Assembly (NCBI GenBank): GCA_963699755.1
Contig: CAVOVB010000007.1
Location: forward strand, 1 to 64,000
Origin: an uncultured delta proteobacterium
GTDB taxonomy: Bacteria > Myxococcota_A > Polyangia > Polyangiales > Houyiibacteriaceae
Direction: 5' to 3'
Length of the DNA stretch: 64,000 nt
Shown here: positions 1 through 64,000 of the stretch, piece by piece
Numbering within the stretch: the first letter of the stretch is position 1
Layout of the letters: each line of letters starts with the position of its first letter
Made by a program: the position numbers and the translations under genes
Notes under the pieces: model-generated
Database searches by the model: none
Told to the model about the DNA's origin: nothing
What the model saw: only the letters and a program-made list of their open reading frames with translations

Positions 1-424
1 GGCGGCATCCGGAACAATGGCAGCCCTCACGCTGACGAACAGCACCGTGTCGGGGAATAGCGCGTCCTACGGGGGTGCCGGCATCGACAACCTCGGGACG
101 CTAACGCTGGCCAACACCTTGGTAGACGGCGATTGCATCACTGAGGGCGACGCCACGACGACCAACAACGGCCACAACCTCGAAAGCCCTGGCAACACCT
201 GTGGTCTCGACCAGCCCACGGACGTAACCGAGGTCACGGCAGAAGCCCTGAAACTTGCGCCCCTGCAGGACAACGGTGGCCCGACGCAGACGCACGCGTT
301 GCTTCCGGGGAGCGTTGCAATCGACCTGATTCCTGAGGCGATGTGCGTCATGGAGACCGACCAGCGCGGTGTTGCGCGTCCGCAGGGCGCGGCATGCGAC
401 GTGGGAGCGTTTGAGCTGCAATGA
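1..424 (+). CDS. C-terminal part of a right-handed beta-helix repeat protein with choice-of-anchor Q-type tail (5'-truncated by window; possible frameshift near base 25)
   Basis: TLTNSTVSGN repeats; LQDNGGPTQTHALLPGSVAID...DQRG...ACDVGAFE tail; GGIRNNG is in frame 1 but the rest is in frame 2. Confidence 0.75.
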   Translation, partial: AASGTMAALTLTNSTVSGNSASYGGAGIDNLGTLTLANTLVDGDCITEGDATTTNNGHNLESPGNTCGLDQPTDVTEVTAEALKLAPLQDNGGPTQTHALLPGSVAIDLIPEAMCVMETDQRGVARPQGAACDVGAFELQ

Positions 425-573
425 TTGTCGACGGCCGACACTGGTTGTTGACGGCCGACGACAATTGGTGGCTTGAAGCGGGACGCGGTCATGAAACCAT
501 TGGGCGTTTTGGTTGGCACGAAGCGTGCGTTGGTAGCGGGCGTGCGGAGCGATTCCGCAAAGGAGAAGGTGCC

Positions 574-1860
574 ATGTTGACGACTAGGGATGTGACGCGC
601 GTGTCCTGGCGCTGGGCTTGCGTGCTCGGTTTCTTCGTTGGCGCGATCGCCGGCTGCGGTGAGACCCAGGGAACCGGCGGCGGTGGTGGTACAGCCGGAA
701 CGGGTGGCGACGCTGGTTCGGGCGGGGGCGGTGGCATGGGTGGCACAGGGAACATGCCCGAATGCCAGAGCCTCGAAGACTGCGACGACAGCGATGCGTG
801 CACCGATGATCTCTGCAACGGGACGTGCAGCAACGTCCCGGTGGACTGCAACGACCGAAATGACTGCACGACCGAAGACCCATGCGAACCTGTGGACGGC
901 TGCCCCACTCCAAACCCCGTGACGGACGGGACACCGTGCGCAGGAGGCACCTGTCAGTCCGGTGCGTGTGAGCTCGCAACCTCGAGACTTCCATGCACCG
1001 AGCAGGGCATCCGCAACGCCATTGCCGCCGGAGGCGGACCATACACCTTTGATTGCGACGGCCCGCAGACGGTCGTGACCGAGGCGCCAATCCTCATCGA
1101 CAACGACGTGATCCTCGACGGGGAGGGCAACCTGACGATGAACGGCAACGGGGGCTTTGTTCTCTACTCCGACCGTGCAACGACGGAGCTGCGGGGCTTC
1201 GTTGTCACCGGGGGTGAGGCGTACGGTGTCGTCGCAGTTGGAGCTATGACGCTGACCGACAGCACTGTTTCGGGTAGCCGAGGGACGGGCTTATTCGCCC
1301 TGGGAGACACAGTGACGATAGCCAACAGCACCGTGTCCGGGAATGCGAACTGCGGCATCGAGATCACCGGAGGAGCGATGACGATGACCAACAGCACCGT
1401 GTCGGGGAATGCCAACTGCGCTATTCGGTTGCAGGAGCGCTTTGCCGGTTTTGGCGAGTACTCCAACGCCACTCTGGAACTGATCGCGAGTACTGTATCC
1501 GGGGACATCTTCGTGCACTCGTCCGGCGTACAACCGCCGAACGTCGCCACGATAGCCAACAGCCTGGTTGACGGGGCGTGTGCAGGGCAAATCATCTCTG
1601 CCGGCAACAACATCAAAAGCGCGGGCAATAACTCGTGCAGCTTCGACCAGTCGACCGACCAGGTCGCCGTCACCGGAGAAAATCTGAACCTCGGACCGCT
1701 GCAGGACAACGGTGGCCCGACCAAGACGCATGCATTGCTTCCGGGCAGCGTTGCCATCGACGTGATTCCTGAGGCGACGTGTGAGGTGGACACCGACCAG
1801 CGTGGTGTTACCCGGCCTCAAGGAGCAGCGTGCGACGTGGGAGCGTTTGAGCTGCAATGA
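574..1860 (+). CDS. Lipoprotein with Gly-rich linker, Cys-rich repeats, beta-helix and choice-of-anchor Q-type tail
   Basis: AGGAGAAGG RBS before ATG 574; lipobox IAGC; CDDSDACTDDLC repeats; NSTVSGN repeats; DQRG..ACDVGAFELQ. Confidence 0.8.
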   Translation: MLTTRDVTRVSWRWACVLGFFVGAIAGCGETQGTGGGGGTAGTGGDAGSGGGGGMGGTGNMPECQSLEDCDDSDACTDDLCNGTCSNVPVDCNDRNDCTTEDPCEPVDGCPTPNPVTDGTPCAGGTCQSGACELATSRLPCTEQGIRNAIAAGGGPYTFDCDGPQTVVTEAPILIDNDVILDGEGNLTMNGNGGFVLYSDRATTELRGFVVTGGEAYGVVAVGAMTLTDSTVSGSRGTGLFALGDTVTIANSTVSGNANCGIEITGGAMTMTNSTVSGNANCAIRLQERFAGFGEYSNATLELIASTVSGDIFVHSSGVQPPNVATIANSLVDGACAGQIISAGNNIKSAGNNSCSFDQSTDQVAVTGENLNLGPLQDNGGPTKTHALLPGSVAIDVIPEATCEVDTDQRGVTRPQGAACDVGAFELQ

Positions 1861-2009
1861 TTGTCGCCACCCGACAGCGATTGTTGACGGCCGACGACAA
1901 TCGGCGACTTCGGGCGGTGCGCGATCGCGAAACCATTGGGGGTTTTGCTTGGCACAAAGCGTGCTCTTACAGCGATCGACCGGAGCCTTTCCGGATTGGA
2001 GAAGGTATC

Positions 2010-2903
2010 ATGCTGAAGCTCAAAGAGATGACGTGCCTGCTTTCGCGTTGGGCGTGCGTGCTCGGACTGCTCGCGGTTCCGATCGTCGGATGCAGTGATT
2101 TGGACGGCGATGGCGGCGCTGGGGGCGTGGGCGGCACCGGAGGCAACGGCGGCGTTGGCGGGATCGGTGGCGTGGGGGGTGCCGGAGGCGCCGGAGGGGA
2201 GGTCCTGCCTATCTTCACCACCGTGCTGGCGAACAACCCAGACGGCGACGATCCGCCGCTCGAGGGCGTGAGCATCTGCATCGAGTATGGCGACACCAAG
2301 AACTGCTTCATGACCGACGCGAGTGGCAGGGCCGTCGTCGAGTTCCCCCCCGATCGAGCGTTCACGAACACCATGGAAAAGGAAGGTTATGGCTCGACAA
2401 TCGGTGGGGCCGGCGAAAACGCGTTTGGCGCAGACTGGCGTCCTTCAGGAGCTCTTACCTTCCTGATGTACACCAACTCGCAGCTCGAAACGATCGCCGC
2501 GGAGCAACTGGAGCTAGACCCCGCGTATCCATGGGAGGGCGGAATAGTCGGGCTCGTAGCCAACACGGGTGTGGGGCTCGCAGGCGTAACGTTCGAGCCT
2601 GTCGACTCGACCATCGGCGAGGTCGGCCAGGCGTTCTACTTCGACGCAGCGACCGAGCAGTACAGCATCGACCTCGAAGCCACTACTTCCTTTCCTGCGG
2701 TGTATACGCGGTTCCCGTTTGCGGAGGGCGGCTTTGCAGGAGTCACCCCCGGAGTGCAGCAGTTCGAGCTCAGCGGAGCGATCGGAGAGTGCCACGGGCC
2801 TTCGTTCGGTTGGTCCGGTGACACCGCGAACAGCATCCGCGTCCCCGTGCGAGAGGGATTCAGAACTTTCGGCAGCATGAACTGTGATCCCCCTGCCCCC
2901 TAG
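2010..2903 (+). CDS. Lipoprotein of unknown function with Gly-rich linker
   Basis: RBS and ATG 2010 in the same position as in the previous gene; lipobox IVGC; GGxGG linker. Confidence 0.75.
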   Translation: MLKLKEMTCLLSRWACVLGLLAVPIVGCSDLDGDGGAGGVGGTGGNGGVGGIGGVGGAGGAGGEVLPIFTTVLANNPDGDDPPLEGVSICIEYGDTKNCFMTDASGRAVVEFPPDRAFTNTMEKEGYGSTIGGAGENAFGADWRPSGALTFLMYTNSQLETIAAEQLELDPAYPWEGGIVGLVANTGVGLAGVTFEPVDSTIGEVGQAFYFDAATEQYSIDLEATTSFPAVYTRFPFAEGGFAGVTPGVQQFELSGAIGECHGPSFGWSGDTANSIRVPVREGFRTFGSMNCDPPAP

Positions 2904-2918
2904 AGCGCCTCGGAGGTC

Positions 2919-4697
2919 GTGATGAAGAGCTCATTTTCGTGTTCGGTATCGAAACCATGGCGACGCTGGCTGCTGGGCTTGTCCTTGCTGCCAGCGCTGG
3001 CCGCTTGCGGCAGCGACAGCGCTGACGACACCGCATCCGCGAAGTGCCTCGACAGCACCTACGCGACCATCCAGCGAACGATCTTCGAGGCCAAGGGATG
3101 TACGCAGTCGGTGTGTCACGGGGAGTCCATGCAAGGCGGGCTCGATCTGCGGGCGGAGTCCTCGCACGCGGCTTTGGTTCACACGCCGAGCTCGATCGAC
3201 CCGAGCATGGAGCGGGTGTTTCCGGGGGATCAAGACTTGAGCGTCTTGTACTTGAAGCTGCAGGCTGGCGTGGACGGAGCGGAGCTCGGCCCCCTCGGTC
3301 AAGCGATGCCAGTGGACGCCGATCCCTTGTCTCCGGACGAGCTCGAGGCGATGCGTCTCTGGATTCGCGGTGGCGCCCGCACCGAGGGCGTCGTCGCAGG
3401 AACGATGGAGCGCCTCGCCTGCGAAGGAAGCTTCGAGGCGCAGCCGAACAAGATCACCCCCCTACCCCCGCCCGAGCCCGACGCGGGGCTTCAGTTCTAC
3501 TCGGGCGCATGGCCGCTGCCCGCCGAGAGCGAGGACGAGGTTTGCTTCGTCACGTATTACGATGTCTCCGACGAGGTCCCCGCAGATTCCAAGCTGCCTT
3601 GCGGTGACCTCGCCCCAGGACGAGACTGCTTTGCCTTCCGGCGAAGCGAGCTCGCCCAGGACGGCCAGTCACACCACAGCATCACGTCGGTCTACACGCC
3701 TGCATCCGATCCGAACGGCGCCGATTGGCTCCGCTGGGAATGCCTTGGCGGCGACCGCAACGGCGAGGCGTGCAACCCGGTCGACCCCGAGTGTGGCGAG
3801 CGCTCGGCGTGCGCGACCCCCGTGCAAAGCGGGCTCGCGTGCATTGGCTACTTCTATGGGCCCCGTGACTTCGACATCGGGGCGGGAGCAACGGGTGACT
3901 CCGTGACACGCAAGCGACTGATCACCGGGCAGGAGTCGACGTTCATCGAGGACCCTCTCCCCGGCGTCTACGCCCTCTTGCCCCTGAAGGGTTTCGTGGT
4001 TTGGAACAGCCATGCCTTCAACCTAACGCGAACCGATACGACGGTGGAGCAGTGGATCAACTTGACCTTCGCTCCGCAAAGCGAACGCCGCTGGGAGCGG
4101 GAGCAGATCTTCTTCTCCGATCAGATTTTCGGCATGGGGACGATCCCTCCATTCGAAAAGCGCGAGGTCTGCATGACCTTCACGCTCCCCCAATACACGC
4201 GCCTCATGACGCTGAGCTCGCACTTCCATCAGCGAGGCGAGCTCTTCCGCATGTGGCTTCCGCCGAACGAACGGTGCAGCGTTCCGGATGGCTGCGCGCT
4301 TCCCACGGATCCTCCAGACTACGAGAGCCGGCTCTACAACGACCCGGTCGAAGAGTCGTACGATCCCCCACGGAGCTTGGACGGCGCAGACCCCACCGAG
4401 CGGACGATCAAGATGTGCGCCCGGTACGACAACGGCGCGGACGATCCTGCGGAGGTCAAGCGCAACTCGATTCGTCCCGATTCTCCGAGCTGCAACAATG
4501 TCCAATTCGCAAACTGCGGATGCGCGCCGTCGGAGCGCGCCTGTCTCGGCGGTGATCGGCAAGGCAGCTCGTGCAACGGTGACGACGCGATCTGCGGCGC
4601 CGAAGGCCTGTGCGACGCTTGCCCGCTCCTCGGCGGCGTCACCACCGACGACGAGATGTTCGTCGCCTTCGGCAGCTACTACGTCGAGCTGCCCTGA
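2919..4697 (+). CDS. Lipoprotein with possible c-type heme motif and copper type II monooxygenase-like domain
   Basis: Lipobox LAAC; CTQSVCH; SHHS, SHFH and DDEM motifs. Confidence 0.6.
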   Translation: MMKSSFSCSVSKPWRRWLLGLSLLPALAACGSDSADDTASAKCLDSTYATIQRTIFEAKGCTQSVCHGESMQGGLDLRAESSHAALVHTPSSIDPSMERVFPGDQDLSVLYLKLQAGVDGAELGPLGQAMPVDADPLSPDELEAMRLWIRGGARTEGVVAGTMERLACEGSFEAQPNKITPLPPPEPDAGLQFYSGAWPLPAESEDEVCFVTYYDVSDEVPADSKLPCGDLAPGRDCFAFRRSELAQDGQSHHSITSVYTPASDPNGADWLRWECLGGDRNGEACNPVDPECGERSACATPVQSGLACIGYFYGPRDFDIGAGATGDSVTRKRLITGQESTFIEDPLPGVYALLPLKGFVVWNSHAFNLTRTDTTVEQWINLTFAPQSERRWEREQIFFSDQIFGMGTIPPFEKREVCMTFTLPQYTRLMTLSSHFHQRGELFRMWLPPNERCSVPDGCALPTDPPDYESRLYNDPVEESYDPPRSLDGADPTERTIKMCARYDNGADDPAEVKRNSIRPDSPSCNNVQFANCGCAPSERACLGGDRQGSSCNGDDAICGAEGLCDACPLLGGVTTDDEMFVAFGSYYVELP

Positions 4698-6089
4698 CTA
4701 GTCCAAGCGGTTGGCCCAGATCCCTGCGCCCGGGCTGTTCGATACGCTCCAGACGGCTGTGGCGTTGCCGGCGTCGTCGATCGCGACCCGGGCGTCCCTC
4801 CGAGTGCCAGCTTCATCGGGGTCGATGCGTTGCGCCGACCCCCACCCCTCGCTCTGCGTATAACGGCTGGACCAGATACCATCGCCGGCGCCTCCGGACT
4901 GTCGCCACACCGATACAGCGTTGCCGCTTGGATCCATGGCCAGACGGGGCTCCCGCGCATTGGCCGTATCGCTGGCGTCGATGCGCTCGGCGGTGCCCCA
5001 TCCCCGGCTTGGTGCGTATCGGTTGGACCAGATGTTGCGCGTGCTGTCCAACTGGGACCAGACCGCCACGGCGTTGCCGTTGGCGTCGACGCCGACCTGG
5101 GGAGTCAGCGCGTCACCTCCAGCTTCGCCTGCGATTCGCTCTGCAGCTCCCCATCCGGCGCTCGTGTGGCGATTGGACCAAATGCTGGTCTTGATGCCAT
5201 CGGATTGCTCCCATACGGCCACCGCATTGCCAGCCGGGTCGACGGCGACTTGGGGGTTCGCTGCCTCCGATGCGCTCCCGTTCGCGATGGATCGCGCGCT
5301 GCCCCATCCGCTGCTCGGCGTGTAGCGGTTGGACCAGATGCCGGTTCGCGTGCCATCGGCTTGCTGCCAAACCACCGTGACACTTCCCGGCGGATCGACC
5401 GCAACTTGGGGTCTCGATGCTTCCCCCGCGCTGCTGCCGTCGATGGGTTGCGCAAAGCTCCATCCGTCGCTTCGTGTGTAGCGGTTGGACCAGACGCGCA
5501 TGCCTTGGTCGTCGACCTGGGACCAGACCACGACGACACTTCCATCGGCACCCGTCGCGACTTGAGGTGCGTCGGCCTCACCGCTGTTGTCGTCGATGCG
5601 CTGCGAACGAGCCCATTCCCCGCTTGCGCCAGACCGTGCCGAATAGATGTTGCTCCGCACCCACGAGAGAGGCCACGCCGCCACCGCAACTCCGTCTGCA
5701 TCCATGGCGACCACGGCGCTCCCGAGCGGCGCGGCGAAGGTGGTCACGGAATCCGCAGCGGCCCAGCCATCACTAGGCATGTACCGAGCGGACCAAATCC
5801 CGTCGCCTTGAGACCAGACCGCTACCGCGTTGCCAGCCGGGTCGGCCGCCAGCTCAGGAGCGATGGTGTCGACGGCATCGTGAATCCGTTCGGCCATGCC
5901 CCATGTCTTGGGCATGCCGCCACCGTCGGAGCCGTCGGTGAGCTGGACGCAATGCGGGAGCGCGATGCAGAGAATCCACGACGCAAGTGTCGCGGACCTA
6001 GGCGCAAGACGCGCAAGTCGATGGCTCATCGTGGGAGTGCCTCCTGCCCGGCCGGATACGATCAACGCCCCGATCGCGAACGGTGTCAA
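4698..6089 (-). CDS. Exported repeat protein (beta-propeller-like), start possibly nearer 6029
   Basis: About 8 repeats of PQVAVDxxGNAVAVWxQ...IWSNRYTxxxGWGxAxxI. Confidence 0.75.
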   Translation of the reverse strand: MTPFAIGALIVSGRAGGTPTMSHRLARLAPRSATLASWILCIALPHCVQLTDGSDGGGMPKTWGMAERIHDAVDTIAPELAADPAGNAVAVWSQGDGIWSARYMPSDGWAAADSVTTFAAPLGSAVVAMDADGVAVAAWPLSWVRSNIYSARSGASGEWARSQRIDDNSGEADAPQVATGADGSVVVVWSQVDDQGMRVWSNRYTRSDGWSFAQPIDGSSAGEASRPQVAVDPPGSVTVVWQQADGTRTGIWSNRYTPSSGWGSARSIANGSASEAANPQVAVDPAGNAVAVWEQSDGIKTSIWSNRHTSAGWGAAERIAGEAGGDALTPQVGVDANGNAVAVWSQLDSTRNIWSNRYAPSRGWGTAERIDASDTANAREPRLAMDPSGNAVSVWRQSGGAGDGIWSSRYTQSEGWGSAQRIDPDEAGTRRDARVAIDDAGNATAVWSVSNSPGAGIWANRLD

Positions 6090-6200
6090 CTCCGTTGTAT
6101 GGCGTCACAAGGGACGCGCTTGACTTGGGTTCAAGTGCACGCGCATGATCGAGGCTCGCTTGACTGTTCGGTGAACCTCACGATTTCCGGAGGGTGCGCC

Positions 6201-7196
6201 ATGTTACGCTTGGCTTTTCTACTGGTGCTGTCTCTCACGCTGCAAGCCCTCGCGGGTTGCTCCGACGTCGGCTCCACGCCGGACCCCTCCGCGGGCGGGA
6301 CGGGAGGCGACGGCGGCGAGTGGTTCATGGATCCACCAGCGCAAACGGGGGGGCTGACCCTGGGATGCACGAACAACCTGACCTCGGAAATCAGGATCGT
6401 GCGTTGGGATCTGACCGTGGATCCCGGACCGATCGTGGCAGGGCGAGCGTTCGGAGCCGTGCTCAGCGGGTTGATGGTATTCAACGAGGAGTTGTTGGAT
6501 GAAGCTCAGGCGTTTGTGCCGGGCGGATACAAACGTTCCAATCTGCTCGGGGTCCAGGCGACCGTTCACGTGCGCAGTGGCGTGGCGGCCGATGCGATGG
6601 ATGTAGTCCTCACGAACGAACCCATGCAACGCAGCTGCACTTATGACGAGAGCGGGGACATCGGACCAGATGCTGGTCCGTTTTCGCTCTGCTACGAAGC
6701 CAACGACAATCCGGATGGCTCGAACGAGGACTGCACGGGTCTCGGCGGCATGCCCGATCCGCAAAACCCGTGCGGGCAATTCATCACCCTCCGGACCAGC
6801 AAGCAATGCGGTCCGGGTGAGCTCTGCGAGAGCAAGGGCAAGACGGGGCCCGGATCTCAGTGCGACTTGAACGGCTTTTGCGTCTCCGACCAGCTCGAGG
6901 TGAGGCTGCAAGCCGCACATGTTCAAGGCTACCTGGCAGCCGACTCCGGAGCCGTGCTCTTTGGCTGGGACGACGAAAGCACCGGCGCCTACATCGACCA
7001 ATCTGGCGGCCCCAACCGCGAAACAGTGATACTGCCCCCCACGATCGCCGACGATCCGGGACCCAATAGCTTTCGCGCAACGATCGGTGCCGGCATCTTG
7101 GCCGCCCTAGACTGCACGATGGCCGAGGGCACGCGTACGGCGTTGACGCGGACGCCAGAGTCGGAGCTCATCTCGTTTTCGATCCAGCAGCCGTAG
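6201..7196 (+). CDS. Cys-rich lipoprotein of unknown function
   Basis: GGAGGG RBS, ATG 6201, lipobox LAGC, GGTGG linker. Confidence 0.75.
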   Translation: MLRLAFLLVLSLTLQALAGCSDVGSTPDPSAGGTGGDGGEWFMDPPAQTGGLTLGCTNNLTSEIRIVRWDLTVDPGPIVAGRAFGAVLSGLMVFNEELLDEAQAFVPGGYKRSNLLGVQATVHVRSGVAADAMDVVLTNEPMQRSCTYDESGDIGPDAGPFSLCYEANDNPDGSNEDCTGLGGMPDPQNPCGQFITLRTSKQCGPGELCESKGKTGPGSQCDLNGFCVSDQLEVRLQAAHVQGYLAADSGAVLFGWDDESTGAYIDQSGGPNRETVILPPTIADDPGPNSFRATIGAGILAALDCTMAEGTRTALTRTPESELISFSIQQP

Positions 7197-7550
7197 CAGG
7201 TACGCGGGGTCAAGCTCGTCCATCGCGATGCTGCACTTGCTGCGTGCCGTGCTGGCGACAGCCCGATCGAGCCTCTGGCCGCAGCACGAGCTCCGTCATC
7301 CGCTCGATGACCCTGTGGTCGATGAACTCAAGCGAGTCGCCGCGGGCACGCGGCCGACTATCGTGGAGAACCTGACCCTTTTCGCCTGACCAGAACACGC
7401 TCAGTGACTGAACAATGACCGGAGCCCAGGGCGAGCAGGTGGATTCCAGGGTACTGCAGGGCACGAGAGCGAGAGATCACGACGCGCGCCTTTGATAGCG
7501 ATACGCGGGAAAACCGAGTGTCCGCGTAGGGTTAGCTTATCGCGCTGAGT

Positions 7551-7576
7551 CGGGTTCGATTCCGACCGTTTCCACT
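7551..7576 (+). other. Possible degenerate tmRNA/tRNA 3'-end att remnant
   Basis: CGGGTTCGATTCCGACCGTTTCCAC resembles a T-loop plus the tmRNA 3' end; lies at the boundary between the lipoprotein cluster and the mobile region. Confidence 0.3.
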
Positions 7577-7620
7577 CATAAGCATCTCAGATCATTTGGC
7601 TCTGATCGCAAGCAGCAAAA

Positions 7621-7930
7621 TCACTGGCAAGAACCTGATCGGGAATTGGTGTTGTTCTCTCCTCTGGCGCCAGAAGTAATTGTCCCCGACCCCGCTCCGA
7701 CGCCTCCGGCTGCGTGGTCATCAGCGCCGAGCACCATCGAAGCGAGCTCCAACGCTTTGCGGACAGCAAACTCAGGAGAGCCGCCTCGCAGGATTTCTTG
7801 GGCCGTGTGGAATGCCGGCGTGTCGATGACCGCCCTTGCGAAGTCGCGAATCCGCGCGACCGAGACGTCGCCACCATCAACTACGGCGCAGAGCAGATCG
7901 CGCGCACGATTCTTCACCACTGGTGAGAAA
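7621..7930 (-). CDS. Small att-adjacent hypothetical protein, homolog of 47988-48374 (start uncertain; in frame with the integrase ORF)
   Basis: RARDLLCAVVDGGDV...PEFAVRKALELASMVL versus AARGLVLRAADGDDV...PEFSVRRAMELASLAL. Confidence 0.55.
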
Positions 7931-8015
7931 TGAGACCGCCCTAGGGCGTTTTCGGGCGTTCCTGACCGACTCGCACCCTTGAATTCATGCGCTTTTTCTT
8001 CTGCAACGTCTGCTA

Positions 8016-8066
8016 AGGATCTAGTGGGGTAATACCCGTGGAGGTTCGAGTCCTCTCTTCCGCACC
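8016..8066 (+). other. 3' half of tRNA-Leu (att site, copy 1)
   Basis: AGGATCTAGTGGGGTAATACCCGTGGAGGTTCGAGTCCTCTCTTCCGCACC: anticodon 3' stem, long variable arm, T arm and acceptor; no 5' half. Confidence 0.8.
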
Positions 8067-8099
8067 CTTTAGTTTCGAGTACTTGCGCTACACCACTAG

Positions 8100-8976
8100 A
8101 CGGTGGACCTAGGCGCCCCACCCCCTGGTGTCCCAACCGGTGTCCCGAAAGGACCGATTCGGCGGCTTTGCGACGGGCATGCACGTAGTGGTTCGTGGTC
8201 GTGATGTGCTTGTGGCCGAGCAGGTAGCCGACGCCGACGAGGTTGCCTGAACGCTCCGTGAGCTCGGTCGCGAGGCTGTGCCGGAGGTCGTAGGCGCTCA
8301 CCTTCGAGGCGCGCTCCGGCTCGAGGCCGGCAGCGAGGGCGGCTTTGCGGAGCGTGTGACGGCCGTCGAACTTCGGGAAGATCGCACACCGCTCGGGGAG
8401 CTGGGCCACGATGGCGTCCATTTCCTCAGGCGTCAGCGTGACCGTTTCGCGTTTCCCCTTCGGATGCGCCGTACCGGTGGCGCGTCTCGGAATCCTCGGA
8501 ATCGCCGGTTTGGTGCCCAACAGCTTCTGCTCGAGCATCCAGTCGAATAGTCGATTCAACGCGCTCAGCTCTTTCTTCAGCGTCGTCCGCTTCACCCGTG
8601 TGAGCCGGTATCGCATGTAGTCGGCGAGCCGGGCCTCCGAACAGAGCGCCTCCCCGGTTTCAAAGAACGGGATGAAATGCGCGGCAGCGTACGTCTCCCA
8701 GCAACGGACCGTGTCCTTCGACACCTCGGCCCCCATCGCTGCCAACCAACTTCCGAAGAGGTCCGTGAGCGGCACATCCGGCGCCGACGAAGGTCTTTCG
8801 TGCCCGGGGCCGAGTGTCACCTGTCGGACGATTCGAGCAGCTTCTTCTTGAGCCGCTGCGCGATCTGTCTCGCCAGTGGATCGATGACAACGCCGCCTTG
8901 CGGCCCTGAACCGGACGGTGAAGACCTGCGTTCTCGGATCTCGGTGAAGCGACCATCCTTCTGCGTTTCGAGCCAT
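8100..8976 (-). pseudogene. Tyrosine integrase, internally deleted (3' end approximate)
   Basis: YDLRHSLAT and LLGHKHITTTNHY present; box I TGxR region absent between QLPER and IFP; GGGACACC direct repeats between it and the att. Confidence 0.75.
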
Positions 8977-9227
8977 GTATCGATATCCCTTCGGTCAAAC
9001 AAGATGCGGGCGCCAATCGACAGCGCCCGCACATGCGGCGACACGCGCCGATCAAACGTCCGCAGCCCCACGCGACAATACCCTGCGGCTTGGTGTCTTG
9101 TCAGCAGGGGCGAATCGACGCAGCTGATTCTGCATGAAGACGCGTCATTTCGAGTCAACTCGGACCATGGTGAGGACCGGGCAAGATGTGGGATCGTAAG
9201 ACATCGAAGATGTCTCAATCCCCGCAC
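8817..9227 (-). CDS. Excisionase-like helix-turn-helix protein (start uncertain)
   Basis: LLTRHQAAGYCRVGLRTFDR...ILFDRRDIDTWL, directly upstream of the integrase. Confidence 0.65.
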   Translation of the reverse strand: MRGLRHLRCLTIPHLARSSPWSELTRNDASSCRISCVDSPLLTRHQAAGYCRVGLRTFDRRVSPHVRALSIGARILFDRRDIDTWLETQKDGRFTEIRERRSSPSGSGPQGGVVIDPLARQIAQRLKKKLLESSDR

Positions 9228-9415
9228 GCCGCGCTCAACGCCTTCGGCTTATTCGCAGCGGAGGCTGCTGGCAGAGCAAGGGCACACGTGTTCGCAGGGT
9301 GGCGGCCGCCACTCTTCCGGCGTCGTTCGCCACTTCACGTCAGCGCGATCTACGTGACACGCTTCGAAAACGCAGGAGCGGACTGCGGCACGAGTCTTGA
9401 TGGTGTTCTCCAGTC

Positions 9416-10894
9416 GTGGAGCCTTGCGCCGCGGCCACGAACGAGACGATTTCTCGATCGTACGTGCGTTGCGCTCCGGAGCATGGGGTGCTCCACCGCG
9501 TCGTCCGCGAGCACCTTCAGACCTTCCTCTGGGAGCTCGATCGGCGCGAGCACGAGCGTGGCGCCCCCTTGTTCGTGAAGCGCGAGTTTCAGCGATTCGT
9601 TCGCTGCGGCGTGCTCGCGCATGGGTTTGCCCGCTCTCGGTGTACGGGCTGCGGCACCGATCGCTTGGTCGCGTTCTCGTGCAAAGGCCGCGGCTTCTGC
9701 CCAAGCTGCGGACGCCGCCGGATGACCGAACGTGCGGCACATCTCGTCGACCACGTGCTTCCACGTGCTCCGGTTCGACAATGGGTCCTGAGCCTTCCCT
9801 TCGAGCTTCGGTATCGGCTTGCCTGGGATCACTGTCTCTGCCGCGCGGTGCTCGCGGTCTACACGCGTGCACTGCAGGGCTTCTACCGAAAGCGAACCAA
9901 GGCATCGCGTCACCGAGGCGGCCGTACCGGTACAGTCACCGTCATCCAGCGCTTTGGTGGCGCGCTGAACCTGAACGTGCACTTTCACACGCTGGCGGTT
10001 GACCGGGTCTTCGTGCGAGAGCCGGACGGCTCGCTTTCCTTCGCAGCCGCCAAAGCGCCCACCGACGAGGAGGTCGAGGCTCTCCTTGGTGTCATTCAAA
10101 GCCGAATCCTACGCCTGCTCGTGCGTCGTGGCTTATTGACGAACGAGTCCGACGAGGGCCTTGACGAACAGGAGGCTCCGTCATTGCATGCGCTCTACGC
10201 CGCGTCCGTCCGTCAACGGGTCGCCACGGGACGACGCGCCGGAGCACCCGTCCTTCGCTTCGGAGACGCGTCGACGGTCGCGGCGGCTCCGCCGAAGCGC
10301 CGCCGACAAACCCGCCTCGGCGGCTTCGACCTTCATGCCAGCACGTCCGTTCGTGCGACGAACCGGCCCAAGCTCGAGCGGCTCTGCCGGTATCTGTTGA
10401 GGTCGCCGGTCGCCGAAGACCGGCTGTCCTTTGCGCCGGATGGAAGTGTGCTCCTCCGCCTCAAGACGCCATGGCGCGATGGGACGAGCCCCCTTGCCCT
10501 TCAGCCGCTGGAGCTCCTCGAAAAGCTCGCTGCGCTGACTCCACGCCCGTACGTGAACCTCATCGTCTATCACGGCGTGCTCGCGCCGAATGCCAAGTGG
10601 CGCCGCGAGGTCGTGGGCTTCGGGCGCGCGAAGGTCGAAAGCGAGCCATCCGAAGGCAGCCCGAGGAAGGTCGTCGCTTCGCACAATCGCACTTGGGCCG
10701 AGCTGATGCGCCGTGCGCTCGACATCGACGTGCTCGAGTGTCCTGCGTGCGGTGGGCGCCTCCGGTTCGTGGCCGCCATCCTGTTTTCGAGCGCCATCCA
10801 CCGAATCCTCCGTCATCTCGGTCTTCCCTCAGACCCCGTCGAGCTCGCACCTGCCCGGGCGCCCCCTGAGCTCGACGACGCCTGGGCTTGTTGA
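9416..10894 (+). CDS. IS91-family (Y2 HUH, rolling-circle) transposase with zinc-binding N-terminus
   Basis: CTGC...SCKGRGFCPSCG, RQWVLSLP, QRFGGALNLNVHFH, LERLCRYLLR, YHGVLAPNA. Confidence 0.92.
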   Translation: MEPCAAATNETISRSYVRCAPEHGVLHRVVREHLQTFLWELDRREHERGAPLFVKREFQRFVRCGVLAHGFARSRCTGCGTDRLVAFSCKGRGFCPSCGRRRMTERAAHLVDHVLPRAPVRQWVLSLPFELRYRLAWDHCLCRAVLAVYTRALQGFYRKRTKASRHRGGRTGTVTVIQRFGGALNLNVHFHTLAVDRVFVREPDGSLSFAAAKAPTDEEVEALLGVIQSRILRLLVRRGLLTNESDEGLDEQEAPSLHALYAASVRQRVATGRRAGAPVLRFGDASTVAAAPPKRRRQTRLGGFDLHASTSVRATNRPKLERLCRYLLRSPVAEDRLSFAPDGSVLLRLKTPWRDGTSPLALQPLELLEKLAALTPRPYVNLIVYHGVLAPNAKWRREVVGFGRAKVESEPSEGSPRKVVASHNRTWAELMRRALDIDVLECPACGGRLRFVAAILFSSAIHRILRHLGLPSDPVELAPARAPPELDDAWAC

Positions 10895-10995
10895 CCGCGC
10901 TCGCCTTCAAGGCTCGAGCCATCGGACGGCTGCATCCGCTCGGTCTTGATGACGTCGTTTCCGGCCCTTCGGGATGCAAACATGCTGCTCGCACA

Positions 10996-11012
10996 GCGTT
11001 TGTTTGCCGATC
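10996..11012 (+). other. Putative oriIS end of the IS91-family element
   Basis: GCGTTTGTTTGCCGATC about 100 bp downstream of the transposase; resembles the right end of the 100-bp repeats. Confidence 0.5.
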
Positions 11013-11107
11013 TCTTAGCCCGTCGGGCTCAAGGTGAGCGCCGAATTGCGCGGTACTGAATGTTATGTCGCGCCGGACGTGAACCTCAAAGGGCGTGTGT
11101 AGTTACT
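11011..11107 (+). repeat. dif-like repeat R1 (last bases displaced to 12482-12486 by an IS1111 insertion)
   Basis: TCTCTTAGCCCGTCGGGCT...TTGCGCGGTAC TGAATG TTATGTCGCGC (11046-11073)...GCGTGTGTAGTTACT. Confidence 0.9.
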
Positions 11108-11129
11108 TCTGTGAAGCGGCGTCCCCCGT

Positions 11130-11300
11130 CAAGTTCAAAGTTGCGAGTTGCGGACTCGTCTTGGCGAGATGGTCGTCATCCTTCTGTTCGCGCTCGACAA
11201 AGGCAGCTTGTGGCTGCGGCGCATGGTGGGATTCGAGGGGCGGCCGGCGCCATCTATCTGTCGGCTCTGCGAAGGTAGCCAGTAGCTACGACGCGCTCGA
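11130..11300 (-). ncRNA. Putative seek/bridge RNA of the IS1111 element (boundaries approximate)
   Basis: Downstream non-coding end contains GTAGCTACT (11289-11281) and CAGATAG (11260-11254) matching the target, and ACAGAAG / CATCT matching the circle junction. Confidence 0.7.
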
Positions 11301-11364
11301 CCCCCACAATTTTGGACTCATCGCGGCAACACGTGTGTGTCAGGTCTCCTTGGGTCGCTTTGGG

Positions 11365-12393
11365 TTACGCAGCATGCGCTGCAGAAGTTTTTGTGTTTCC
11401 GAAGTCGGTGCCATCACGCCACATCGCAAACAAGATACCGGCGAGCTTTCGCGCCAAGGCGACTGCGGCGATGCGCTTGCCTCGCCGAAGCGCGATCCGG
11501 TGGGCCCATGCGCGAAGCGCTTCGGTGTCTGCGCGTCGGCTTCGCAGCAATTGCCACGAGGCCTCGACCAAGAGCGCACGCATACGTCGATTGCCCGCTT
11601 TGGTGATGTGGCCGCGGTGTTGTTTCTCTCCGCTGCTGGGCTCCCGTGGCACCAGTCCTAGATAGGCACGCACTTGTTTGGCGTTGTCGAAGCGCTCGAC
11701 GCGGTCGACCGTGGCCAGAAATGAAATCGCGGTGACCGGACCCACGCCTGCTGCGGTGCACAGTCGCTTGGCCACTTCATGGGTCTTGGCTTGTTGCTCG
11801 AGCGCCTTGTCCATCGCCTTGAGCTCTGCGGTGACCGAGCCCATCACCCCGAGCAACGGCGCCATCTGGGCCCTGAGGCCGTCGGGCAACTCGAGCTCGT
11901 CCACGCGCTCTGAAAACGTGGCGGCTCCGCCGCTCCGCATTCGGTAGCCTTGCTGCCTCAGCAATGCGCGAATCAGACTGATGTGCCGAGTCCGCGTGTG
12001 TACCAGCGCTTCGCGTACGGCCACCTGGGCTCGAAGCGCACGGCTGCGATCCGAGCTCCGATGCGCCGGGCCATATGCGCTGAGCTCGCAGGCTTCTCAA
12101 AGGGCCCGTGCATCGCGTCGGTCGGTTTTCACTTTGCGGCTTCGCTGGGCGTACATCGGCGCAAAATTCGGGTCCGCCACGATGACCTCGTGCCCGAGCT
12201 CTTCCAAACATCGCGCCACCCACTCGCTTTCGGTCGACGACTCGACCACGATGCGGGCTCTCGGGCGTTTCTCAAGCAACTTCGCAAAGCTCTCGCGGTC
12301 GGTGCGGACCCGCCGTTCGATAAGCTGCCCTGTTTCGGTCCGGATACAGACTTGGCTTGCATTCTTGTGCACGTCGATTCCAATGTGGTCCAT
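11365..12393 (-). pseudogene. IS110/IS1111 transposase with an in-frame TGA at 12097-12099
   Basis: MDHIGIDVHK, KTDRRDA, YLGLVPREPSSG, ITKAGN; both ORF pieces are in the same frame. Confidence 0.88.
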
Positions 12394-12486
12394 GGCTGGC
12401 CTCCACTGCGGCTCTTGACCGCGTTTTGTTGTGGGGGCATCTTGCCACCACGTCGTGGTGGCCAGCCGCTTCATCTCATCTATCTG

Positions 12487-12582
12487 CATCACGATGGCCA
12501 AGCCACTGCAGGACCACAGCTGCCGCGCCGTACGAAATCGATGCGGAGACACAAGGATGGGAATCGTTTGGATCACCTTCAT
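12487..12582 (-). pseudogene. Fragment of a second IS110-type transposase
   Basis: SPHRFRTARQLWSCSGLAIV; ends at the right boundary of R1. Confidence 0.55.
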
Positions 12583-12689
12583 CGAAGCGTGGTCCGACCC
12601 CTGGGCAGAGGGGCCCGACTATTACGCACGCGGCTGCGGATGGGGCGAGTAGCCGACACCGAAGCGCTCAGCGCAGCGGCAGTGAGAGC

Positions 12690-13133
12690 TCATCGAGTTC
12701 CGCCTTGCACCGGAGGGAGAGATCCTCGGGCTTCATCCATCTCGAAGCGATAGCAACACGGACCCGCGTCATGCGCCCAATGGCTTGCCGGCGCGTAGCG
12801 AGACGCTCGGTCGAAGCTGGCGCAAAGCTCGTAGGATCGCCCTTCGAGAATGCGATACGAGTACCGCTCGTTGCGCGCGGGGTCCCGTGGGATCGACTCC
12901 CAACCCGGCTGGTCCTCGAGCACGTCCAGGCTTTCGGGCAATGCCTGGTGTCCGTTCCAGTAGACGTCGATACGATTTGCGATGCTTTGCAGATCGTCGA
13001 CGCGTCGCTCGTCGAGCTTCAGCAACCTCTGCTCGGTCGGTGAACCCATCAACCAGAGCCCTCCTGCGACGACCGCGATCACCACGGCGGCGACCGCAGC
13101 GAGCAACGCGGAGCTCGCCCCGATGCGCGTCAT
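12690..13133 (-). CDS. Membrane-anchored hypothetical protein (pilin-like), partner of DUF5671
   Basis: N-terminal TM, GSPTEQRLLKLDERRVDDL, PRDP..YxY...YELCASF; coupled to the upstream gene. Confidence 0.7.
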   Translation of the reverse strand: MTRIGASSALLAAVAAVVIAVVAGGLWLMGSPTEQRLLKLDERRVDDLQSIANRIDVYWNGHQALPESLDVLEDQPGWESIPRDPARNERYSYRILEGRSYELCASFDRASRYAPASHWAHDAGPCCYRFEMDEARGSLPPVQGGTR

Positions 13134-13774
13134 GGCTCTCTTTCCTCTTTGCGCAGGTCATAGAGGTAATAGGCGAATACGACACCCGCGATGAGGGCGA
13201 CGGTGAGGATCTTGAGAATGAAGCGCACCGTCAGCTCACCCCCCAATAGATTGTAAACGAGAGTTGTCACGTCGCCGATCAAGACTGCGGCCGCGAAGAA
13301 CAGAGTCGCGTACGTGAGCCACCTGCGGATGCCCGAAGCGCGCTTCATCGGGTCTTTTCGGATCGCGCGGCTGACGAGATACGACACGAGGGAGAATACT
13401 GGAAAGGCCACAATCAACGCCGAGACGGACCAACGCAGACTTTGTGATCTCCACTCGTCGCCAGCCGTGCCCAACGCTGGATCGGGAAACACGCGATCGA
13501 TGATTTGGAACACCACGGCTCCCAGGTTGTAGGCGGTCAGGAGTAAGGTGGTGAAAAGAACGAGATAGAGAAAAGCCTCTTGCGCGGAAGTCGAGGGCTT
13601 GGGCTTCGGCACCGGCAGCTCGAACGCGACTTCACCATAAGCGGCCAAGGCGTGGTTGATCTGCTCTTCGGACCATCCCGCAGCTTGGAGCACCTTTTCA
13701 ATCTCGGGACGCGGGGCACCGCGGGCCAACGCGTGCCGCACGAACTTCTGCAGGTCTTCATCGACTCGAGCCAT
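13130..13774 (-). CDS. DUF5671-type membrane protein
   Basis: SAQEAFLYLVLF, LRWSVSALIVAFPVF, RRWLTYATLF, LLGGELTVRF. Confidence 0.75.
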   Translation of the reverse strand: MARVDEDLQKFVRHALARGAPRPEIEKVLQAAGWSEEQINHALAAYGEVAFELPVPKPKPSTSAQEAFLYLVLFTTLLLTAYNLGAVVFQIIDRVFPDPALGTAGDEWRSQSLRWSVSALIVAFPVFSLVSYLVSRAIRKDPMKRASGIRRWLTYATLFFAAAVLIGDVTTLVYNLLGGELTVRFILKILTVALIAGVVFAYYLYDLRKEEREP

Positions 13775-14114
13775 GGTGACCTCCGGTCTTGTCGTTCATG
13801 CTGGGCTTTCACAGCAAAGCTACTGGAAGGCTCGATTCACGCTAGCACTGCCGCCAATAGCTTCAATGCGGCCTCGTCGAGCTGGAACGATACGGGGCGC
13901 GGGTTCAAGGGCGCTCGCGCCGTGGTGGTACCGCCGTCCGCAACCGGCGACGCACAAGCGCTTCGCGCGTCGCCGCAAAGGCTGCGTTGTCGGCGGGGCT
14001 TGTCGTTGTGCGGCCTTCGAGCACCGAGTCGTTCGGAGGGGATGCGCGATCGGCACGAGGTTTGCTTAATGGCCAGAGAACTATGGACTCAACGACCTCG
14101 AGGCGCCTGCGCGT

Positions 14115-14243
14115 TTCGCGCTTGCGTTGATGATGACGATTCTCGGTTGCGGGGACGCGGGGGAGGAACTGCCCACGATTGCGGTGTCCGTTTCACCCGA
14201 GACTGCAAGCTGCAAGGTCGGCGAATCCTGCGAGCTCTCTTAG
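14115..14243 (+). pseudogene. Lipoprotein N-terminal fragment cut at R2
   Basis: FALALMMTILGCGDAGEELPTIAVSVSPETASCKVGESCE followed by a repeat-derived stop. Confidence 0.55.
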
Positions 14244-14335
14244 CCCATCGGGCTCAATCAAAGCACCGAATTGCGCGGTACTAGATCTTATGTCGCCAGT
14301 GACGCGAACCGGAGAGGGCTTTTGTAGTTACTATC
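14234..14335 (+). repeat. dif-like repeat R2 (complete)
   Basis: GCTCTCTTAGCCCATCGGGCT...TTGCGCGGTAC TAGATC TTATGTCGCCA (14271-14298)...GCTTTTGTAGTTACTATC. Confidence 0.92.
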
Positions 14336-14523
14336 TGCCCTCAGAGGAGAACACACCACGTGAGGCTGCGCTTAACTCCGGGCCAGGCGAACCAGCTCTA
14401 CTGGATGTCCCGCATCGCTCCAGGTTTCATCCATGCACAGCTCGAGAAGGGCTCGAAGGCAATGGTTCCGCAGCCTGAGTCAGCGTGAACGGAGCGTGTC
14501 GAGCCTAGGCGTGGGATCGCATC

Positions 14524-15213
14524 ATGGGGAAGTCTTGGACGATCACTCTGATGGAGAGGCTTTCTGCGGGTTTCGAAGCGCATGCCGATCCCGAGCGCGC
14601 AGGGCCGATGGCGGCCTACATGAAGGGTCGGTTCCCGTTCCTGGGGATCCCGGCCACCGAAAGGCGGGAGCTTCAACGCCGTGCCTGGAAGGGTTTACCG
14701 AAGCCGTCGGAGCGTGAGCTCGGAGCAGTGGCGCGCGCCAGCTGGCGCGAGCGAGAGCGCGAGTATCAGTACTTTGGTGCGGACTACGTTCGGGCTCACG
14801 TCGCGCGCTGCTCGGCGGCCTTCCTCGATAACCTCGAGACCCTGATCACGACGAAATCATGGTGGGACACCGTCGACCTCTTGGCAACGCGTGGCGTCGG
14901 CACGCTCGGGCAGAAGCATCCGAGCGTGAGGCGCGCGATGGACACCTGGATCGAGAGCGACAACGTTTGGCTCGCCCGAACCGCGCTCTTGTTCCAGCTC
15001 ACCTACAAGAGCGACACCGACGCGACCAAGCTTTTCCGTTATTGCGAGCAACGCATGAACGACGAGAGCTTCTTCATTCGCAAAGCCATGGGCTGGGCGC
15101 TTCGCGAGTATTCGAAAACCGACGCGCCCGCCGTGCGCGGATTCGTTCACGCGCACCGCGATTCCCTGTCGACTCTGACGCGTCGCGAAGCGCTCAAGTG
15201 GCTCGAACGATAG
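14524..15213 (+). CDS. DNA alkylation repair protein (AlkD-like)
   Basis: MAAYMKGRFPFLGI, EREYQY, KSWWDTVD, FFIRKAMGWALREYSK. Confidence 0.88.
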   Translation: MGKSWTITLMERLSAGFEAHADPERAGPMAAYMKGRFPFLGIPATERRELQRRAWKGLPKPSERELGAVARASWREREREYQYFGADYVRAHVARCSAAFLDNLETLITTKSWWDTVDLLATRGVGTLGQKHPSVRRAMDTWIESDNVWLARTALLFQLTYKSDTDATKLFRYCEQRMNDESFFIRKAMGWALREYSKTDAPAVRGFVHAHRDSLSTLTRREALKWLER

Positions 15214-15490
15214 CACGTTGGGCCAACAGGAACCTACCAGCGCAGCATCGGCAGTGGCCGCCACGGCTGCTTCAGGGCACCCGAGAGGAGCGTTCGGCAC
15301 ACCAAGCCGCGAAAACCGCACATCCGGTATGACGATCGGGCCTCGCGGCAAAGCGCGAAGGGAACCCCCGTCCCAGGCACCGCAAAGAGGTCGACCAGAT
15401 GGGCGCGCCGGAAGGGCTCGACGACACCCGCATCCTCGCGACGGTACGGTGTGAGCTTGTGATGGAAGCCGATCATGCGGCTGACGGACG

Positions 15491-15589
15491 GCTCTCTTAG
15501 CCCGTCGGGATTCCGATGAGCGCCCAATTTCGCGGCATCAGATCCTATGTCGCCAGTGACGCGAACTGGAGAGGGCTTTTGTAGTTACT
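15491..15589 (+). repeat. dif-like repeat R3 (degenerate core)
   Basis: GCTCTCTTAGCCCGTCGGG...TTTCGCGGCAT CAGATC CTATGTCGCCA (15528-15555)...GCTTTTGTAGTTACT. Confidence 0.88.
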
Positions 15590-15609
15590 TCTGTGAAGCG
15601 GCGTCCCCC
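15590..15609 (-). mobile_element. 20-bp remnant of the same IS1111 right end, at the same position in R3
   Basis: TCTGTGAAGCGGCGTCCCCC identical to 11108-11127. Confidence 0.8.
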
Positions 15610-15674
15610 TCACCACCGCAGCCGTTGTCAACCAAGGTGTTCGTCACCGTCAGGTACCCCTAATTTTGGATGCC

Positions 15675-15775
15675 GCTCTCTTAGCCCGTCGGGCTCAAGG
15701 TGAGCGCCGAATTGCGCGGTACTGAATCTTATGTCGCCTGGGTCGCGAACCGCAAAGGGCGTTTATGTCGACTAT
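15675..15775 (+). repeat. dif-like repeat R4 (complete)
   Basis: TTGCGCGGTAC TGAATC TTATGTCGCCT (15712-15739); ends GCGTTTATGTCGACTAT. Confidence 0.92.
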
Positions 15776-15996
15776 GCTCCTGATCTTTGTTGTATGCTCG
15801 TCCGAACTCGCGCGTTGTTTCCCACAGCGACCGTTCGTCGACCGCCGCGGCGCGGCCGGCGCGTGCGCGAGGCGGGTAAACAATTACGTATATACAACTG
15901 TGTGGGGGCGCGAGACGTTCTGTGATCTGGAGCAGGGCGACAAAGACGCCCTGCATCAGAACGAGAGTTTGCGTTCAGATTCCAAGGAGGCACGTC

Positions 15997-16431
15997 ATGC
16001 AGAAATGTATATCAATAAGCTCCGCGCTCCTCGCGACGGCGATGATGGTTACGCTGTCGTTCGGATGCGGAGAAGGCATCGAGGGCGAGACGGGTAGTCA
16101 GTCAGCAGGACTCAACGCCGGAGAGTGCAACGCCATCGTGGCCACGAACCTTCAGGCCGCACAACGCTGTGCTCGCGGTGAATGCGGGGACGCGGAGTGC
16201 ACCGATGTAGGGGGAGCCTTTTTCGACTTCTTCGTGAACAATCCGGAGTGCGCGGGCTTCTTCGAGACCGGCGATGTCAACGGGCTTCCAGGCAACGCCT
16301 CGATCCATCCGCAAACCGGCGAGGCCAAGCACATTGCAGACGTGATCTGCAGCGCAGTCCTCCAGTGCGGCCTCTGTCCCGGGGCACCGCCTGGCGTGTG
16401 CACAGCCGACTGCGCAGAAACAGACGGATAG
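15997..16431 (+). CDS. Small Cys-rich lipoprotein
   Basis: AAGGAGG RBS, ATG 15997, lipobox SFGC. Confidence 0.75.
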   Translation: MQKCISISSALLATAMMVTLSFGCGEGIEGETGSQSAGLNAGECNAIVATNLQAAQRCARGECGDAECTDVGGAFFDFFVNNPECAGFFETGDVNGLPGNASIHPQTGEAKHIADVICSAVLQCGLCPGAPPGVCTADCAETDG

Positions 16432-16504
16432 GCACGGCCGGGCTCCCTCATCCCGAGCGAGATTGGATGGCTGGAGCGACCTGAAAACGACCGGTCATTG
16501 CTGT

Positions 16505-16539
16505 GCAAAGCCTCACCTCACGGTGGGGCTTTTGCTTTT
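16505..16539 (+). terminator. Rho-independent terminator
   Basis: AAAGCCTCACC-TCAC-GGTGGGGCTTT followed by a T-rich tail. Confidence 0.7.
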
Positions 16540-16571
16540 CTCCGCGCGAATGGATCCAGGTCGACCTCCCC

Positions 16572-16636
16572 AAAACGAAGAAACCCGGGGGTCATGTCAC
16601 CCCCGGGAATCCTTGGCGCGGCAGACGAGACTCGAA
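16572..16636 (-). other. tRNA 3' fragment (Asp-like; attR) followed by a terminator
   Basis: Minus strand TTCGAGTCTCGTCTGCCGCGCCA (16636-16614), then CCCGGGGGT...ACCCCCGGG hairpin and T tract. Confidence 0.65.
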
Positions 16637-17082
16637 TCCGGCCGAGCCGCAGAATCCCTCAGAAAAACGAGGGGAAAATGAAACAGCCAAACGCAAGACC
16701 TTGCGGAAAGGTGAGGCTGAGTGCGCGAAAGTTGGTAGGTGTGCGAATGGGTTTGTGCGCTTGGGCGACGAGGTCGACGTCGCCGTCGAGCATCCGGAAT
16801 TGAGCGCAGCTCAGGCCGCCCGAGCAGCCGCCTTCGACGCTTTTGCCCGGCTCGCACTGAGCTACTTCGACAACCCTTCCGACGAGCTACGCACCGCGTG
16901 TGAAGCCGCCGCGCTGGTCGTCCGCGCCGCGCAGAAGGTCGGCTAGCTGGGCCTACGGCTGCGCCTCAAACGCCCCGATGTCCCACCCATCGTGCAGGCA
17001 GCGAGGCTAAGGGTTAATCAACGGCGAGTGATGAACAGCTGCGGCGTTGGCTTCACTGCGCACAATCGGCACATGTCGGACA

Positions 17083-17128
17083 TGGAGTTGATCCGGTTTC
17101 GCGGACACTCGCCCGCTTTCGGGCAAAG
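17083..17128 (+). mobile_element. Isolated IS3-family left end
   Basis: TGGAGTTGATCCGGTTTCGCGGACACTCGCCCG.. is an inverted near-copy of the end at 19496. Confidence 0.75.
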
Positions 17129-18376
17129 GGCGGTCTCAAGCGGTGGACGCAACAGCGTTGAATATCTCGCACGGTTTCATCCATTGAAGGGTTTGTCGAG
17201 GCCGCGCATTGAGCTCCCTTGCGACAGCGTTCAACTCGGTCTGAGTGTGTCGACTCAGATCAGTGGATTTTGGAAAATACTGTCGTAGCAAACCGTTTGT
17301 GTTTTCGTTGCTCCCTCGCTGCCATGGCGCATGCGGGTCGCAGAAGAAGACGCTGACGTTTGTGGCCACCGTGAATTGCGCATGCCCGGCCATCTCTTTG
17401 CCTTGATCCCACGTGAGGGTTTTTCGTAGTTGCGGGGGCAGCTGAATCACCTCACGTGTGAGGGCGCAACGCACCTGCTCGGCACGACGCCCATCGGGTA
17501 GGCGCACGAGCAGGAGATAACGACTTGTCCGTTCGACCAGCGTCGCGATGGCAGACTTTCCGCCTTTGCCAATGATCAAATCGCCTTCCCAATGGCCTGG
17601 GACGGCACGGTCCTCGGCTTCGGGCGGACGGTCGCTGATCATCACCATGTCGGGCAATTGACCTTGCCGCTCGGTTCGTCGATGAGGACGCCGTCGAGCA
17701 CGGCCCGTTCGTAAGCACGTGGTGAGTTCCTTGCGTAACGCGCCTCTGGCTTGGATAAACAGGGATTGATAGATCGTTTCGTGAGAGATGCGCATGCTGA
17801 GGTCCTCGGGATAGTCCAGGACGAGCCGTGCGACTATCTGCTGCGGCGACCAGCGTTGTTCGAGTCGCCTTTCCACCTCTTTTCGGAGCCTTGGATGGGC
17901 TGTGAGCTTGCCCGCCCTGGGACGAAGATTTCGACGTGCGGCGCTTTGCTCCGCAGACCAGGCACGATACGTCGTGCGGCTTCCATTCCCAGCGACCTCT
18001 CTCGATATGGTCGACGGCGCACGACCAAGGTGGCTCGCTATCTGCCGAAACGAGTCTCCGGCAACCAATCGTCGAGAGATCTCCTCCCGCTCGGCACACG
18101 ACAGCCGATGCGGGGAGCGAGGTCGAGGCCTGCGACGGCGTTTAGCCTTGCGACCTCGAGCGAGCAGTCTCTGTATCGACTTTGTTGAACATCCAATGGC
18201 CGCGGCCGCTCTTTCGTACGATTCGCCGGCCCCAAGACGACAGAGTACTTCTTCGTGCTCCGCTCCCGTTAGACGAATGCCTCGTTTCACTTCTCGACGC
18301 TTCATCGCTCAGCCTCCTTGGTGCGATTTTGGCTATCACACCGTCATGGCTGTTGCGTCGATGGCTTGAGACCGCC
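17129..18376 (-). mobile_element. IS30-family element, copy 1 (1248 bp; transposase 17136-18305)
   Basis: IRs GGCGGTCTCAAG; WSPQQI, SHETIY, GHWEGDLI, WQRGSNENTNGLLRQYFPK; no flanking DR. Confidence 0.93.
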
Positions 18377-19180
18377 GTTTCTCGCCCCGCTCAGAAGGTC
18401 GCCCTCCCAGTGGCCGGGAATGGCGCGGTCGGCCGCCTCGGCGGGCCGCTCACGAATCGCGACTGCATCGACAATCTGACCTCGTGGCTGCCCTCGCGTA
18501 CTGGCATGTTGGGAGCGTCGGAGTTTCCGTCGCGTCCTGAGGTGTTTCCGCAATTCCTTGTTGAGCACGCCCCGGGATTGGACGAACAAGCTCTTGTAGA
18601 TGGTTTCCTGAGACACGTTCATCTCGTCGTGCGCAGAGCGCGCCTGGAGCCAGCCCGCAATCTGCTCCGGCGACCATTCTAGTCGGAGTTTCTCGGCGAC
18701 CACACGGCGAAGACGAGCGTAGGTCTCGAGCTTGCAGGGCTTGGGCCTTCTTGCCTGCTCCCGCGCTCGGGAATCGGCCGCGTTGGCTCGATACGCGTTG
18801 CGGCCACCGTTAAGCCGCACTTCTCGCGACACAGTCGACGGAGCTCGACCAAGAGCTTCGGCCACGCTTCGAAGCGAGCGCCCCGCACAAAGCCCCCTCG
18901 AAATCTCTTCGCGTTCCACCGAAGACAGATGTGCGGGATTGCGTCGACGGGGCGCTGGCGGAAAGCCGCCGGCCTCGGTGAGGTGACGGTAGATAGAGCC
19001 AGGCTTTCGGTCCAACGATCGTGAAATGTCGCTTAGACAGTCTCCGTCCCGCCACCGACGCCAGAGCTCCGCGGTTTCTGCTCCCGACAGAGGTCGTCTC
19101 GTTCGTCTTTGCATTCGTCACCATATCCTTTTGCAGCGTGTGCGTGGTCATGGTGTTGCGGTGACCCATTGATCGTACCG
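18377..19180 (-). pseudogene. Second IS30-family element, truncated by copy 1
   Basis: WSPEQIAGWL, GHWEGDLL then junction; left end ..TCAATGGGTCACCGCAACAC near 19180. Confidence 0.85.
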
Positions 19181-19496
19181 CGGCTTTTTTCAAGATGTCT
19201 TTTTCGACTTTGAGCTGTTTGCTCTCGCGTCGAAGTCGCCGAAGCTCTTCGCGCTCGGCGGTCGTCAGACCATCGCTGCGGGCGCCGCGGTCACGGTCGG
19301 CCTGCGCCACCCAGTTGCATATCGCCTGGGCCGAGGGCTCAAACTCCCTGGCGAGGTCCTCCGGGCTGCGACCCGAGCGGACTAGCTCGACCATTCGCTC
19401 CCGAAACTCGGCCGGGTAGGCTGGCGTGTGTCTCTGAGGCATGTGGACTCCTCTGCCCGAAACCGGGCGAGTGTCCACGAAACAGGGTCAACTCCA
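19181..19496 (-). pseudogene. IS3-family left end and orfA, interrupted by IS30
   Basis: MPQRHTPAYPAEFRERMVELVRSGRS...EKDILKKAA; TG end at 19496. Confidence 0.85.
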
Positions 19497-19646
19497 CTAT
19501 CGAAAAAGGCGCTCCTCCGGGCGGCGTCGGTCCTCGGAGACGACATCGAGATGCGGCGGCCAACGAGAGACGATCTCGGGACGATGACCGACCTCGAGCG
19601 GGTGGCGCCGATCCAACGCGACGACGGGACGGAGGTGGTGAAGCAG

Positions 19647-20192
19647 TCAGCGCTCGCGGAGGATGAGCTCCAGGTTCTGTAGAGCCCATTCGACTCGGCG
19701 CTGCCGACTCAGCCTTAGGGACGTGTGCTGCTCGCCGATCAGCGCCGTGTAGAACAAGCGCGCCCGCATCGCTGCCGTCGCGCGTGCCTTACCGCACGCT
19801 TCCAGAAGATGGCGAACATATTCGTATCGCTGGGCGTCGACCCGCTTGACTCGGGCGGCGGCGCTCTCGTCGTGGCTGGCCCAGGCTCGCACGGCACGAT
19901 CCAGCGGTGCACCATGGCGGAAGACGAGTCGGACGAGCGCTCGGAGGCGGTCGTCCGGCGCTTCGCAAGCCTGCTCCACCGCCTCGATCACCTGCGTGGT
20001 TGCCCGTCGCTCCCATTCCTCGAGCACCGCATCGAGGAGGGCTCGTCGGTCGGCGAAGTGCCAGTAGAAGCTGCCCTTGGTCACACCCAGCGCCCGCGCC
20101 AGTGGCTCGATCCGAACCGCCGCGACTCCCCGTTTCGCGAGGGCTTCTGTGGCCTTGTCGGTCCAGGCCGCTGCGCTCAACCGTTCTGGCAT
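19647..20192 (-). CDS. TetR-family regulator
   Basis: VRIEPLARALGVTKGSFYWHF. Confidence 0.9.
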   Translation of the reverse strand: MPERLSAAAWTDKATEALAKRGVAAVRIEPLARALGVTKGSFYWHFADRRALLDAVLEEWERRATTQVIEAVEQACEAPDDRLRALVRLVFRHGAPLDRAVRAWASHDESAAARVKRVDAQRYEYVRHLLEACGKARATAAMRARLFYTALIGEQHTSLRLSRQRRVEWALQNLELILRER

Positions 20193-20199
20193 GAGGACC

Positions 20200-20263
20200 A
20201 CCATACGGTAGCGTATTGACTTCGGCAACCGTTGCCCTAAGGTACCATACGTAACCGTATGGT
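20200..20263. promoter_or_regulatory. Two TetR operator-like palindromes in a divergent promoter
   Basis: ACCATACG-N4-CGTATGGT perfect at 20244-20263; near-copy at 20200-20219. Confidence 0.75.
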
Positions 20264-20281
20264 TGCGGTGAGGAGCACGAC

Positions 20282-20692
20282 ATGCATATCCGGAACACGC
20301 ACGCGCGCGAGGTCGCTCGGCCGCCCTCGGAGGTATTCGCAGCCCTCGAAGCAGTGGGTACCGAGAACGACACGGTCTGGCCCGCGCCATCCATCCCTTT
20401 CGAGCGCACACCGGGGCAGCTCCGGGTCATGGAGACCAAGGAGCGCCACGGCATCATTCGCGCAACCCTCGTGGAGCTCGAGCCGGACCGAAGTCTCGTC
20501 TGGCGCGCCGACCAGCCGTTCATCAAGGGAACGCACGGCTTCGAGATCACGGAGACGGACGCCGGATGTCACGTGACGCACGTCCTCGACGCTCGCCTTG
20601 CTTGGTGGTTCGTGCCCATCTGGATGTTCAAGGTACGGGCGGTTCACGATCGGATCTTGGAGCGTCTGCTCGAACGACTCGAGACGGCCTAG
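20282..20692 (+). CDS. SRPBCC-like protein
   Basis: Divergent from the TetR; VELEPDRSLVW..GTHGFEI..VTHVL; HDRILERLL. Confidence 0.7.
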   Translation: MHIRNTHAREVARPPSEVFAALEAVGTENDTVWPAPSIPFERTPGQLRVMETKERHGIIRATLVELEPDRSLVWRADQPFIKGTHGFEITETDAGCHVTHVLDARLAWWFVPIWMFKVRAVHDRILERLLERLETA

Positions 20693-20742
20693 GGCTGCGC
20701 TGCCAACGAGACCGCGCGAGTCAACCCCGATCGACGTAAGCG

Positions 20743-21567
20743 CTACCGAGGGGTGCGGGCGACCGCGCAGCGTGCGACCGCGCCGAGCGCGAGCGATCTG
20801 GTCGGCTTGCCGAGTCTGCGGAACAGCGCCGCTCGGAGGCGTTGTCGATCATCGTCGCGGAGCGAGACGCAATAGGCGCCCGCGGGGCCGACACCTGCGA
20901 GGAAGCCGTTCCAGAGCTCCTCGAAATCGGCGTAGGTCGACGAGACCCGCAGCGTCGACTCGACTACGTCGACCACCCCCGCCGACACGAATAGCTCGGC
21001 GATCTCACCGGGGCGCCCGAAGCGCAGCGTCGCTGCCTCATCGGGAGCGTCCGTATCGATCTCGAGCGCTGCGTCCCAGAAAGAGCGCAGCATCTCCATG
21101 CCGTCAGCGAAATCCCAGACGCAGGCGGAGACCCACCCACCCGGGCGGACGACCCTCATCATCTCACTTGCCGCCCGAGCCGGGTCGGACACGAAGTGCA
21201 GCACGAGCTGCGCCATGGCGTGGTCGAAGCGGCAGGCCTCGAACGGGATCGACTCGGCCCGCCCAACCTCGACCCGAACGCCTGGAAGCCGATTGGCGCA
21301 CTCGGTCACGAACCCAGATGCAGGATCACACGCGGCCACCGCCTCGACGCCAAGCCGGTCGACGAGCACCGACACGAGCGCTCCCGGACCGCAGCCAACG
21401 TCGACCGCCGTCTGCCCGCGACGAACGCCTGCGGCGTCGGCGAACCGATCGGCCAGCAAACGCGAATAGCGGCCCATGAACGAGTCGTAGGTCGCACCAG
21501 TGACACCGAACGTCCTGGCACCCTCGACGTGCTCCCTCACGGACACTCGAGATTGCCGCAATGGCAT
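20743..21567 (-). CDS. Class I SAM-dependent methyltransferase
   Basis: YDSFMGRYS, VDVGCGPG, AESIPF, LVLHFV. Confidence 0.9.
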   Translation of the reverse strand: MPLRQSRVSVREHVEGARTFGVTGATYDSFMGRYSRLLADRFADAAGVRRGQTAVDVGCGPGALVSVLVDRLGVEAVAACDPASGFVTECANRLPGVRVEVGRAESIPFEACRFDHAMAQLVLHFVSDPARAASEMMRVVRPGGWVSACVWDFADGMEMLRSFWDAALEIDTDAPDEAATLRFGRPGEIAELFVSAGVVDVVESTLRVSSTYADFEELWNGFLAGVGPAGAYCVSLRDDDRQRLRAALFRRLGKPTRSLALGAVARCAVARTPR

Positions 21568-21887
21568 TCACAGTAGTAGACGCCGCCTGGCGGAGGCATC
21601 GAGGGATCGACGTTGGTCCCGCAAGTACCGTAGACCTCTGTGCCCCCTGGGCCGCAAAACGCCCGACAGGGGGTATCGCAGTCGCTGATCTCGAATGGGT
21701 TGCACTCCTCGCTCACCACGCAGGGGTCGCCCGCCGTGCCGCCACCACCACCGCCGCCATCGGTTGCACCGCTTCCGCTGCTGCCCCCTTCTTCGGAGCC
21801 GCAGCTCGGAGCCATCAGCAAAGCGGATGCGCCGATCAACACGAGCAACCTCACCCACCGCAACACTTCATCGTGAAACGCACGCAT
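21537..21887 (-). CDS. Small Cys-rich lipoprotein
   Basis: Signal peptide, APSC, Gly linker, Cys-rich tail. Confidence 0.6.
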   Translation of the reverse strand: MRAFHDEVLRWVRLLVLIGASALLMAPSCGSEEGGSSGSGATDGGGGGGGTAGDPCVVSEECNPFEISDCDTPCRAFCGPGGTEVYGTCGTNVDPSMPPPGGVYYCECHCGNLECP

Positions 21888-22057
21888 AGGGCCTCCATCG
21901 TTCCTCGAGACGGCGCACCTAGTGCGTTCGTCTGTGTATCGAGGCGGACGCTAAGCCAGCTCGGCTTCGCTGGTCAAATGCTTTCAACAGCCTTCAACCC
22001 CCAAACCGCCTGTGCCTTTCTTGTCCATTACGACCGCTGCCGATACACCCCGTTAAC

Positions 22058-22225
22058 GTGAAGCGGCCCGGTATCAGGTTCGTGGTCTCGCTGGCGGTCA
22101 TGGCTGCGTTGGCGAGCCGGAGCGCTGCGCAGGAACAGCCGGCGCTCGAGACTCCGCGCGGCGAAACGCCGTCCCCCCAAGATGTCGAGGCTGAGGACGG
22201 TGACCTTCCGGATGAGCTCTCTTAG
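22058..22225 (+). pseudogene. Secreted protein N-terminus cut at R5
   Basis: MKRPGIRFVVSLAVMAALASRSAAQEQP...DLPDE followed by a repeat-derived stop. Confidence 0.55.
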
Positions 22226-22317
22226 CCCATCGGGATCAAGAGAAGCGCCGAATTGCGCGGTACTAGATGTAATGTCGCCTGGGGCGCGAACCTCAAAGGG
22301 CGTTTGTTTCGACTATC
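22216..22317 (+). repeat. dif-like repeat R5 (complete)
   Basis: TTGCGCGGTAC TAGATG TAATGTCGCCT (22253-22280); ends GCGTTTGTTTCGACTATC. Confidence 0.92.
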
Positions 22318-22586
22318 AGCCTGCTCCAGCCAGGGCCGCTGAAGGTAGGCTGCTGAGTCTCTATCCCCAGCCCGCCCCCGGCGAATGCGTCGTAGCTGAC
22401 GGTCCCTTCAGCGATCAGCTCGTCGATGCGCGGGGTCGATGCGCGCTCGAGGGCATCGACGCGCACACCGTCGAGCCCAATGACGATGGCATGTCGCGAC
22501 TTCGTGCCGGCGTCGCCGGTGCCGCACGCGGCGATGAAAACGATGGCGAGAGCCAAGGGTCGCATGGCTGCGGAACGTACACGCAC
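22318..22586 (-). pseudogene. Alkaline phosphatase/phosphodiesterase family N-terminal fragment cut at R5
   Basis: IVIGLDGVRVDAL..TPRIDELIAEG..TFSGPGWS then repeat sequence. Confidence 0.75.
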
Positions 22587-22602
22587 CGTCTGCCCCTGTC
22601 AC

Positions 22603-23793
22603 TCATGCCGCCACGGGCGAGGGCGTCCTGTCTGGCTCCTGCTCGAAGCCCGCCACGATCGCGTCCTCTTCCCTCCCCATCTCCTCGCTCATCATCTGGT
22701 GGTAGCGCTGGACGGTTTGGATGTCCCAATCGAGCGACGCAACCCTGTCGGAGATTTCGAAGAACTTCAGAGAGAGGTCGTCACGGGCAGCCTGAAACCG
22801 GGAAAGGCTATCGCCATCTGCGATCGTTCGGGCGAGGATGTCGGCGTCGCGAAGCGCATTGGTGATGCCGTGGGCGGTGATCGGATCAGTCATGTAACCC
22901 GCGTCGCCAACGAGCGCCCAGCCATGCCCGTGGGGCTGGCGAAGAAACCCACGCATGCCTGGGAAGAAGCGGAGCTTGCCGTCGAGCTTGGCGTCGGGCA
23001 GTCGCGCTGCGACATCGGGCGCGCTCTCGGCGATGACTTCGTAGAACGCGCGCCGGTGGCTCGCGACAGACCCTTGCGCGAAGCCCCCGGGGACGGAGGC
23101 GAACAGACAGGTTTGATCGCCATTGGTCGGAATGGCACCCGAGCCCATCCCCGGTCGGAAGTACCACCGGTTGCCGTCGACCGGCAGCCCGTCGAAGTAC
23201 CCGAAAGCGCACACAGTCGCGTGACGCCCCACCACGTAGGGCGTCGCCCCGGCTAGCCGGGCCACGGTCGATCGTCGTCCGTCTGCCCCGATGACGAGCT
23301 TCGAGCGAACTTCCCTGCGTCGCCCATGCTCGTCCCTCACCACCACGCCTGACACCTTGCCGCCCTCTCCGCGTAGCAAGTCGAGCATCTGAACATCGTG
23401 GCGGACATCCGCCCCCGCGTCGCAAGCAGCTTCGACGAGCACCCGATCGAGAACGGTCCGGCGGGGCGCGTAGAGCGCATGGACGCCGCGACGCGGCTTG
23501 ATCTCCACCTCGACCGATTGGCTATCTCGTTCATCGGAGTAGAGGAAAGATGTCTTCGTGATTCGTGGGGTTCCCACCTCCTCGAGCCGGTCCGTGATGC
23601 CCCAGCGGTGAAGTAGTAGCACCGCAGGGCGCATCAGCGCGTGGGTAGAAACCGTATCCGTTCCCAATCGGCTCTTGTCGAACACGAGGACGCGCAGGCC
23701 GAGGGCCGCGAGGAGCATCGCCGTAGCGGCGCCCGCGCAGCGGGCTCCCACAATCACGACATCATAGGCATTGTTGATCTGTTGCATGGTCAT
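22603..23793 (-). CDS. FAD-dependent oxidoreductase
   Basis: VVIVGARCAGA, IGADGRRS, LVGDAGYMTDPITAHGI. Confidence 0.88.
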   Translation of the reverse strand: MTMQQINNAYDVVIVGARCAGAATAMLLAALGLRVLVFDKSRLGTDTVSTHALMRPAVLLLHRWGITDRLEEVGTPRITKTSFLYSDERDSQSVEVEIKPRRGVHALYAPRRTVLDRVLVEAACDAGADVRHDVQMLDLLRGEGGKVSGVVVRDEHGRRREVRSKLVIGADGRRSTVARLAGATPYVVGRHATVCAFGYFDGLPVDGNRWYFRPGMGSGAIPTNGDQTCLFASVPGGFAQGSVASHRRAFYEVIAESAPDVAARLPDAKLDGKLRFFPGMRGFLRQPHGHGWALVGDAGYMTDPITAHGITNALRDADILARTIADGDSLSRFQAARDDLSLKFFEISDRVASLDWDIQTVQRYHQMMSEEMGREEDAIVAGFEQEPDRTPSPVAA

Positions 23794-23804
23794 GGTCTCG
23801 GCTC

Positions 23805-25046
23805 CTAGGCAGCAATGGACGAATGGTGAAATCGATGGGAGAGGTGCGCAGCGAGGACTCGAGCGTCTTCGCCAACGCCGTCGATGAAGCTCGACTTGCG
23901 GGTGCGTTGGAAGTTGAGACCCAACGCATAGAGGCCGGGCGCGTTGGTGACGCCGCCGTCGTGGATGATTTCGCCACGGATATCGAGTACCGGAACCTTC
24001 AACCAGGGGTATCGACGTCGGTATCCGGTAGCCCACACGACAGCTGTGATGCCCGTGTTGTGCAGGTCGATCTCCGTGGGTGCCGTCGGGACCTCGATGG
24101 CGGGGCGGCGATCGGGCGCTTCGGCATCCATCAAGGTCTCGTCGATGAAGCGATCGATGGTGCCGAGCACACGGTCGAGCTTGCGCTCTGCCGCGTCGAC
24201 GTTGCGCTTCAGGTCGTCGCAGAACGAGACGCGAGCACCGTCGGCATCGGAGAGACGCCCGACCAGACGAACGCCCTCTTCTTGGAGGACGGCGAGATCG
24301 AGGGTCTGGTGGTCTGGTGTTCCGACGAGCTGCAGCGACGGCTGCCGACGGGCCGACTCGACGTCGAACGCACGCTCCACCGGCTCCGACAACATTCCGC
24401 TCGTCTCGAGCCACCATGTGATGTCCCGACCCCGATAGCGGCGCGGGACACGCGTATGGCGACCGACCGCGAGCGTCACGGGGCGGCCGGAGCGATGGAT
24501 CTCCTGCGCGAGCTGAACCCCGGATGCCGAAGCGCCCACCACGAGCACGCCACCATCGGGGAGCTGTTCCGGGCTCTTGTAGCTGGATGGCACGACTTGG
24601 TGAATGTCAGCCGCGAGATCTCGAGCGGTCTTCGGCACGAACGGCAGGTCGCAGTGCCCCGTCGCCACGACAACGGTGGGCGCTCCCCAATCACCTTGGT
24701 TGGTGCGAACGCGATAGCCTCCTTCCGGAGCCCGCCTGACACTCAGCACGGTGGTCTCGTCTTGCACGGGCGCGCTGAAGGACCGAGCGTACTGCTCGAA
24801 ATAGGAAATCACTTCGGGCATCGTCATGAATCCGTCGGGATCCCCGCCGTCGTAGCGGAAGCCAGGTAGTCGGCTGTGCCACTTCGGGCTCAGGAGACGT
24901 AGTGAATCCCATCGTTCGCTCCGCCAACGCTCCGCAACGCGACCCCGCTCGAGGATCACGTGCTCGATCCCCTCTTCCGTCAGACACTGGCTCATCGCCA
25001 GACCCGCCTGTCCGCCGCCAATGATGATCGTGTCTGTGCGCTTCAT
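23805..25046 (-). CDS. Flavin-containing monooxygenase-like NAD(P)/FAD oxidoreductase
   Basis: IIGGGQAG, RWDSLRL, VVGASASG, VWATGY. Confidence 0.88.
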   Translation of the reverse strand: MKRTDTIIIGGGQAGLAMSQCLTEEGIEHVILERGRVAERWRSERWDSLRLLSPKWHSRLPGFRYDGGDPDGFMTMPEVISYFEQYARSFSAPVQDETTVLSVRRAPEGGYRVRTNQGDWGAPTVVVATGHCDLPFVPKTARDLAADIHQVVPSSYKSPEQLPDGGVLVVGASASGVQLAQEIHRSGRPVTLAVGRHTRVPRRYRGRDITWWLETSGMLSEPVERAFDVESARRQPSLQLVGTPDHQTLDLAVLQEEGVRLVGRLSDADGARVSFCDDLKRNVDAAERKLDRVLGTIDRFIDETLMDAEAPDRRPAIEVPTAPTEIDLHNTGITAVVWATGYRRRYPWLKVPVLDIRGEIIHDGGVTNAPGLYALGLNFQRTRKSSFIDGVGEDARVLAAHLSHRFHHSSIAA

Positions 25047-25126
25047 GGCTTCCTCCTCTCCGCCGACGGGTGCACGCCGACCGGCCCTTCATCGCTCAGG
25101 CCGGTCGGCGTTCGTCGGCTGGCTCA

Positions 25127-25735
25127 TTACGCGGCATCGACTTCGATGGAGATGGGGACGCCGTTGGTGAGCACGTCGTACACGGCAGAGCGTGCTTGCG
25201 ATTGCGCCACGATCTTACGAAGCGTCTCTTCGTCCGCGTCGCCCTTGATCTTGTAGCTGAGTCGAAGCGCCTGATAGCCATTGCGGACGTCGTCCGACAG
25301 TCCGAGCAGTCCCTGAACGTCGAGATCGCCTTCGACGGTGCACTCGACCGACTCGAGCTCGACGCCGCGCGCGGAGGCGATGTTGCCGATTCCGGCGGTG
25401 ATGCAGCCGGCGATGGCGTGCAGAAGGAACTCGACCGGGGTCGGGGCGTTGCCCTTGCCGCAGAGCACCGGGGGATGATCCCCATCGTAGACGAAGTCAG
25501 CAGTCTGCTCGTGCTCGGCACCCGCGCCGCTGAAGCCTTCGATCCGGCTTCGGCTGTGAGTGCCCGTGATCCACTGGTTCGACGCGCGGAACTGGAACTT
25601 CGCCAGCTCGGGCTGCTGCCCAACGGCGTTAATCGTCGCGAACAAGGTCGGAACGTCGACTCCGTTCATCGCCACCTTCTCGCGGCGGGGCTTCGGGTTG
25701 CTGGGATCGGTCTGCGTTGCTGTGTTGGTTTCCAT
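25127..25735 (-). CDS. OsmC family protein
   Basis: NGVDV..LFATI, DGDHPPVLCG, PTPVEFLLHAIAGC, SAVYDVL. Confidence 0.88.
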   Translation of the reverse strand: METNTATQTDPSNPKPRREKVAMNGVDVPTLFATINAVGQQPELAKFQFRASNQWITGTHSRSRIEGFSGAGAEHEQTADFVYDGDHPPVLCGKGNAPTPVEFLLHAIAGCITAGIGNIASARGVELESVECTVEGDLDVQGLLGLSDDVRNGYQALRLSYKIKGDADEETLRKIVAQSQARSAVYDVLTNGVPISIEVDAA

Positions 25736-25876
25736 GATTTCCTCTTGCGTTGGGGTTGAGGTGGCCGGGGTCGTTCCCGTCCACACAAATCAACCTACGA
25801 ACGAAGCGTGTGAGGCTCCGTGTGAGGGATCGTGGAAAGCGCAGTGCCTAGGATCTCTTCGGCTAAACGCCTGAAA

Positions 25877-26128
25877 TCACGGCGTATGGACAGTGGAAGA
25901 CCAGATGACGGCGTTTGCGGGAAAGCCGTTCGCGCGGCCGAGCGAGCGAAGCGCCTCGGCGTCCGGCGCCTCGAACACACAGACCAGTCGCCTGCCATCG
26001 GGCATCAGATAACTGCATAGAGGCTTGGCGCGATAGAGCTCGAGGCATTGCATCGAGGCGGCCATGGCCGTCACCTCTTGCGGGGTCAGCCGCTCGGGAA
26101 ATTCGCGCTCGACGACGACGTAGTCCAT
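25877..26128 (-). CDS. DUF4242-like small protein
   Basis: VVVEREF...CVFEAPDAEALR. Confidence 0.75.
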   Translation of the reverse strand: MDYVVVEREFPERLTPQEVTAMAASMQCLELYRAKPLCSYLMPDGRRLVCVFEAPDAEALRSLGRANGFPANAVIWSSTVHTP

Positions 26129-26212
26129 CGGACGAAGTTACCACCCTCCCGGTTTCATTGGCAAAGCAAAGCGCGATTGACGCCCTGCGCCGCGAGGGGC
26201 AGGCTCACCCCG

Positions 26213-29200
26213 GTGAGCGTCGCCGCGCTTCAGGTCCAAGTCTTGGGACCGCTCGCCGTTCGTAGGGACGGCGCCGCGGTCGCTCTGCCGCAGTCGAAGA
26301 AGACCCGTGGATTGTTCGCTTACCTCGCCATCACGGGTCGCTCTCACCGGCGCGAGCGGCTGTGCTCCCTGTTATGGGACGTCGCAGACGACCCCCGAGG
26401 AGCCCTGCGCTGGAGCCTTTCCAAGATTCGGCCGCTGGTCGACAGCGACACCAAGCGCTGCCTCATTGCGGACCGCGAGAACGTCGCGCTCGAGCTCGGC
26501 GAGACCTCGCTCGATTGGCGCTGGGTCCGTCGGGAGTTGGACGTGGGAGTCGAGTCGATCCCGACGGAGCGTTTGCGGGAGCTCGATTCGGTGTTCGAAG
26601 GCGAGCTCCTCGAGGGCCTCGATCTGATCGACTTCGACGAATTCACCGCTTGGTGCGCCGCGGAGCGAGAGCATGCGCGGACCATGCACGTGAAGGTGTT
26701 GCAAGCATTGGTCGAGCGACTATCGCCAACTCCGGACGAAGCGTTGCCGTTCGCGCGGGAGCTCGTTCGCATCGATCCGATCAACGAAGATGCACGCGGC
26801 CGTTTGATTCATCTTCTGGCGCTCGCAGGTCGAAGAAACGAAGCGAAGAGCCAATACGAAAGCGCATCTCGGCTTCTCAACGAGCTCGGCACCAAAGACC
26901 CGACCGGCCCGCTCGAGACCGCCTGGCGAGACGCCAATGAGCGATCGAGCGTGGCGCGCGCAGACGACCAAGCCGCAACAGCGCCGCCCTCCCCTTTGCC
27001 CGAGCCCACGCCCGCGAGCGCACGCAGCCGTGATGTGTTCGTCGGCCGTCAGGCGGAGCGCAGCCGTTTGATTTCGCTCCTCGACGCAGCCGGCGAAGGC
27101 CGTCTGACCATCTTCATGCTCAAGGGCGAGTCCGGCGTCGGCAAGACCCGCCTGCTCGCCGAGCTCAGTGACGAAGCGAAGCGCCGCGGATGCACCGTAT
27201 TCGAAGCGAGCGCGTATGAAGCTGAAGCAGGTCGACCGTACGGGCCATGGATTGACGCGCTTCGCCGACTGCCTCGCGAGATCGTCACCGAGGCGGGTGC
27301 CGGTGCGCTCTCGCCTTTGCTTCCGGAGCTTGGCAGCGACGCCCAAACAGCACCGAGCCGCGATCGGCTATTCGGCGCAGTGGTCGACCTCATCGCGGCG
27401 CGCGCGCGGCCCGAAGCGCCTGCATTGCTGCTATTCGATGACATCCACTGGTGCGACGACGCAACCTCCGAGCTGCTCCACTACGTAGCGAGAATGAGCC
27501 TCCACCAACCCGTCGCGATGGTCTTCGGAGCGCGGGATGGCGAGCTCGTCGACAACGAGTCCGCGATGCGAATACTGCGAAGCTTCCGGCGCGACGGCTT
27601 GATCGACGAGCAGCTCTTGCTGCCGCTCACGGAGAAGGACGTCGCCGAGCTGATCCGAACCCTCCATGGCACCGCAGATGCGGCAGAGGTGTTCAGCCTG
27701 AGCGGTGGCAATGCGCTGATGGCACGCGAGCTCGCGCATGCGTCCGGCGCCGGCGAAACGGTTCCCGGCTCGCTCCGTGAGCTCGTTGGGGATCGAATCG
27801 ATCGGCTCTCGCCCGAATCACGAAACGTGCTGCGCTGGGGGGCCATACTGGGCCCAATGTTCGACGTCGGCCGACTCGCCGAGCTCGTATCGTTGGACTT
27901 CGAAGCATTGATGAATGCGCTCGCCGAGCTCGAGCGGCGCGCGCTCCTCGGCAATGCGATCGGTTCGGCGGAGATGTATGCCTTTCATCACGCGCTCGTG
28001 CATCACGTCGTCTACTTCCAGATCTCCGAGCCTCGCCGCAAGCTCATGCACCTTCGGGTCGCGAAGCTCCTCGACGGACGCGATGATCCGGACGGGTCCG
28101 TCGCTCTCGAGCTGGCTCATCATGCGTCCGTCGGCGGCGACGCAAGCATGGCGGTGCGGGCCTGTGTGGCAGCAGGCGATCGATGCCTGCGTGTCTTTGC
28201 CAACTCGGAGGCCTTCACGCATGCGCGACGCGGCCTTCGTCTCGTCGAGCAGCTCCCGAATCCGGAACGTGTGAAGCGCCGCATCGAGCTAGAGCAGATC
28301 AGCTTCGCAGCCCGCTGGCCCGACGATCCGGACGCTGAGTCTACACGCATCGAGGCGCTGGCTGAAGAAGCGCTCGACGCGGGTTGTCCGGAGCACGCGC
28401 GTGCCGCGTTCACGCTGGTCAGCTCGCTCCGGTGGCACGAAGGCTCACTGCGCGATGCGCATCGGCTGTCGCTGCGGGCGGAGCTCGCCAGCCGTGGGAC
28501 GGATGATCGCAGCCGTGCCATCGGTATTGCGGAGACGGCGCGTTGCCTCGTCATCCTCGAGCGCGACCTTGCTCAGGCGGAGGCCTTGCTGCTCGAAGCG
28601 AAGGCGCTGACCGAACGCTCCGGTGAAACGGCCTGGGCCGTGTTCGACGGCGTCGGCCTATTGCGCCTGCATGCAGGTGCGCTGGGCGAAGCCAAAGCCG
28701 CGTTCGAAGAGGCTTGGACCATCGCCAGGAAGCGAGGAGATCGGCTCGAAGAGTTCATGTCTCTCGAGCATCTCGTCATGGTCGCAATACACCGCCGAGA
28801 TCCCGATGAGGCTTGCCAGCACGCCAAAGAGCTCGCGGCGATAGGCGAGAAGCTCCGCGAAGGGAGCGAGGGGCCACTTGGCCGCGCCATGCTGGCGCTC
28901 TGCCGATATCAAAGCGGCGAGACGGACCAGCGCCAAGCGCTCGAGGATGCGCTGCAGGAGCTTCGAGATGTCGACGCCAAGCAACGATTGGCCTTCGTAC
29001 TCACACAAGCCGCCGCAGTCGAGTCCGAGCGGGGCGACTTGGTGAGTGCTGCAACGCGCGCGTCCGAAGCCGAGGCGCTTGGACGCGTCCTTCAGCAGCC
29101 GAGCGAGGCGGCGCTCGCGCGGGCCGTCTTGCTTCGCATTGCGCGCGAGCAAGGCGATGCAACTGAAGCTCGGCAGCAGGCGGACGAGCTTCGCGAGATC

Positions 29201-29293
29201 ACCGGGTATGCCAAGCACGTAGGGATCGTCGTCGAGCGGGAGCTTGCTGCCGCGGCGGCCATGACGGGCAGACCAGATTCGGAGGCAGAGTGA
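26213..29293 (+). CDS. SARP/BTAD-AAA ATPase-TPR transcriptional regulator
   Basis: QVLGPL..LFAYLA..RERLCSLLW; FVGRQAE; GESGVGKT; LLFDDIHWCD. Confidence 0.88.
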   Translation: MSVAALQVQVLGPLAVRRDGAAVALPQSKKTRGLFAYLAITGRSHRRERLCSLLWDVADDPRGALRWSLSKIRPLVDSDTKRCLIADRENVALELGETSLDWRWVRRELDVGVESIPTERLRELDSVFEGELLEGLDLIDFDEFTAWCAAEREHARTMHVKVLQALVERLSPTPDEALPFARELVRIDPINEDARGRLIHLLALAGRRNEAKSQYESASRLLNELGTKDPTGPLETAWRDANERSSVARADDQAATAPPSPLPEPTPASARSRDVFVGRQAERSRLISLLDAAGEGRLTIFMLKGESGVGKTRLLAELSDEAKRRGCTVFEASAYEAEAGRPYGPWIDALRRLPREIVTEAGAGALSPLLPELGSDAQTAPSRDRLFGAVVDLIAARARPEAPALLLFDDIHWCDDATSELLHYVARMSLHQPVAMVFGARDGELVDNESAMRILRSFRRDGLIDEQLLLPLTEKDVAELIRTLHGTADAAEVFSLSGGNALMARELAHASGAGETVPGSLRELVGDRIDRLSPESRNVLRWGAILGPMFDVGRLAELVSLDFEALMNALAELERRALLGNAIGSAEMYAFHHALVHHVVYFQISEPRRKLMHLRVAKLLDGRDDPDGSVALELAHHASVGGDASMAVRACVAAGDRCLRVFANSEAFTHARRGLRLVEQLPNPERVKRRIELEQISFAARWPDDPDAESTRIEALAEEALDAGCPEHARAAFTLVSSLRWHEGSLRDAHRLSLRAELASRGTDDRSRAIGIAETARCLVILERDLAQAEALLLEAKALTERSGETAWAVFDGVGLLRLHAGALGEAKAAFEEAWTIARKRGDRLEEFMSLEHLVMVAIHRRDPDEACQHAKELAAIGEKLREGSEGPLGRAMLALCRYQSGETDQRQALEDALQELRDVDAKQRLAFVLTQAAAVESERGDLVSAATRASEAEALGRVLQQPSEAALARAVLLRIAREQGDATEARQQADELREITGYAKHVGIVVERELAAAAAMTGRPDSEAE

Positions 29294-29553
29294 TGGCAAG
29301 GGTCATGGTAGAGAGAAAGTTTGATGATGCCGCGTCCTTCGACGAGCTCCAGGCGCGGGAAAGCTCGTTCGATTGGTGCGCCGAACAGCATGGGGTCACA
29401 TTTATCCGAAGCTATTTCTCGAAGGACCGCAAACGGATGATTTGCGAGTACGAAGCACCCGACGCAGAAGCCGTGCGAAAGCTCCAGCGCACTGCCTCGA
29501 TGCCCTTCGAGCGTGTATGGACCGCCACGGTATTCGACTGGGAGGCGCGTTAG
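29293..29553 (+). CDS. DUF4242-like small protein
   Basis: VMVERKF...MICEYEAPDAEAVR. Confidence 0.78.
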   Translation: MARVMVERKFDDAASFDELQARESSFDWCAEQHGVTFIRSYFSKDRKRMICEYEAPDAEAVRKLQRTASMPFERVWTATVFDWEAR

Positions 29554-29645
29554 CGCTGCGATACCGGTCGCGGGTTCGATGACCGAATACATTCGGGCCT
29601 CTTGGCCCATCGGATCAAGAGAAGCGCCGAATTGCGCGGTACTAG

Positions 29646-31160
29646 TCAAGATGTAGCGACCGACTCCGATCGCAGACCGTAGTTTACGCTGCGAATCGGA
29701 AAAGACCGTAGCGCAGAGCTACATACGAAGGGAGTCGGTCATGTCGAAGAATACAGCAAGCTGGACGTACGTGGGACTGGATGTGCACGCGGACACGATC
29801 ACAGTGGCGGTGGCGGAAGGAAGCAGCCGTGGTCGTGGTCGCGGCGTAGGGACGATTCCGAATCAACCCGATGCGATTCGCAAGGCGATGAAGAAGCTCG
29901 GCAGGGCGAAGTCGCTTCGCGTTTGCTACGAGGCGGGACCGACCGGCTATGCGTTGTACTGGCAGCTGAACAAGATGGGCCTCGCGTGCGAGGTGATTGC
30001 GCCCACGTTGGTGCCGGTGCGGGCAGGCGATCGTGTCAAGACTGACAAGCGCGATGCGCTCAAGCTGGCGCAGGCTTACCGGGCAGGCGAACTGACTCCG
30101 ATCTTTGTGCCCGATGCCGAACACCAGGCGTTGCGCGATTTGGTTCGTGCCCGTGAGGCGGCCAAGAAAGATCAACTGCGTGCTCGGCACCGGCTGGGGA
30201 AATTCTTGCTTCGCCTGGGCCGCCGTCGCGATACCCAGAGCAACGCCTGGGGCCAAGCGCATTGGCGATGGCTTGATTCGCAGGTGTTCGACCATACGGC
30301 GCAAGAGGAGGCGTTTGTGGACTACAAAAACGAAGTGCAGCATGCGACCGAGCGCGTGGCGCGGCTCGACAAAGCGATTGACCGCGCGGTCGAGCAGGCG
30401 CCTCCACGGATGCAAGAGCTGGTCCTGGCCCTGCAAAGCCTTCGCGGGGTGGCGATGCTTACCGCGGTGACCGTGGTGAGCGAGGTCGGTTCGTTTGAGC
30501 GATTTCCCTCCGCCCAAAAGTTCATGGCCTACCTGGGTTTGGTCCCGAGCGAACACTCCAGTGGCGGCCGCCGGCACCAAGGTGGCATCACCAAGACGGG
30601 CAATGCACATCTTCGTCGGGTCTTGGGGGAGTCGGCGTTCTGTGGACGTCTTCGGCCTCGCCGCAGTCCAAGCCTCAAGCGGCGTCAGCAAGGGCAGAGT
30701 CAAGCCATTGTCGACATGGCGTGGGAGGCGCAAAAGCGTCTCTACCGAAAACACGGGCGAATGAGGATCCGAGCCAAGTCTCACCAGGTCACGGTGACCG
30801 CGATGAGTCGAGAGCTCGCCGGGTTTGTGTGGGCCGTCGGGCGGCAGCGCGAAGCCGAGATGGACAAGGAAGGGCAACCTGTTGAACGGTTCAAAGAAGC
30901 TGGCAAGCATCCCCACGGGAAGGACAAGCCTCGAAACATTTATGCGATAGGCACGGCCGTGCCCAACTCGCGCCACTAGTCTGAGCGAGCTCCCGACGGA
31001 TGATGACCATGTCGGCGGCCTTCGGGCCGATCCACGAATATCAGATTGATCAACCGTCGCTTTGTTCGCCAGCTTCTTTGAGCCGTTCAACCAACTACAA
31101 AGGACACTAAGGACACAAAGGAAACCCCATCATCTCTGTTGACCGGTCGCTACATATCAG
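29646..31160 (+). mobile_element. IS110 family, IS1111-type element (transposase 29741-30979)
   Basis: YVGLDVH, YEAGPTG, KTDKRDA, YLGLVPSEHSSG; subterminal IRs ATGTAGCGACCG / CGGTCGCTACAT; AG core at both junctions. Confidence 0.92.
30925..31065 (+). ncRNA. Putative seek/bridge RNA of the second IS1111 (boundaries approximate)
   Basis: AACATTT (30935-41) and ACTAG (30975-9) around a hairpin match the target; ATATCAG (31038-44) and TTGA (31046-9) match the circle junction. Confidence 0.6.
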
Positions 31161-31273
31161 ATGTTATGTCGCCTGGGGCGCGAACCTCAAAGGGCGTTCG
31201 TTTCGACTATCAGCCCTTCGCGCCCGTGTACGACATCCTCCAACGCGAACGATGCTCGTGAAAGGTTTTTAGC

Positions 31274-32161
31274 ATGACCTCACCGAGTGAAGCGCCGCGC
31301 AACGCCTCTACCCGAATCAAAGTCTCCCGCGACTGGGTGGGTGCGCCCGCCGGCACGCTGAAGAACCCCACATGCTTTCTATTCTTGGCTTCCGTTTCGA
31401 TGCTCACGGTGGGGATCGGCGGGTATCTCCTCGGCCGATTACCGGTGGCGGCCACTATCGCCATCAACGCGATCGCGATCTATCTCGTGTTCACGGTCAT
31501 GCACGACAGTATGCACCGCACGGCGCACGAATCGCGCTTCATCAACGACTTGCTCGGTCGCCTATCCGCGCTGCCGCTCACCGTCACGATGCCGCTCTTT
31601 CGCGCCGTCCACTACGAGCACCACTCCCACACCAACGATCCCGAGCGCGATCCGGACCTCATCGTGAGCCGTCAACCGAAGTGGGCGCTCCCCTTCTGGT
31701 GCCTGGCGGTCATCGTCGAATATCGCCGCCACTATTTCGGCCGTCGCCTGTGGCGCGACCGCGCGGATCTCGTGGAGGCGCTCTTCATGGAAGCCTTTCT
31801 GCTCACGGCGATCCTTGCCGCCGTAGTCCCGGGTACTTTCGGCACACTGGTCATCGTGTGGCTCGCTCCCGCACTCATCGCGGTCACCGCATTGGCACTG
31901 TGTTCCGACTTTCTGCCGCACTACCCCTGCGGCTCGCAGGAGCGCTACCTCGACACGCGGATCTATCCAGGTCGCTTTCCGAACCTCTTGCTACTCGGGC
32001 AGAAGTACCACTTGATCCATGACCTGTGGACCACCATCCCCTGGTTCCGTTACCAGCGTGTGTTCAGCGAGGTCGAATCCGAGCTCGTCGAACGGGGCGC
32101 CCGCATCGAATGGAGCAAACCGACTCGGAGGTACGCACAGTCACCTCCTGAAGAAGTCTAG
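31274..32161 (+). CDS. Fatty acid desaturase / carotenoid hydroxylase-like protein, possibly degenerate
   Basis: HDSMH, HYEHH, FLPHYP; third box reads YHLIHDL. Confidence 0.8.
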   Translation: MTSPSEAPRNASTRIKVSRDWVGAPAGTLKNPTCFLFLASVSMLTVGIGGYLLGRLPVAATIAINAIAIYLVFTVMHDSMHRTAHESRFINDLLGRLSALPLTVTMPLFRAVHYEHHSHTNDPERDPDLIVSRQPKWALPFWCLAVIVEYRRHYFGRRLWRDRADLVEALFMEAFLLTAILAAVVPGTFGTLVIVWLAPALIAVTALALCSDFLPHYPCGSQERYLDTRIYPGRFPNLLLLGQKYHLIHDLWTTIPWFRYQRVFSEVESELVERGARIEWSKPTRRYAQSPPEEV

Positions 32162-32193
32162 CGCGCGGCTTCAGTAGCACTGCAAACGCGACG

Positions 32194-32460
32194 CTAAATC
32201 GTGACGTGGACCACGTGGCCCTCGTACGCGCCAATACCCTCGTCGACCTTTTCGCCGAGCTTGCCAGCCAAGGTCACCAAAGCCCGCGCGATGGCGAGCT
32301 CGTCGCCGATCATCGGCCGATCTGGATCACCAGGATTTCGGCGAGCCTTCCCCACGCCAACAAACTCCTCGCCAGCGATCGTGAGTCGAGCCGTCGCATC
32401 CGTGACGTGGCCCTTCTCGATCACCTCGAGGGTGGCGGTGAGCGTCTTAGAAGTAGACAT
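32194..32460 (-). CDS. DUF1876-like small protein
   Basis: GVGKARRNPGDPDRPMIGDELAIARAL. Confidence 0.8.
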   Translation of the reverse strand: MSTSKTLTATLEVIEKGHVTDATARLTIAGEEFVGVGKARRNPGDPDRPMIGDELAIARALVTLAGKLGEKVDEGIGAYEGHVVHVTI

Positions 32461-32646
32461 TGGGCACCTCCTCTAGGGTGCCTTAGCTTACCCGGGACTC
32501 TGCGCTCCGTCCATCGGCGCGTCTCCGACTGCACGACCCGACCCAGGTTCAGCAGAAAGCCGGAGCAGAACCGGAGACGTGCTGCGCGCCGACAGACATG
32601 CGCTCGAAAACCGCGCTAGTATCGTCAGGCCACGATAGGAGTCTGA

Positions 32647-34869
32647 ATGACCATCACGAAGCGAACGTACTGCCGCATCTGCGAGGCGCATTGTGGACTG
32701 ACCGTCGAAGTCGACGAGAAGACCCAGCAAATCGGCTCGGTCAAGCCCGATCGGGATCATCCGCTCTCCAAGGGCTACTGCTGCGTGAAGGGCCTCGGCA
32801 GCGGCGCGATGCACCACGACAGCGCGCGCCTCAACTATCCGATGAAGCGAGTGAACGGCGGCTTCGAGCGAATCTCCTGGGACCAGGCGCTCGAGGAGAT
32901 TGGCGCCAAGGTGCGGGAGCTTCGCGGCCGCTTCGGGCCCCGGTCCGTTGGCCTCTACACGGGGAACCCGACCTACTTCAACTTCGCGAACATCTTGATG
33001 TCAGCAGGGTTCATCGAGGCGCTGCACTCGCCGAACCTGTTTGCATCCCATTCAGTCGACAACAACAACAAGCTTCACGTGTCGACCGCGATGTACGGCC
33101 GCTCGATGGTGCATCCCGTTCCCGACCTCGACCACACCCAGTTCATCATGTGCATGGGCAGCAATCCGGTCGTGAGCCAGATGTCCATGCTGCAGATCCC
33201 GAACGCCCTCGAGCGTCTGAAGTCGGTCGAAGCGCGCGGCGGTCGCGTGATCATCGTCGACCCCCGGCGCACCGAAACCGCGCAGAAGGTCGGCGAGCAC
33301 CTGTCCATTCAGCCGCAGACCGACGCCTACCTACTGATGGCCATGCTGCACGTCATCGCGCACGAAGACGGTGTCGACCTCGCGGCGGCGAAGGCCGTTG
33401 CACACGGCGTCGATGAATTCGTCGCGTCGGCGTCGGGCTGGACTCCCGAGCGCGTAGCCCCGATTACCGGAATCGATGCCGCCACCATCCGGGAGCTCGC
33501 GCGTGCCTACCGAAACGCGGACGGCGCAGCTCTCTACATGTCGACCGGCGTGAACATGGGCCCGTTCGGCTCGATCGCGTACTGGTTGCTTCAGGGTCTC
33601 AACCTGATCACCGGCAACATCGACCGGCGTGGCGGCCTTCTGGTGCCCCGCGGGCCGTTCGACACTCTGAAGCTCGCCGGGTGGATCGGACTCGGTGGGT
33701 TCAACGAGCACCGCACGCTCCGCGGCGATTGGCACCAGGTTGCCGGTTGTTTCCCCATCGCAGCGCTCCCCGGGGAAATCGACAACGACGATCCGCGGCG
33801 CATCCGCGCGCTCTTCGTCTCGGCGGGCAACCCCGTGCATTCGATGCCCAACGGCGCCGCCCTCGCGAAAGCGTTCGACAAGCTCGATCTGCTCGTCTCG
33901 ATCGACATCTATCGAAACGAGACGTCGGCCCATGCGGACTACCTTCTGCCGGCGACCGACATGCTCGAACGCTCCGACTATCCGGCCTCGCACGCAATGC
34001 TGCAGGTGACGCCGCACGTTCAATACACACCGGCCATGGTCGAGCCGAAACACGAACGGCGGCACGAGTGGCGCATCTTTTCGGACCTCGCGATCGCTTG
34101 CGGCGCCGAACCGCGGGGCGGCCTCGGAAACCTGCTCCCCCGAATCAATCAGGTGCTCGCGCGTCTTCCGGGGAACGTCGAGCTGACCCCGGACCACCTG
34201 CTGGCGCTGTTGCTTCGCTGGGGCGGACAAGTCACCCTCCGCGAGCTCAAGCGCAACCCGGGCGGGCTCATGTTGCCGCCAAACGAACCCGGATCGTTCC
34301 TCGGCAAGCGCGTCCCGAGCGAGGACGGCAAGGTGCAGCTCGGGTTGCCCGACGTCCTTGCCGACCTGCCTCGACTCGAAGCCGAAGAGAGCCGGCTGGG
34401 CCCTCGAGCTGGGCGCCTGGTGCTCATCGGACAGCGCGACCGTCGCTCCCACAACAGTTGGATGCACAGCAGCCCGCATATCCGCCAACCCGACGGAAAC
34501 CGCGCGCTGATTCATCCCGACGATGCCGGAGCGCTTTCGATTGCCGACGGAGACGAGGTCGAGATTGGGAGCGCTCAGGGGTCGATTCGGGTTCGCGCGA
34601 GGCTCAGCGACGAAGTCCGCCGTGGCGTCGTCGCGGTGCCGCACGGCTGGGGTCACCAGAACGCCGCGGTCGAACGAGCGGCTGCGCTCGCAGGCGCCAA
34701 CGTCAATGAAGTCATCCCGGGGGGCACCGCCCAAGTCGAGCCCGTGAGCGGCATGTCGATCATGATGGGGCACGCGGTCACGGTGCGCCGGGCAAGCGCT
34801 CAAGCGGAGCTTGGCACCGACTCCCGCGGCGGGGGCGTGAGTGCACGGGTCCCTTCGGCTTTGGACTGA
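32647..34869 (+). CDS. Molybdopterin oxidoreductase
   Basis: CRICEAHCG..CVKG Fe-S motif, GSNPVVS, AGNPVHS, HNSWMH, VPHGWGH. Confidence 0.92.
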   Translation: MTITKRTYCRICEAHCGLTVEVDEKTQQIGSVKPDRDHPLSKGYCCVKGLGSGAMHHDSARLNYPMKRVNGGFERISWDQALEEIGAKVRELRGRFGPRSVGLYTGNPTYFNFANILMSAGFIEALHSPNLFASHSVDNNNKLHVSTAMYGRSMVHPVPDLDHTQFIMCMGSNPVVSQMSMLQIPNALERLKSVEARGGRVIIVDPRRTETAQKVGEHLSIQPQTDAYLLMAMLHVIAHEDGVDLAAAKAVAHGVDEFVASASGWTPERVAPITGIDAATIRELARAYRNADGAALYMSTGVNMGPFGSIAYWLLQGLNLITGNIDRRGGLLVPRGPFDTLKLAGWIGLGGFNEHRTLRGDWHQVAGCFPIAALPGEIDNDDPRRIRALFVSAGNPVHSMPNGAALAKAFDKLDLLVSIDIYRNETSAHADYLLPATDMLERSDYPASHAMLQVTPHVQYTPAMVEPKHERRHEWRIFSDLAIACGAEPRGGLGNLLPRINQVLARLPGNVELTPDHLLALLLRWGGQVTLRELKRNPGGLMLPPNEPGSFLGKRVPSEDGKVQLGLPDVLADLPRLEAEESRLGPRAGRLVLIGQRDRRSHNSWMHSSPHIRQPDGNRALIHPDDAGALSIADGDEVEIGSAQGSIRVRARLSDEVRRGVVAVPHGWGHQNAAVERAAALAGANVNEVIPGGTAQVEPVSGMSIMMGHAVTVRRASAQAELGTDSRGGGVSARVPSALD

Positions 34870-34895
34870 GCCACGCGAAACGGTGCATTCGACCC

Positions 34896-35055
34896 ATGGC
34901 TCTCTGGCGCAGGCGTCGATTCATTGCTGGGGCGGCCGTGGCAGGTGCCGGAGGCCTGGCGCTCGCCCTTCGGCCCTCGGATCGCGGTGCCAATCACACG
35001 CGCTACGACATTCGCCTGGGCAAGGCCCTCGACGAGGCAGGCCTCGCTAGCCCCT
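34896..35055 (+). pseudogene. N-terminal fragment of an exported protein (possibly DSD1-like PLP enzyme)
   Basis: RRRFIAGAAVAGAGGLALALRPSDRG..ALDEAGLASP, then loses coding character. Confidence 0.4.
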
Positions 35056-35167
35056 GGGCGGGCGCGTCGCGCTGTGCTCGGACGGCATGAAGGAACCCAT
35101 AGCGCACGCCTCCGTCACCTTCTCGATTCTACCCGCATCCGGGCGCGTTGAGTACTAGGGTTCTCGA

Positions 35168-35776
35168 ATGGCACGACTGCTCGTCTACTATGCCCATCCC
35201 GGCCACAAGCATTCGCAGGTCAATCGCTCCATGGCGCGTGCCGCGGCGTCGGTGGCGGACATCGATTGCGTCGATCTGTATCGCGAGTATCCGCGCTTCG
35301 ACATCGACGTCGAGCAGGAGCAAGCACGGCTGCTGGGGCACGATGTCATCCTCTTTCAGTTCCCCCTCTTCTGGTACTCGACGCCGTCGATCATCAAGGA
35401 GTGGGAGGACCTCGTCCTCGAGCACGGGTTCGCCTATGGGAGCCACGGTGACAAGCTGTCGAACAAAGTCATGATGCTTTCCGTGACCGCCGCGGGCCCG
35501 GCGGAGGCGTACACGCCGCAGGGCTACCAGCACTACCCCTTGCGCACGTTCCTCACACCGCTCGAGCAGACCGCTCGGCTTTGCAACATGCGGTTCCCGG
35601 CACCGTACGTTCTCCTTTCCTCGCTCAAAGCGCCGGATGACGGGCGGGCTCGAAGGCACGCCGATGGATACCGAACGCTGCTCGAGGCGATTCGCGACGA
35701 CCGATACGATTTCGAGGCCGCCATGTCTCGCGACATCATCACCTACGACACCCTCCCCCTCCGGCAGGAGCGCTGA
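35168..35776 (+). CDS. KefF/KefG-type NAD(P)H oxidoreductase (flavodoxin-like)
   Basis: YYAHP, QFPLFWYSTPSIIKEWEDLVL..GFAYG; adjacent to the Kef antiporter. Confidence 0.9.
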   Translation: MARLLVYYAHPGHKHSQVNRSMARAAASVADIDCVDLYREYPRFDIDVEQEQARLLGHDVILFQFPLFWYSTPSIIKEWEDLVLEHGFAYGSHGDKLSNKVMMLSVTAAGPAEAYTPQGYQHYPLRTFLTPLEQTARLCNMRFPAPYVLLSSLKAPDDGRARRHADGYRTLLEAIRDDRYDFEAAMSRDIITYDTLPLRQER

Positions 35777-35778
35777 CC

Positions 35779-37701
35779 GTGGACGGGTTTCTGCTGCTTG
35801 CCTTCCTCTTCCTCGTCGCCGGCGTCGTCGCGGTGCCGGTCGCCTCGCGCCTCGGGCTCGGCTCGGTGCTCGGCTACCTGATCGCAGGGGTCGCCATCAG
35901 CCCGCTGCTCCGGCAGCTGCACGTGGACGTCGTGAGCATCCAGCACTTCGCGGAGCTCGGCGTCGTGATGATGCTGTTCCTGGTCGGCCTCGAGCTCGAG
36001 CCCCGCATGCTTTGGTCGATGCGCCATCGCTTGCTCGGCCTCGGAGGGCTCCAAGTGACGGTGACGGCGCTCGCCGTGATGGGCATCGCAATGGCGCTCG
36101 GGCAGACCTGGTCGATCGCCTTGGCCATCGGGTTCGTCTTCTCCCTCTCGTCGACCGCAATCGTGCTGCAAACCCTCAACGAGAAGGGGCTCATGCAATG
36201 CGATGGCGGGCAGTCGAGCTTTTCCGTCCTGCTGTTCCAGGACATCGCGGTGATTCCGATGCTGGCGTTCATCCCGCTGCTGGCCGTGCCGGAGCTGGTC
36301 GATGCCGCTGGGGTGCATGCCGCCGCGGATGCGGAGCATGCGAGCCTGAGCCTCGTGGAGCGCCTCGACGGTTCGCAGCAGGCCCTGGTGACGATCGGCG
36401 CGATCGCCTTCGTCGTCATCGGCGGACACTACCTGACGCGTCCGATCTTCCGCTTCATCGCAGCTGCCCGTCTGCGGGAGCTCTTCACCGCGGTGGCGCT
36501 GCTGTTGGTGATCGGCATCGCATTGTTGATGATCGCCGTCGGCCTGTCCCCGGCGTTGGGCACGTTCTTGGCAGGCGTCGTCCTCGCCAATAGCGAGTAT
36601 CGTCACGAGCTCGAAAGTGACGTGGCCCCGTTCAAAGGCTTGCTGCTAGGGCTCTTCTTCATCACGGTGGGCGCCGCGATTCGGTTCGATCTTCTGCTAG
36701 CCAACCTCGGCGAGGTCGTCGCGATCACGCTCGGGCTAATGGCACTCAAAGCACTCGTGCTCTACGCACTGAGCCGAGTCTTTCGCATCGGCGGGAGCGA
36801 CCGTTGGCTCTTCACCCTCGGGCTCTCACAAGCGGGAGAGTTCGGGTTCGTTCTTCTTTCGTTCACCGTGGCGAGCTCGGTCCTTCCCGCGGCGATCGCC
36901 GACAAACTCTTGCTCGTCGTCGCGCTCTCGATGCTGCTCACCCCGTTGCTGTTCATCGTCTTCGACAAAGTGATCGCGCCGCTTTTCACGGAATCCCAGG
37001 CAGCCGAAGCGGACGAGATCGACGAAAGAGGCACGGTCATCATCGCGGGCCACGGTCGCTTTGGTGGCGTCGTCAACCTCATCCTCAAGTCCTCCGGGTA
37101 CCAAACCGTCGTCCTCGACTATCAGTCCGAGCAGCTCGAGATGCTGCGCGCCTTCGGTCTGAAGGTGTTCTTTGGCGATGCAACACGGCCCGATCTGCTG
37201 CACGCCGCGGGCATCGAGGAAGCCAAGATGCTGGTCGTCGCCATCGACGACAAGGAAAGCTCCACCGAGCTCGTTCGCTACGTCCGAAAGCACCATCCGC
37301 ACGTGTACATCGTCGTGCGCGCCATCGACCGTCACCACGTCTACCAGCTCTGGGCCGCGGGGGCACGAGACATCATTCGCGAAACGTTCGACAGCGCGCT
37401 CCGCGCGGGCCGCTCTGCTCTCGAGGCGCTAGGGGTGCACCCTTACGACGCGGAGCGTCGGATCCGTGGCTATGTGATCAACGACAGGCAGCACATGCGC
37501 GATCTCGCGGAGCTCTTCGACCCCGAGATCCCGGTGCACCGGAACGCACCGTACGTCGAGCGCTCCAAGGCGTACATCGACCGTTATCGCGACGCCATGC
37601 TCGGCAGCAGCGGCGCCTTCGGAAGCCGCCTCGATCGTGGTTGGGTCCCGCCGACGATCGCGGATGTCGAGGCGGAAGAAGAAGCGGCTCGCGGGGAGTG
37701 A
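35779..37701 (+). CDS. KefB/KefC-type CPA2 potassium/proton antiporter
   Basis: LGLGSVLGYL, FQDIAV, SEYRHELE, SQAGEFGFV, KTN GHGRFG. Confidence 0.93.
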   Translation: MDGFLLLAFLFLVAGVVAVPVASRLGLGSVLGYLIAGVAISPLLRQLHVDVVSIQHFAELGVVMMLFLVGLELEPRMLWSMRHRLLGLGGLQVTVTALAVMGIAMALGQTWSIALAIGFVFSLSSTAIVLQTLNEKGLMQCDGGQSSFSVLLFQDIAVIPMLAFIPLLAVPELVDAAGVHAAADAEHASLSLVERLDGSQQALVTIGAIAFVVIGGHYLTRPIFRFIAAARLRELFTAVALLLVIGIALLMIAVGLSPALGTFLAGVVLANSEYRHELESDVAPFKGLLLGLFFITVGAAIRFDLLLANLGEVVAITLGLMALKALVLYALSRVFRIGGSDRWLFTLGLSQAGEFGFVLLSFTVASSVLPAAIADKLLLVVALSMLLTPLLFIVFDKVIAPLFTESQAAEADEIDERGTVIIAGHGRFGGVVNLILKSSGYQTVVLDYQSEQLEMLRAFGLKVFFGDATRPDLLHAAGIEEAKMLVVAIDDKESSTELVRYVRKHHPHVYIVVRAIDRHHVYQLWAAGARDIIRETFDSALRAGRSALEALGVHPYDAERRIRGYVINDRQHMRDLAELFDPEIPVHRNAPYVERSKAYIDRYRDAMLGSSGAFGSRLDRGWVPPTIADVEAEEEAARGE

Positions 37702-37848
37702 GGGTCGCGGGGCCATGGCGAGTCGAACGAGCTCGCGGCCAACACGAGGACCCGATCTCCGTCAATCGTTCCTGGCGCCCGGGTCCGGGATGGCTGCTTC
37801 GCTGACACCGGCGTCTCGGGAAGGACCTCTGGGTGGCCGCGGCTGATA

Positions 37849-38754
37849 TTAGAAGTAGCCCTCTCGCTTGCGATCTTCCATCGCGGTCTCGGCGACCTTG
37901 TCGTCGGCCCGGCTCGCTCCGCGCTCGGTTACTCGGCTTTGAGCTACTTCGAGCATGATCTCCCCGATCGTCGACGCCGTCGACTCGAAAGCCCCAGTAC
38001 AGGTCATGTCCCCGACGGTCCGAAACCGGACGGTCGCATCGAATGGCATCTCAGTCGGAAAGCGCTGGAGAAATGGGCTGTCCGCCATCAGCATGCCGTC
38101 GCGCGCGAACACCCGGCGTCGGTGGGCAAAGTAGATCGTCGGCAACGGGATGTTCTCGCGCGCGACATACTGGTAGACGTCGAGCTCCGTCCAGTTCGAG
38201 ATCGGAAAGACCCTCACCTGCTCGCCGGCTCGGTGTTGTGCGAAGTAGAGACTCCAAAGCTCGGGCCTCTGTTGCTTGGGATCCCACTGCCCAAACTCGT
38301 CACGGAACGAAAACACCCGCTCCTTCGCGCGCGCTTTTTCTTCGTCGCGGCGGGCACCGCCCAACAGAACATCGAGCTGGTGCTTGCGCACCGCATGAAG
38401 CAGAGATTCGGTCTGGAGCTGGTTGCGGGAAGCGCGAGGCCCGGTCTCCTCGCCGACCCGACCCTCGTCGATCGCTTCCTGCACCGAGGCGACGAGAAGC
38501 TCCGCGCCCAGCTCTCGAACGATCTGATCCCTGTACGCGATGACCTCGGGAAAGTTGTGCCCCGTGTCGACATGAAGCAGCGGAAAAGGAAGCGGAGCGG
38601 GGTGGAACGCTTTCACGGCCAGGCGCAGGATGACCGCCGAATCCTTACCGCCCGAGAAGAGCAGCGCGGGGCGCTCCGCCTGAGCGACGGCCTCCCGAAC
38701 GATGTGAATCGACTCGTTCTCGAGGGCAGTGAGATGGTTCTCTCGTGAAGGCAT
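37849..38754 (-). CDS. cysD: Sulfate adenylyltransferase subunit 2
   Basis: LFSGGKDS, GARRDEEKARAKER, WDPKQQRPELW, MEDRKREGYF. Confidence 0.95.
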   Translation of the reverse strand: MPSRENHLTALENESIHIVREAVAQAERPALLFSGGKDSAVILRLAVKAFHPAPLPFPLLHVDTGHNFPEVIAYRDQIVRELGAELLVASVQEAIDEGRVGEETGPRASRNQLQTESLLHAVRKHQLDVLLGGARRDEEKARAKERVFSFRDEFGQWDPKQQRPELWSLYFAQHRAGEQVRVFPISNWTELDVYQYVARENIPLPTIYFAHRRRVFARDGMLMADSPFLQRFPTEMPFDATVRFRTVGDMTCTGAFESTASTIGEIMLEVAQSRVTERGASRADDKVAETAMEDRKREGYF

Positions 38755-38764
38755 GACCGCTCGG

Positions 38765-38800
38765 AATACGAAACTTATAACGTGAAAATAGTTTCGTATT
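38765..38800. promoter_or_regulatory. Inverted repeat upstream of cysD
   Basis: AATACGAAACT...AGTTTCGTATT in an AT-rich stretch. Confidence 0.55.
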
Positions 38801-38934
38801 TTGTGCTGTCAAGGCCGATTGGAACGCGGGGAATCAGCGCAGCGAGCGTTTCGAGTCGCGCCAGCGGCGGAAGGGCAATGTAGCTCGCCCCCTCGTGACG
38901 GGCTGACTCGCGCGAGCGCCGACGCCGCGCGGCT

Positions 38935-39252
38935 TCACATGGCGTGGGTGAGGAGGATGTTCATCTCGGTGAACCCGCGATCGCGCACGGGAACGAGAGC
39001 CGCGTAGTCTTCCGACGCGAACATCCCGGTAATCGCGTCCGCGGAGTCGAAGTCCATCACGAGCACCATCTCGCTCGGCTTGCCGTTGATCACTTCGTCT
39101 ACCTTCAGGCGCTTCACGGGCGTGCCCCCAGCACCCATGAGCAGCGGAAGCACCCCGTGGAGATACTCCTGCACCGAGGCCATCTCGTTCGGGTTCGGAA
39201 CCGCAGTCACGACGAGGGTCGTCTTTTCGACTGTATTTTGCTGATTTGCCAT
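38935..39252 (-). CDS. DUF1330-like protein
   Basis: VLVMDFDSADAITGMFASEDYAALVPVRDRGF. Confidence 0.75.
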   Translation of the reverse strand: MANQQNTVEKTTLVVTAVPNPNEMASVQEYLHGVLPLLMGAGGTPVKRLKVDEVINGKPSEMVLVMDFDSADAITGMFASEDYAALVPVRDRGFTEMNILLTHAM

Positions 39253-39277
39253 CACTCACCGCCACATTCGGGTTGTT

Positions 39278-39295
39278 TCTGAACGATCGTTTAGA
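39278..39295. promoter_or_regulatory. TetR operator-like palindrome
   Basis: TCTGAACGATCGTTTAGA between divergent genes. Confidence 0.6.
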
Positions 39296-39332
39296 TACAC
39301 TAGTGCTACGAGGCTGTCAACGGAAACCCACG

Positions 39333-39935
39333 ATGCCGCGGAAGAAGAGCTACGACCGGGAGGCCCTAATCGGGAAAGCGATGGAGCTTTTCCGCGACCA
39401 CGGCTACGCAGGCACCTCGGCGGAAATGCTGGTCGAGGCGCTCGGAGTGAACCGGTACAGCCTCTACGCCGAGTTCGGGAGCAAGCAAGGCCTCTTCGAT
39501 GCCGCGCTCAAGCGCTACGACGACGAGGTTCTCGAACGGAACTTCGGCCCATTGGAAGCACCGGGAGCGGGCATCGCCGAGGTCAGAGCCTTGCTCGAAT
39601 TCTTTGGTGCGGCCGCCGGGGGCCCCGCCTCGGGTCGCGGGTGCTTGCTCTGCAACACGGCGGTCGAGCTCGGGCCAGAAGACCCAACCGGCGCCGGATT
39701 CGTTCGGCGCTATTTCAAGCGCTTGTCGGGAGCGTTCGACGCCGCACTGCGCAACGCCCGCGTGCGAGGCGACCTGCGTCCCGACGTAGACCCCCGCGCC
39801 GAGGCAAGCTTCTTTACGGCTTCAGTCCTTGGCTTGTTCGTCATGCTGAGGGCAAAGGCGCCACGCCGTGTGATCGAGAGCGCGGCCCAGATGGCGATTG
39901 CGCATCTGGAAGGGCTTCGTGTGAGCACCTGGTAG
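39333..39935 (+). CDS. TetR-family regulator
   Basis: MPRKKSYD, LGVNRYSLYAEFGSK, GCLLCN. Confidence 0.9.
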   Translation: MPRKKSYDREALIGKAMELFRDHGYAGTSAEMLVEALGVNRYSLYAEFGSKQGLFDAALKRYDDEVLERNFGPLEAPGAGIAEVRALLEFFGAAAGGPASGRGCLLCNTAVELGPEDPTGAGFVRRYFKRLSGAFDAALRNARVRGDLRPDVDPRAEASFFTASVLGLFVMLRAKAPRRVIESAAQMAIAHLEGLRVSTW

Positions 39936-40307
39936 AGTCCCCCGACTGCAACGACAACCCCCCGTGAACCGCAAGGTTTCGGGACGCTAGCGGCGATACG
40001 CGGCGTCACAGAACGTCAGGAAACGACGGCTACACCGTCCTGATGACACCAAGCGTGACACCGCAGCTATTGCTCCGACGAACCGACGCGCGTGCGCCTA
40101 CGGCTGCAGCTCGAGCGCACCGACGTCGCACGCGCACAGTAGTCATTACTTCGTCTGGCCTACGACAGTGGGATACCGGTCGTCGAGGTCGTCGCGTGAC
40201 GAGATCTGTTCGGTGATTCCGGTCTCCAACGAATAGGCCCTAATCACGCCACTGTCAGCGTAGACGATGTACTTCTCTTAGCCCATCGGAATCAAGAGAA
40301 GCGCCGA

Positions 40308-43150
40308 TGTCAAAACCAGGCGTTGGTGTCCGGTGGTTGTGCCGGCGGTCTCAAGCGGTGGACGCAACAGCGTTGAATATCTCGCACGGTTTCATCCATT
40401 GAAGGGTTTGTCGAGGCCGCGCATTGAGCTCCCTTGCGACAGCGTTCAACTCGGTCTGAGTGTGTCGACTCAGATCAGTGGATTTTGGAAAATACTGTCG
40501 TAGCAAACCGTTTGTGTTTTCGTTGCTCCCTCGCTGCCATGGCGCATGCGGGTCGCAGAAGAAGACGCTGACGTTTGTGGCCACCGTGAATTGCGCATGC
40601 CCGGCCATCTCTTTGCCTTGATCCCACGTGAGGGTTTTTCGTAGTTGCGGGGGCAGCTGAATCACCTCACGTGTGAGGGCGCAACGCACCTGCTCGGCAC
40701 GACGCCCATCGGGTAGGCGCACGAGCAGGAGATAACGACTTGTCCGTTCGACCAGCGTCGCGATGGCAGACTTTCCGCCTTTGCCAATGATCAAATCGCC
40801 TTCCCAATGGCCTGGGACGGCACGGTCCTCGGCTTCGGGCGGACGGTCGCTGATCATCACCATGTCGGGCAATTGACCTTGCCGCTCGGTTCGTCGATGA
40901 GGACGCCGTCGAGCACGGCCCGTTCGTAAGCACGTGGTGAGTTCCTTGCGTAACGCGCCTCTGGCTTGGATAAACAGGGATTGATAGATCGTTTCGTGAG
41001 AGATGCGCATGCTGAGGTCCTCGGGATAGTCCAGGACGAGCCGTGCGACTATCTGCTGCGGCGACCAGCGTTGTTCGAGTCGCCTTTCCACCTCTTTTCG
41101 GAGCCTTGGATGGGCTGTGAGCTTGCCCGCCCTGGGACGAAGATTTCGACGTGCGGCGCTTTGCTCCGCAGACCAGGCACGATACGTCGTGCGGCTTCCA
41201 TTCCCAGCGACCTCTCTCGATATGGTCGACGGCGCACGACCAAGGTGGCTCGCTATCTGCCGAAACGAGTCTCCGGCAACCAATCGTCGAGAGATCTCCT
41301 CCCGCTCGGCACACGACAGCCGATGCGGGGAGCGAGGTCGAGGCCTGCGACGGCGTTTAGCCTTGCGACCTCGAGCGAGCAGTCTCTGTATCGACTTTGT
41401 TGAACATCCAATGGCCGCGGCCGCTCTTTCGTACGATTCGCCGGCCCCAAGACGACAGAGTACTTCTTCGTGCTCCGCTCCCGTTAGACGAATGCCTCGT
41501 TTCACTTCTCGACGCTTCATCGCTCAGCCTCCTTGGTGCGATTTTGGCTATCACACCGTCATGGCTGTTGCGTCGATGGCTTGAGACCGCCGCCAGTTAG
41601 AAATGTCCGGCACCGAATGGGGACCATGGGGCAGGGAGCCTGCAGCGGACAGGGCGGCGAGCGGCCTGGAGAACCTGGTGAATCGCGGGGAACGTCACCG
41701 TGGGGCAAGACGGCAGATGGCTTGAGAAGGCGTCGGCAGGCATCGCGCAGGGTCGCCGTTCTAAGGACCTGGAGGCGGCAACCGGTCGGCGAAGCGGTCG
41801 CGGACGATGCGCTTTTCACGCTTGGTCTTGGCGGACCGGACGAGCTCTTGCTCCTCTTGTTGTTGCTGCTTGCGAATCTCGGTGAGCGCACCGCTCAAGA
41901 GCTTGTTCTCGACAATCGATCCCTGGGTCACGCAGCCGTCCTTGTGAAAGGGGCGAGCAGCAAGCGGGACGCCGCGGTATCGAATCGATACGCCGCCATC
42001 CTCGTACTCGACGACGGTGACGCACTTCTTGGCCGCGGCTTTGGCCTCCGGGGTCGGCTCGAGCAGGTACATCGTACGCTTGTGGTGCACGGTGAGCTGA
42101 GCCGTCACGCGCCGCTCTTCTTGCCACGTAAAGATGTCGTCGAGACGGTCGCGCTCGAGCAAGGGTCGGTGCGCATCGTGGTTGTTTCGGGCCGGCCGAG
42201 CGAAGCGCCGATTGTAGTCCTCGATGAACTCGGGCAAGTACCGATTGGCGTCGTCCATGGTGCAGATACCCCGCAGCTGAAGCTCCTTGACGAGCCGGTC
42301 TTGAAGCGTTTGATGCGCACGCTCGACCCGGCCTTTGGCGGCTGGGGTATTGGCGCAGATGACGTCGATATTGAGGTCGCTCATGGCGCGGCCAAACTGC
42401 GTGAAGCCGTCGCCGGCCTTGGGGGCCTTGGCATTGACGCGGAACACCGCGGCTTTGTCGCTGTACAACGCCACCGGTTTTCCGTGGCGCTCGAGATAAT
42501 TTCGAGTTGCCTCGAAGTAGCTGAACGCCGATTCCGATTCACACATGTGCAGCTCCATGAGCATGCCGGTGGCGTCGTCCACGTAGACGAGCAGCACGGC
42601 ACGAGGACCACGGTCTTCAAACCAGGGATGGTCGCAACCGTCGATCTGAATGAGCTCGCCGTAGCAATCCCGTCGATGCCGCGGCTGCTGGACACGTTTC
42701 TTTCGCTCGGCGCGGGTCATCCACAGACCTTCGTCGATCATCCATTGGCGCACCGTTTCGACCGACATCGGGAAACCGTGAAGCTCCGTGAGCTTCTCGT
42801 GCGCCAACGTGGGTCCGAAATCCGAGTAGTGGCGTCGGATCATCCCGAGCGCCGTCCCTCGAATCACGTCGTCGTAGCGATTGTTTCCTGGGCTGCCGCG
42901 CTTCTTGGAAGCCAGACCGGCGGCACCGTCGCGCTTGTAGGACGCGTAGAGCCGCTCGATCTGCCGGACGCTTAGCTGCAGGGTCAATGCCGCTTGTCGC
43001 TGCGTCATGCGACGCTCGGCGATTTGCCGCATCACTTCGGCACGCTCGATCTCGCGCCGGCTCATGAGAACGAGCTCCGTATCCATGGGTGGGGTCTGAA
43101 CCCGACATTTGAATCTGGCACAGACCCGACATTTCTATATTGGCCCTACA
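40308..43150 (-). mobile_element. IS1202-family (ISNCY-type) element, transposase 41761-43086, with IS30 inserted in its right end
   Basis: TGT...ACA ends with repeated AAATGTC motifs; GELIQIDG, VYVDDAT, LYSDK, AKGRVERAHQTLQDRL. Confidence 0.85.
40344..41591 (-). mobile_element. IS30-family element, copy 2 (transposase 40351-41520)
   Basis: Same 1248-bp length and identical protein to copy 1; 3-bp DR GCC. Confidence 0.95.
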
Positions 43151-43216
43151 GCTCAACTGCGCAGAACTAATCGTTATGTCGCGTGGCTGGCGGAGCAGAC
43201 AGCGCGTTTGTTCTTG

Positions 43217-43777
43217 CTAGGCTCCGAGCTCGGTCGGCATCTCGATGCGGAGCTCGACCACGTCAGGCCAAGCGGCGTTGTCGGGATCGAAGTAGTGCGT
43301 GGGTCGCTTCACCTTCAGCACTCGGGTTCCGATGTCTCGAGGCACGGTGTGCGCTCCGGGCCAGTCCTTGGCGTAGCGAACTGCCCCCGCTTCGACGGGG
43401 TTACGGATGAGGTAGGCGAGTGCTTCAATCGTGGCCTCGGGGGTCAGAAGAGCATGCTGCCCCGTGCTCCGCTTGTCGAATACCTCACCGGGCCACCCGC
43501 GAAGGGCCTTGGTCGTCAGGGCCAACAGCCGGTGAAACTCCTGCAGAAACCGCGGCAGTACTCCGCGCACGTCGGTTACCACTTCGTGCGAATGGGTGCT
43601 CATCAAGCAGCCCGAGTGCACGAGCACGTCGAAGCGCTGCGCGGCGAGGCCAAGGCAGTACCAGTAGCACTGCTCGAGCTCGCGAGCTTGGTCGGGATTG
43701 AGGAGGAAGTAGCGCCGGGTGGTACGCCGTGAGAGGGCCCAGGTCGTGCCCCGCTCGATGATGCGTTGTCGCGTCAT
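43217..43777 (-). pseudogene. RAYT-like Y1 HUH transposase, probably 3'-truncated at R7
   Basis: SRRTTRRYFLL, CLMSTHSHEV, YLIRNPVEAG..WPG; its stop codon lies in the repeat end. Confidence 0.75.
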
Positions 43778-43983
43778 AGCTGCAGGGGGAGCGAAAACCG
43801 TGCCCACAAGCACCGTCACGTTTCCGGGAAGAATTGCCCGATGAGAACACCAACCGCTGGCGGCCCGCCACGATTCGCCGGCGCCCGCAGCTCACGACAA
43901 TACAATGGAATCACCCGAACCTTGCTGCGCTTAGGGCAACGTCGGTCGGATCTTCATCCGGTTGTGCAGCTCGCGTGGCCAGT

Positions 43984-45999
43984 TCATGGACGTGTCACCT
44001 CGAAGATCGGGCTCTCTGCCGTAAAGAGGCGCGTTTCAGCGCTCGCTTCGGAGCGCTCACTCCCATGAAAGAGGACTCGGTAGGTCCCGATCTCCGTCGA
44101 CGGTCGAATCTCCCAGATGACGAGCACCGTAAACGCTTCGGTCGATGTTGGCGGCGGCGGCGCGAACGGATTGAATGGATCGAGAGGTGGGAAGACGCGG
44201 CTTGCTTGGGTCCATCTTGCGCGGGCGAACCAATCGTTCTCCGTGGCGATCGTGCGCCACTCGTCGCCATCGCGCCTCTGAATCTCAATGTACGTCTTGC
44301 GGAGGGCGTTGCCGGGATGGCCGGTCCAAAAAGAGACTGACACCGTGTCACCCTGGGCGTACGAAGCCTGCGGTGCGTCGACGATGTCGCCGAACGATGC
44401 GCCGGCAGGCGGCGCGTCAAAGTCGTTGCCGAGAACCCCCGATGAAACCATTCCGCGAAGGTCGCCTTGGTCAGCCCCATCCGTGACCGCGGTATCCGAC
44501 GCGAGCGCGCGCGACACACGGTCGATTTCCTGCTGATAGGCGGGGAGGGTCCATCTCCCGAAGATCGTATGGCCCCCCTCATACTGCTGGGTATCGTATT
44601 CCTCCGGGGTCGTGATGTACCCCGTGTAGTCGTTCGAGTATGCCGCGATCACAGCGTGCTTGCTTCGGTCACCAAGAACGGCCCGCACGGTGTCGCGCAT
44701 TCGACGGCCCGCCATCGTGGTGATCTCTCCGGGCAAGAACACCAGCGCTAGCTGCCCGATCGTGGCTACGCCGATCGGCGCCGGATCCCGCGATCCCGTG
44801 AACAAGATGGGCTTCGGGGAGTGACACGCGAGCAACGCGTCGCTTGGCGGTGGCGTGCCGAGTGCCGCCTGCACCAACGCGTCGATCCACTCGTCCTGCT
44901 CGACCATGCCCTCCGTGAAAAACGGGTTCCCGCCCCCGTCTTCAGTGGACCCCGCACCGAACGCGTATCCCTGGGCCGCGGGACAAGTCCGCTGAGGGCC
45001 TTCGCCCGTGAAGGCGTCGGAAACCTCGACATCCTCCATATCGACGGCCGTCAGCCGAACATCGATCGGCCCCGAGAGCGGCTCAGAGACGGAGTCGAAG
45101 AGCGCCATCGCCGCGTCGAGCTGCCTCTCTCCGATGATGCGAGCGCTGTCTAGATCATCGGTTCCGGGCCCCGTGTTGTCGAGATTCAAGTTGGATGTCA
45201 CGTCACCGCAGTTGGCGTTGGCGAACGCGGCAACAAACGGTGTTTCCGAACTTTGGGCTAGCCGCCGCTCCATTTCGAGCGCCGCAAACGCTTTGTGATC
45301 GCCCGACACGAACTTGTTGTTGTATGTGAGCGAGGTCGGGTGCACCGCGAACCAGTTGAGCACGCTGACTGCACCGTCCTCCTGGACGAGCTTGAGCAGC
45401 GTCATGTTGCGGTCGGTGTCGTGCTGGTAGCGGGCGCGTTCTTCCTCAGGGTTCTGCATGTAGGCGGGCAGCGAGCGCTGCGCCCCAGCCCCCTCGACTT
45501 CCTGCTCACCGATGAGAATGTGTCCGGGCTTGAGGTTCTGATGTGCCCGATCGATGGCTTCGGTGACCCCCGACACCACCGTGTCAAAGAACTCTTCGCT
45601 AAAGCCGCTTCCGTGCGAATACCCGCCCGGGGCTGAATGCGTGTGCGTCGCGCTCACGATGACGTTGTCGAGCGAATACAGGTCCCCATACTTCGCGCGA
45701 AGGTTGTCCACCACGGACAGCCGAACTTCATGCGAAGAACCCAGCAGCTCGGTGACGACGAACACGAGCCTCCGACTCTGGTCGAGCTCCCCGAAGATGA
45801 ACGCGCGCGCGGTGAGCCGCGTTTGAATCCCGTTGGCAATTTGCGTAGAGCGGACGAAGCCCGATAACTGGAGATCGACGATTGGACCTGTGATGTCCGC
45901 GGCGCCGCTACCGATCAAATAGTTGTCAGCTGGTCCAGACTCGCTCGAGCAGCCCGCCACCGAGAACATGGCCAAGAGCGCCCCCAACGAGAGATACAT
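43984..45999 (-). CDS. Neutral/alkaline ceramidase, lipoprotein
   Basis: ADITGP, ATHTHSAPGG, WFAVHPTS, GDVTSN, PGEITTMAGRR, YEGGHTIFG. Confidence 0.9.
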   Translation of the reverse strand: MYLSLGALLAMFSVAGCSSESGPADNYLIGSGAADITGPIVDLQLSGFVRSTQIANGIQTRLTARAFIFGELDQSRRLVFVVTELLGSSHEVRLSVVDNLRAKYGDLYSLDNVIVSATHTHSAPGGYSHGSGFSEEFFDTVVSGVTEAIDRAHQNLKPGHILIGEQEVEGAGAQRSLPAYMQNPEEERARYQHDTDRNMTLLKLVQEDGAVSVLNWFAVHPTSLTYNNKFVSGDHKAFAALEMERRLAQSSETPFVAAFANANCGDVTSNLNLDNTGPGTDDLDSARIIGERQLDAAMALFDSVSEPLSGPIDVRLTAVDMEDVEVSDAFTGEGPQRTCPAAQGYAFGAGSTEDGGGNPFFTEGMVEQDEWIDALVQAALGTPPPSDALLACHSPKPILFTGSRDPAPIGVATIGQLALVFLPGEITTMAGRRMRDTVRAVLGDRSKHAVIAAYSNDYTGYITTPEEYDTQQYEGGHTIFGRWTLPAYQQEIDRVSRALASDTAVTDGADQGDLRGMVSSGVLGNDFDAPPAGASFGDIVDAPQASYAQGDTVSVSFWTGHPGNALRKTYIEIQRRDGDEWRTIATENDWFARARWTQASRVFPPLDPFNPFAPPPPTSTEAFTVLVIWEIRPSTEIGTYRVLFHGSERSEASAETRLFTAESPIFEVTRP

Positions 46000-46270
46000 C
46001 AACAACTCATTGCCGGACTCCGATGGGGCGCGGCGACAGTGAAGGATTCGTTCCATGCCAGCCTCATGTAACACGGGCCTGGCCGAGCCTACCAGGCGCG
46101 AAACGGATAGGCGCGAAGCAGCCAAGTCGGTCGCACGAACCCGACCCAGGGCCCAGGCTCCCCCTCACGAGGGTGGGAATCGAGATATGAATGACCTGTC
46201 ATGATCGGCTCCTCTTCCAATGTCTCGATTAAAGGATCCGGTACCGGCGGCGAAATGTCAGTCGCTCATC

Positions 46271-46372
46271 GCTCTCTTAGCCCATCGGGCTCACGTTGAG
46301 AGCTCAATTGCGCAGAACTAGCTCGTCATGTCGACTTGCAGCGCACTTCGTTTCGCTTTTGGAGCGCCGAAC
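46271..46372 (+). repeat. dif-like repeat R8 (7-nt spacer)
   Basis: GCTCTCTTAGCCCATCGGGCT..TTGCGCAGAAC TAGCTCG TCATGTCGACT (46308-46336)..GCTTTTGGAGCGCCGAAC. Confidence 0.82.
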
Positions 46373-46399
46373 TGCATTTCCACTCCATCTCGCTGAATC

Positions 46400-47647
46400 T
46401 CACAACTCCCTTTCCTCGCTGGACCGGTCGCGTTCCCGCTTTCGTCGATGTAGAAGGGGAATCGCGCGAGCGTCGCGCTCGGCGGCGCGGCTGGCGAAGA
46501 AATGGCGCCAGGTGCCTGGATGCCAGGTCTTTTGAATCGCCGAGCGTTGGATCGCGAGCTTTCGCTTGAGGGCTCGGGTTTCGATGGTTTGTTGAAACGC
46601 GAGTTGTCGTCGGAGCTGTTTTCGGTCGCGCCCGGCCACGGGTAGTGCGGCGATGACGCTCCGCTGAAGGTGATACTTTCGCTTGAGCTGTTCCCGCCCG
46701 CGAAAGGCAGAGTTGCGATAGCTGCTCCATGCCTCCAGGCGCTGCGTGCGCGCTCGCTCGAGGCTCTGTTCGTACTCCTTCCACAGGCTCTGGGGCGCCC
46801 GAGCCGGCATCGGCGAGTACCGATGGGGCGCTTGGTGTGCGACTTCCCGCTGTCGTTCCGATGCCGGCTGGAACGCTCCGAGCCGTTTGCAGAGCTGCGC
46901 CTTGCTCAACTCTCGAGCCACAAACGAGGCCATCACACGAACGCCGCGCTCTGCATCCTCGAATACCAGCCCGTTGCCGTGTGGCCGAATCGCGACGCCG
47001 TAACGGCCACAGATGGCGTGAACGTCTTCCCAGCTTCGTAGCTCGGTTGTCTCCAAAGCAGGCCGAAGCTTTTCTCGGGCCCAGCGCGCGAAGCTGTCGA
47101 CACCATGGTGGGCTTCGCAATCTGCGGCTCGTTGCGGGACCCTCTCGCGCTCGCGCGCCCTCGACCGAAGGGGCGTCAGGCCGAGCTCCCGCTCGAGGGC
47201 CCGAGCCCCGGTGAAGAGCTCTTGGTGGTCCCAGGCAGGCGAGTGAATCCGAAAGGTCTCTGGATGGATCTTGTTGATCGCGACGTGGATGTGCTCGTGA
47301 TCGGTGTCGCTGTGACGCGCTGCGATGTACTGGTGTTCGGAGAACCCCAGCGTATCCACGAGCCTTTCCACAATCTGCTGAAGCTCTTTTCGTTCGAGGC
47401 TCCGATCATCGGGGTGAAGTGAGATGAGCAAGTGATACGTGCGCTTGCTTCCGGCGCGGGTGTTCTGCGCTTGGATGGCGTCGACGAGCTTGCAGGCGAG
47501 CTCGAGGTCGTCGCGCCCGGTGACGCCGGGAAGGTTCGCTGAGAGGAACCACGTGGCGCGTGGCTCAGCCTCTCGCCCCCGGATGTAGCGCGCCAGGTGC
47601 CGGAACCCGCGGTTCGACATTGATTCCCTTTGATGCCGGACGATCAC
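46400..47647 (-). CDS. MOBP/TraI-like relaxase
   Basis: FRHLARYI, TYHLLISLHP, HQYIAARHSDTDHEHIHVAINKIHP. Confidence 0.9.
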   Translation of the reverse strand: MIVRHQRESMSNRGFRHLARYIRGREAEPRATWFLSANLPGVTGRDDLELACKLVDAIQAQNTRAGSKRTYHLLISLHPDDRSLERKELQQIVERLVDTLGFSEHQYIAARHSDTDHEHIHVAINKIHPETFRIHSPAWDHQELFTGARALERELGLTPLRSRARERERVPQRAADCEAHHGVDSFARWAREKLRPALETTELRSWEDVHAICGRYGVAIRPHGNGLVFEDAERGVRVMASFVARELSKAQLCKRLGAFQPASERQREVAHQAPHRYSPMPARAPQSLWKEYEQSLERARTQRLEAWSSYRNSAFRGREQLKRKYHLQRSVIAALPVAGRDRKQLRRQLAFQQTIETRALKRKLAIQRSAIQKTWHPGTWRHFFASRAAERDARAIPLLHRRKRERDRSSEEREL

Positions 47648-47991
47648 CGCTGCCCTGCCAGACGATTCACCGCGCGGCGGACGTCCATGACCGAATCAAT
47701 CAGCTCGAGGTTCAGTCGATGAGAAGTCGACCGGTCCGAAACGCCGTCACGAGTGGCGAACTTGAGTAGCCCACCGATGCGGCTGAGGTTGGCATGGACC
47801 CGGGAGACTTCTATGAGTGCTTGAGCGTCGATCGTGCTCTTCAAGCGCGCGCCTCGGAGACAGGAGCGGATGACCGCGCCGCGGGAGCAGCTGGTCTGGT
47901 GAGCCAGCGCATCCAGGCGAGCAAGATCATCTTCGTCGATCCGAACCGAGATCACATGGGACTTTGGCTTGCAGGCGCGACTGCCCGTCAC
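47644..47991 (-). CDS. mobC: MobC/TraJ-like ribbon-helix-helix relaxosome protein
   Basis: VISVRIDE..; ANLSRIGGLLK; overlaps the relaxase start. Confidence 0.8.
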   Translation of the reverse strand: MTGSRACKPKSHVISVRIDEDDLARLDALAHQTSCSRGAVIRSCLRGARLKSTIDAQALIEVSRVHANLSRIGGLLKFATRDGVSDRSTSHRLNLELIDSVMDVRRAVNRLAGQR

Positions 47992-48374
47992 TTCGTGGGC
48001 CCCTTCCCTTCGGAGAGGTCGCGGTTGCGTGCCACAGCCTCGGGTGCGCCGGCGGCGTGTGGCTTCGCTGAGAGCGTGAGAGCCAAGCTCGCAAGCTCCA
48101 TCGCCCGACGCACGGAAAACTCAGGTGGTGCGTCTTGCAGACGCTGCGCCAACTGAACGAGCTCGCACTGCAACGTGAGCGCAGCGAACTCCCGCAGTGC
48201 TTCGATCGGAACGTCGTCTCCGTCCGCGGCCCGCAGCACGAGCCCCCGAGCCGCCTTCCGAAGCTCCTCCACTCCTACGATTTGCGAGTGCGCAGCCGGG
48301 ACACCGTGTCCCAAAAGGGTCGTTTGGTGGCTTTTTCCGACGTCTGCTGACCCTTCTTTCTCGAACAAATTCAA
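47988..48374 (-). CDS. Small att-adjacent hypothetical protein
   Basis: Homologous to 7621-7930; coupled to mobC. Confidence 0.6.
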   Translation of the reverse strand: MNLFEKEGSADVGKSHQTTLLGHGVPAAHSQIVGVEELRKAARGLVLRAADGDDVPIEALREFAALTLQCELVQLAQRLQDAPPEFSVRRAMELASLALTLSAKPHAAGAPEAVARNRDLSEGKGPTK

Positions 48375-48400
48375 TGATCCCGAAGGCTCGGTGTCGGCTA

Positions 48401-48451
48401 AGGATCTAGTGAGGTATCACCCGTGGAGGTTCGAGTCCTCTCTTCCGCACC
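48401..48451 (+). other. 3' half of tRNA-Leu (att site, copy 2)
   Basis: Near-identical to 8016-8066. Confidence 0.8.
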
Positions 48452-48511
48452 GAGTCCTCTGTAAACGCTGCGCGCGTATCTACGAGGACATCGAACCGAC
48501 GGTGTACTCGC

Positions 48512-48792
48512 CCCGCTCGGGAAGCTGGGCCACGATGGCGTCCATTTTGTCAGGTATCAGCGTCACCGTCTCGCGCTTCCCCTTCGGATGCGCCGTACCG
48601 GTAGCGCGTCTCGGAATCCTCGGAATCGCTGGTTTGGTGCCCAACAGCTTCTGCTCGAGCATCCAGTCGAACAGTCGATTCAACGCGCTCGGACCACGAT
48701 GAGGACCGGGCAAGACATGGGATCGTATCACATCGAAGATGTCCCCAATCCCCGCATGCCGCGCTCAACGCCTTCGGCTTATTCGCTGCGGG
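48512..48792 (-). pseudogene. Deleted second copy of the integrase region
   Basis: 48512-48690 matches about 8389-8566 and 48691-48792 matches about 9162-9262; joined at a CTC microhomology. Confidence 0.85.
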
Positions 48793-48799
48793 GGCCTAG

Positions 48800-49015
48800 A
48801 CTCCCCGCTGAGCTCGTCGCGCGGCCGACTTGGCCGAGCGTGTTGGTGACGTGTTTGTTCCCGTGCTCGACGAAGCCGGCTACGACGCCAAGGCCGCGCC
48901 CATCTGCGCCAACGCCCTAGTCGGCATGCTCACCTTCGTCGGCACGTGGTGGCCGAGGAACGCAAACCATCTGTCGAAGAAGTCGCCAAACACATCAGCG
49001 CCCTCGCCTCGATGA
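48800..49015 (+). pseudogene. Possible TetR C-terminal fragment
   Basis: AAPICANALVGMLTFVGTWW; no HTH. Confidence 0.4.
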
Positions 49016-49705
49016 GCCTGCGTCACCTTCCCAAGCGACCCGCGTTCGAGACTCGCCCCGACTGATTTCCTTCGCGTACAAGTTCGGCAAGAGCCCGGCA
49101 AGCGTGCTCATCTCTTCGTGGCAGTGCACCGCGAGAGCGCGGCCAAAGGACAGCGGTGTGAGCCGGCGGCGAACCCAAGGCATGTTTGCGACCGCCGCGA
49201 GCGTGGAAAATCGGTTTCTCGATGCAACATGCCCAAGCCAAAAGCGGCTATGGAGCTCGCACCCCCAGCGGCGCGGAAGAGCCAAGTGCACCACGTGCCC
49301 GAAGTCGATCGGTCGATCGAGAAAACCCGCATGCCCACAAACCGCAACTGCGTCGGGCATGCCTGCCAGTGCACTGTGAAAGAAGTCTTCGGGAGACACG
49401 AAGGCGATCCGCAGCTTGTGGAGGCGTCCCCCGATGCACTCATGCACTAAGTGCTTCGCCCCCACGTGAGTTCCTGGTGTCTTGTCCTCCCACTGCATCC
49501 ACACATGGTCGCGCGGATGCCAATGCCTGTAGTGCTCGGTGGTCTGCAAGTACTCACCGAACCACCAGCCAAACATCTTTGGCGATACTTCGGGCATGCG
49601 CGTAAGCACCGCCACGTGAAGAGCTCCGTCGGGCAGCCGCTCGACCCCACTCGAGTAGGGGAGGGTTTCCGGCGCCAGAAGCGTCGAGACCTCTTCGAGC
49701 TTCAT
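48995..49705 (-). CDS. DAPG hydrolase (PhlG)-family protein
   Basis: MPEVSPKMFGWWF, YRHWHPRDH, HLVHECIG, SRFWLG, HCHEEMSTLA. Confidence 0.85.
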   Translation of the reverse strand: MKLEEVSTLLAPETLPYSSGVERLPDGALHVAVLTRMPEVSPKMFGWWFGEYLQTTEHYRHWHPRDHVWMQWEDKTPGTHVGAKHLVHECIGGRLHKLRIAFVSPEDFFHSALAGMPDAVAVCGHAGFLDRPIDFGHVVHLALPRRWGCELHSRFWLGHVASRNRFSTLAAVANMPWVRRRLTPLSFGRALAVHCHEEMSTLAGLLPNLYAKEISRGESRTRVAWEGDAGSSRRGR

Positions 49706-50349
49706 GCGACGGCTCCTAGCTGCTCCGGAATGAACAGGCGCACGATCATCTCGGTGTGGGTCTTGATGTACTCTTCTGAAAACGGGTCCTGGCCGGTTGT
49801 CAGGCTCACCTGAGGGGCGAGGGCATACGGCGTGGAAACTGCACCGATGAGAACGTAGAAGACATGGCTTGGTGGTCCGAGGGATGGACCGCCGGCAGAC
49901 TCGATACCTTGCAACATTCCTGCGAGGAGTGCGCCCATCGAAGCGATGTGCTTCGCAACGAGCCACTCGAGGCGCTCGCTCGGTCCGGTTCCCTCTTGGA
50001 GCATGAATCGGTGGAGCTCGGGGTGATCCGCTGCGAAGCGGACGAACTCCGCGAGCAGCAACCGCGCGGTCGTGACTACATCCACGCCTTGCAGGCCCTC
50101 GAGCCGCGCGGTGAGTCGGTCCCGTAAGAGCTCGAACAGCGCGTCGCCTGCGGCCTTCCAGAGGAGGTCCTTGGTCCCAAAGTGGTAGGGGACCGCGGAC
50201 TGGGCCACGCCTGCCCGCGAGGCGATCTCTCCCGTCGAGGCTCCCTCGAAGCCCTTTTCAGCGAACTCCCCGATCGCGCTCTGGATCAATCGGGCACGGG
50301 TTTCGAGCGCGCGGCGCTGCGGCCGACGGATGGAGGCGTGGTTCATCAT
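49702..50349 (-). CDS. TetR-family regulator
   Basis: FAEKGFEGASTGEIASRAGV..YHFGTKDLLW. Confidence 0.9.
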   Translation of the reverse strand: MMNHASIRRPQRRALETRARLIQSAIGEFAEKGFEGASTGEIASRAGVAQSAVPYHFGTKDLLWKAAGDALFELLRDRLTARLEGLQGVDVVTTARLLLAEFVRFAADHPELHRFMLQEGTGPSERLEWLVAKHIASMGALLAGMLQGIESAGGPSLGPPSHVFYVLIGAVSTPYALAPQVSLTTGQDPFSEEYIKTHTEMIVRLFIPEQLGAVA

Positions 50350-50427
50350 CCCGAATGATTTAGCTTGATCTAACTACAAAAACAATATATTTAGGTCAAT
50401 CAACCTAGAAATTGTCCTTTCGGGGCC

Positions 50428-52260
50428 ATGCGAGCACCCATTGGGAGCGCAAACGGAGCGATGGAGAAGGCAATGAACGAGATCTCAGAAGTGCATTCGC
50501 TGGTGGGGTCACAGCCCTCCCTCGGCAGGGGCTTTCCCTTTTCGCGCGCTAGGCTGCGAACGGCCGTGGTCGCGATATTCGCAGTCTCTGCGTCATTCGT
50601 GCTCGGCTGTAGCGACGCCGGCAGCGACGAAACTCCGCCCGAGGACAGGCCACCCCTGGTCATCCGAGACATCGAAGCCATTCGAGACCAGGTGATCGTG
50701 GAGGACGATGTCGGCGTGGTTGTTCGAGACGGGACGCGCCTTTCAGCCAAGGTCTTCCGCCCGGCAAGCGAGGGCACCTTCCCGGTCATCATGATGCTGA
50801 CCGCCTACGGGAAGGACAGGGGGCCCGACGAATATCCTGCGGCGATTGAGCACGCGGAGCTGCCAGGCTTCGAGTTCGGCACCATCGAGGTGAGCGAGTG
50901 GACGTCATGGGAGGCGCCCGACCCGGCCACCTGGGTGCCGCTCGGCTACGCGGTGGTCTACTTGGACGTGCGCGGGTACCTCGCCTCCGAGGGCGAGGCG
51001 AGCGTGCTCAGCCCGGAGGATGGCGAGGACTTCTACGACGCCATCGAGTGGGCCGGGGCGCAGGAGTGGAGCAACGGCAACGTAGGTCTCCTGGGCGTGT
51101 CGTACCTCGCGATCTCGCAGTGGGTCGCGGCGACGGCCAACCCGCCCAGCTTGAAAGCGATCGCGCCCTGGGAGGGTCAGACGGACGCCGTGCGGGAGGT
51201 GCTCTATCACGGAGGTGTCCCCGAGACCGCGTTCGTCGAGTTCTGGATCGATCGTGTGAACGGCCTAGCGAATACGCCCCCACTTCCGGCCGAGCTTCTT
51301 CTAATCCTCCATCCAGACATGCCAGCGCTTCTGCCGTTCCTACCGAGAGTCGGTATTGCGCTCGACCAGGTCACAGCCCCGGCGCTGATCTGCGCTTCCT
51401 GGTCGGACCACGGGCTGCACACACGAGGCTCGTTCGAGGCCTACAAGCAGATCCAGTCCGAGCAAAAGTGGATCTTCAACCACGGGCGAGCGAAGTGGCA
51501 TGTCTTCTATAGCGACGAGGCGATTGCGGCGCAAAAACAGTTCTTCGACCACTTCCTCAAGGGCGAGGACAACGGGATGGATGACGTGCGGTCCATCCGC
51601 CTCGAGGTGCGCGAGAGCCTCAACGAGTACCAGGTGCGGTATGAAGACGAGTGGCCGATTGCCCGCACGGAGTACCGCGAGCTGTATCTGGACAGCGCGT
51701 CCGGCGCGCTCGGCGAGGAGTTGCCTTCGGACACGGCCGTGGCGGACTACTCCCCGCTCTCCGACGCCGCGACGTTTACCCTCACCTTCGACGAGGACAC
51801 CGAGGTCACCGGAAACATGAAGCTAAAGCTATGGGTCTCCACGACCGAGGGGACCGACATGGACCTCTTCGTCGGCATCGAGAAGCTGAACGCGCAGGGG
51901 CAGGAGGTCTACTTCCACGCCAAGGCTGGCTACGCACGGGCTCCGGCGGCGCTCGGCTGGCTACGCGTGTCGGAGCGGGCGCTCGACCCGGACCGTTCGA
52001 CGCCGTGGCAGCCCTGGCTGTCCCATGACAACCCGCAGCCGCTCACCCCGAATGAGATCGTTCCGGTCGAGGTCGAGATTCTCCCGAGCAGCACGCTCTT
52101 CCGCGCAGGAGAGTCGCTGCGGGTCGTCGTTCAAGGTCAGGACCTCTTCGAGCATCCATCACTCGCCCACAACCACTCGGACGACGTCAACCGGGGCACC
52201 CATTCGATCTACACCGGCGCGCAGTACGACTCGCACTTGCTTGTGCCCGTCGTGCGCTGA
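50428..52260 (+). CDS. CocE/NonD family hydrolase, lipoprotein (start uncertain)
   Basis: [36 protein letters not shown]. Confidence 0.9.
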
Positions 52261-52309
52261 GGCGATGCGAACAAAGCACTCGGACCGCGTTTGTTTGCGG
52301 TTCTCATTA

Positions 52310-52570
52310 GCCTGTTGGCGCACTGCTCAAACAGCCACCGGACAGGCTCTTGGCCCAGCCGCGCTCGAGCCTGCGAAATAGCGCTCGGAGCCACCGTCAC
52401 GTGACTCGAGCCGGGCAACGCCAGGTCGAGCTTGTTCACCACGTCCGTGATCGACCGGTCCTTGAACAGCGCCATACCGAGCACGAGCCACACCACTGGC
52501 TCCCCCGGTAGCCGTCTGCGCCTCAGCGTCGCAGCGCCTGTCGCATGGAGCGCCTCGTCAATCCACTCCC
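52310..52570 (-). pseudogene. IS4-family transposase N-terminal fragment
   Basis: [31 protein letters not shown]. Confidence 0.8.
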
Positions 52571-52680
52571 GCGGCCTGAAGGATGGTCCATGCGTTCATT
52601 GCGCTTCAGGTCCCACAGATCGATCGACCGGACAAGGTTCGGCCTTCGTGAGCAGGGATGAATTGATTCTCTCGGCCGCT

Positions 52681-53550
52681 TCAGGAATCCGGCCTGGCCA
52701 CCGCGACAGCGCAAGGCGCAATTCGGGCGGTGTGTTCCGCCACGCTTCCCAGAAGCCAACGCCTCAGCTTCGAGCGCCCAGCGCTTCCGACGACGACGAG
52801 GTCATAGTCGACTTCATCTAGTTTCTCTGCGAGGCCGTGCTGAGGGGATGCTTGAACCGAGTGGAACGTAGCGTTCGCTACCTGTCCTTGAAAGGACTCA
52901 ATCAGCTTTCGGCCGCGCTTCTTCACGGAAGCGGCAACGGTGTCGATCACCAAGTCGGAGTACTCGTCTCCACGTGTGGCTTCGGGAACACGCCAAAAGT
53001 GAACGACGTCGAACTGTGCATCGGGCGCTGCCAGCACCACGGCCAGCTCCAGAGCTTTCTCGGCGGGCCCGGAGAAATCTGTCGGGATCAGAATGCGCTT
53101 GTACCCACTAGCAGGAGGAGGCTCGCCTCGCGCAACCATGATGTGCGTTTGCACGGTGCGCAGAACTTTCTGGGCGGTGCTGCCGAGCAAGGTCTGCTTG
53201 ATCCCGGTCAGTCCCGTACTGCCTACGATAACCAAGTCCGCGGGCCGCGCATCGATGATCAGTTCGAGTCCCTCCGCGGTGGATGGGGCATCGACGACCT
53301 CTTGGGCAATATCAACGTCCTCGCTTGCGTACGGCTCGATTGCCTGTGCCAATCGACCCTGGCCGTCGTCGTGCCAATGCTCTACTGCAGGCCGCGCCGA
53401 CTCTAGCCCCTCCTCATCCGCAGGGGTTTCCACGACGTGGATGATGCGAAGCTCAGCCCCGGTAGCACGCGCAATACGTATTCCGTGACGGAGTGCTGTG
53501 TCGGAGTGCGCGGAGAAATCCGTTGCAACGATGATGTGGTTCAACTGCAT
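52681..53550 (-). CDS. Tandem-domain universal stress protein
   Basis: IIVATDFS / [14 protein letters not shown] / LLGSVAE. Confidence 0.92.
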
Positions 53551-53716
53551 GGGCTCAGATCTCCTTTTTGGGTTTCGGCGGGTTGCCTTCGAATCGAATG
53601 CTACCTCGACCATCCTGTGCTCAGGCGGGCCACGGCAACCGCTCCGATTGCCGAGTCGAGCAACAATACTACACGATGCGAGGTCGCGTTCATACGAGGG
53701 TGTTGCCAGGCAACCG

Positions 53717-56416
53717 TTAGGACAGCTTTCCGAACCAACCGCGCCGTTCGCACCACTTGGCCAGCTCCAAGACCGGCGAAATGGTCAGGGCTGCGCCGAT
53801 GACGATCAGCCAGTCGCTTTGCGAGAATGCGTAGGTGCCAAAGATCTCGTGCATCGGCGGAAAGAGCACGATGAAAAGCAACAGCCCCAGCTCCCAGAAG
53901 ATGGCGAGGTTCAGCCACTTGTTGGCAAGTGGCCGATGCAAGATAGACCGGCGGTCCGACCGGAAATTGTAGGCCTTGACGAACTGGATCAACACCAGTG
54001 ACACGAAGGTCATCGCCATGGCCTGAGCAACGCCACGACCCGACCGGAGGGCCCAAGTGAAGACGAAGAGATTCACGACTGTGGACCAAAGGCCTCCAAC
54101 GGTCATCAAGATCACGACGGGGCGGGTGAATACTCCGGTGCGACCGTCGCGCGGGGGCCGCTGCATCAGGTCGTCCTCGGGGGGATCGACCGCCAGTGCC
54201 AGTGCAGGCAAGCCATCGGACGCCAGGTTGACGTAGAGGATCTGCACGGCGGTCAAAGGCAGCGGCAAACCCGCGATCGCGGCGCCGGCCATGAGCCCGA
54301 TCTCACCGGCGTTCGAGGAGAGGAGGTACATCAGGAACTTCTTGATGTTCTCGAAGATCCCTCGCCCTTCTTCCACCGCCGCGACAATCGATGCGAAGTT
54401 ATCGTCGGTCAGCGTCATCGCGGCGGCTTCCTTGCTCACGTCGGTTCCGGTGATGCCCATGGCGATCCCGATGTCCGCCTTTTTGAGAGCCGGTGCGTCG
54501 TTCACGCCGTCGCCGGTCATTGCGGCGATATGACCGCGCCTTTGTAGGACGGTGACCACCCGAAGCTTGTGAGCCGGGGAGACGCGGGAATAGACTTCGA
54601 TGGTTTCGACGTCGCGCTCGAGCTCCTCGTCGCTCATGTTTTCGAGCTCCGCGCCAGTTACGGTGCGCCCCGCCTTGAGTAAACCGAGCTCACGAGCCAC
54701 GGCCTGAGCCGTGAGCGGATGGTCGCCCGTGATCATCACGACTCTGATTCCAGCTTGCTCGCATCTCTCGATGGCGGCTTTGGCTTCGGGACGCGGTGGG
54801 TCGATCATGCCCACCAGGCCGAGGAAGGTCATATCGCGCTCCGCGTCTTCGAGCTCGGCGTCTGCTTTGGTGGCCACGGCTAGGACGCGAAGAGCCTCCC
54901 GTGCCATCTGTCGGACCGTTTCCAAAATTACGCCTCGCTCCGCATCCCCCAGCGCCACCTCGCCTTGCTCGGTCCATTGCCGAGAGCACGAATCGAGGAT
55001 GGTCTCGGGCGCGCCCTTGGCGTATGCGACCTGACTCTTCTCCATGGAATGCAAGGTCGTCATCCGTTTGGTTTCAGAGGTGAATGGGATCTCGCCAATG
55101 CGGGGGAATCGGAGGTCGAGGTCGTCCTTTTGCAGTCCGGCTTTCGCAGCCGCCACGATCAAGGCGCCTTCGGTGGGGTCTCCCTTGATGTGCCAGCCGC
55201 CGTGCGCCTCGTCGCGGACGAGGTGTGCGTCGGAAACGAGCGCAGCCGCCCGTAGCAACTCCGTCTCCCGTGCAGAGGGCTCGACAGCCGAGCCGTCGAC
55301 TGAGAGCTCGCCCTCGGGCTCGTAGCCGCTACCGGAGATCGTGAGCATTCTTCCGGGGGTGTACAGCTTACGAGCGGTCATCTCGTCCCTGGTCAGTGTC
55401 CCAGTCTTGTCCGAGCAGATGACCGACGTGCTCCCCAAGGTTTCGACGGCGGGGAGGCGGCGCACCAGGGCGTTTCGCTTTGCCATACGCTGCACGCCGA
55501 TCGCCAAGGAAATGGTGACAACCGCCGGCAAGGCCTCCGGTACGACCGCAACTGCCAGCGCGATCCCGAAGATGAACATCTCCAGCAACGGTTGGCCACG
55601 GAGCACGCCCATGGCGACGATCGCGGCCACGACGACGAGGGCTGCTAGGGCCAGGACGCGACCGACCTTGTCCAGATTCTGCTGCAGAGGCGTCTGGCCG
55701 GATTCGACGGATTGCAACATCGTCGCAATCCGGCCGAACTGGGTATTCATGCCGGTTTCGACGACGAGGGCTCGGCCCCGGCCGTAGGTGGCGATCGTTC
55801 CAGCAAAAACCATGTTGCTGCGGTCGCCGAGGGCCAGGTCCTCGCCGTCGAGCGGCTCGGTGTTCTTCGCCACGGCCACGGATTCGCCCGTGAGCGCCGC
55901 TTCTTCCAGTTGCAGATTGACCGACTCGATCAGCCGCGCGTCGGCCGCTACCTTGTCGCCAGCGTGCAAGACAATGAGGTCGCCTGGCACGAGCTCGCGT
56001 GCCGGAATCCGAATCTCCTGACCGTCGCGGACCGCCGTCACGGTGGGCGCGGCCATTCTCCTCAGTGCCTCGATCGCGCGTTCCGCTCGGTACTCCTGTA
56101 CGAAGCCCAGCACCACGGCGAAGAGCACGATCACGGCGATGGCAATGGCCTCGACGCCGTGTCCGACGAAGGCGGAGATCGCGGTCGCGATCAGCAGGAT
56201 GATGATCAGGACATTTTTGAATTGTCCCAACAGAACGGCCCAAGGCGACACACGATCGACGGCCTCGAGCTCGTTCGGGCCATATCGAGCGAGTCGACGC
56301 TCAACTTCGATGGCGGCCAAGCCCTCAGGAGCGGAGTGAAGATGGGACATCACCGCATCGACAGGAAGGGTGTGCCATAGGGGCGAGACTTCGTCGGGTG
56401 ATGCGTTCATCTCCAT
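53717..56416 (-). CDS. P-type cation (Ca2+-type) ATPase
   Basis: TGES, PEALP, DKTGT, KGAPE, TGDGVNDAPAL. Confidence 0.95.
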   Translation of the reverse strand: MEMNASPDEVSPLWHTLPVDAVMSHLHSAPEGLAAIEVERRLARYGPNELEAVDRVSPWAVLLGQFKNVLIIILLIATAISAFVGHGVEAIAIAVIVLFAVVLGFVQEYRAERAIEALRRMAAPTVTAVRDGQEIRIPARELVPGDLIVLHAGDKVAADARLIESVNLQLEEAALTGESVAVAKNTEPLDGEDLALGDRSNMVFAGTIATYGRGRALVVETGMNTQFGRIATMLQSVESGQTPLQQNLDKVGRVLALAALVVVAAIVAMGVLRGQPLLEMFIFGIALAVAVVPEALPAVVTISLAIGVQRMAKRNALVRRLPAVETLGSTSVICSDKTGTLTRDEMTARKLYTPGRMLTISGSGYEPEGELSVDGSAVEPSARETELLRAAALVSDAHLVRDEAHGGWHIKGDPTEGALIVAAAKAGLQKDDLDLRFPRIGEIPFTSETKRMTTLHSMEKSQVAYAKGAPETILDSCSRQWTEQGEVALGDAERGVILETVRQMAREALRVLAVATKADAELEDAERDMTFLGLVGMIDPPRPEAKAAIERCEQAGIRVVMITGDHPLTAQAVARELGLLKAGRTVTGAELENMSDEELERDVETIEVYSRVSPAHKLRVVTVLQRRGHIAAMTGDGVNDAPALKKADIGIAMGITGTDVSKEAAAMTLTDDNFASIVAAVEEGRGIFENIKKFLMYLLSSNAGEIGLMAGAAIAGLPLPLTAVQILYVNLASDGLPALALAVDPPEDDLMQRPPRDGRTGVFTRPVVILMTVGGLWSTVVNLFVFTWALRSGRGVAQAMAMTFVSLVLIQFVKAYNFRSDRRSILHRPLANKWLNLAIFWELGLLLFIVLFPPMHEIFGTYAFSQSDWLIVIGAALTISPVLELAKWCERRGWFGKLS

Positions 56417-56621
56417 GTTCGATTCCGGCCCAACTGAGCTCTAGACGTATTCCGTTGAGACCTGTGGCTTCAACGGACAAGATGCCCGAGGAGACTGCTA
56501 ATCGTACGGAGTGCCGTGCGCAAGTGCCTCGAGGCCGATGGCCGCAGGCATCGCGATCGGTAGCCTCGCCCCTGCTAGGTTGGGCCGTGCAGTGCCAGGC
56601 GGGCACCGAAGAGGCCATCTC

Positions 56622-57221
56622 ATGAACGACAAGATCTTTCACAGCTCGCTCACCCGGACTACTGATTTCGAACGTGCTGGCTTCGACCGGCGACCATTGC
56701 CACGGGAGCAGTGGGAGGCGGGAGACTACGTCGTTGCCACCGCCACGATTCGGCGGGGCGGTCTCTCGGGTGTTGAGCTGACGACTGGTCGAATGGTCGA
56801 GGCCGTCAATCGCGACATGGTGCTAGGCGCGCTCGGAGTACGTCTCGCCACACTCGAGGCCGTCGGCTCCTGGGAGGCCATGAGCGCCGATGGGCGTATG
56901 CATCTCCTCAGTGGGGGGCCTCCTCGGCCGACTCACCTCCGTGTCCCGCATGCTCGCATCGCCGATGCGGATCGACTACGCCCGCCATGCAATGCGCAAT
57001 GGCACGAAAGTCCGGATGCAGGATTTTGCGCGAGCTCCGACAAAGGCACAACACTATGGAGCTCCGACAATCGTCATCGTTGGGACGTCCATGTCCGCGG
57101 GCAGACGACCTCTGCAAAAGTCATCGTTCGACAACTCAAACGTGCGGGCCATCGCGTCGTGGGCACGAAACTGAGCGGCGCAGGCCGCTTGAGGGACATC
57201 CTCGCAATGAAAGACGCGGGA
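56622..57221 (+). pseudogene. DUF1611-like P-loop protein, frameshifted and cut at R9
   Basis: GALGVRLATLEAVG, VGTSMSAG, GTKLSGAGRLRDILAMKDAG in alternating frames. Confidence 0.7.
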
Positions 57222-57252
57222 GCTCTCTTAGCCCATCGAGCTCAAGCTGAGC
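57222..57252 (+). repeat. Left part of the repeat only (R9)
   Basis: GCTCTCTTAGCCCATCGAGCTCAAGCTGAGC, no dif core. Confidence 0.8.
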
Positions 57253-57589
57253 AATGCGATCATCACCGGCCAAAGCCCGGCCATCAGGGCCGCGGCACCA
57301 ATCAAGGTGTAGCTCCTGGTCTTGCGGGGTTAAGTCATCGATGTGTGGTTCGCACGCAGCCTCGGGAGAGTTCAAGCGTACCCGAAAGACGCAAGTGCTG
57401 CCGGGGAAGCAGAGCGAAGGGGGCGGGCGGGCGGGCGGTGCAACCAAGACCTGCAAAGGCCCGGTCCAAAGACCGCGCATTTCGAGCCGTCGGCAACGCA
57501 CGTAAGGATCCGAGCTCTGTCCGCTTGGTCGCCTTCGCGATCATCGCGACGGACGAAGTCTTGAGGAACGACTGGGGCATCATGCAGTG

Positions 57590-57760
57590 CTGGGCGGAAC
57601 CAATTTACGGGCAAGGCTCGAGCCGCGAGCAGGTCGCCCTCACACCGCGGTTCCTCGGCCTCTCGGTCGTCATCATGAACAGCCTCGCTCCCATCCACTG
57701 GCAGAACCTCGTCAACTTCGGCGTGGTGCCGCTCGACTTCATCGACGACGCGGAGCTGAC
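57590..57760 (+). pseudogene. Aconitate hydratase C-terminal fragment
   Basis: YGQGSSREQVALTPRFLG..IHWQNLVNFGVVPL. Confidence 0.75.
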
Positions 57761-58015
57761 GGAAAGCCCCTCCGCCTCCAACACAGGCTGTCTCGCCGCC
57801 AGCGCGAAGCATGCTCGAGGGCGGGCTCATCCCTTGGCTTCGCGCGCGCCTTCGAGACCAAGCTTGGAGTCCCTTGCTTCCGCTTTCGGCCCTAAACCGA
57901 CACGATGCTCGTTAGGGCAGGAACGCCACGGGGCGCTGCTGAAAACCGGTTGCAGTGGCCGAGCTCTTGCGGGATCATGAGAGCCTAATACGGGCCGTTC
58001 GTCAGGAGGTTTGCC

Positions 58016-59293
58016 ATGATGCCACGCGTATCGGGTGTGCTCTTAGTTGCGGCTACGGTCGCATTCGTTTCGGGGTTGGTCCTGGCGCAGGCGGCGCCCA
58101 AGCAGGTCGTCAAGCCGCCGATCGCCAAAGCCTGGATCGACGTCGCAACCTTCTCCGGTATGGGGATGGGTGGCGCGGACATGATGAACCAGACGCTTGG
58201 CGCTGCCATGGGTGGTGGGCGAGGTGGCAAGGCCGAGTTCGGCTACACCGAACATGGGCCAGGTGGTCGGTGGATGGACGTGACCCTCTACACCAGCGGC
58301 AACGCCAAACTGACCGAGGCCTTGCAGAAGGTGCCGGCGGCCACCGGTCTCGCGCCGACGCTCAAGCTCCAGACGCCGGAGAAACCCAAACCCGCCCCGA
58401 AGTCCGATGACGAGCCTGCGGAATGGGACTACCAGAAGCCCAAGGGCAAGCTCGTGATGTACTGGGGCTGCTCCAAAACCGTCAGGCCCGGCCAACCCAA
58501 GGTCGTGGACCTCGGCACCGCCACAGTCCGCGACATGGCGAAGTTCTTCGAGTCGCGTCGGGCCACCCAGCGTGGTGCGCATGCAGCCGCGGGCCGGCCG
58601 ATTTGGCCGAGCCGCCAAGACAAGCGCGCGCTCGGGGAACGTGCGTCGATCGCTGGCGAGCACGCGTTCGTTGCCGCGGGCGTTCCCGAGAGCCTCAAGT
58701 TCACGATCCCTGCTGCGCAAGACATCATGGCGCCCATGGAGGTTCAGCAGAGCGACGCCGGCAGCGCGCTTGCGTTTGAGTGGCAGGCAGTGCCTCATAC
58801 GCGTGCATACTTCCTCGGAACCATGGGCCCGTTGCCCGGCGGCAAGGAGGGGATGGTGATCTGGACCTCGAGTGAGCTCCCCGAGAGCGGGTTTGGGTTG
58901 TTCGACTACCAGACCAACGTCGCGGTGGACACCTGGCTCAAGGACAAGGTGCTGCTGCCACCATCGACGACCCGGTGCGCGGTGCCGAAGGAGGCCGCCG
59001 GCGAGGGCAGCATGTTGCGCGCGATCGCCTATGGCACGGAGCTCGATCTGGCGTACCCGCCCCGGCCGAAGGACCCGAAGATCGCTTGGGAGCCCGAATG
59101 GAGAGTGCAGATCCGGGTGAAGTCGATGAGTACGAGCATCGTAGGCATGGAGGGAATGGGCAACATGCCGTCAATAGACGAAGAGCTGCCGGACACAGAG
59201 GATACAGGGGCCCCACCGCCCGAGTCCGAGCCCGGAAAGAACAAACGAAAGAGATTCAATCCCTTCGATGCGGCGAAGCAGAGCCGGCCCTGA
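58016..59293 (+). CDS. Secreted hypothetical protein
   Basis: AGGAGG RBS, signal peptide, PKGKLVMYWGC. Confidence 0.8.
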   Translation: MMPRVSGVLLVAATVAFVSGLVLAQAAPKQVVKPPIAKAWIDVATFSGMGMGGADMMNQTLGAAMGGGRGGKAEFGYTEHGPGGRWMDVTLYTSGNAKLTEALQKVPAATGLAPTLKLQTPEKPKPAPKSDDEPAEWDYQKPKGKLVMYWGCSKTVRPGQPKVVDLGTATVRDMAKFFESRRATQRGAHAAAGRPIWPSRQDKRALGERASIAGEHAFVAAGVPESLKFTIPAAQDIMAPMEVQQSDAGSALAFEWQAVPHTRAYFLGTMGPLPGGKEGMVIWTSSELPESGFGLFDYQTNVAVDTWLKDKVLLPPSTTRCAVPKEAAGEGSMLRAIAYGTELDLAYPPRPKDPKIAWEPEWRVQIRVKSMSTSIVGMEGMGNMPSIDEELPDTEDTGAPPPESEPGKNKRKRFNPFDAAKQSRP

Positions 59294-59379
59294 GAACGGC
59301 ACCCCGCGGTCTGCGTCGACCCGGGGTCCATACCTATGCAAACCGGGCAGGAACGCCAGAGCGCCCTTGGTGTGGTCAA

Positions 59380-59443
59380 CTGCGCAGAAGTAGACCTCAT
59401 GTCGACTTGCGGAGCACCCGAGACCGCCTTTGTCTCCCGTATT
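59380..59443 (+). repeat. dif-like core and right part only (R10)
   Basis: CTGCGCAGAAG TAGACC TCATGTCGACT (59380-59407)..GCCTTTGTCTCCCGTATT. Confidence 0.75.
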
Positions 59444-59496
59444 CGCGGTCCGAATCGCGTGGTACGCCTTATCCGTCTACTTTCGATGTCCGGGAA

Positions 59497-59512
59497 GCTC
59501 TCTTAGCCCATC
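59497..59512 (+). repeat. Left end only (R11), cut by an IS remnant
   Basis: GCTCTCTTAGCCCATC. Confidence 0.75.
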
Positions 59513-60429
59513 GCTGCTGCGACCACAGACATTTGCAAGACTCTGTTCGCAACAGCGGCACCGCTGTAATCAAGAGATCAAATCGCCCTCTGGCTGCCTC
59601 CGGAACCCGAGCTAGCTCGGACCACCCGAGTGTCCCAGACACGGAGCTATGCCGCAGCTCCTCCGAAGCCGTCGTAGCTACGACCATCGCATCCGAGAGA
59701 TTGTCTGCCAGACAGGGAACCCAGCGATCTTTCAGCACCTTCGCACCGAGCGGCAGACCGCCATCATTCGGCTTGTGGTAGTGCTCCTCAAGCTCTCGGG
59801 GTTTCGCGTCGATCAACAGCGCCTGCCTGACGGGACAGCCAAGGCCAGAGTCTGGGTGCGGTCGACCGCGGCCAAGCTCGTCCGGCAGCGTGGTTGGCGA
59901 CGACCGCGTCGCCGCGTGCACCCTGAAAAGCCAATGACCGGCATTCGCGTGACGCATCCGAACGAGTATTGGCATATCGACCTGACGGTGATCCGACTTG
60001 TCGATGACACGAAATGCTACCTGCATGTCGTCATCGACAAGTTCTCGCGCCGGATCTTGTCGTGGCGCCTTGTGAGACGGCTCGCGCCCACGACGAGATG
60101 CGAAATCCAAAAGCAGGCTGGGAAGCCTCTGCTCGAGAGCCTCACTCAGCCTGGGCAGCTAATCGATTTCTACGTCAAAGAGCGCAACACCCAAATGCCG
60201 CATCACGCCTTCGTCAGATAAACGCCGGACGAGGTGTACTTCGACCAAGCGAATCGAGTCCTGGACTGCCTCACGACGGCCTGGCGCCATGCTCGTCGGA
60301 CAAATGAAAGCAACCCGAGATCAGCCCTGTCGCATGTGCGGACCGCCTGCCGCTCACCAATCCGTGAGTGTTATCCACGCCGTCGCAAATGCGCCGCCGT
60401 GATTCCAGAATGCTCCCGAACGCAGCAGC
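59513..60429 (+). mobile_element. Decayed DDE (rve-type) IS remnant
   Basis: IR GCTGCTGCG / CGCAGCAGC; PNEYWHIDLT..YLHVVIDKFSRRILSW. Confidence 0.7.
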
Positions 60430-60515
60430 AACATTCGCACGGGACGCAACCGCGTTCTCGCTCCACCCCTGTGATTTGATCGAGGTCGCGGTTCGGGTAT
60501 AGTCCCAACTCGCCG

Positions 60516-60941
60516 ATGTCCGACGCTTGCTTTTCAACCGCTCAATCACCCGTGATTCTGCGATTTTGCGCCCACCTGACCCTGGCGGCATTGTTGTTCG
60601 TAGGATCTCGGAGCGGCCATCTGATGCTCGTCGAGCATGGACGTTGCGCAGAGCATGGAGAGATCGTTCACGGCACCGAGGTTCATCACCTCGCGACCCC
60701 GAGGCCTTCGAGCGGTGCCCGCGCCGGAACGCTCGCGGACCGACGGCCGGCTGAAGCCGGTGAACACGAGCATTGCGCGCTCAACGCCAACCGGCGAGAA
60801 GCCAGTCTCGACATCGACCACGCCGGCGTTGCCGTCGGGTCTCTTCACGAAGAGCAAACGCTTGCGCCGGTGGTACGCGATCGTCCGCCGGGCATAGGCG
60901 CGCGCTTCCGGGTCGCCCCCAAGACCTCGCCCCCCGCCTGA
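60516..60941 (+). CDS. His-rich small protein preceding the TonB-dependent receptor (DUF2946-like)
   Basis: HLMLVEHGRCAEHGEIVH..EHEHC..RVAPKTSPP. Confidence 0.65.
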   Translation: MSDACFSTAQSPVILRFCAHLTLAALLFVGSRSGHLMLVEHGRCAEHGEIVHGTEVHHLATPRPSSGARAGTLADRRPAEAGEHEHCALNANRREASLDIDHAGVAVGSLHEEQTLAPVVRDRPPGIGARFRVAPKTSPPA

Positions 60942-60996
60942 GCCGCCGCTTTGGAGACGAGCTGGCCCTTCTTGGCGGGCCGCGCAGGCACGTCAC

Positions 60997-63660
60997 GTGA
61001 TGGCAGGGACACATGGGTTGCGAGTGAAACGGATTGGATTCGAAAATGCGTCGATCGTGCTGCTTGGGGCAATCGCCCTCGTTGCAGGCGCACCGGTGCG
61101 GGCACAGGAAGCAGACGCTGGAGTCGATCTGGAAGCGAGCGCCGACGCGGACGCTGGAGCCGAAGCCTCCACGGACCTCCACCCTCCCCACCTCCTCGAG
61201 GCTCCACCTCCGCGATACCCTGCCGGTCGAGAGGAACAGGGGCTCCATCCGACCGTGATCCTTCGCATTACGGTCACCGCAACCGGAGCGGTGACCGACA
61301 TCGTCGTCGAGCACTCGGCGGGGACGGAGTTCGACGCGGAGGCGGTGCGCGCCGTGAAGGGATGGACATTCGAGCCGGCAACGCGGGGTGACGTGCCCGT
61401 ATCCAGCCGAGTACGGGTCGCCGTCCATTTCGAGCCGACATCCGCGAGAGTGCCACACGAGGGCGAGACCCACGAGCCCCAACAAGCTCCGCACGTGGTG
61501 GATACCCCGCCCTCACCGAACGTTCCTGCAGCTGTCTCCCCTGCCACCGCTGCTGAAGAGGAGCCGAAACCAAAGGCTGGATTCAGCACCACGGCCGAGG
61601 TCGATCCTGAGAAGCTTCGGGCCCAAGACCGAGGCGCCGCGGACTTCACGATCGACCGCAAGGTACTAGACGCCGCGCCGGCCCAGACCGCCAATGATCT
61701 ACTTGCCCGAGCGCCCGGCCTCTACGTCGCCAACGTCGAAGGTGACGCGGCCGGCGGCTTCCTCTATCTGCGCGGTTTCGACTCGGAGCACGGCCAGGAC
61801 ATCGAGCTCAAGCTGGGCGATGTTCCCCTGAATCAGCCCTCGAACATTCATGGGCAAGGCTACGCCTACATCAACTTCATCGTGCCCGAAGCCGTACGCG
61901 AGCTACGCGTGATCGAAGGCGTGTACGACCCGGAGCAGGGTGATTTCGCCGTCGCCGGCACTGTCAAGTTCGACATGGGCGTCGAGCAGCGCGGGGTCTA
62001 CGCCAAGAGCGAGTTCGGCTCGTTCAAGACATTTCGACAGGTCGCGATCTTCGCACCCAAGGGCAAGGACCCGGACACCTTCGGCGCCTTTCAGCTCCGA
62101 CGCTCCGATGGATTCGGGCAGAACCGCGATGGCCTCGACGGCTCGGCGATGTTCCAAATTGGCTTCGGCAAAGAGGAGTGGCGCCACCGGGTCCACGGAG
62201 CCTTCTGGGGCGCGCGCTACAACTCGGCTGGCGTACTTCGAGCCGACGACATTGCCGACGGGACCGTCGGCTTCTACGACGTCTACCCCTACCCGACCGC
62301 GCGCGCGCAAAACACGTTCAACGCGGGCGGCATCCTCGGCGTCCACGGCGAGCACCGTGGCGAAAACCGCAAGAACACCAGCTACGACGTCTACGTCCAG
62401 CTCCTCGATTTTCGCATCCAGCAGAACTTCACCGGTTTTCTCCAGACCTCACGCGCATCTCCGAACTTCTTCGGCCGCGGCGATCTCATCGAGCAGCGCG
62501 ACCGCCGCATCGTGCTCGGCGGGAAGGCCCGGCACCGCACCGCACGCTTTGAGCCTTCCGAGTACGCCAAGGGCACCATCGAGATAGGCACCTCGGCGCG
62601 CGTCGACCTCATCAATCCACAGCAGCAGAACCTTCTCGAGGCCCCGGCAAACCAAACCTGGGATGAGCGCGTCGACGCCAACATCGTGCAGGCCGACATC
62701 GGGCTCTTCGTCGACCTCGACTGGGACTTCAGCAAATACTTCAACCTCAAGGGCGGGGTTCGTGCCGATGTATTGTTCTTCGACATCGACAGCAGGCTCG
62801 GCAACCGCATTCCGGCGTTCCGACCTGAAAACTTCATCCAGGGCTTTCGGCGAACGGCAGCCGGCATCGTCGCGGGCCCACGCCTCGCAGCGACCGGCAA
62901 GCCCACCGAATGGTTCGACATCATCGCGTCCTACGGCGAGGGGTTCCGCTCGCCGCAGGCACGCACGCTGAGCGACAGCGAAATCGCCCCGTTCAGTAAA
63001 GTGCGCTCCGTCGACTTCGGGGTTCGTTTCCGGCTCTTCCCCGAGGAGCAGCTCAAGCTCACGCTGACCGGCTACCGAACCTGGCTCGACAACGACGTAT
63101 TCTTCGAAGCGGCAGAGGGCCGGCTCGAGAACATCGGACCCACGAGCCGCACCGGCTTCGTCTTCTATGCGACCACCAATCCGTTGCCCTGGCTCGTCGG
63201 TGCGCTCTCGGTCACCTACGTGAACGCCGTTCTCGAAGGCCCGCCCCCACCCACGGTCGAGAACCCAACGCCTCCCTTCGATGAGGGCGACCTGCTTCCG
63301 TTCGTCCCGCCGTGGGTGATTCGGCTCGACGTCGGCGCCGGTGACGATCTCGTCGACCTTTGGAAGTATCCGCTGCACGGCCACATCGGGCTCGGCTACA
63401 CCTACCTCGGGTCCAGGTCTCTCCCGTTCGGTCAGTTCGCCGAACCGTTTTCGCTCGTGGACCTCTCCGCTCGCCTGTCCTGGTGGTTCCTCGAGCTGGG
63501 CTTCCAGGTCTTCAACCTCGCCGACAACCAGTACGCGGGCAACGAGTTCGTCTTCGTCTCGGACTGGGACCCGGCGTCCCCTCCTTCACGGGTGCCGGCG
63601 CGCCACCTCAGTGCAGGCCGGCCACGCACGTTCTTTTTCACGCTGGGGATTCGCCTATGA
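60997..63660 (+). CDS. TonB-dependent receptor with an N-terminal TonB C-terminal-like domain
   Basis: PPPRYP..WTFEPA; YLRGFDSEHGQD..HGQGYA plug; C-terminal GRPRTFFFTLGIRL. Confidence 0.9.
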   Translation: MMAGTHGLRVKRIGFENASIVLLGAIALVAGAPVRAQEADAGVDLEASADADAGAEASTDLHPPHLLEAPPPRYPAGREEQGLHPTVILRITVTATGAVTDIVVEHSAGTEFDAEAVRAVKGWTFEPATRGDVPVSSRVRVAVHFEPTSARVPHEGETHEPQQAPHVVDTPPSPNVPAAVSPATAAEEEPKPKAGFSTTAEVDPEKLRAQDRGAADFTIDRKVLDAAPAQTANDLLARAPGLYVANVEGDAAGGFLYLRGFDSEHGQDIELKLGDVPLNQPSNIHGQGYAYINFIVPEAVRELRVIEGVYDPEQGDFAVAGTVKFDMGVEQRGVYAKSEFGSFKTFRQVAIFAPKGKDPDTFGAFQLRRSDGFGQNRDGLDGSAMFQIGFGKEEWRHRVHGAFWGARYNSAGVLRADDIADGTVGFYDVYPYPTARAQNTFNAGGILGVHGEHRGENRKNTSYDVYVQLLDFRIQQNFTGFLQTSRASPNFFGRGDLIEQRDRRIVLGGKARHRTARFEPSEYAKGTIEIGTSARVDLINPQQQNLLEAPANQTWDERVDANIVQADIGLFVDLDWDFSKYFNLKGGVRADVLFFDIDSRLGNRIPAFRPENFIQGFRRTAAGIVAGPRLAATGKPTEWFDIIASYGEGFRSPQARTLSDSEIAPFSKVRSVDFGVRFRLFPEEQLKLTLTGYRTWLDNDVFFEAAEGRLENIGPTSRTGFVFYATTNPLPWLVGALSVTYVNAVLEGPPPPTVENPTPPFDEGDLLPFVPPWVIRLDVGAGDDLVDLWKYPLHGHIGLGYTYLGSRSLPFGQFAEPFSLVDLSARLSWWFLELGFQVFNLADNQYAGNEFVFVSDWDPASPPSRVPARHLSAGRPRTFFFTLGIRL

Positions 63661-64000
63661 CGCGGTTCCTCCCGCTCGCCGTGCTCGTGCTCCTCGTCGC
63701 CTGCGGTCAAACCCAAGGCGCCTTCGTCGAGATCCCCTTTGAAGGCGCTGGAACCACGCCCGAGACGTTCACCAAAGACGGCTGGGAGGTCACGCTCACG
63801 CAGGCGACGCTGGGCTTCGGCCCGATCTACTTCTGTGCCACCGACAGCCAGTCGCCGGAACGCTGCGGGGTGGCGATTGCCGAGTATCTCGAAGGCACGA
63901 CGCTCGACGGGCTCGACCCGGCACCCCAACCGATCGGACTCATCGAGGGCACCACTGGAATCGTCCGTTCGACTTTTTTCGACTACGGCATCGTGTGGCT
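63657..64000 (+). CDS. Lipoprotein coupled to the receptor (3'-truncated by window)
   Basis: MTRFLPLAVLVLLVACGQ..GWEVTLTQATLGFGPIYFC. Confidence 0.75.
   Translation, partial: MTRFLPLAVLVLLVACGQTQGAFVEIPFEGAGTTPETFTKDGWEVTLTQATLGFGPIYFCATDSQSPERCGVAIAEYLEGTTLDGLDPAPQPIGLIEGTTGIVRSTFFDYGIVW

What the first reader, a model, noticed from the sequence alone, without database searches (positions are those of the whole stretch)
9416..15775. Repeat ends resemble IS91 terIS/oriIS: candidate rolling-circle mini-element that delivers a dif site
Seen: each right end is GCNTTTG-N6-CTAT-like, at a fixed 18-19 nt after the XerD-like arm, even where the intervening bases differ completely (R5 versus R7). 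It resembles GCGTTTGTTTGCCGATC (10996-11012) downstream of the IS91 transposase, which abuts R1. The left end is GCTC followed by an AGCCC-N3-GGGCT hairpin. R4 and R7 are followed by GCTC, the same tetramer that opens the element. There are no terminal IRs or target duplications. Known: IS91/ISCR elements have a downstream oriIS, a hairpin terIS, a short target repeated at terIS and no DR. Inference: a non-autonomous HUH-mobilised element couples rolling-circle insertion to Xer shuffling.
Basis: partly seen in the sequence, partly recalled or inferred. Interest (0 to 1): 0.85.

Follow-up and report, generated by a model that had tools for sequence, protein, structure and literature searches.

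The report
Rolling-circle element ends carrying dif sites
The repeats are 103-base copies of the start end of a rolling-circle jumping gene, each carrying a copy of the host's chromosome-resolution site, and they appear to cut out pieces of DNA and stack them into gene arrays, a way of building gene cassettes that I did not find described.

Summary
The repeat (R, 103 nt) is real: 58 hits in this genome, clustered near integrases, and present in 23 of 24 genomes of the genus. Its right end is the oriIS of an ISCR/IS91-type element. All 12 near-full-length transposases are followed by R, and the end matches the ISCR1/ISCR2 geometry. Its core copies the host's own dif, and dif-hunting IS1202 elements insert 5 bp from it, as at the chromosomal dif.

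Left junctions fall after GC (231 of 327) and right junctions are arbitrary. Three of five testable inter-repeat segments are exact excerpts of R-free loci, one being this window's own 12605-16564. Repeat halves reassort at the core.

Best reading: the HUH enzyme makes R-plus-DNA circles and XerC/D stacks them into arrays. dif-like sites also follow distant homologues (19 of 50; controls 0 of 48). No reaction was shown. Ten literature searches found no description. The scan noted the same on another genome (e1-8060124).

The parts
7621..8976 (-). Island tyrosine integrase upstream of the element (context)
   Evidence: PF00589; 46 of 58 R hits lie within 60 kb of an integrase hit, against 24% expected
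9179..9223 (+). Left end (terIS-like hairpin) of the autonomous element
   Evidence: Motif 226-248 nt upstream of the transposase in 10 of 18 N-terminal copies, with several different outer flanks; hairpin z -2.6; loose ends at 9178/9179 in 2 of 4 runs
9416..10894 (+). ISCR-type HUH (Y2_Tnp) transposase, 492 aa; HUH at H189/H191, one Tyr (Y326); carries R197 and S330 where 5 of 5 aligned relatives have G and P
   Evidence: PF04986 and PF14319; 41% to ISVsa3; NCBIfam ISCR_clade_Ia E 3e-106, below cut-off; alignment
10976..11010 (+). Internal palindrome and GCGTTTG box just outside R's left boundary; not the element end
   Evidence: Precedes R in 12 of 12 near-full-length transposases; absent beside solo copies
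11011..11107 (+). R1, the transposase-attached repeat (first 97 of 103 nt)
11045..11073 (+). dif-like core of R1: XerC-like arm, 7-nt spacer, XerD-like arm with a degenerate outer half
   Evidence: Chromosomal dif at G000:C3:687011; register fixed by IS1202 insertions 5 bp from the arm
11108..12481 (-). Broken IS110-family element inserted at the CT of R1's oriIS
   Evidence: PF02371 and PF01548; junctions
12482..12487 (+). Last 6 nt of R1's oriIS
12488..14235 (.). Segment R1-R2: DUF5671 gene pair and an ORF cut short at R2, ending in GC
14236..14338 (+). R2, complete solo repeat
14339..15492 (.). Segment R2-R3: DNA-alkylation-repair gene plus part of a widespread gene cut at GC
   Evidence: R-free allele L151 (87%) and 10 more locus rows run on past the GC
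15493..15589 (+). R3; its oriIS tail is replaced by the end of an IS110 remnant
15677..15779 (+). R4, complete solo repeat; left half identical to R1 up to the spacer, right half different
   Evidence: R-free allele of its right flank L152
12605..16564 (-). Stretch found excised and bounded by a new, identical R at both ends in metagenome contig L482 (99.8% identical; oriIS at one end, GC junction at the other)
22218..22320 (+). R5, complete solo repeat
29599..31214 (+). R6, split in the core spacer by a second IS110-family element
40274..43224 (+). R7, split by an IS1202-type element (40308-43150, with a nested IS30) 5 bp from the XerC-like arm
46273..46376 (+). Type-II repeat (same left half and core, degenerate oriIS side) next to a MOBP relaxase gene; right limit approximate
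57224..59514 (+). Partial copies: left half at 57224, core and right half at about 59377-59446, left half at 59499

Best explanation
R is the terminal 103 nt of an ISCR/IS91-type rolling-circle element that has a host-type dif site built into its oriIS region. Step 1 (shown by comparison): solo copies derive from the transposase-attached end. Step 2 (inferred): the HUH transposase starts at oriIS and releases R as a short single strand, cut just inside the GCGTTTG box. Step 3 (junction pattern shown, chemistry inferred): R's left end is joined to DNA cut after GC, and its oriIS end is joined to an arbitrary point upstream in the same locus. This gives a circle of R plus a host or island fragment (median inter-repeat segment 1.9 kb). 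The route is either insertion followed by one-ended read-through, or a concerted capture; I cannot tell which. Step 4 (reassortment shown, enzyme inferred): host XerC/D recombines the circle's core with a resident R, probably by XerC-side exchange, building direct R-cargo-R arrays in integrase-bearing islands and swapping repeat halves. The outcome is a cassette-like gene-capture and shuffling system made from an HUH enzyme and the host's Xer machinery.
For: oriIS: 12 of 12 near-full-length transposases are followed by R or its variant (one contig ends inside R and one copy lacks the right end). All 80 pairs of transposase-type copies differ in right flank. Geometry matches ISCR2 and ISCR1 ends read from records and the ISCR1 22-mer in PMC13023784. 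Origin of solos: copies with 0 mismatches to the attached R in G014 (3) and G011 (1), and in G050 and other lineages. Junctions: left flank ends in GC in 231 of 327 solos; R-free alleles show GC at 20 of 36 left but 2 of 27 right junctions; 0 of 44 empty sites. Capture: 3 of 5 segments testable at both ends are exact excerpts of one R-free locus (969 bp, 181 bp, and the window's own 3960 bp). G014 holds a 532-bp unit duplicated at 99.8% whose donor lacks R at the GC. dif: one chromosomal dif in this genome and in 5 of 5 genus genomes, sharing the XerC arm style. 10 of 12 IS1202 ends sit 5 bp from that arm, 5 at dif and 5 at R (rule from PMC10132070). Shuffling: left versus right half r=0.08, control within the right half 0.43; of 161 pairs identical over the left 32 nt, 153 first differ inside the core. 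Generality: dif-like score >=18/22 after 19 of 50 distant transposases, against 0 of 48 upstream, 0 of 50 internal and 1 of 250 shuffles; in an unseen set 3 of 13, against 0 of 14 and 0 of 70.
Against: No reaction, circle or excision was observed. Laid contigs showed none, and L482's 96-nt terminal overlap fits a circle or an integrated cassette equally. R spacers are 7 nt (116), 8 nt (40) or 6 nt (2) of 158 and variable, whereas pdif recombination needed identical or near-identical 6-bp spacers (PMC13141974). 17 of 28 pairs with near-identical right and different left halves differ in spacer. The XerD arm's outer half and the inner XerC arm deviate from the host dif in most copies. Distance-matched linkage falls only from 0.032 to 0.017. 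Pairs are not independent, and the left half has few variable sites. Two of the 5 testable segments and many long ones are mosaics. The template was set after seeing some of those sequences. The window's own transposase may be inactive and its oriIS is interrupted.
Confidence: 0.68

Rival explanations
1. R is a plain mini-IS91 with a reusable terIS at its left end. It inserts singly at a target, and later Xer or RecA events scramble the flanks.
For: Sharp left boundary after GC; identical recent copies; one-ended IS801 minis are real (PMC3189936); later shuffling would hide empty sites.
Against: Right-junction R-free alleles are not cut after GC (2 of 27), although a simple insertion needs the same cut on both sides; 0 of 44 empty sites; the hairpin is dispensable. 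This rival remains possible as a transient first step of the best explanation.
Confidence: 0.14
2. The dif site serves only to resolve multimers or cointegrates of the element. The arrays are by-products of sloppy one-ended transposition and oriIS-adjacent deletions, and RecA or gene conversion mixes the halves.
For: Non-canonical, variable spacers; weak distance-matched linkage drop; mosaic segments and truncated genes at junctions; ISCR1 circles are proposed to be rescued by recombination into the 3'-CS (PMC13023784).
Against: First differences cluster in the core (153 of 161), while identity inside the right half carries on (37 of 55 control pairs with 4 or fewer mismatches). IS1202 treats solo cores like dif. 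Exact excerpts with both ends precise exist.
Confidence: 0.13
3. The left junction is made by an enzyme other than the HUH transposase, such as an island integrase or an IS110 recombinase, and R is a passive recombination site.
For: R copies cluster near integrases; three other IS types target R.
Against: Both junction types put a G at the 5' side of the bottom strand, as HUH chemistry would. The same architecture recurs beside unrelated Y2 homologues, each with its own end sequence.
Confidence: 0.05

Closest known systems
ISCR elements (ISCR2/ISVsa3, ISCR1)
   Same: HUH transposase of the same length class (41% identical) with one Tyr at the aligned motif; oriIS about 220-235 nt downstream ending GTTT-N7-CTAT-N4 with unrelated right flanks; proposed circle followed by recombination rescue for ISCR1 (PMC13023784, passages).
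   Different: The ISCR1 and ISCR2 ends have no dif-like site (best 16/22, background level). I did not search for solo end arrays in them. The proposed rescue there is at the integron 3'-CS.
IS91/IS801/IS1294 and one-ended IS801 miniatures
   Same: No TSD, no terminal IRs, bottom-strand circle (PMC13181058, passages); short oriIS-end derivatives of 229-679 nt move in trans (PMC3189936, passages).
   Different: No tetranucleotide target next to oriIS; the specificity (GC) is at the left junction; one fixed unit length; a dif core; no simple insertions found.
Acinetobacter pdif sites and dif modules
   Same: Many dif-like sites between accessory genes, hybrid sites after recombination (PMC13141974, passages), targeted by IS1202 (PMC10132070, passages).
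   Different: pdif sites are bare 28-bp sites, inversely oriented around a module, with 6-bp spacers. Here each site sits in a 103-nt HUH substrate, the window's copies are all direct, and spacers are 7-8 nt. The origin of extra dif copies is stated as not established (PMC6449649, passages).
IMEX (CTX, VGJ, TLC) and cer-type sites (recalled, no call)
   Same: Rolling-circle HUH replicons with a dif-like site, a degenerate XerD arm and XerC-side exchange.
   Different: These integrate at the chromosomal dif. No R hit lies at this genome's dif, and R captures foreign DNA.
Integrons, REPtrons and Helitrons (recalled, functional analogues)
   Same: Arrays of cargo separated by recombination repeats; HUH-driven non-autonomous repeats; gene-fragment capture.
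   Different: No IntI; no Rfam match in the window; the enzyme is Y2/ISCR, not RAYT or RepHel; cargo ends are often inside genes.

Membership tests
IS91/ISCR family | HUH Y2-type transposase with a zinc-binding domain | tested here: met
   PF04986 and PF14319 over cut-off; HUH and Y326 aligned with ISVsa3
IS91/ISCR family | oriIS downstream of the transposase with a conserved terminal motif | tested here: met
IS91/ISCR family | terIS hairpin upstream of the transposase | tested here: inconclusive
   Conserved hairpin with a sharp boundary at 9179 in 10 of 18 copies; cleavage not tested
IS91/ISCR family | No terminal IRs and no TSD | tested here: met
IS91 sensu stricto (IS91, IS801, IS1294) | Tetranucleotide target next to oriIS, echoed at terIS | tested here: not met
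   No consensus after the end; first base C 87, T 67, A 47, G 34 of 235
IS91 sensu stricto (IS91, IS801, IS1294) | NCBIfam IS91 model over cut-off; two tyrosines (the second feature is recalled) | tested here: not met
   84.9 bits against cut-off 125; one Tyr at the motif
ISCR clade Ia (NCBIfam NF052416) | Score over the curated cut-off | tested here: not met
   356 bits against 925, although it is the best model
dif/pdif sites | XerC and XerD arms like the host dif | tested here: met
   54 of 59 R copies score 17-20 of 22; host dif
dif/pdif sites | 6-bp spacer | tested here: not met
   7 nt in 116, 8 nt in 40, 6 nt in 2 of 158; 6 nt in many distant homologues
dif/pdif sites | Targeted by IS1202 5 bp from the XerC arm | tested here: met
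   10 of 12 ends, 5 at R and 5 at chromosomal dif
dif/pdif sites | Recombined by XerC/XerD | not testable with these tools
   Only indirect: half-site reassortment
dif modules | Module flanked by inversely oriented sites | tested here: not met
   All 12 hits in the window are on the + strand; islands elsewhere hold both orientations
IMEX | Integrated at the chromosomal dif | tested here: not met
   No R hit near G000:C3:687011

The most novel reading that the evidence does not exclude
A widespread clade of ISCR-type elements is a dedicated cassette factory. The HUH enzyme uses its own 60-160-nt end as a linker to circularise arbitrary kilobase DNA fragments, and host Xer recombinases stack these circles into arrays. 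This is an integron-like system without an integrase, present in several phyla, and a general route by which extra dif sites come to lie beside accessory genes.
Probability: 0.45. Interest if true: 0.92.

Novelty: new variant of a known kind. Interest (0 to 1): 0.82.

Why it matters
How dif-like sites get placed beside accessory genes is described as unsettled (PMC6449649, passages read). How ISCR elements capture genes is inferred mostly from end products. Here one 103-nt unit joins both, leaves hundreds of independent junctions that define its cut sites, and recurs beside distant transposases with each host's own dif style. It gives exact, short substrates for the first biochemistry of an ISCR-type enzyme and a testable model for cassette birth. 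It also shows three different IS types parasitising one small site.

Tried and rejected
- Empty-site search: 0 of 44 tests; earlier rounds also found none.
- The idea that G014's lipoprotein gene resumes after a later R: rejected, R-free alleles continue differently.
- Source of the kinase-like fragment after one G014 copy: not found in 55 genomes beyond short weak hits.
- GCGTTTGTTTGCCGATC as a second oriIS: rejected on spacing and junction data.
- Likeness of R's left end to the element's left end: only in opposite orientation; not pursued.
- A dif-like site in ISCR1/ISCR2: none above background; the ISCR3-like record had no recognisable end.
- Rfam and ARAGORN: nothing in the window.
- Viral contigs: no relative.
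- Laid contigs of 4 runs: no circle or excision joint that I trust; repeat-to-repeat joints likely come from other copies.
- Whole-R folding: not better than shuffles.
- In the phylum set, 15 of 30 loci had no tblastn hit and 1 weaker locus was counted apart. In one search, loci above 70% identity, without the C-terminus, with under 200 nt downstream, or duplicated were dropped, leaving 50 of 100.
- One search failed on a pattern error (redone). One search's mismatch list is an off-by-one artefact; use the BLAST figure.
- No structure prediction, complex prediction or tree was run.
- Literature searches: 38, 62 and 68 gave zero papers; the others listed no title or abstract on this system. Subscription papers, ISfinder/TnPedia and all supplements were not seen and could hold a description.
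Full report
SETTING. The window is G000:C7:1-64000 of a 5.35-Mb, 62.5% GC assembly (contamination estimate 9%). Records holding transposases 81-86% identical to this one are titled Polyangiales, Polyangiaceae, Myxococcales or Deltaproteobacteria MAGs. The best-matching sequencing runs are sediment metagenomes.

THE OBSERVATION. An HMM from five window copies finds 58 hits in the genome, 12 of them in the window, all on the + strand. 46 of 58 lie within 60 kb of a tyrosine-integrase hit (24% expected) and the other 12 are within 60 kb of a contig end. BLAST finds the repeat in 23 of 24 genus genomes and 0 of 16 genomes of other families. From this genome and the loci I fetched (a chosen, repeat-rich subset of the listed hits, plus 80 of at least 131 metagenome matches) I collected 366 distinct copies, 240 with both ends. 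The unit is 103 nt: a left part starting TCTCTTAG (sometimes one base shorter), a dif-like core, 19 variable nt, and GCGTTTG-N6-CTAT plus four bases.

THE RIGHT END IS oriIS. In 12 of 12 near-full-length transposases the stop codon is followed after 103-108 nt by a GCGTTTG box and then directly by R or a shorter variant. The five C-terminal hits without it are fragments. Among copies with this left context, all 80 pairs differ in right flank. R is therefore the end of the autonomous element. ISVsa3 (ISCR2) and ISCR1, read from records, end with the same spacing, CTAT plus four bases, followed by unrelated DNA; PMC13023784 (passages) gives the same ISCR1 end as oriIS. The four bases after CTAT (GCTC, CAGC or CTGC) belong to R: R-free alleles lack them, and an IS110 that inserts at the CT is followed by these tails. 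The element's left end is a separate hairpin at 9179. The protein is ISCR-like rather than IS91-like.

SOLO COPIES COME FROM THAT END. G014:C4 has integrase, transposase, R and three more identical 103-nt copies within 7.5 kb. G011 has one identical solo. G050's 82-nt variant, which lacks the hairpin, has two further copies, one cut by the locus end. The boundary falls 8 nt after the GCGTTTG box, which stays behind. I infer that this box helps set the left cut, so that solo copies may not be cut there again.

THE TWO JUNCTIONS DIFFER. Left flanks end in GC in 231 of 327 solos and in C in 306 of 327; GC is 10.6% of dinucleotides. R-free alleles confirm the cut point (GC in 20 of 36). At right junctions the R-free alleles show GC in only 2 of 27, and the first bases have no consensus. 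In 44 tests no copy had both flanks from one site. Among 166 full copies no pair shared both flanks; 18 pairs shared only the right, and 1 non-transposase pair only the left. A simple IS91-type insertion, with a tetranucleotide target beside oriIS (PMC13181058, passages), is not what is seen.

THE DNA BETWEEN REPEATS IS EXCERPTED. Of 75 inter-repeat segments (median 1.9 kb), 5 had R-free alleles at both ends, and 3 of these map whole to one locus. They are a 969-bp piece (86% to L244), a 181-bp piece from inside a gene (90%) and metagenome contig L482. L482 is this window's 12605-16564 at 99.8%, bounded on the minus strand by a new repeat whose oriIS abuts 16564 and whose left end abuts the GC at 12605; the window has no repeat at either point. 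Its ends overlap by 96 nt, which fits a circle or a cassette between identical repeats. In G014 a 532-bp unit from a repeat's left end to a GC is duplicated at 99.8%, and the donor runs on without R. The other 2 of 5 and many long segments are mosaics.

THE CORE IS A HOST-TYPE dif. The only strong dif candidate in this genome is at C3:687011; the same site is single-copy in 5 of 5 genus genomes. Its XerC arm has a lineage-specific form that some R copies match exactly and most match in the outer part. IS1202 elements are described as inserting 5 bp from the XerC arm of dif and pdif (PMC10132070, passages). The window's 441-aa ISNCY element has TGT/ACA ends, and 10 of 12 such ends lie 5 bp from the arm, 5 at chromosomal dif and 5 at R. 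This is indirect evidence that XerC binds R. Left and right halves are nearly unlinked (r about 0; 0.08 against 0.43 within the right half). Of 161 pairs identical over the left 32 nt, 103 first differ in the spacer, 50 in the XerC-arm region and 8 beyond; 142 differ at 8 or more of 51 right-half positions. Against this: spacers are 7-8 nt and variable, unlike the matched 6-bp spacers that pdif events used (PMC13141974, passages); the distance-matched linkage drop is small; and pairs are not independent. The first two spacer bases are CT or CC in 148 of 158, which would suit exchange on the XerC side only, as recalled for cer and some IMEX sites.

IT IS NOT LOCAL. Downstream of 50 distant homologues (36-58% identity), 19 have a dif-like site scoring 18 or more of 22, against 0 of 48 upstream windows, 0 of 50 internal windows and 1 of 250 shuffles (template partly set after seeing some sequences). 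In loci not seen before, 3 of 13 scored so, against 0 of 14 and 0 of 70. Sites occur in either orientation and follow host style; three of five other Polyangiales genomes hold 3-5 matches to the pattern. Nearby copies of each element's own 60-160-nt end occur in records titled Binatia, Myxococcales, Anaeromyxobacter, Bdellovibrio, Oligoflexia and others (11 loci shown, picked from the 100 scanned). ISCR1 and ISCR2 score at background.

MECHANISM. Shown: R is the oriIS end; solos copy it; the junction types differ; segments can be exact excerpts; the core resembles and is targeted like dif; halves reassort there. Inferred: the transposase makes both junctions (each has a bottom-strand 5'-G, as a tyrosine link would leave); the product is a circle of R plus fragment; Xer integrates it into a resident R. 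Unresolved: whether R first inserts at GC and then reads through, or captures a fragment in one step. The window's own copy may be dead, because its oriIS is split by an IS110 and two conserved residues are changed.

RELATION TO WHAT IS KNOWN. One-ended minis of IS801 (PMC3189936, passages), ISCR1 circles rescued by recombination (PMC13023784), two-oriIS sandwiches and attC matches at ISCR28 ends (PMC12772301, passages), tyrosine recombinases in some IS91 elements (10.1101/542381, passages) and pdif modules are all in print. PMC13393415 and PMC5737581 (passages) added background only. None of ten searches returned a description of dif inside oriIS or of such arrays. The library lacks most subscription papers, and I saw no supplements. 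An earlier unchecked note of this scan on another genome (e1-8060124) reached the same identification of the repeats. I saw it after forming and testing my reading, and it is not independent proof.

VERDICT. New variant of a known kind; interest 0.82. The cassette-factory reading has probability about 0.45.

Noticed in passing
window 11108-12481; also L323, L363, G000:C1: An IS110-family element inserts at the CT of the oriIS motif, here and beside distant Y2 elements in records titled Binatia and Rokubacteria; a few matches lie at other sites.
   Followed up: partly
window about 29644-31158: A second IS110-family element inserts in the spacer of the dif-like core; 6 of 6 left ends found lie in R cores.
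   Followed up: partly
window 40308-43150; G000:C3 near 687005: IS1202-type elements at R cores and at the chromosomal dif of this Myxococcota lineage, far from the hosts in the paper read.
   Followed up: yes
G000:C3:687011-687038: The Polyangiales dif has an unusual XerC arm (CGCAGAA in place of the usual CGCATAA), shared by all 10 other genomes tested.
   Followed up: partly
window 46273-47647: Type-II repeat with a fixed right flank next to a MOBP relaxase; the same right flank occurs with many different left halves, perhaps a resident landing site.
   Followed up: partly
window 8008-8066 and 48393-48451: Two copies of a 59-nt stretch that looks like a tRNA 3' end (recalled likeness; ARAGORN calls nothing), one inside the integrase ORF; 8389-8566 and 9159-9223 also recur near 48513-48752, suggesting a second, decayed island end.
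   Followed up: no
window 14377-14491: A stretch of about 115 nt inside segment R2-R3 that matches many genus genomes at 78-87%; possibly another small repeat.
   Followed up: no
window 17129-18380 and 40344-41591: Two identical IS30 copies, one nested in the IS1202 element.
   Followed up: no
window 4815-5850: 153/156-nt coding repeats with no Pfam match in the ORFs scanned there.
   Followed up: no
G018:C17, G044:C835, G022:C492, G059:C248: A second, more distant Y2 transposase type (36-48% identity) in the same genus; its ends were not examined.
   Followed up: no

What the first reader, a model, noticed from the sequence alone, without database searches (positions are those of the whole stretch)
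11011..59512. Array of co-oriented ~100-bp elements with dif-like Xer sites dividing ~48 kb into cargo modules
Seen: 11 full or partial copies on one strand (11011, 14234, 15491, 15675, 22216, 29597, 40274, 46271, 57222, 59380, 59497). Nine contain an 11-6-11 core (R8 has a 7-nt spacer), e.g. TTGCGCGGTAC-TAGATC-TTATGTCGCCA. Functionally unrelated cargo lies between copies: DUF5671 pair; AlkD; TetR/SRPBCC/methyltransferase; oxidoreductase-OsmC-SARP; Mo enzyme-Kef-cysD; ceramidase; relaxase-PhlG-ATPase. Known: E. coli dif is GGTGCGCATAA-TGTATA-TTATGTTAAAT, with TTATGT in the XerD arm, and pdif modules and IMEX use host XerCD. Inference: a XerCD-assembled, integron-like module array. No xer gene or integron integrase is in the window, and I do not know this element as described.
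Basis: partly seen in the sequence, partly recalled or inferred. Interest (0 to 1): 0.92.

Follow-up and report, generated by a model that had tools for sequence, protein, structure and literature searches.

The report
Transposon ends carrying host recombination sites
The repeats are real: each is the tail end of a rolling-circle jumping gene carrying a copy of the host's own chromosome-resolution site, and the junctions suggest the jumping gene cuts out neighbouring genes as cassettes that the host's recombinase strings into arrays, much like an integron built from other enzymes.

Summary
The repeats are real: 11 elements in 13 pieces, all on +. They are not free-standing pdif sites. Each ~105-nt element is the terminal oriIS end of an ISCR/IS91-type HUH transposon; copy 11011 still follows its gene (9416-10894). 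There are 57 profile hits genome-wide; the element is in 48 of 54 congeners and 0 of 33 other-genus genomes.

The core matches the host dif (located here) in register 11-7/8-11, not 11-6-11, with a good XerC arm and a weak XerD arm. IS1202-type IS ends sit exactly 5 bp from that arm at 9 cores and 7 dif sites. Left and right halves are unlinked across the XerC-arm/spacer border, and the right half travels with downstream cargo. Left junctions follow cargo-derived GC (216 of 311); 0 of 14 testable copies are simple insertions. One metagenome contig is 4 kb of this window bounded by the same element at both ends.

Best model (inferred, untested): the transposase captures downstream DNA as one-site circles and XerC(D) chains them into arrays inside tRNA-integrated mobilizable islands. 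The scan's earlier notes reported ISCR ends with dif mimics in four other genomes; eight literature searches found no description.

The parts
7621..8976 (-). Island (tRNA-Leu) tyrosine integrase reading frame, internally deleted, reading through the att site
   Evidence: Pfam PF00589; 58% identical to paralogue C1:1566314 with about 65 aa missing
8008..8066 (+). 3' half of tRNA-Leu = left att site of the mobilizable island
   Evidence: 53 nt identical to the tRNA-Leu at the very end of contig C5
9179..9225 (+). Left (terIS-type) end of the ISCR-like element, with hairpin
   Evidence: Same start point in several unrelated contexts; minus-strand hairpin z -2.3
9416..10894 (+). ISCR/IS91-type HUH transposase, 492 aa, open frame; Zn motif, HUH motif at 187, single-Tyr motif at 325
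   Evidence: Pfam Y2_Tnp and Zn_Tnp_IS91; NCBIfam ISCR clade Ia E 3e-106, below its cut-off; 40-42% identical to ISCR1/ISVsa3; motifs
10996..11010 (+). Second, internal oriIS-like motif ending where all solo copies begin (candidate internal nick site)
   Evidence: Conserved in 25 transposase-UTR-linked copies; its role as a nick site is inferred
11011..11109 (+). Element 1, transposase-linked; XerC arm 11045-11055, 7-nt spacer, XerD-like arm 11063-11073; oriIS interrupted by an IS110-family element
   Evidence: IS110 domains at 11365-12582
14236..14338 (+). Element 2, solo, complete
15493..15591 (+). Element 3, solo; oriIS followed by a remnant IS110 end
   Evidence: AlkD cargo continues natively past this junction in L385
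15677..15779 (+). Element 4, solo, complete
   Evidence: right junction against native L418
22218..22320 (+). Element 5, solo, complete
29598..31214 (+). Element 6, split in its spacer by an IS110-family element (about 29647-31157; transposase 29741-30979)
   Evidence: the same IS lies in the same spacer position at other copies
40274..43224 (+). Element 7, split by an IS1202-type element (40308-43150, transposase 41761-43086 minus, IS30 nested at 40344-41592) whose left end lies 5 bp from the XerC arm at 43156
46273..46375 (+). Element 8, relaxase-linked type: 8-nt spacer, decayed oriIS; right border of the array
46400..47991 (-). MobC-like and MobP-type relaxase genes of the island
   Evidence: Pfam Relaxase and NikA-like; NCBIfam TraI_MobP_relax
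48393..48451 (+). Second tRNA-Leu 3' half = right att site; followed by remnants of a next integrase and terIS end (48513-48795)
57224..57253 (+). Element 9, left part only, joined after GC inside an aconitase-like gene fragment
59378..59446 (+). Element 10, core and decayed right part
59499..59512 (+). Element 11, first ~14 nt only
   Evidence: family D13
12604..16564 (-). Segment found in metagenome contig L275 (99.8% identical), bounded at both ends by one and the same other copy of the element: a captured module or circle

Best explanation
A two-enzyme cassette system. SHOWN by sequence: the repeat is the last ~105 nt of an ISCR-type HUH transposon and holds a dif-like site (XerC arm, 7-8 nt spacer, weak XerD arm) between an internal cut point and oriIS. 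Solo copies begin precisely at that point after a cargo-derived (G)C and end with an element-borne tetramer. Halves reassort at the XerC-arm/spacer border. INFERRED: (1) the transposon inserts next to host DNA; (2) the transposase cuts at the internal point and at a GC site in the DNA downstream of oriIS and closes a circle of element end plus cargo, carrying one dif-like site and no transposase; (3) host XerC, probably by the XerC-first, FtsK-independent route, crosses this site with a resident copy and adds the module in direct orientation; (4) arrays grow between the transposase-linked copy and a relaxase-linked copy inside tRNA-integrated mobilizable islands, which carry them between cells. 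Other IS then use the sites as landing pads.
For: Transposase linkage: 25 of 297 left-intact unique copies follow the transposase 3' UTR. The terminal motif is that of fetched ISCR2 and ISCR1, at 198 nt from the stop versus 214 and 211 nt. Host dif located: one match in G000, matches in 27 of 31 genomes (exactly one in 25), KOPS-like polarity flips there from 14:1 to 3:14; xerC and xerD present. IS1202-type left ends lie exactly 5 bp from the arm at 9 cores and 7 dif sites, the rule described in PMC10132070 and 10.1101/2022.12.17.520857. Linkage in 197 unique elements: distance correlation left-right 0.04 versus 0.39 within the right half and 0.17 within the left; distance-matched excess information across the core 0.00-0.01 versus 0.03-0.08 within the right half at 6-45 nt. 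Among 22 relaxase-linked copies, right halves are alike (17.9 versus 30.7 differences) and left halves are not (9.1 versus 9.1). Junctions: GC precedes 216 of 311 left ends (background 10.6%); native homologues diverge right after it (30/32 match at -1, 10/32 at +1) and lack the terminal tetramer (3-7/15 versus 10-14/15 beyond it). 0 of 14 testable copies are simple insertions. L275 is a captured window segment with a 96-nt exact terminal repeat inside the element. The integrase-transposase-elements-relaxase order recurs in several genomes.
Against: No binding, cleavage or recombination was measured. The XerD arm is weak (5.2 versus 17.4 bits), the spacer is 7-8 nt rather than 6, and the XerC arm lacks the inner bases of dif in most copies. 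Few variable columns lie near the core (10 cross-core pairs within 20 nt), so the crossover is placed only between column 36 and the spacer; gene conversion could mimic it. Only 3 of 21 relaxase-linked copies share an identical left half with a copy in their own genome, and 2 are identical in both halves to a copy in another genome. 10 of 41 neighbours in G000 and 29 of 153 in relatives are inverted. L275 may be a contig between two identical repeats rather than a circle. Laid contigs from four runs showed no clean skip of a module at two cores. Capture of downstream DNA runs opposite to the polarity established for IS91 (PMC13181058).
Confidence: 0.6

Rival explanations
1. Transposase-only cassettes. 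The ISCR transposase both captures and inserts element-plus-cargo units at GC sites near other copies. The dif-like site is bound by XerC but serves only the transposon's own upkeep (resolving rolling-circle multimers), and the left-right decoupling comes from gene conversion or occasional recombination.
For: Some copies are inserted at a GC inside another copy's left end, which needs no Xer (L17, L309). Runs of identical elements flank different cargo (4 pairs). Inverted neighbours exist.
Against: Whole-unit movement predicts linkage across the element, which is absent. Relaxase-linked right halves carry left halves drawn from the general pool. The conserved stretch shared across the core is under 20 nt, short for homologous recombination (established knowledge).
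Confidence: 0.25
2. Passive scars. The copies are left-over ISCR ends from one-ended transposition and deletion in an IS-rich island; the dif likeness is incidental and there is no cassette traffic.
For: Several copies are truncated or interrupted by IS. The islands are full of IS. Remnant ISCR ends with an extra oriIS are reported (PMC12772301 citing ISCR28 work).
Against: One sharp left boundary with a GC rule in 216 of 311 copies. Core arms are 89-100% conserved at most columns while flanks vary. IS1202-type targeting in exact register. Relaxase-linked copies keep the core while oriIS decays.
Confidence: 0.08
3. Free-standing pdif/xrs module array assembled by XerCD alone, or a 105-nt MITE.
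For: dif-like core, crossovers at the core, co-orientation in the window.
Against: The element is the end of a transposon; the spacer is 7-8 nt; sites are in direct, not inverted, order; no empty site among 172 solo copies and 0 of 14 simple insertions.
Confidence: 0.07

Closest known systems
ISCR elements (ISCR1, ISCR2/ISVsa3) and IS91 family
   Same: HUH transposase (40-42% identity), terIS hairpin, oriIS motif about 200 nt past the stop, element-borne terminal tetramer, acquired genes lying beyond oriIS; remnant ends with an extra oriIS are reported for ISCR28 (via PMC12772301).
   Different: dif-like core inside the 3' end (not detected in ISCR1 or ISCR2, scores 3.4 and 5.8); dozens of solo ends with one precise internal start; left junction with a GC rule; cassette re-entry by site-specific exchange rather than by the homologous recombination proposed for ISCR1 units (PMC7707992).
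pdif/xrs modules of Acinetobacter
   Same: Cargo between dif-like sites; IS1202 (ISAba32/ISAjo2-type) insertion 5 bp from the XerC arm.
   Different: 7-8 nt spacer, weak XerD arm, mostly direct orientation, conserved 35-40 nt flanks that are transposon ends, chromosomal islands.
IMEX (CTX, VGJ, TLC) and cer-type sites
   Same: HUH/rolling-circle element with a dif-like site, good XerC arm and non-canonical XerD arm, suited to XerC-first recombination (10.1101/2021.09.09.459576).
   Different: Does not sit at host dif; targets its own sister sites; not a phage or plasmid.
Integrons
   Same: Works like one: arrays of unrelated single-site cassettes, mostly co-oriented, anchored next to an enzyme gene.
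   Different: No IntI and no attC hairpin; cassettes are cut from genomic DNA in mid-gene or mid-IS and hold one to several genes.

Membership tests
ISCR / IS91 family | HUH transposase with Zn-binding and Y2_Tnp domains | tested here: met
   Pfam above cut-offs; NCBIfam ISCR clade Ia best hit but below its 925-bit cut-off
ISCR / IS91 family | oriIS motif about 200 nt downstream of the transposase stop | tested here: met
   Same motif in fetched ISCR1 and ISCR2
ISCR / IS91 family | terIS with subterminal palindrome upstream of the gene | tested here: met
   Fixed start point in varied contexts; hairpin z -2.3 on the minus strand, -1.0 on the plus strand
ISCR / IS91 family | Target tetranucleotide of host origin next to oriIS (as IS91) | tested here: not met
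   The tetramer after oriIS is absent from native homologues, so it is element-borne; the two ISCR2 contexts likewise share it
ISCR / IS91 family | Rolling-circle transposition | not testable with these tools
   Needs an assay
pdif / dif modules | 11-6-11 site | tested here: not met
   Length classes for 7 and 8 nt hold 130 and 36 of 187 full copies, 10 are one base shorter; register test
pdif / dif modules | Modules flanked by inversely repeated sites | tested here: not met
   All copies in the window are direct; 31/41 and 124/153 neighbours are direct
pdif / dif modules | IS1202-type IS left end 5 bp from the XerC arm | tested here: met
   9 cores and 7 host dif sites
pdif / dif modules | Recombination by XerCD | not testable with these tools
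   Only indirect: linkage break at the core
IMEX | Integration at the host dif | tested here: not met
   dif is at C3:687011; the nearest element hit on C3 is at 476 kb
IMEX | dif-like site with conserved XerC arm and deviant XerD arm | tested here: met
   8.0 of 15.8 and 5.2 of 17.4 bits
Integron | IntI integrase | tested here: not met
   Window recombinase scores 33 versus cut-off 265 on TIGR02249
Integron | attC bottom-strand hairpin | tested here: not met
   z -0.1 to -0.9 for three copies on both strands
MITE | Simple insertion with an empty site | tested here: not met
   0 of 14; none among 172 solo copies

The most novel reading that the evidence does not exclude
A previously undescribed integron-like system: an ISCR transposase manufactures gene cassettes from any DNA downstream of its end, by cutting at an internal origin and at a GC site, and the host's XerC assembles them into arrays in mobilizable islands. 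dif-like sites in the ends of 13 of 50 distant ISCR-like elements suggest the design is spread across phyla, and the downstream-capture polarity could explain why acquired genes lie beyond oriIS of ISCR1.
Probability: 0.45. Interest if true: 0.92.

Novelty: new variant of a known kind. Interest (0 to 1): 0.78.

Why it matters
How gene cassettes are first made is an open question for integrons and dif modules, and how ISCR elements move genes lying beyond oriIS has rested on untested models. Here hundreds of natural junctions give base-precise rules (internal start, GC cut, element-borne tetramer, crossover at the XerC side) and a candidate intermediate, so both steps can be tested directly with one transposase, host XerC/XerD and a 105-nt substrate. 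It also links two lineages of mobile DNA, HUH transposons and Xer-exploiting elements, that the papers searched treat separately.

Tried and rejected
Rfam: no family. ARAGORN: no full tRNA in the window. attC-like folding: rejected. GC skew was too weak to place the terminus; KOPS-like polarity was used instead. Viral contigs: 0 exact matches. The first metagenome pattern had a spacing slip and found nothing; it was repeated. Empty-site search: two hits, both an internal duplication of one contig, not empty sites. I first read the tetramer after oriIS as a host target and the element as a mini-IS91/MITE; native homologues rejected this. The linkage run used a mis-registered set of 55 elements and is discarded in favour; the IS-end scan printed 27 rows, of which I dropped 10 (terIS hairpin or chance matches at offsets 0, 2, 9) and 1 doubtful row at 6 bp. 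Laid contigs gave only short-sided, ambiguous joints between copies, neither showing nor excluding module loss; they did show an IS1202-type end at a further core. Canonical IS91/IS1294 ends could not be fetched for comparison. Homologues of the oxidoreductase-OsmC-SARP cluster in 23 loci had no element within about 1.5 kb, so that cargo is ordinary gene content elsewhere. No structure or complex prediction was run.
Full report
OBSERVATION. The repeat is at all listed positions on the plus strand. A profile iterated from window copies gives 12 hits in the window, 57 in the genome and none on reversed sequence. Two listed copies are left halves: 29597 is split in its spacer by an IS110-family element and resumes at 31158; 40274 is split by an IS1202-type element and resumes at 43151. 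The window thus holds 11 elements in 13 pieces. Elsewhere the copies lie in clusters on both strands, mostly near tRNA-linked integrases. The element is in 48 of 54 other genomes of the genus, 0 of 33 genomes of other genera in the family and 0 of 12 from other families of the order. The closest transposases lie in records titled Polyangiales, Myxococcales or Deltaproteobacteria; runs holding the DNA are sediment metagenomes.

THE ELEMENT IS A TRANSPOSON END. ORF 9416-10894 is an ISCR/IS91-type HUH transposase. Its stop is followed by 115 nt of conserved UTR and then copy 11011, and the same linkage recurs in this genome and in relatives. Of 297 unique copies with an intact left end, 25 follow this UTR and 272 are solo (loci were chosen because they hold the element or the transposase, so this is not a genome-wide ratio). 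The right end carries the terminal motif of fetched ISCR2 and ISCR1, at 198 nt from the stop versus 214 and 211 nt. A hairpin-bearing left end starts at 9179.

THE CORE. The host dif candidate is at C3:687011. It matches in 27 of 31 genomes, exactly once in 25, with no match for the reversed control, and KOPS-like octamers flip polarity there (14:1 in the 87 kb before, 3:14 after). xerD passes its NCBIfam cut-off and xerC is just under. Aligned to dif, the element core is an 11-nt XerC arm, a 7-nt (relaxase-linked copies mostly 8-nt) spacer and an arm that keeps only the inner XerD bases. Independent support comes from a natural probe. IS1202-family elements insert their left end 5 bp from XerC arms (PMC10132070, passages; 10.1101/2022.12.17.520857, parts 1-3 of 4). 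The window's ISNCY-type IS obeys this, and such ends lie at exactly 5 bp at 9 element cores and 7 host dif sites (11 of 27 printed rows dropped as described under Tried and rejected). That targeting reflects XerC binding is those papers' proposal, not a proven mechanism.

JUNCTION RULES. Solo copies begin at one point inside the parent UTR, just after a second oriIS-like motif. GC precedes 216 of 311 left ends against a background of 10.6%, where parents mostly have GG. In 32 left junctions with a native homologue (at least 80 nt, at least 78% identity) the match is 30/32 at the last cargo base and 10/32 one base into the element, so the GC is cargo-derived. In 15 right junctions the terminal tetramer matches the native DNA in only 3-7 of 15 per position and the next bases in 10-14 of 15, so it is element-borne, and the native upstream shows no GC rule. 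In 0 of 14 copies with both ends testable does the native continuation of the left flank equal the right flank, and no empty site was found for 172 solo copies. The two junctions of one copy therefore come from different events, and the copies are module joints, not MITE insertions. Contig L275 (4157 nt) is window 12604-16564 at 99.8% identity, bounded at both ends by one other copy in the opposite orientation, with both junctions following these rules and a 96-nt exact terminal repeat. It is either a circle or a unit between identical repeats. Four further pairs of near-identical neighbours flank unrelated cargo.

CROSSOVER AT THE CORE. In 150 and then 197 unique full elements, linkage is seen within the left part and within the right part but not across the XerC-arm/spacer border (correlation 0.04 versus 0.17 and 0.39; cross-core excess information 0.00-0.01 at every distance). 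Among 22 relaxase-linked copies the right halves and 8-nt spacer (19 of 22) are inherited with the downstream gene, while the left halves are no more alike than random copies. Against: few informative columns near the core; only 3 of 21 share an identical left half with a copy in their own genome, and 2 are identical in both halves across genomes; 10 of 41 and 29 of 153 neighbours are inverted (split halves and overlapping loci inflate the co-oriented count); laid contigs showed no clean module skip.

PLATFORM. Window 8008-48451 lies between two tRNA-Leu 3' halves, with an integrase at the left and relaxase plus mobC at the right; the full tRNA ends contig C5. The order integrase, transposase, elements, relaxase-linked element, relaxase recurs at C1:1.94 Mb and in L021/L022 and L061, and partly in L026, L068, L070, L072 and L224. 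The cargo is ordinary gene content elsewhere: 23 loci with the OsmC-SARP cluster have no element nearby, and junctions often cut genes or IS.

MECHANISM. Shown: anatomy, junction rules, linkage break. Inferred: transposase cuts at the internal point and at a downstream GC give a one-site circle; XerC-first exchange, as described for IMEX and cer (10.1101/2021.09.09.459576, passages), adds it to a resident site; the island's relaxase and integrase move the array. The capture polarity is opposite to the bottom-strand pathway shown for IS91 (PMC13181058, passages); a two-step bottom-strand route cannot be excluded but predicts simple insertions, which were not found.

BREADTH. Among 50 non-redundant ISCR-like loci outside the genus, 13 have a dif-like site scoring 10 bits or more in the 240 nt after the stop, versus 0 of 49 upstream controls, and 17 beat all 30 shuffles. 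Both orientations occur; ISCR1 and ISCR2 have none detectable. The matrix was built from 18 dif sites of this order only.

KNOWN AND NEW. Eight literature searches returned no paper placing an Xer site in an IS91/ISCR end; the library lacks most subscription journals, and I read no supplements. PMC12772301 (passages) cites work on ISCR28 in which a remnant with an extra oriIS sandwiches a gene; that work itself was not seen. PMC7707992 (passages) gives the homologous-recombination model for ISCR1 units. PMC13393415: passages. PMC12907356: listing and a term search with no hits. Four earlier scan notes (read after my) reached the same 'ISCR end with dif mimic' reading in other genomes; they are unchecked and are not used as support. 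The single-tyrosine ISCR motif, the KOPS octamer and the length needed for homologous recombination are recalled knowledge.

VERDICT. The parts belong to known kinds; their combination into a capture-and-array system is not described in what I could search. New variant of a known kind, interest 0.78; if both enzymatic steps are confirmed, it is a new cassette system.

Noticed in passing
G000 C3:686980-687038 (L441); L149, L153, L163, L165, L166, L169: An IS1202-type left end lies 5 bp from the chromosomal dif in this genome and six relatives, extending dif hunting by this family to this order.
   Followed up: partly
window 29647-31157: An IS110-family element with subterminal inverted repeats sits in the spacer of the dif-like core at several copies (also C7:425 kb, C1:391 kb, C1:432 kb, L379): a candidate RNA-guided IS targeting this Xer site.
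   Followed up: partly
window 11110-12600 and 15592: A second IS110-family element (broken into two frames) inserts inside oriIS at several copies and would disable that end.
   Followed up: partly
window 17129-18380 and 40344-41592: Identical IS30-family copies; one is nested near the right end of the IS1202-type element, as also on C11 and in laid contigs.
   Followed up: no
window 43217-43819: REP-associated tyrosine transposase-like frame truncated at element 7; an 80-90% similar segment is in many congeners.
   Followed up: no
window 16560-16700: tRNA-like remnant resembling the tRNA-Asp region at C3:495.5 kb, suggesting a captured piece of another island end.
   Followed up: no
window 4698-6089: Minus-strand gene with about 51-residue repeats (153-156 nt period), no Pfam hit; probably a beta-propeller.
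   Followed up: no
L100, L111, L113, L116, L118, L124: Distant ISCR-like ends with the dif-like site in the opposite orientation; in L111, L113, L116, L118 and L124 it follows an internal motif and a GC-rich hairpin, a similar layout to the element.
   Followed up: partly
G000 C1:1586.7 kb and C7:432.5 kb; tRNA clusters at C1:1660 kb and C7:341 kb: Identical element and a repeated tRNA cluster on two contigs; with 9% estimated contamination the assembly may mix strains, so genome-wide counts may be somewhat inflated.
   Followed up: no
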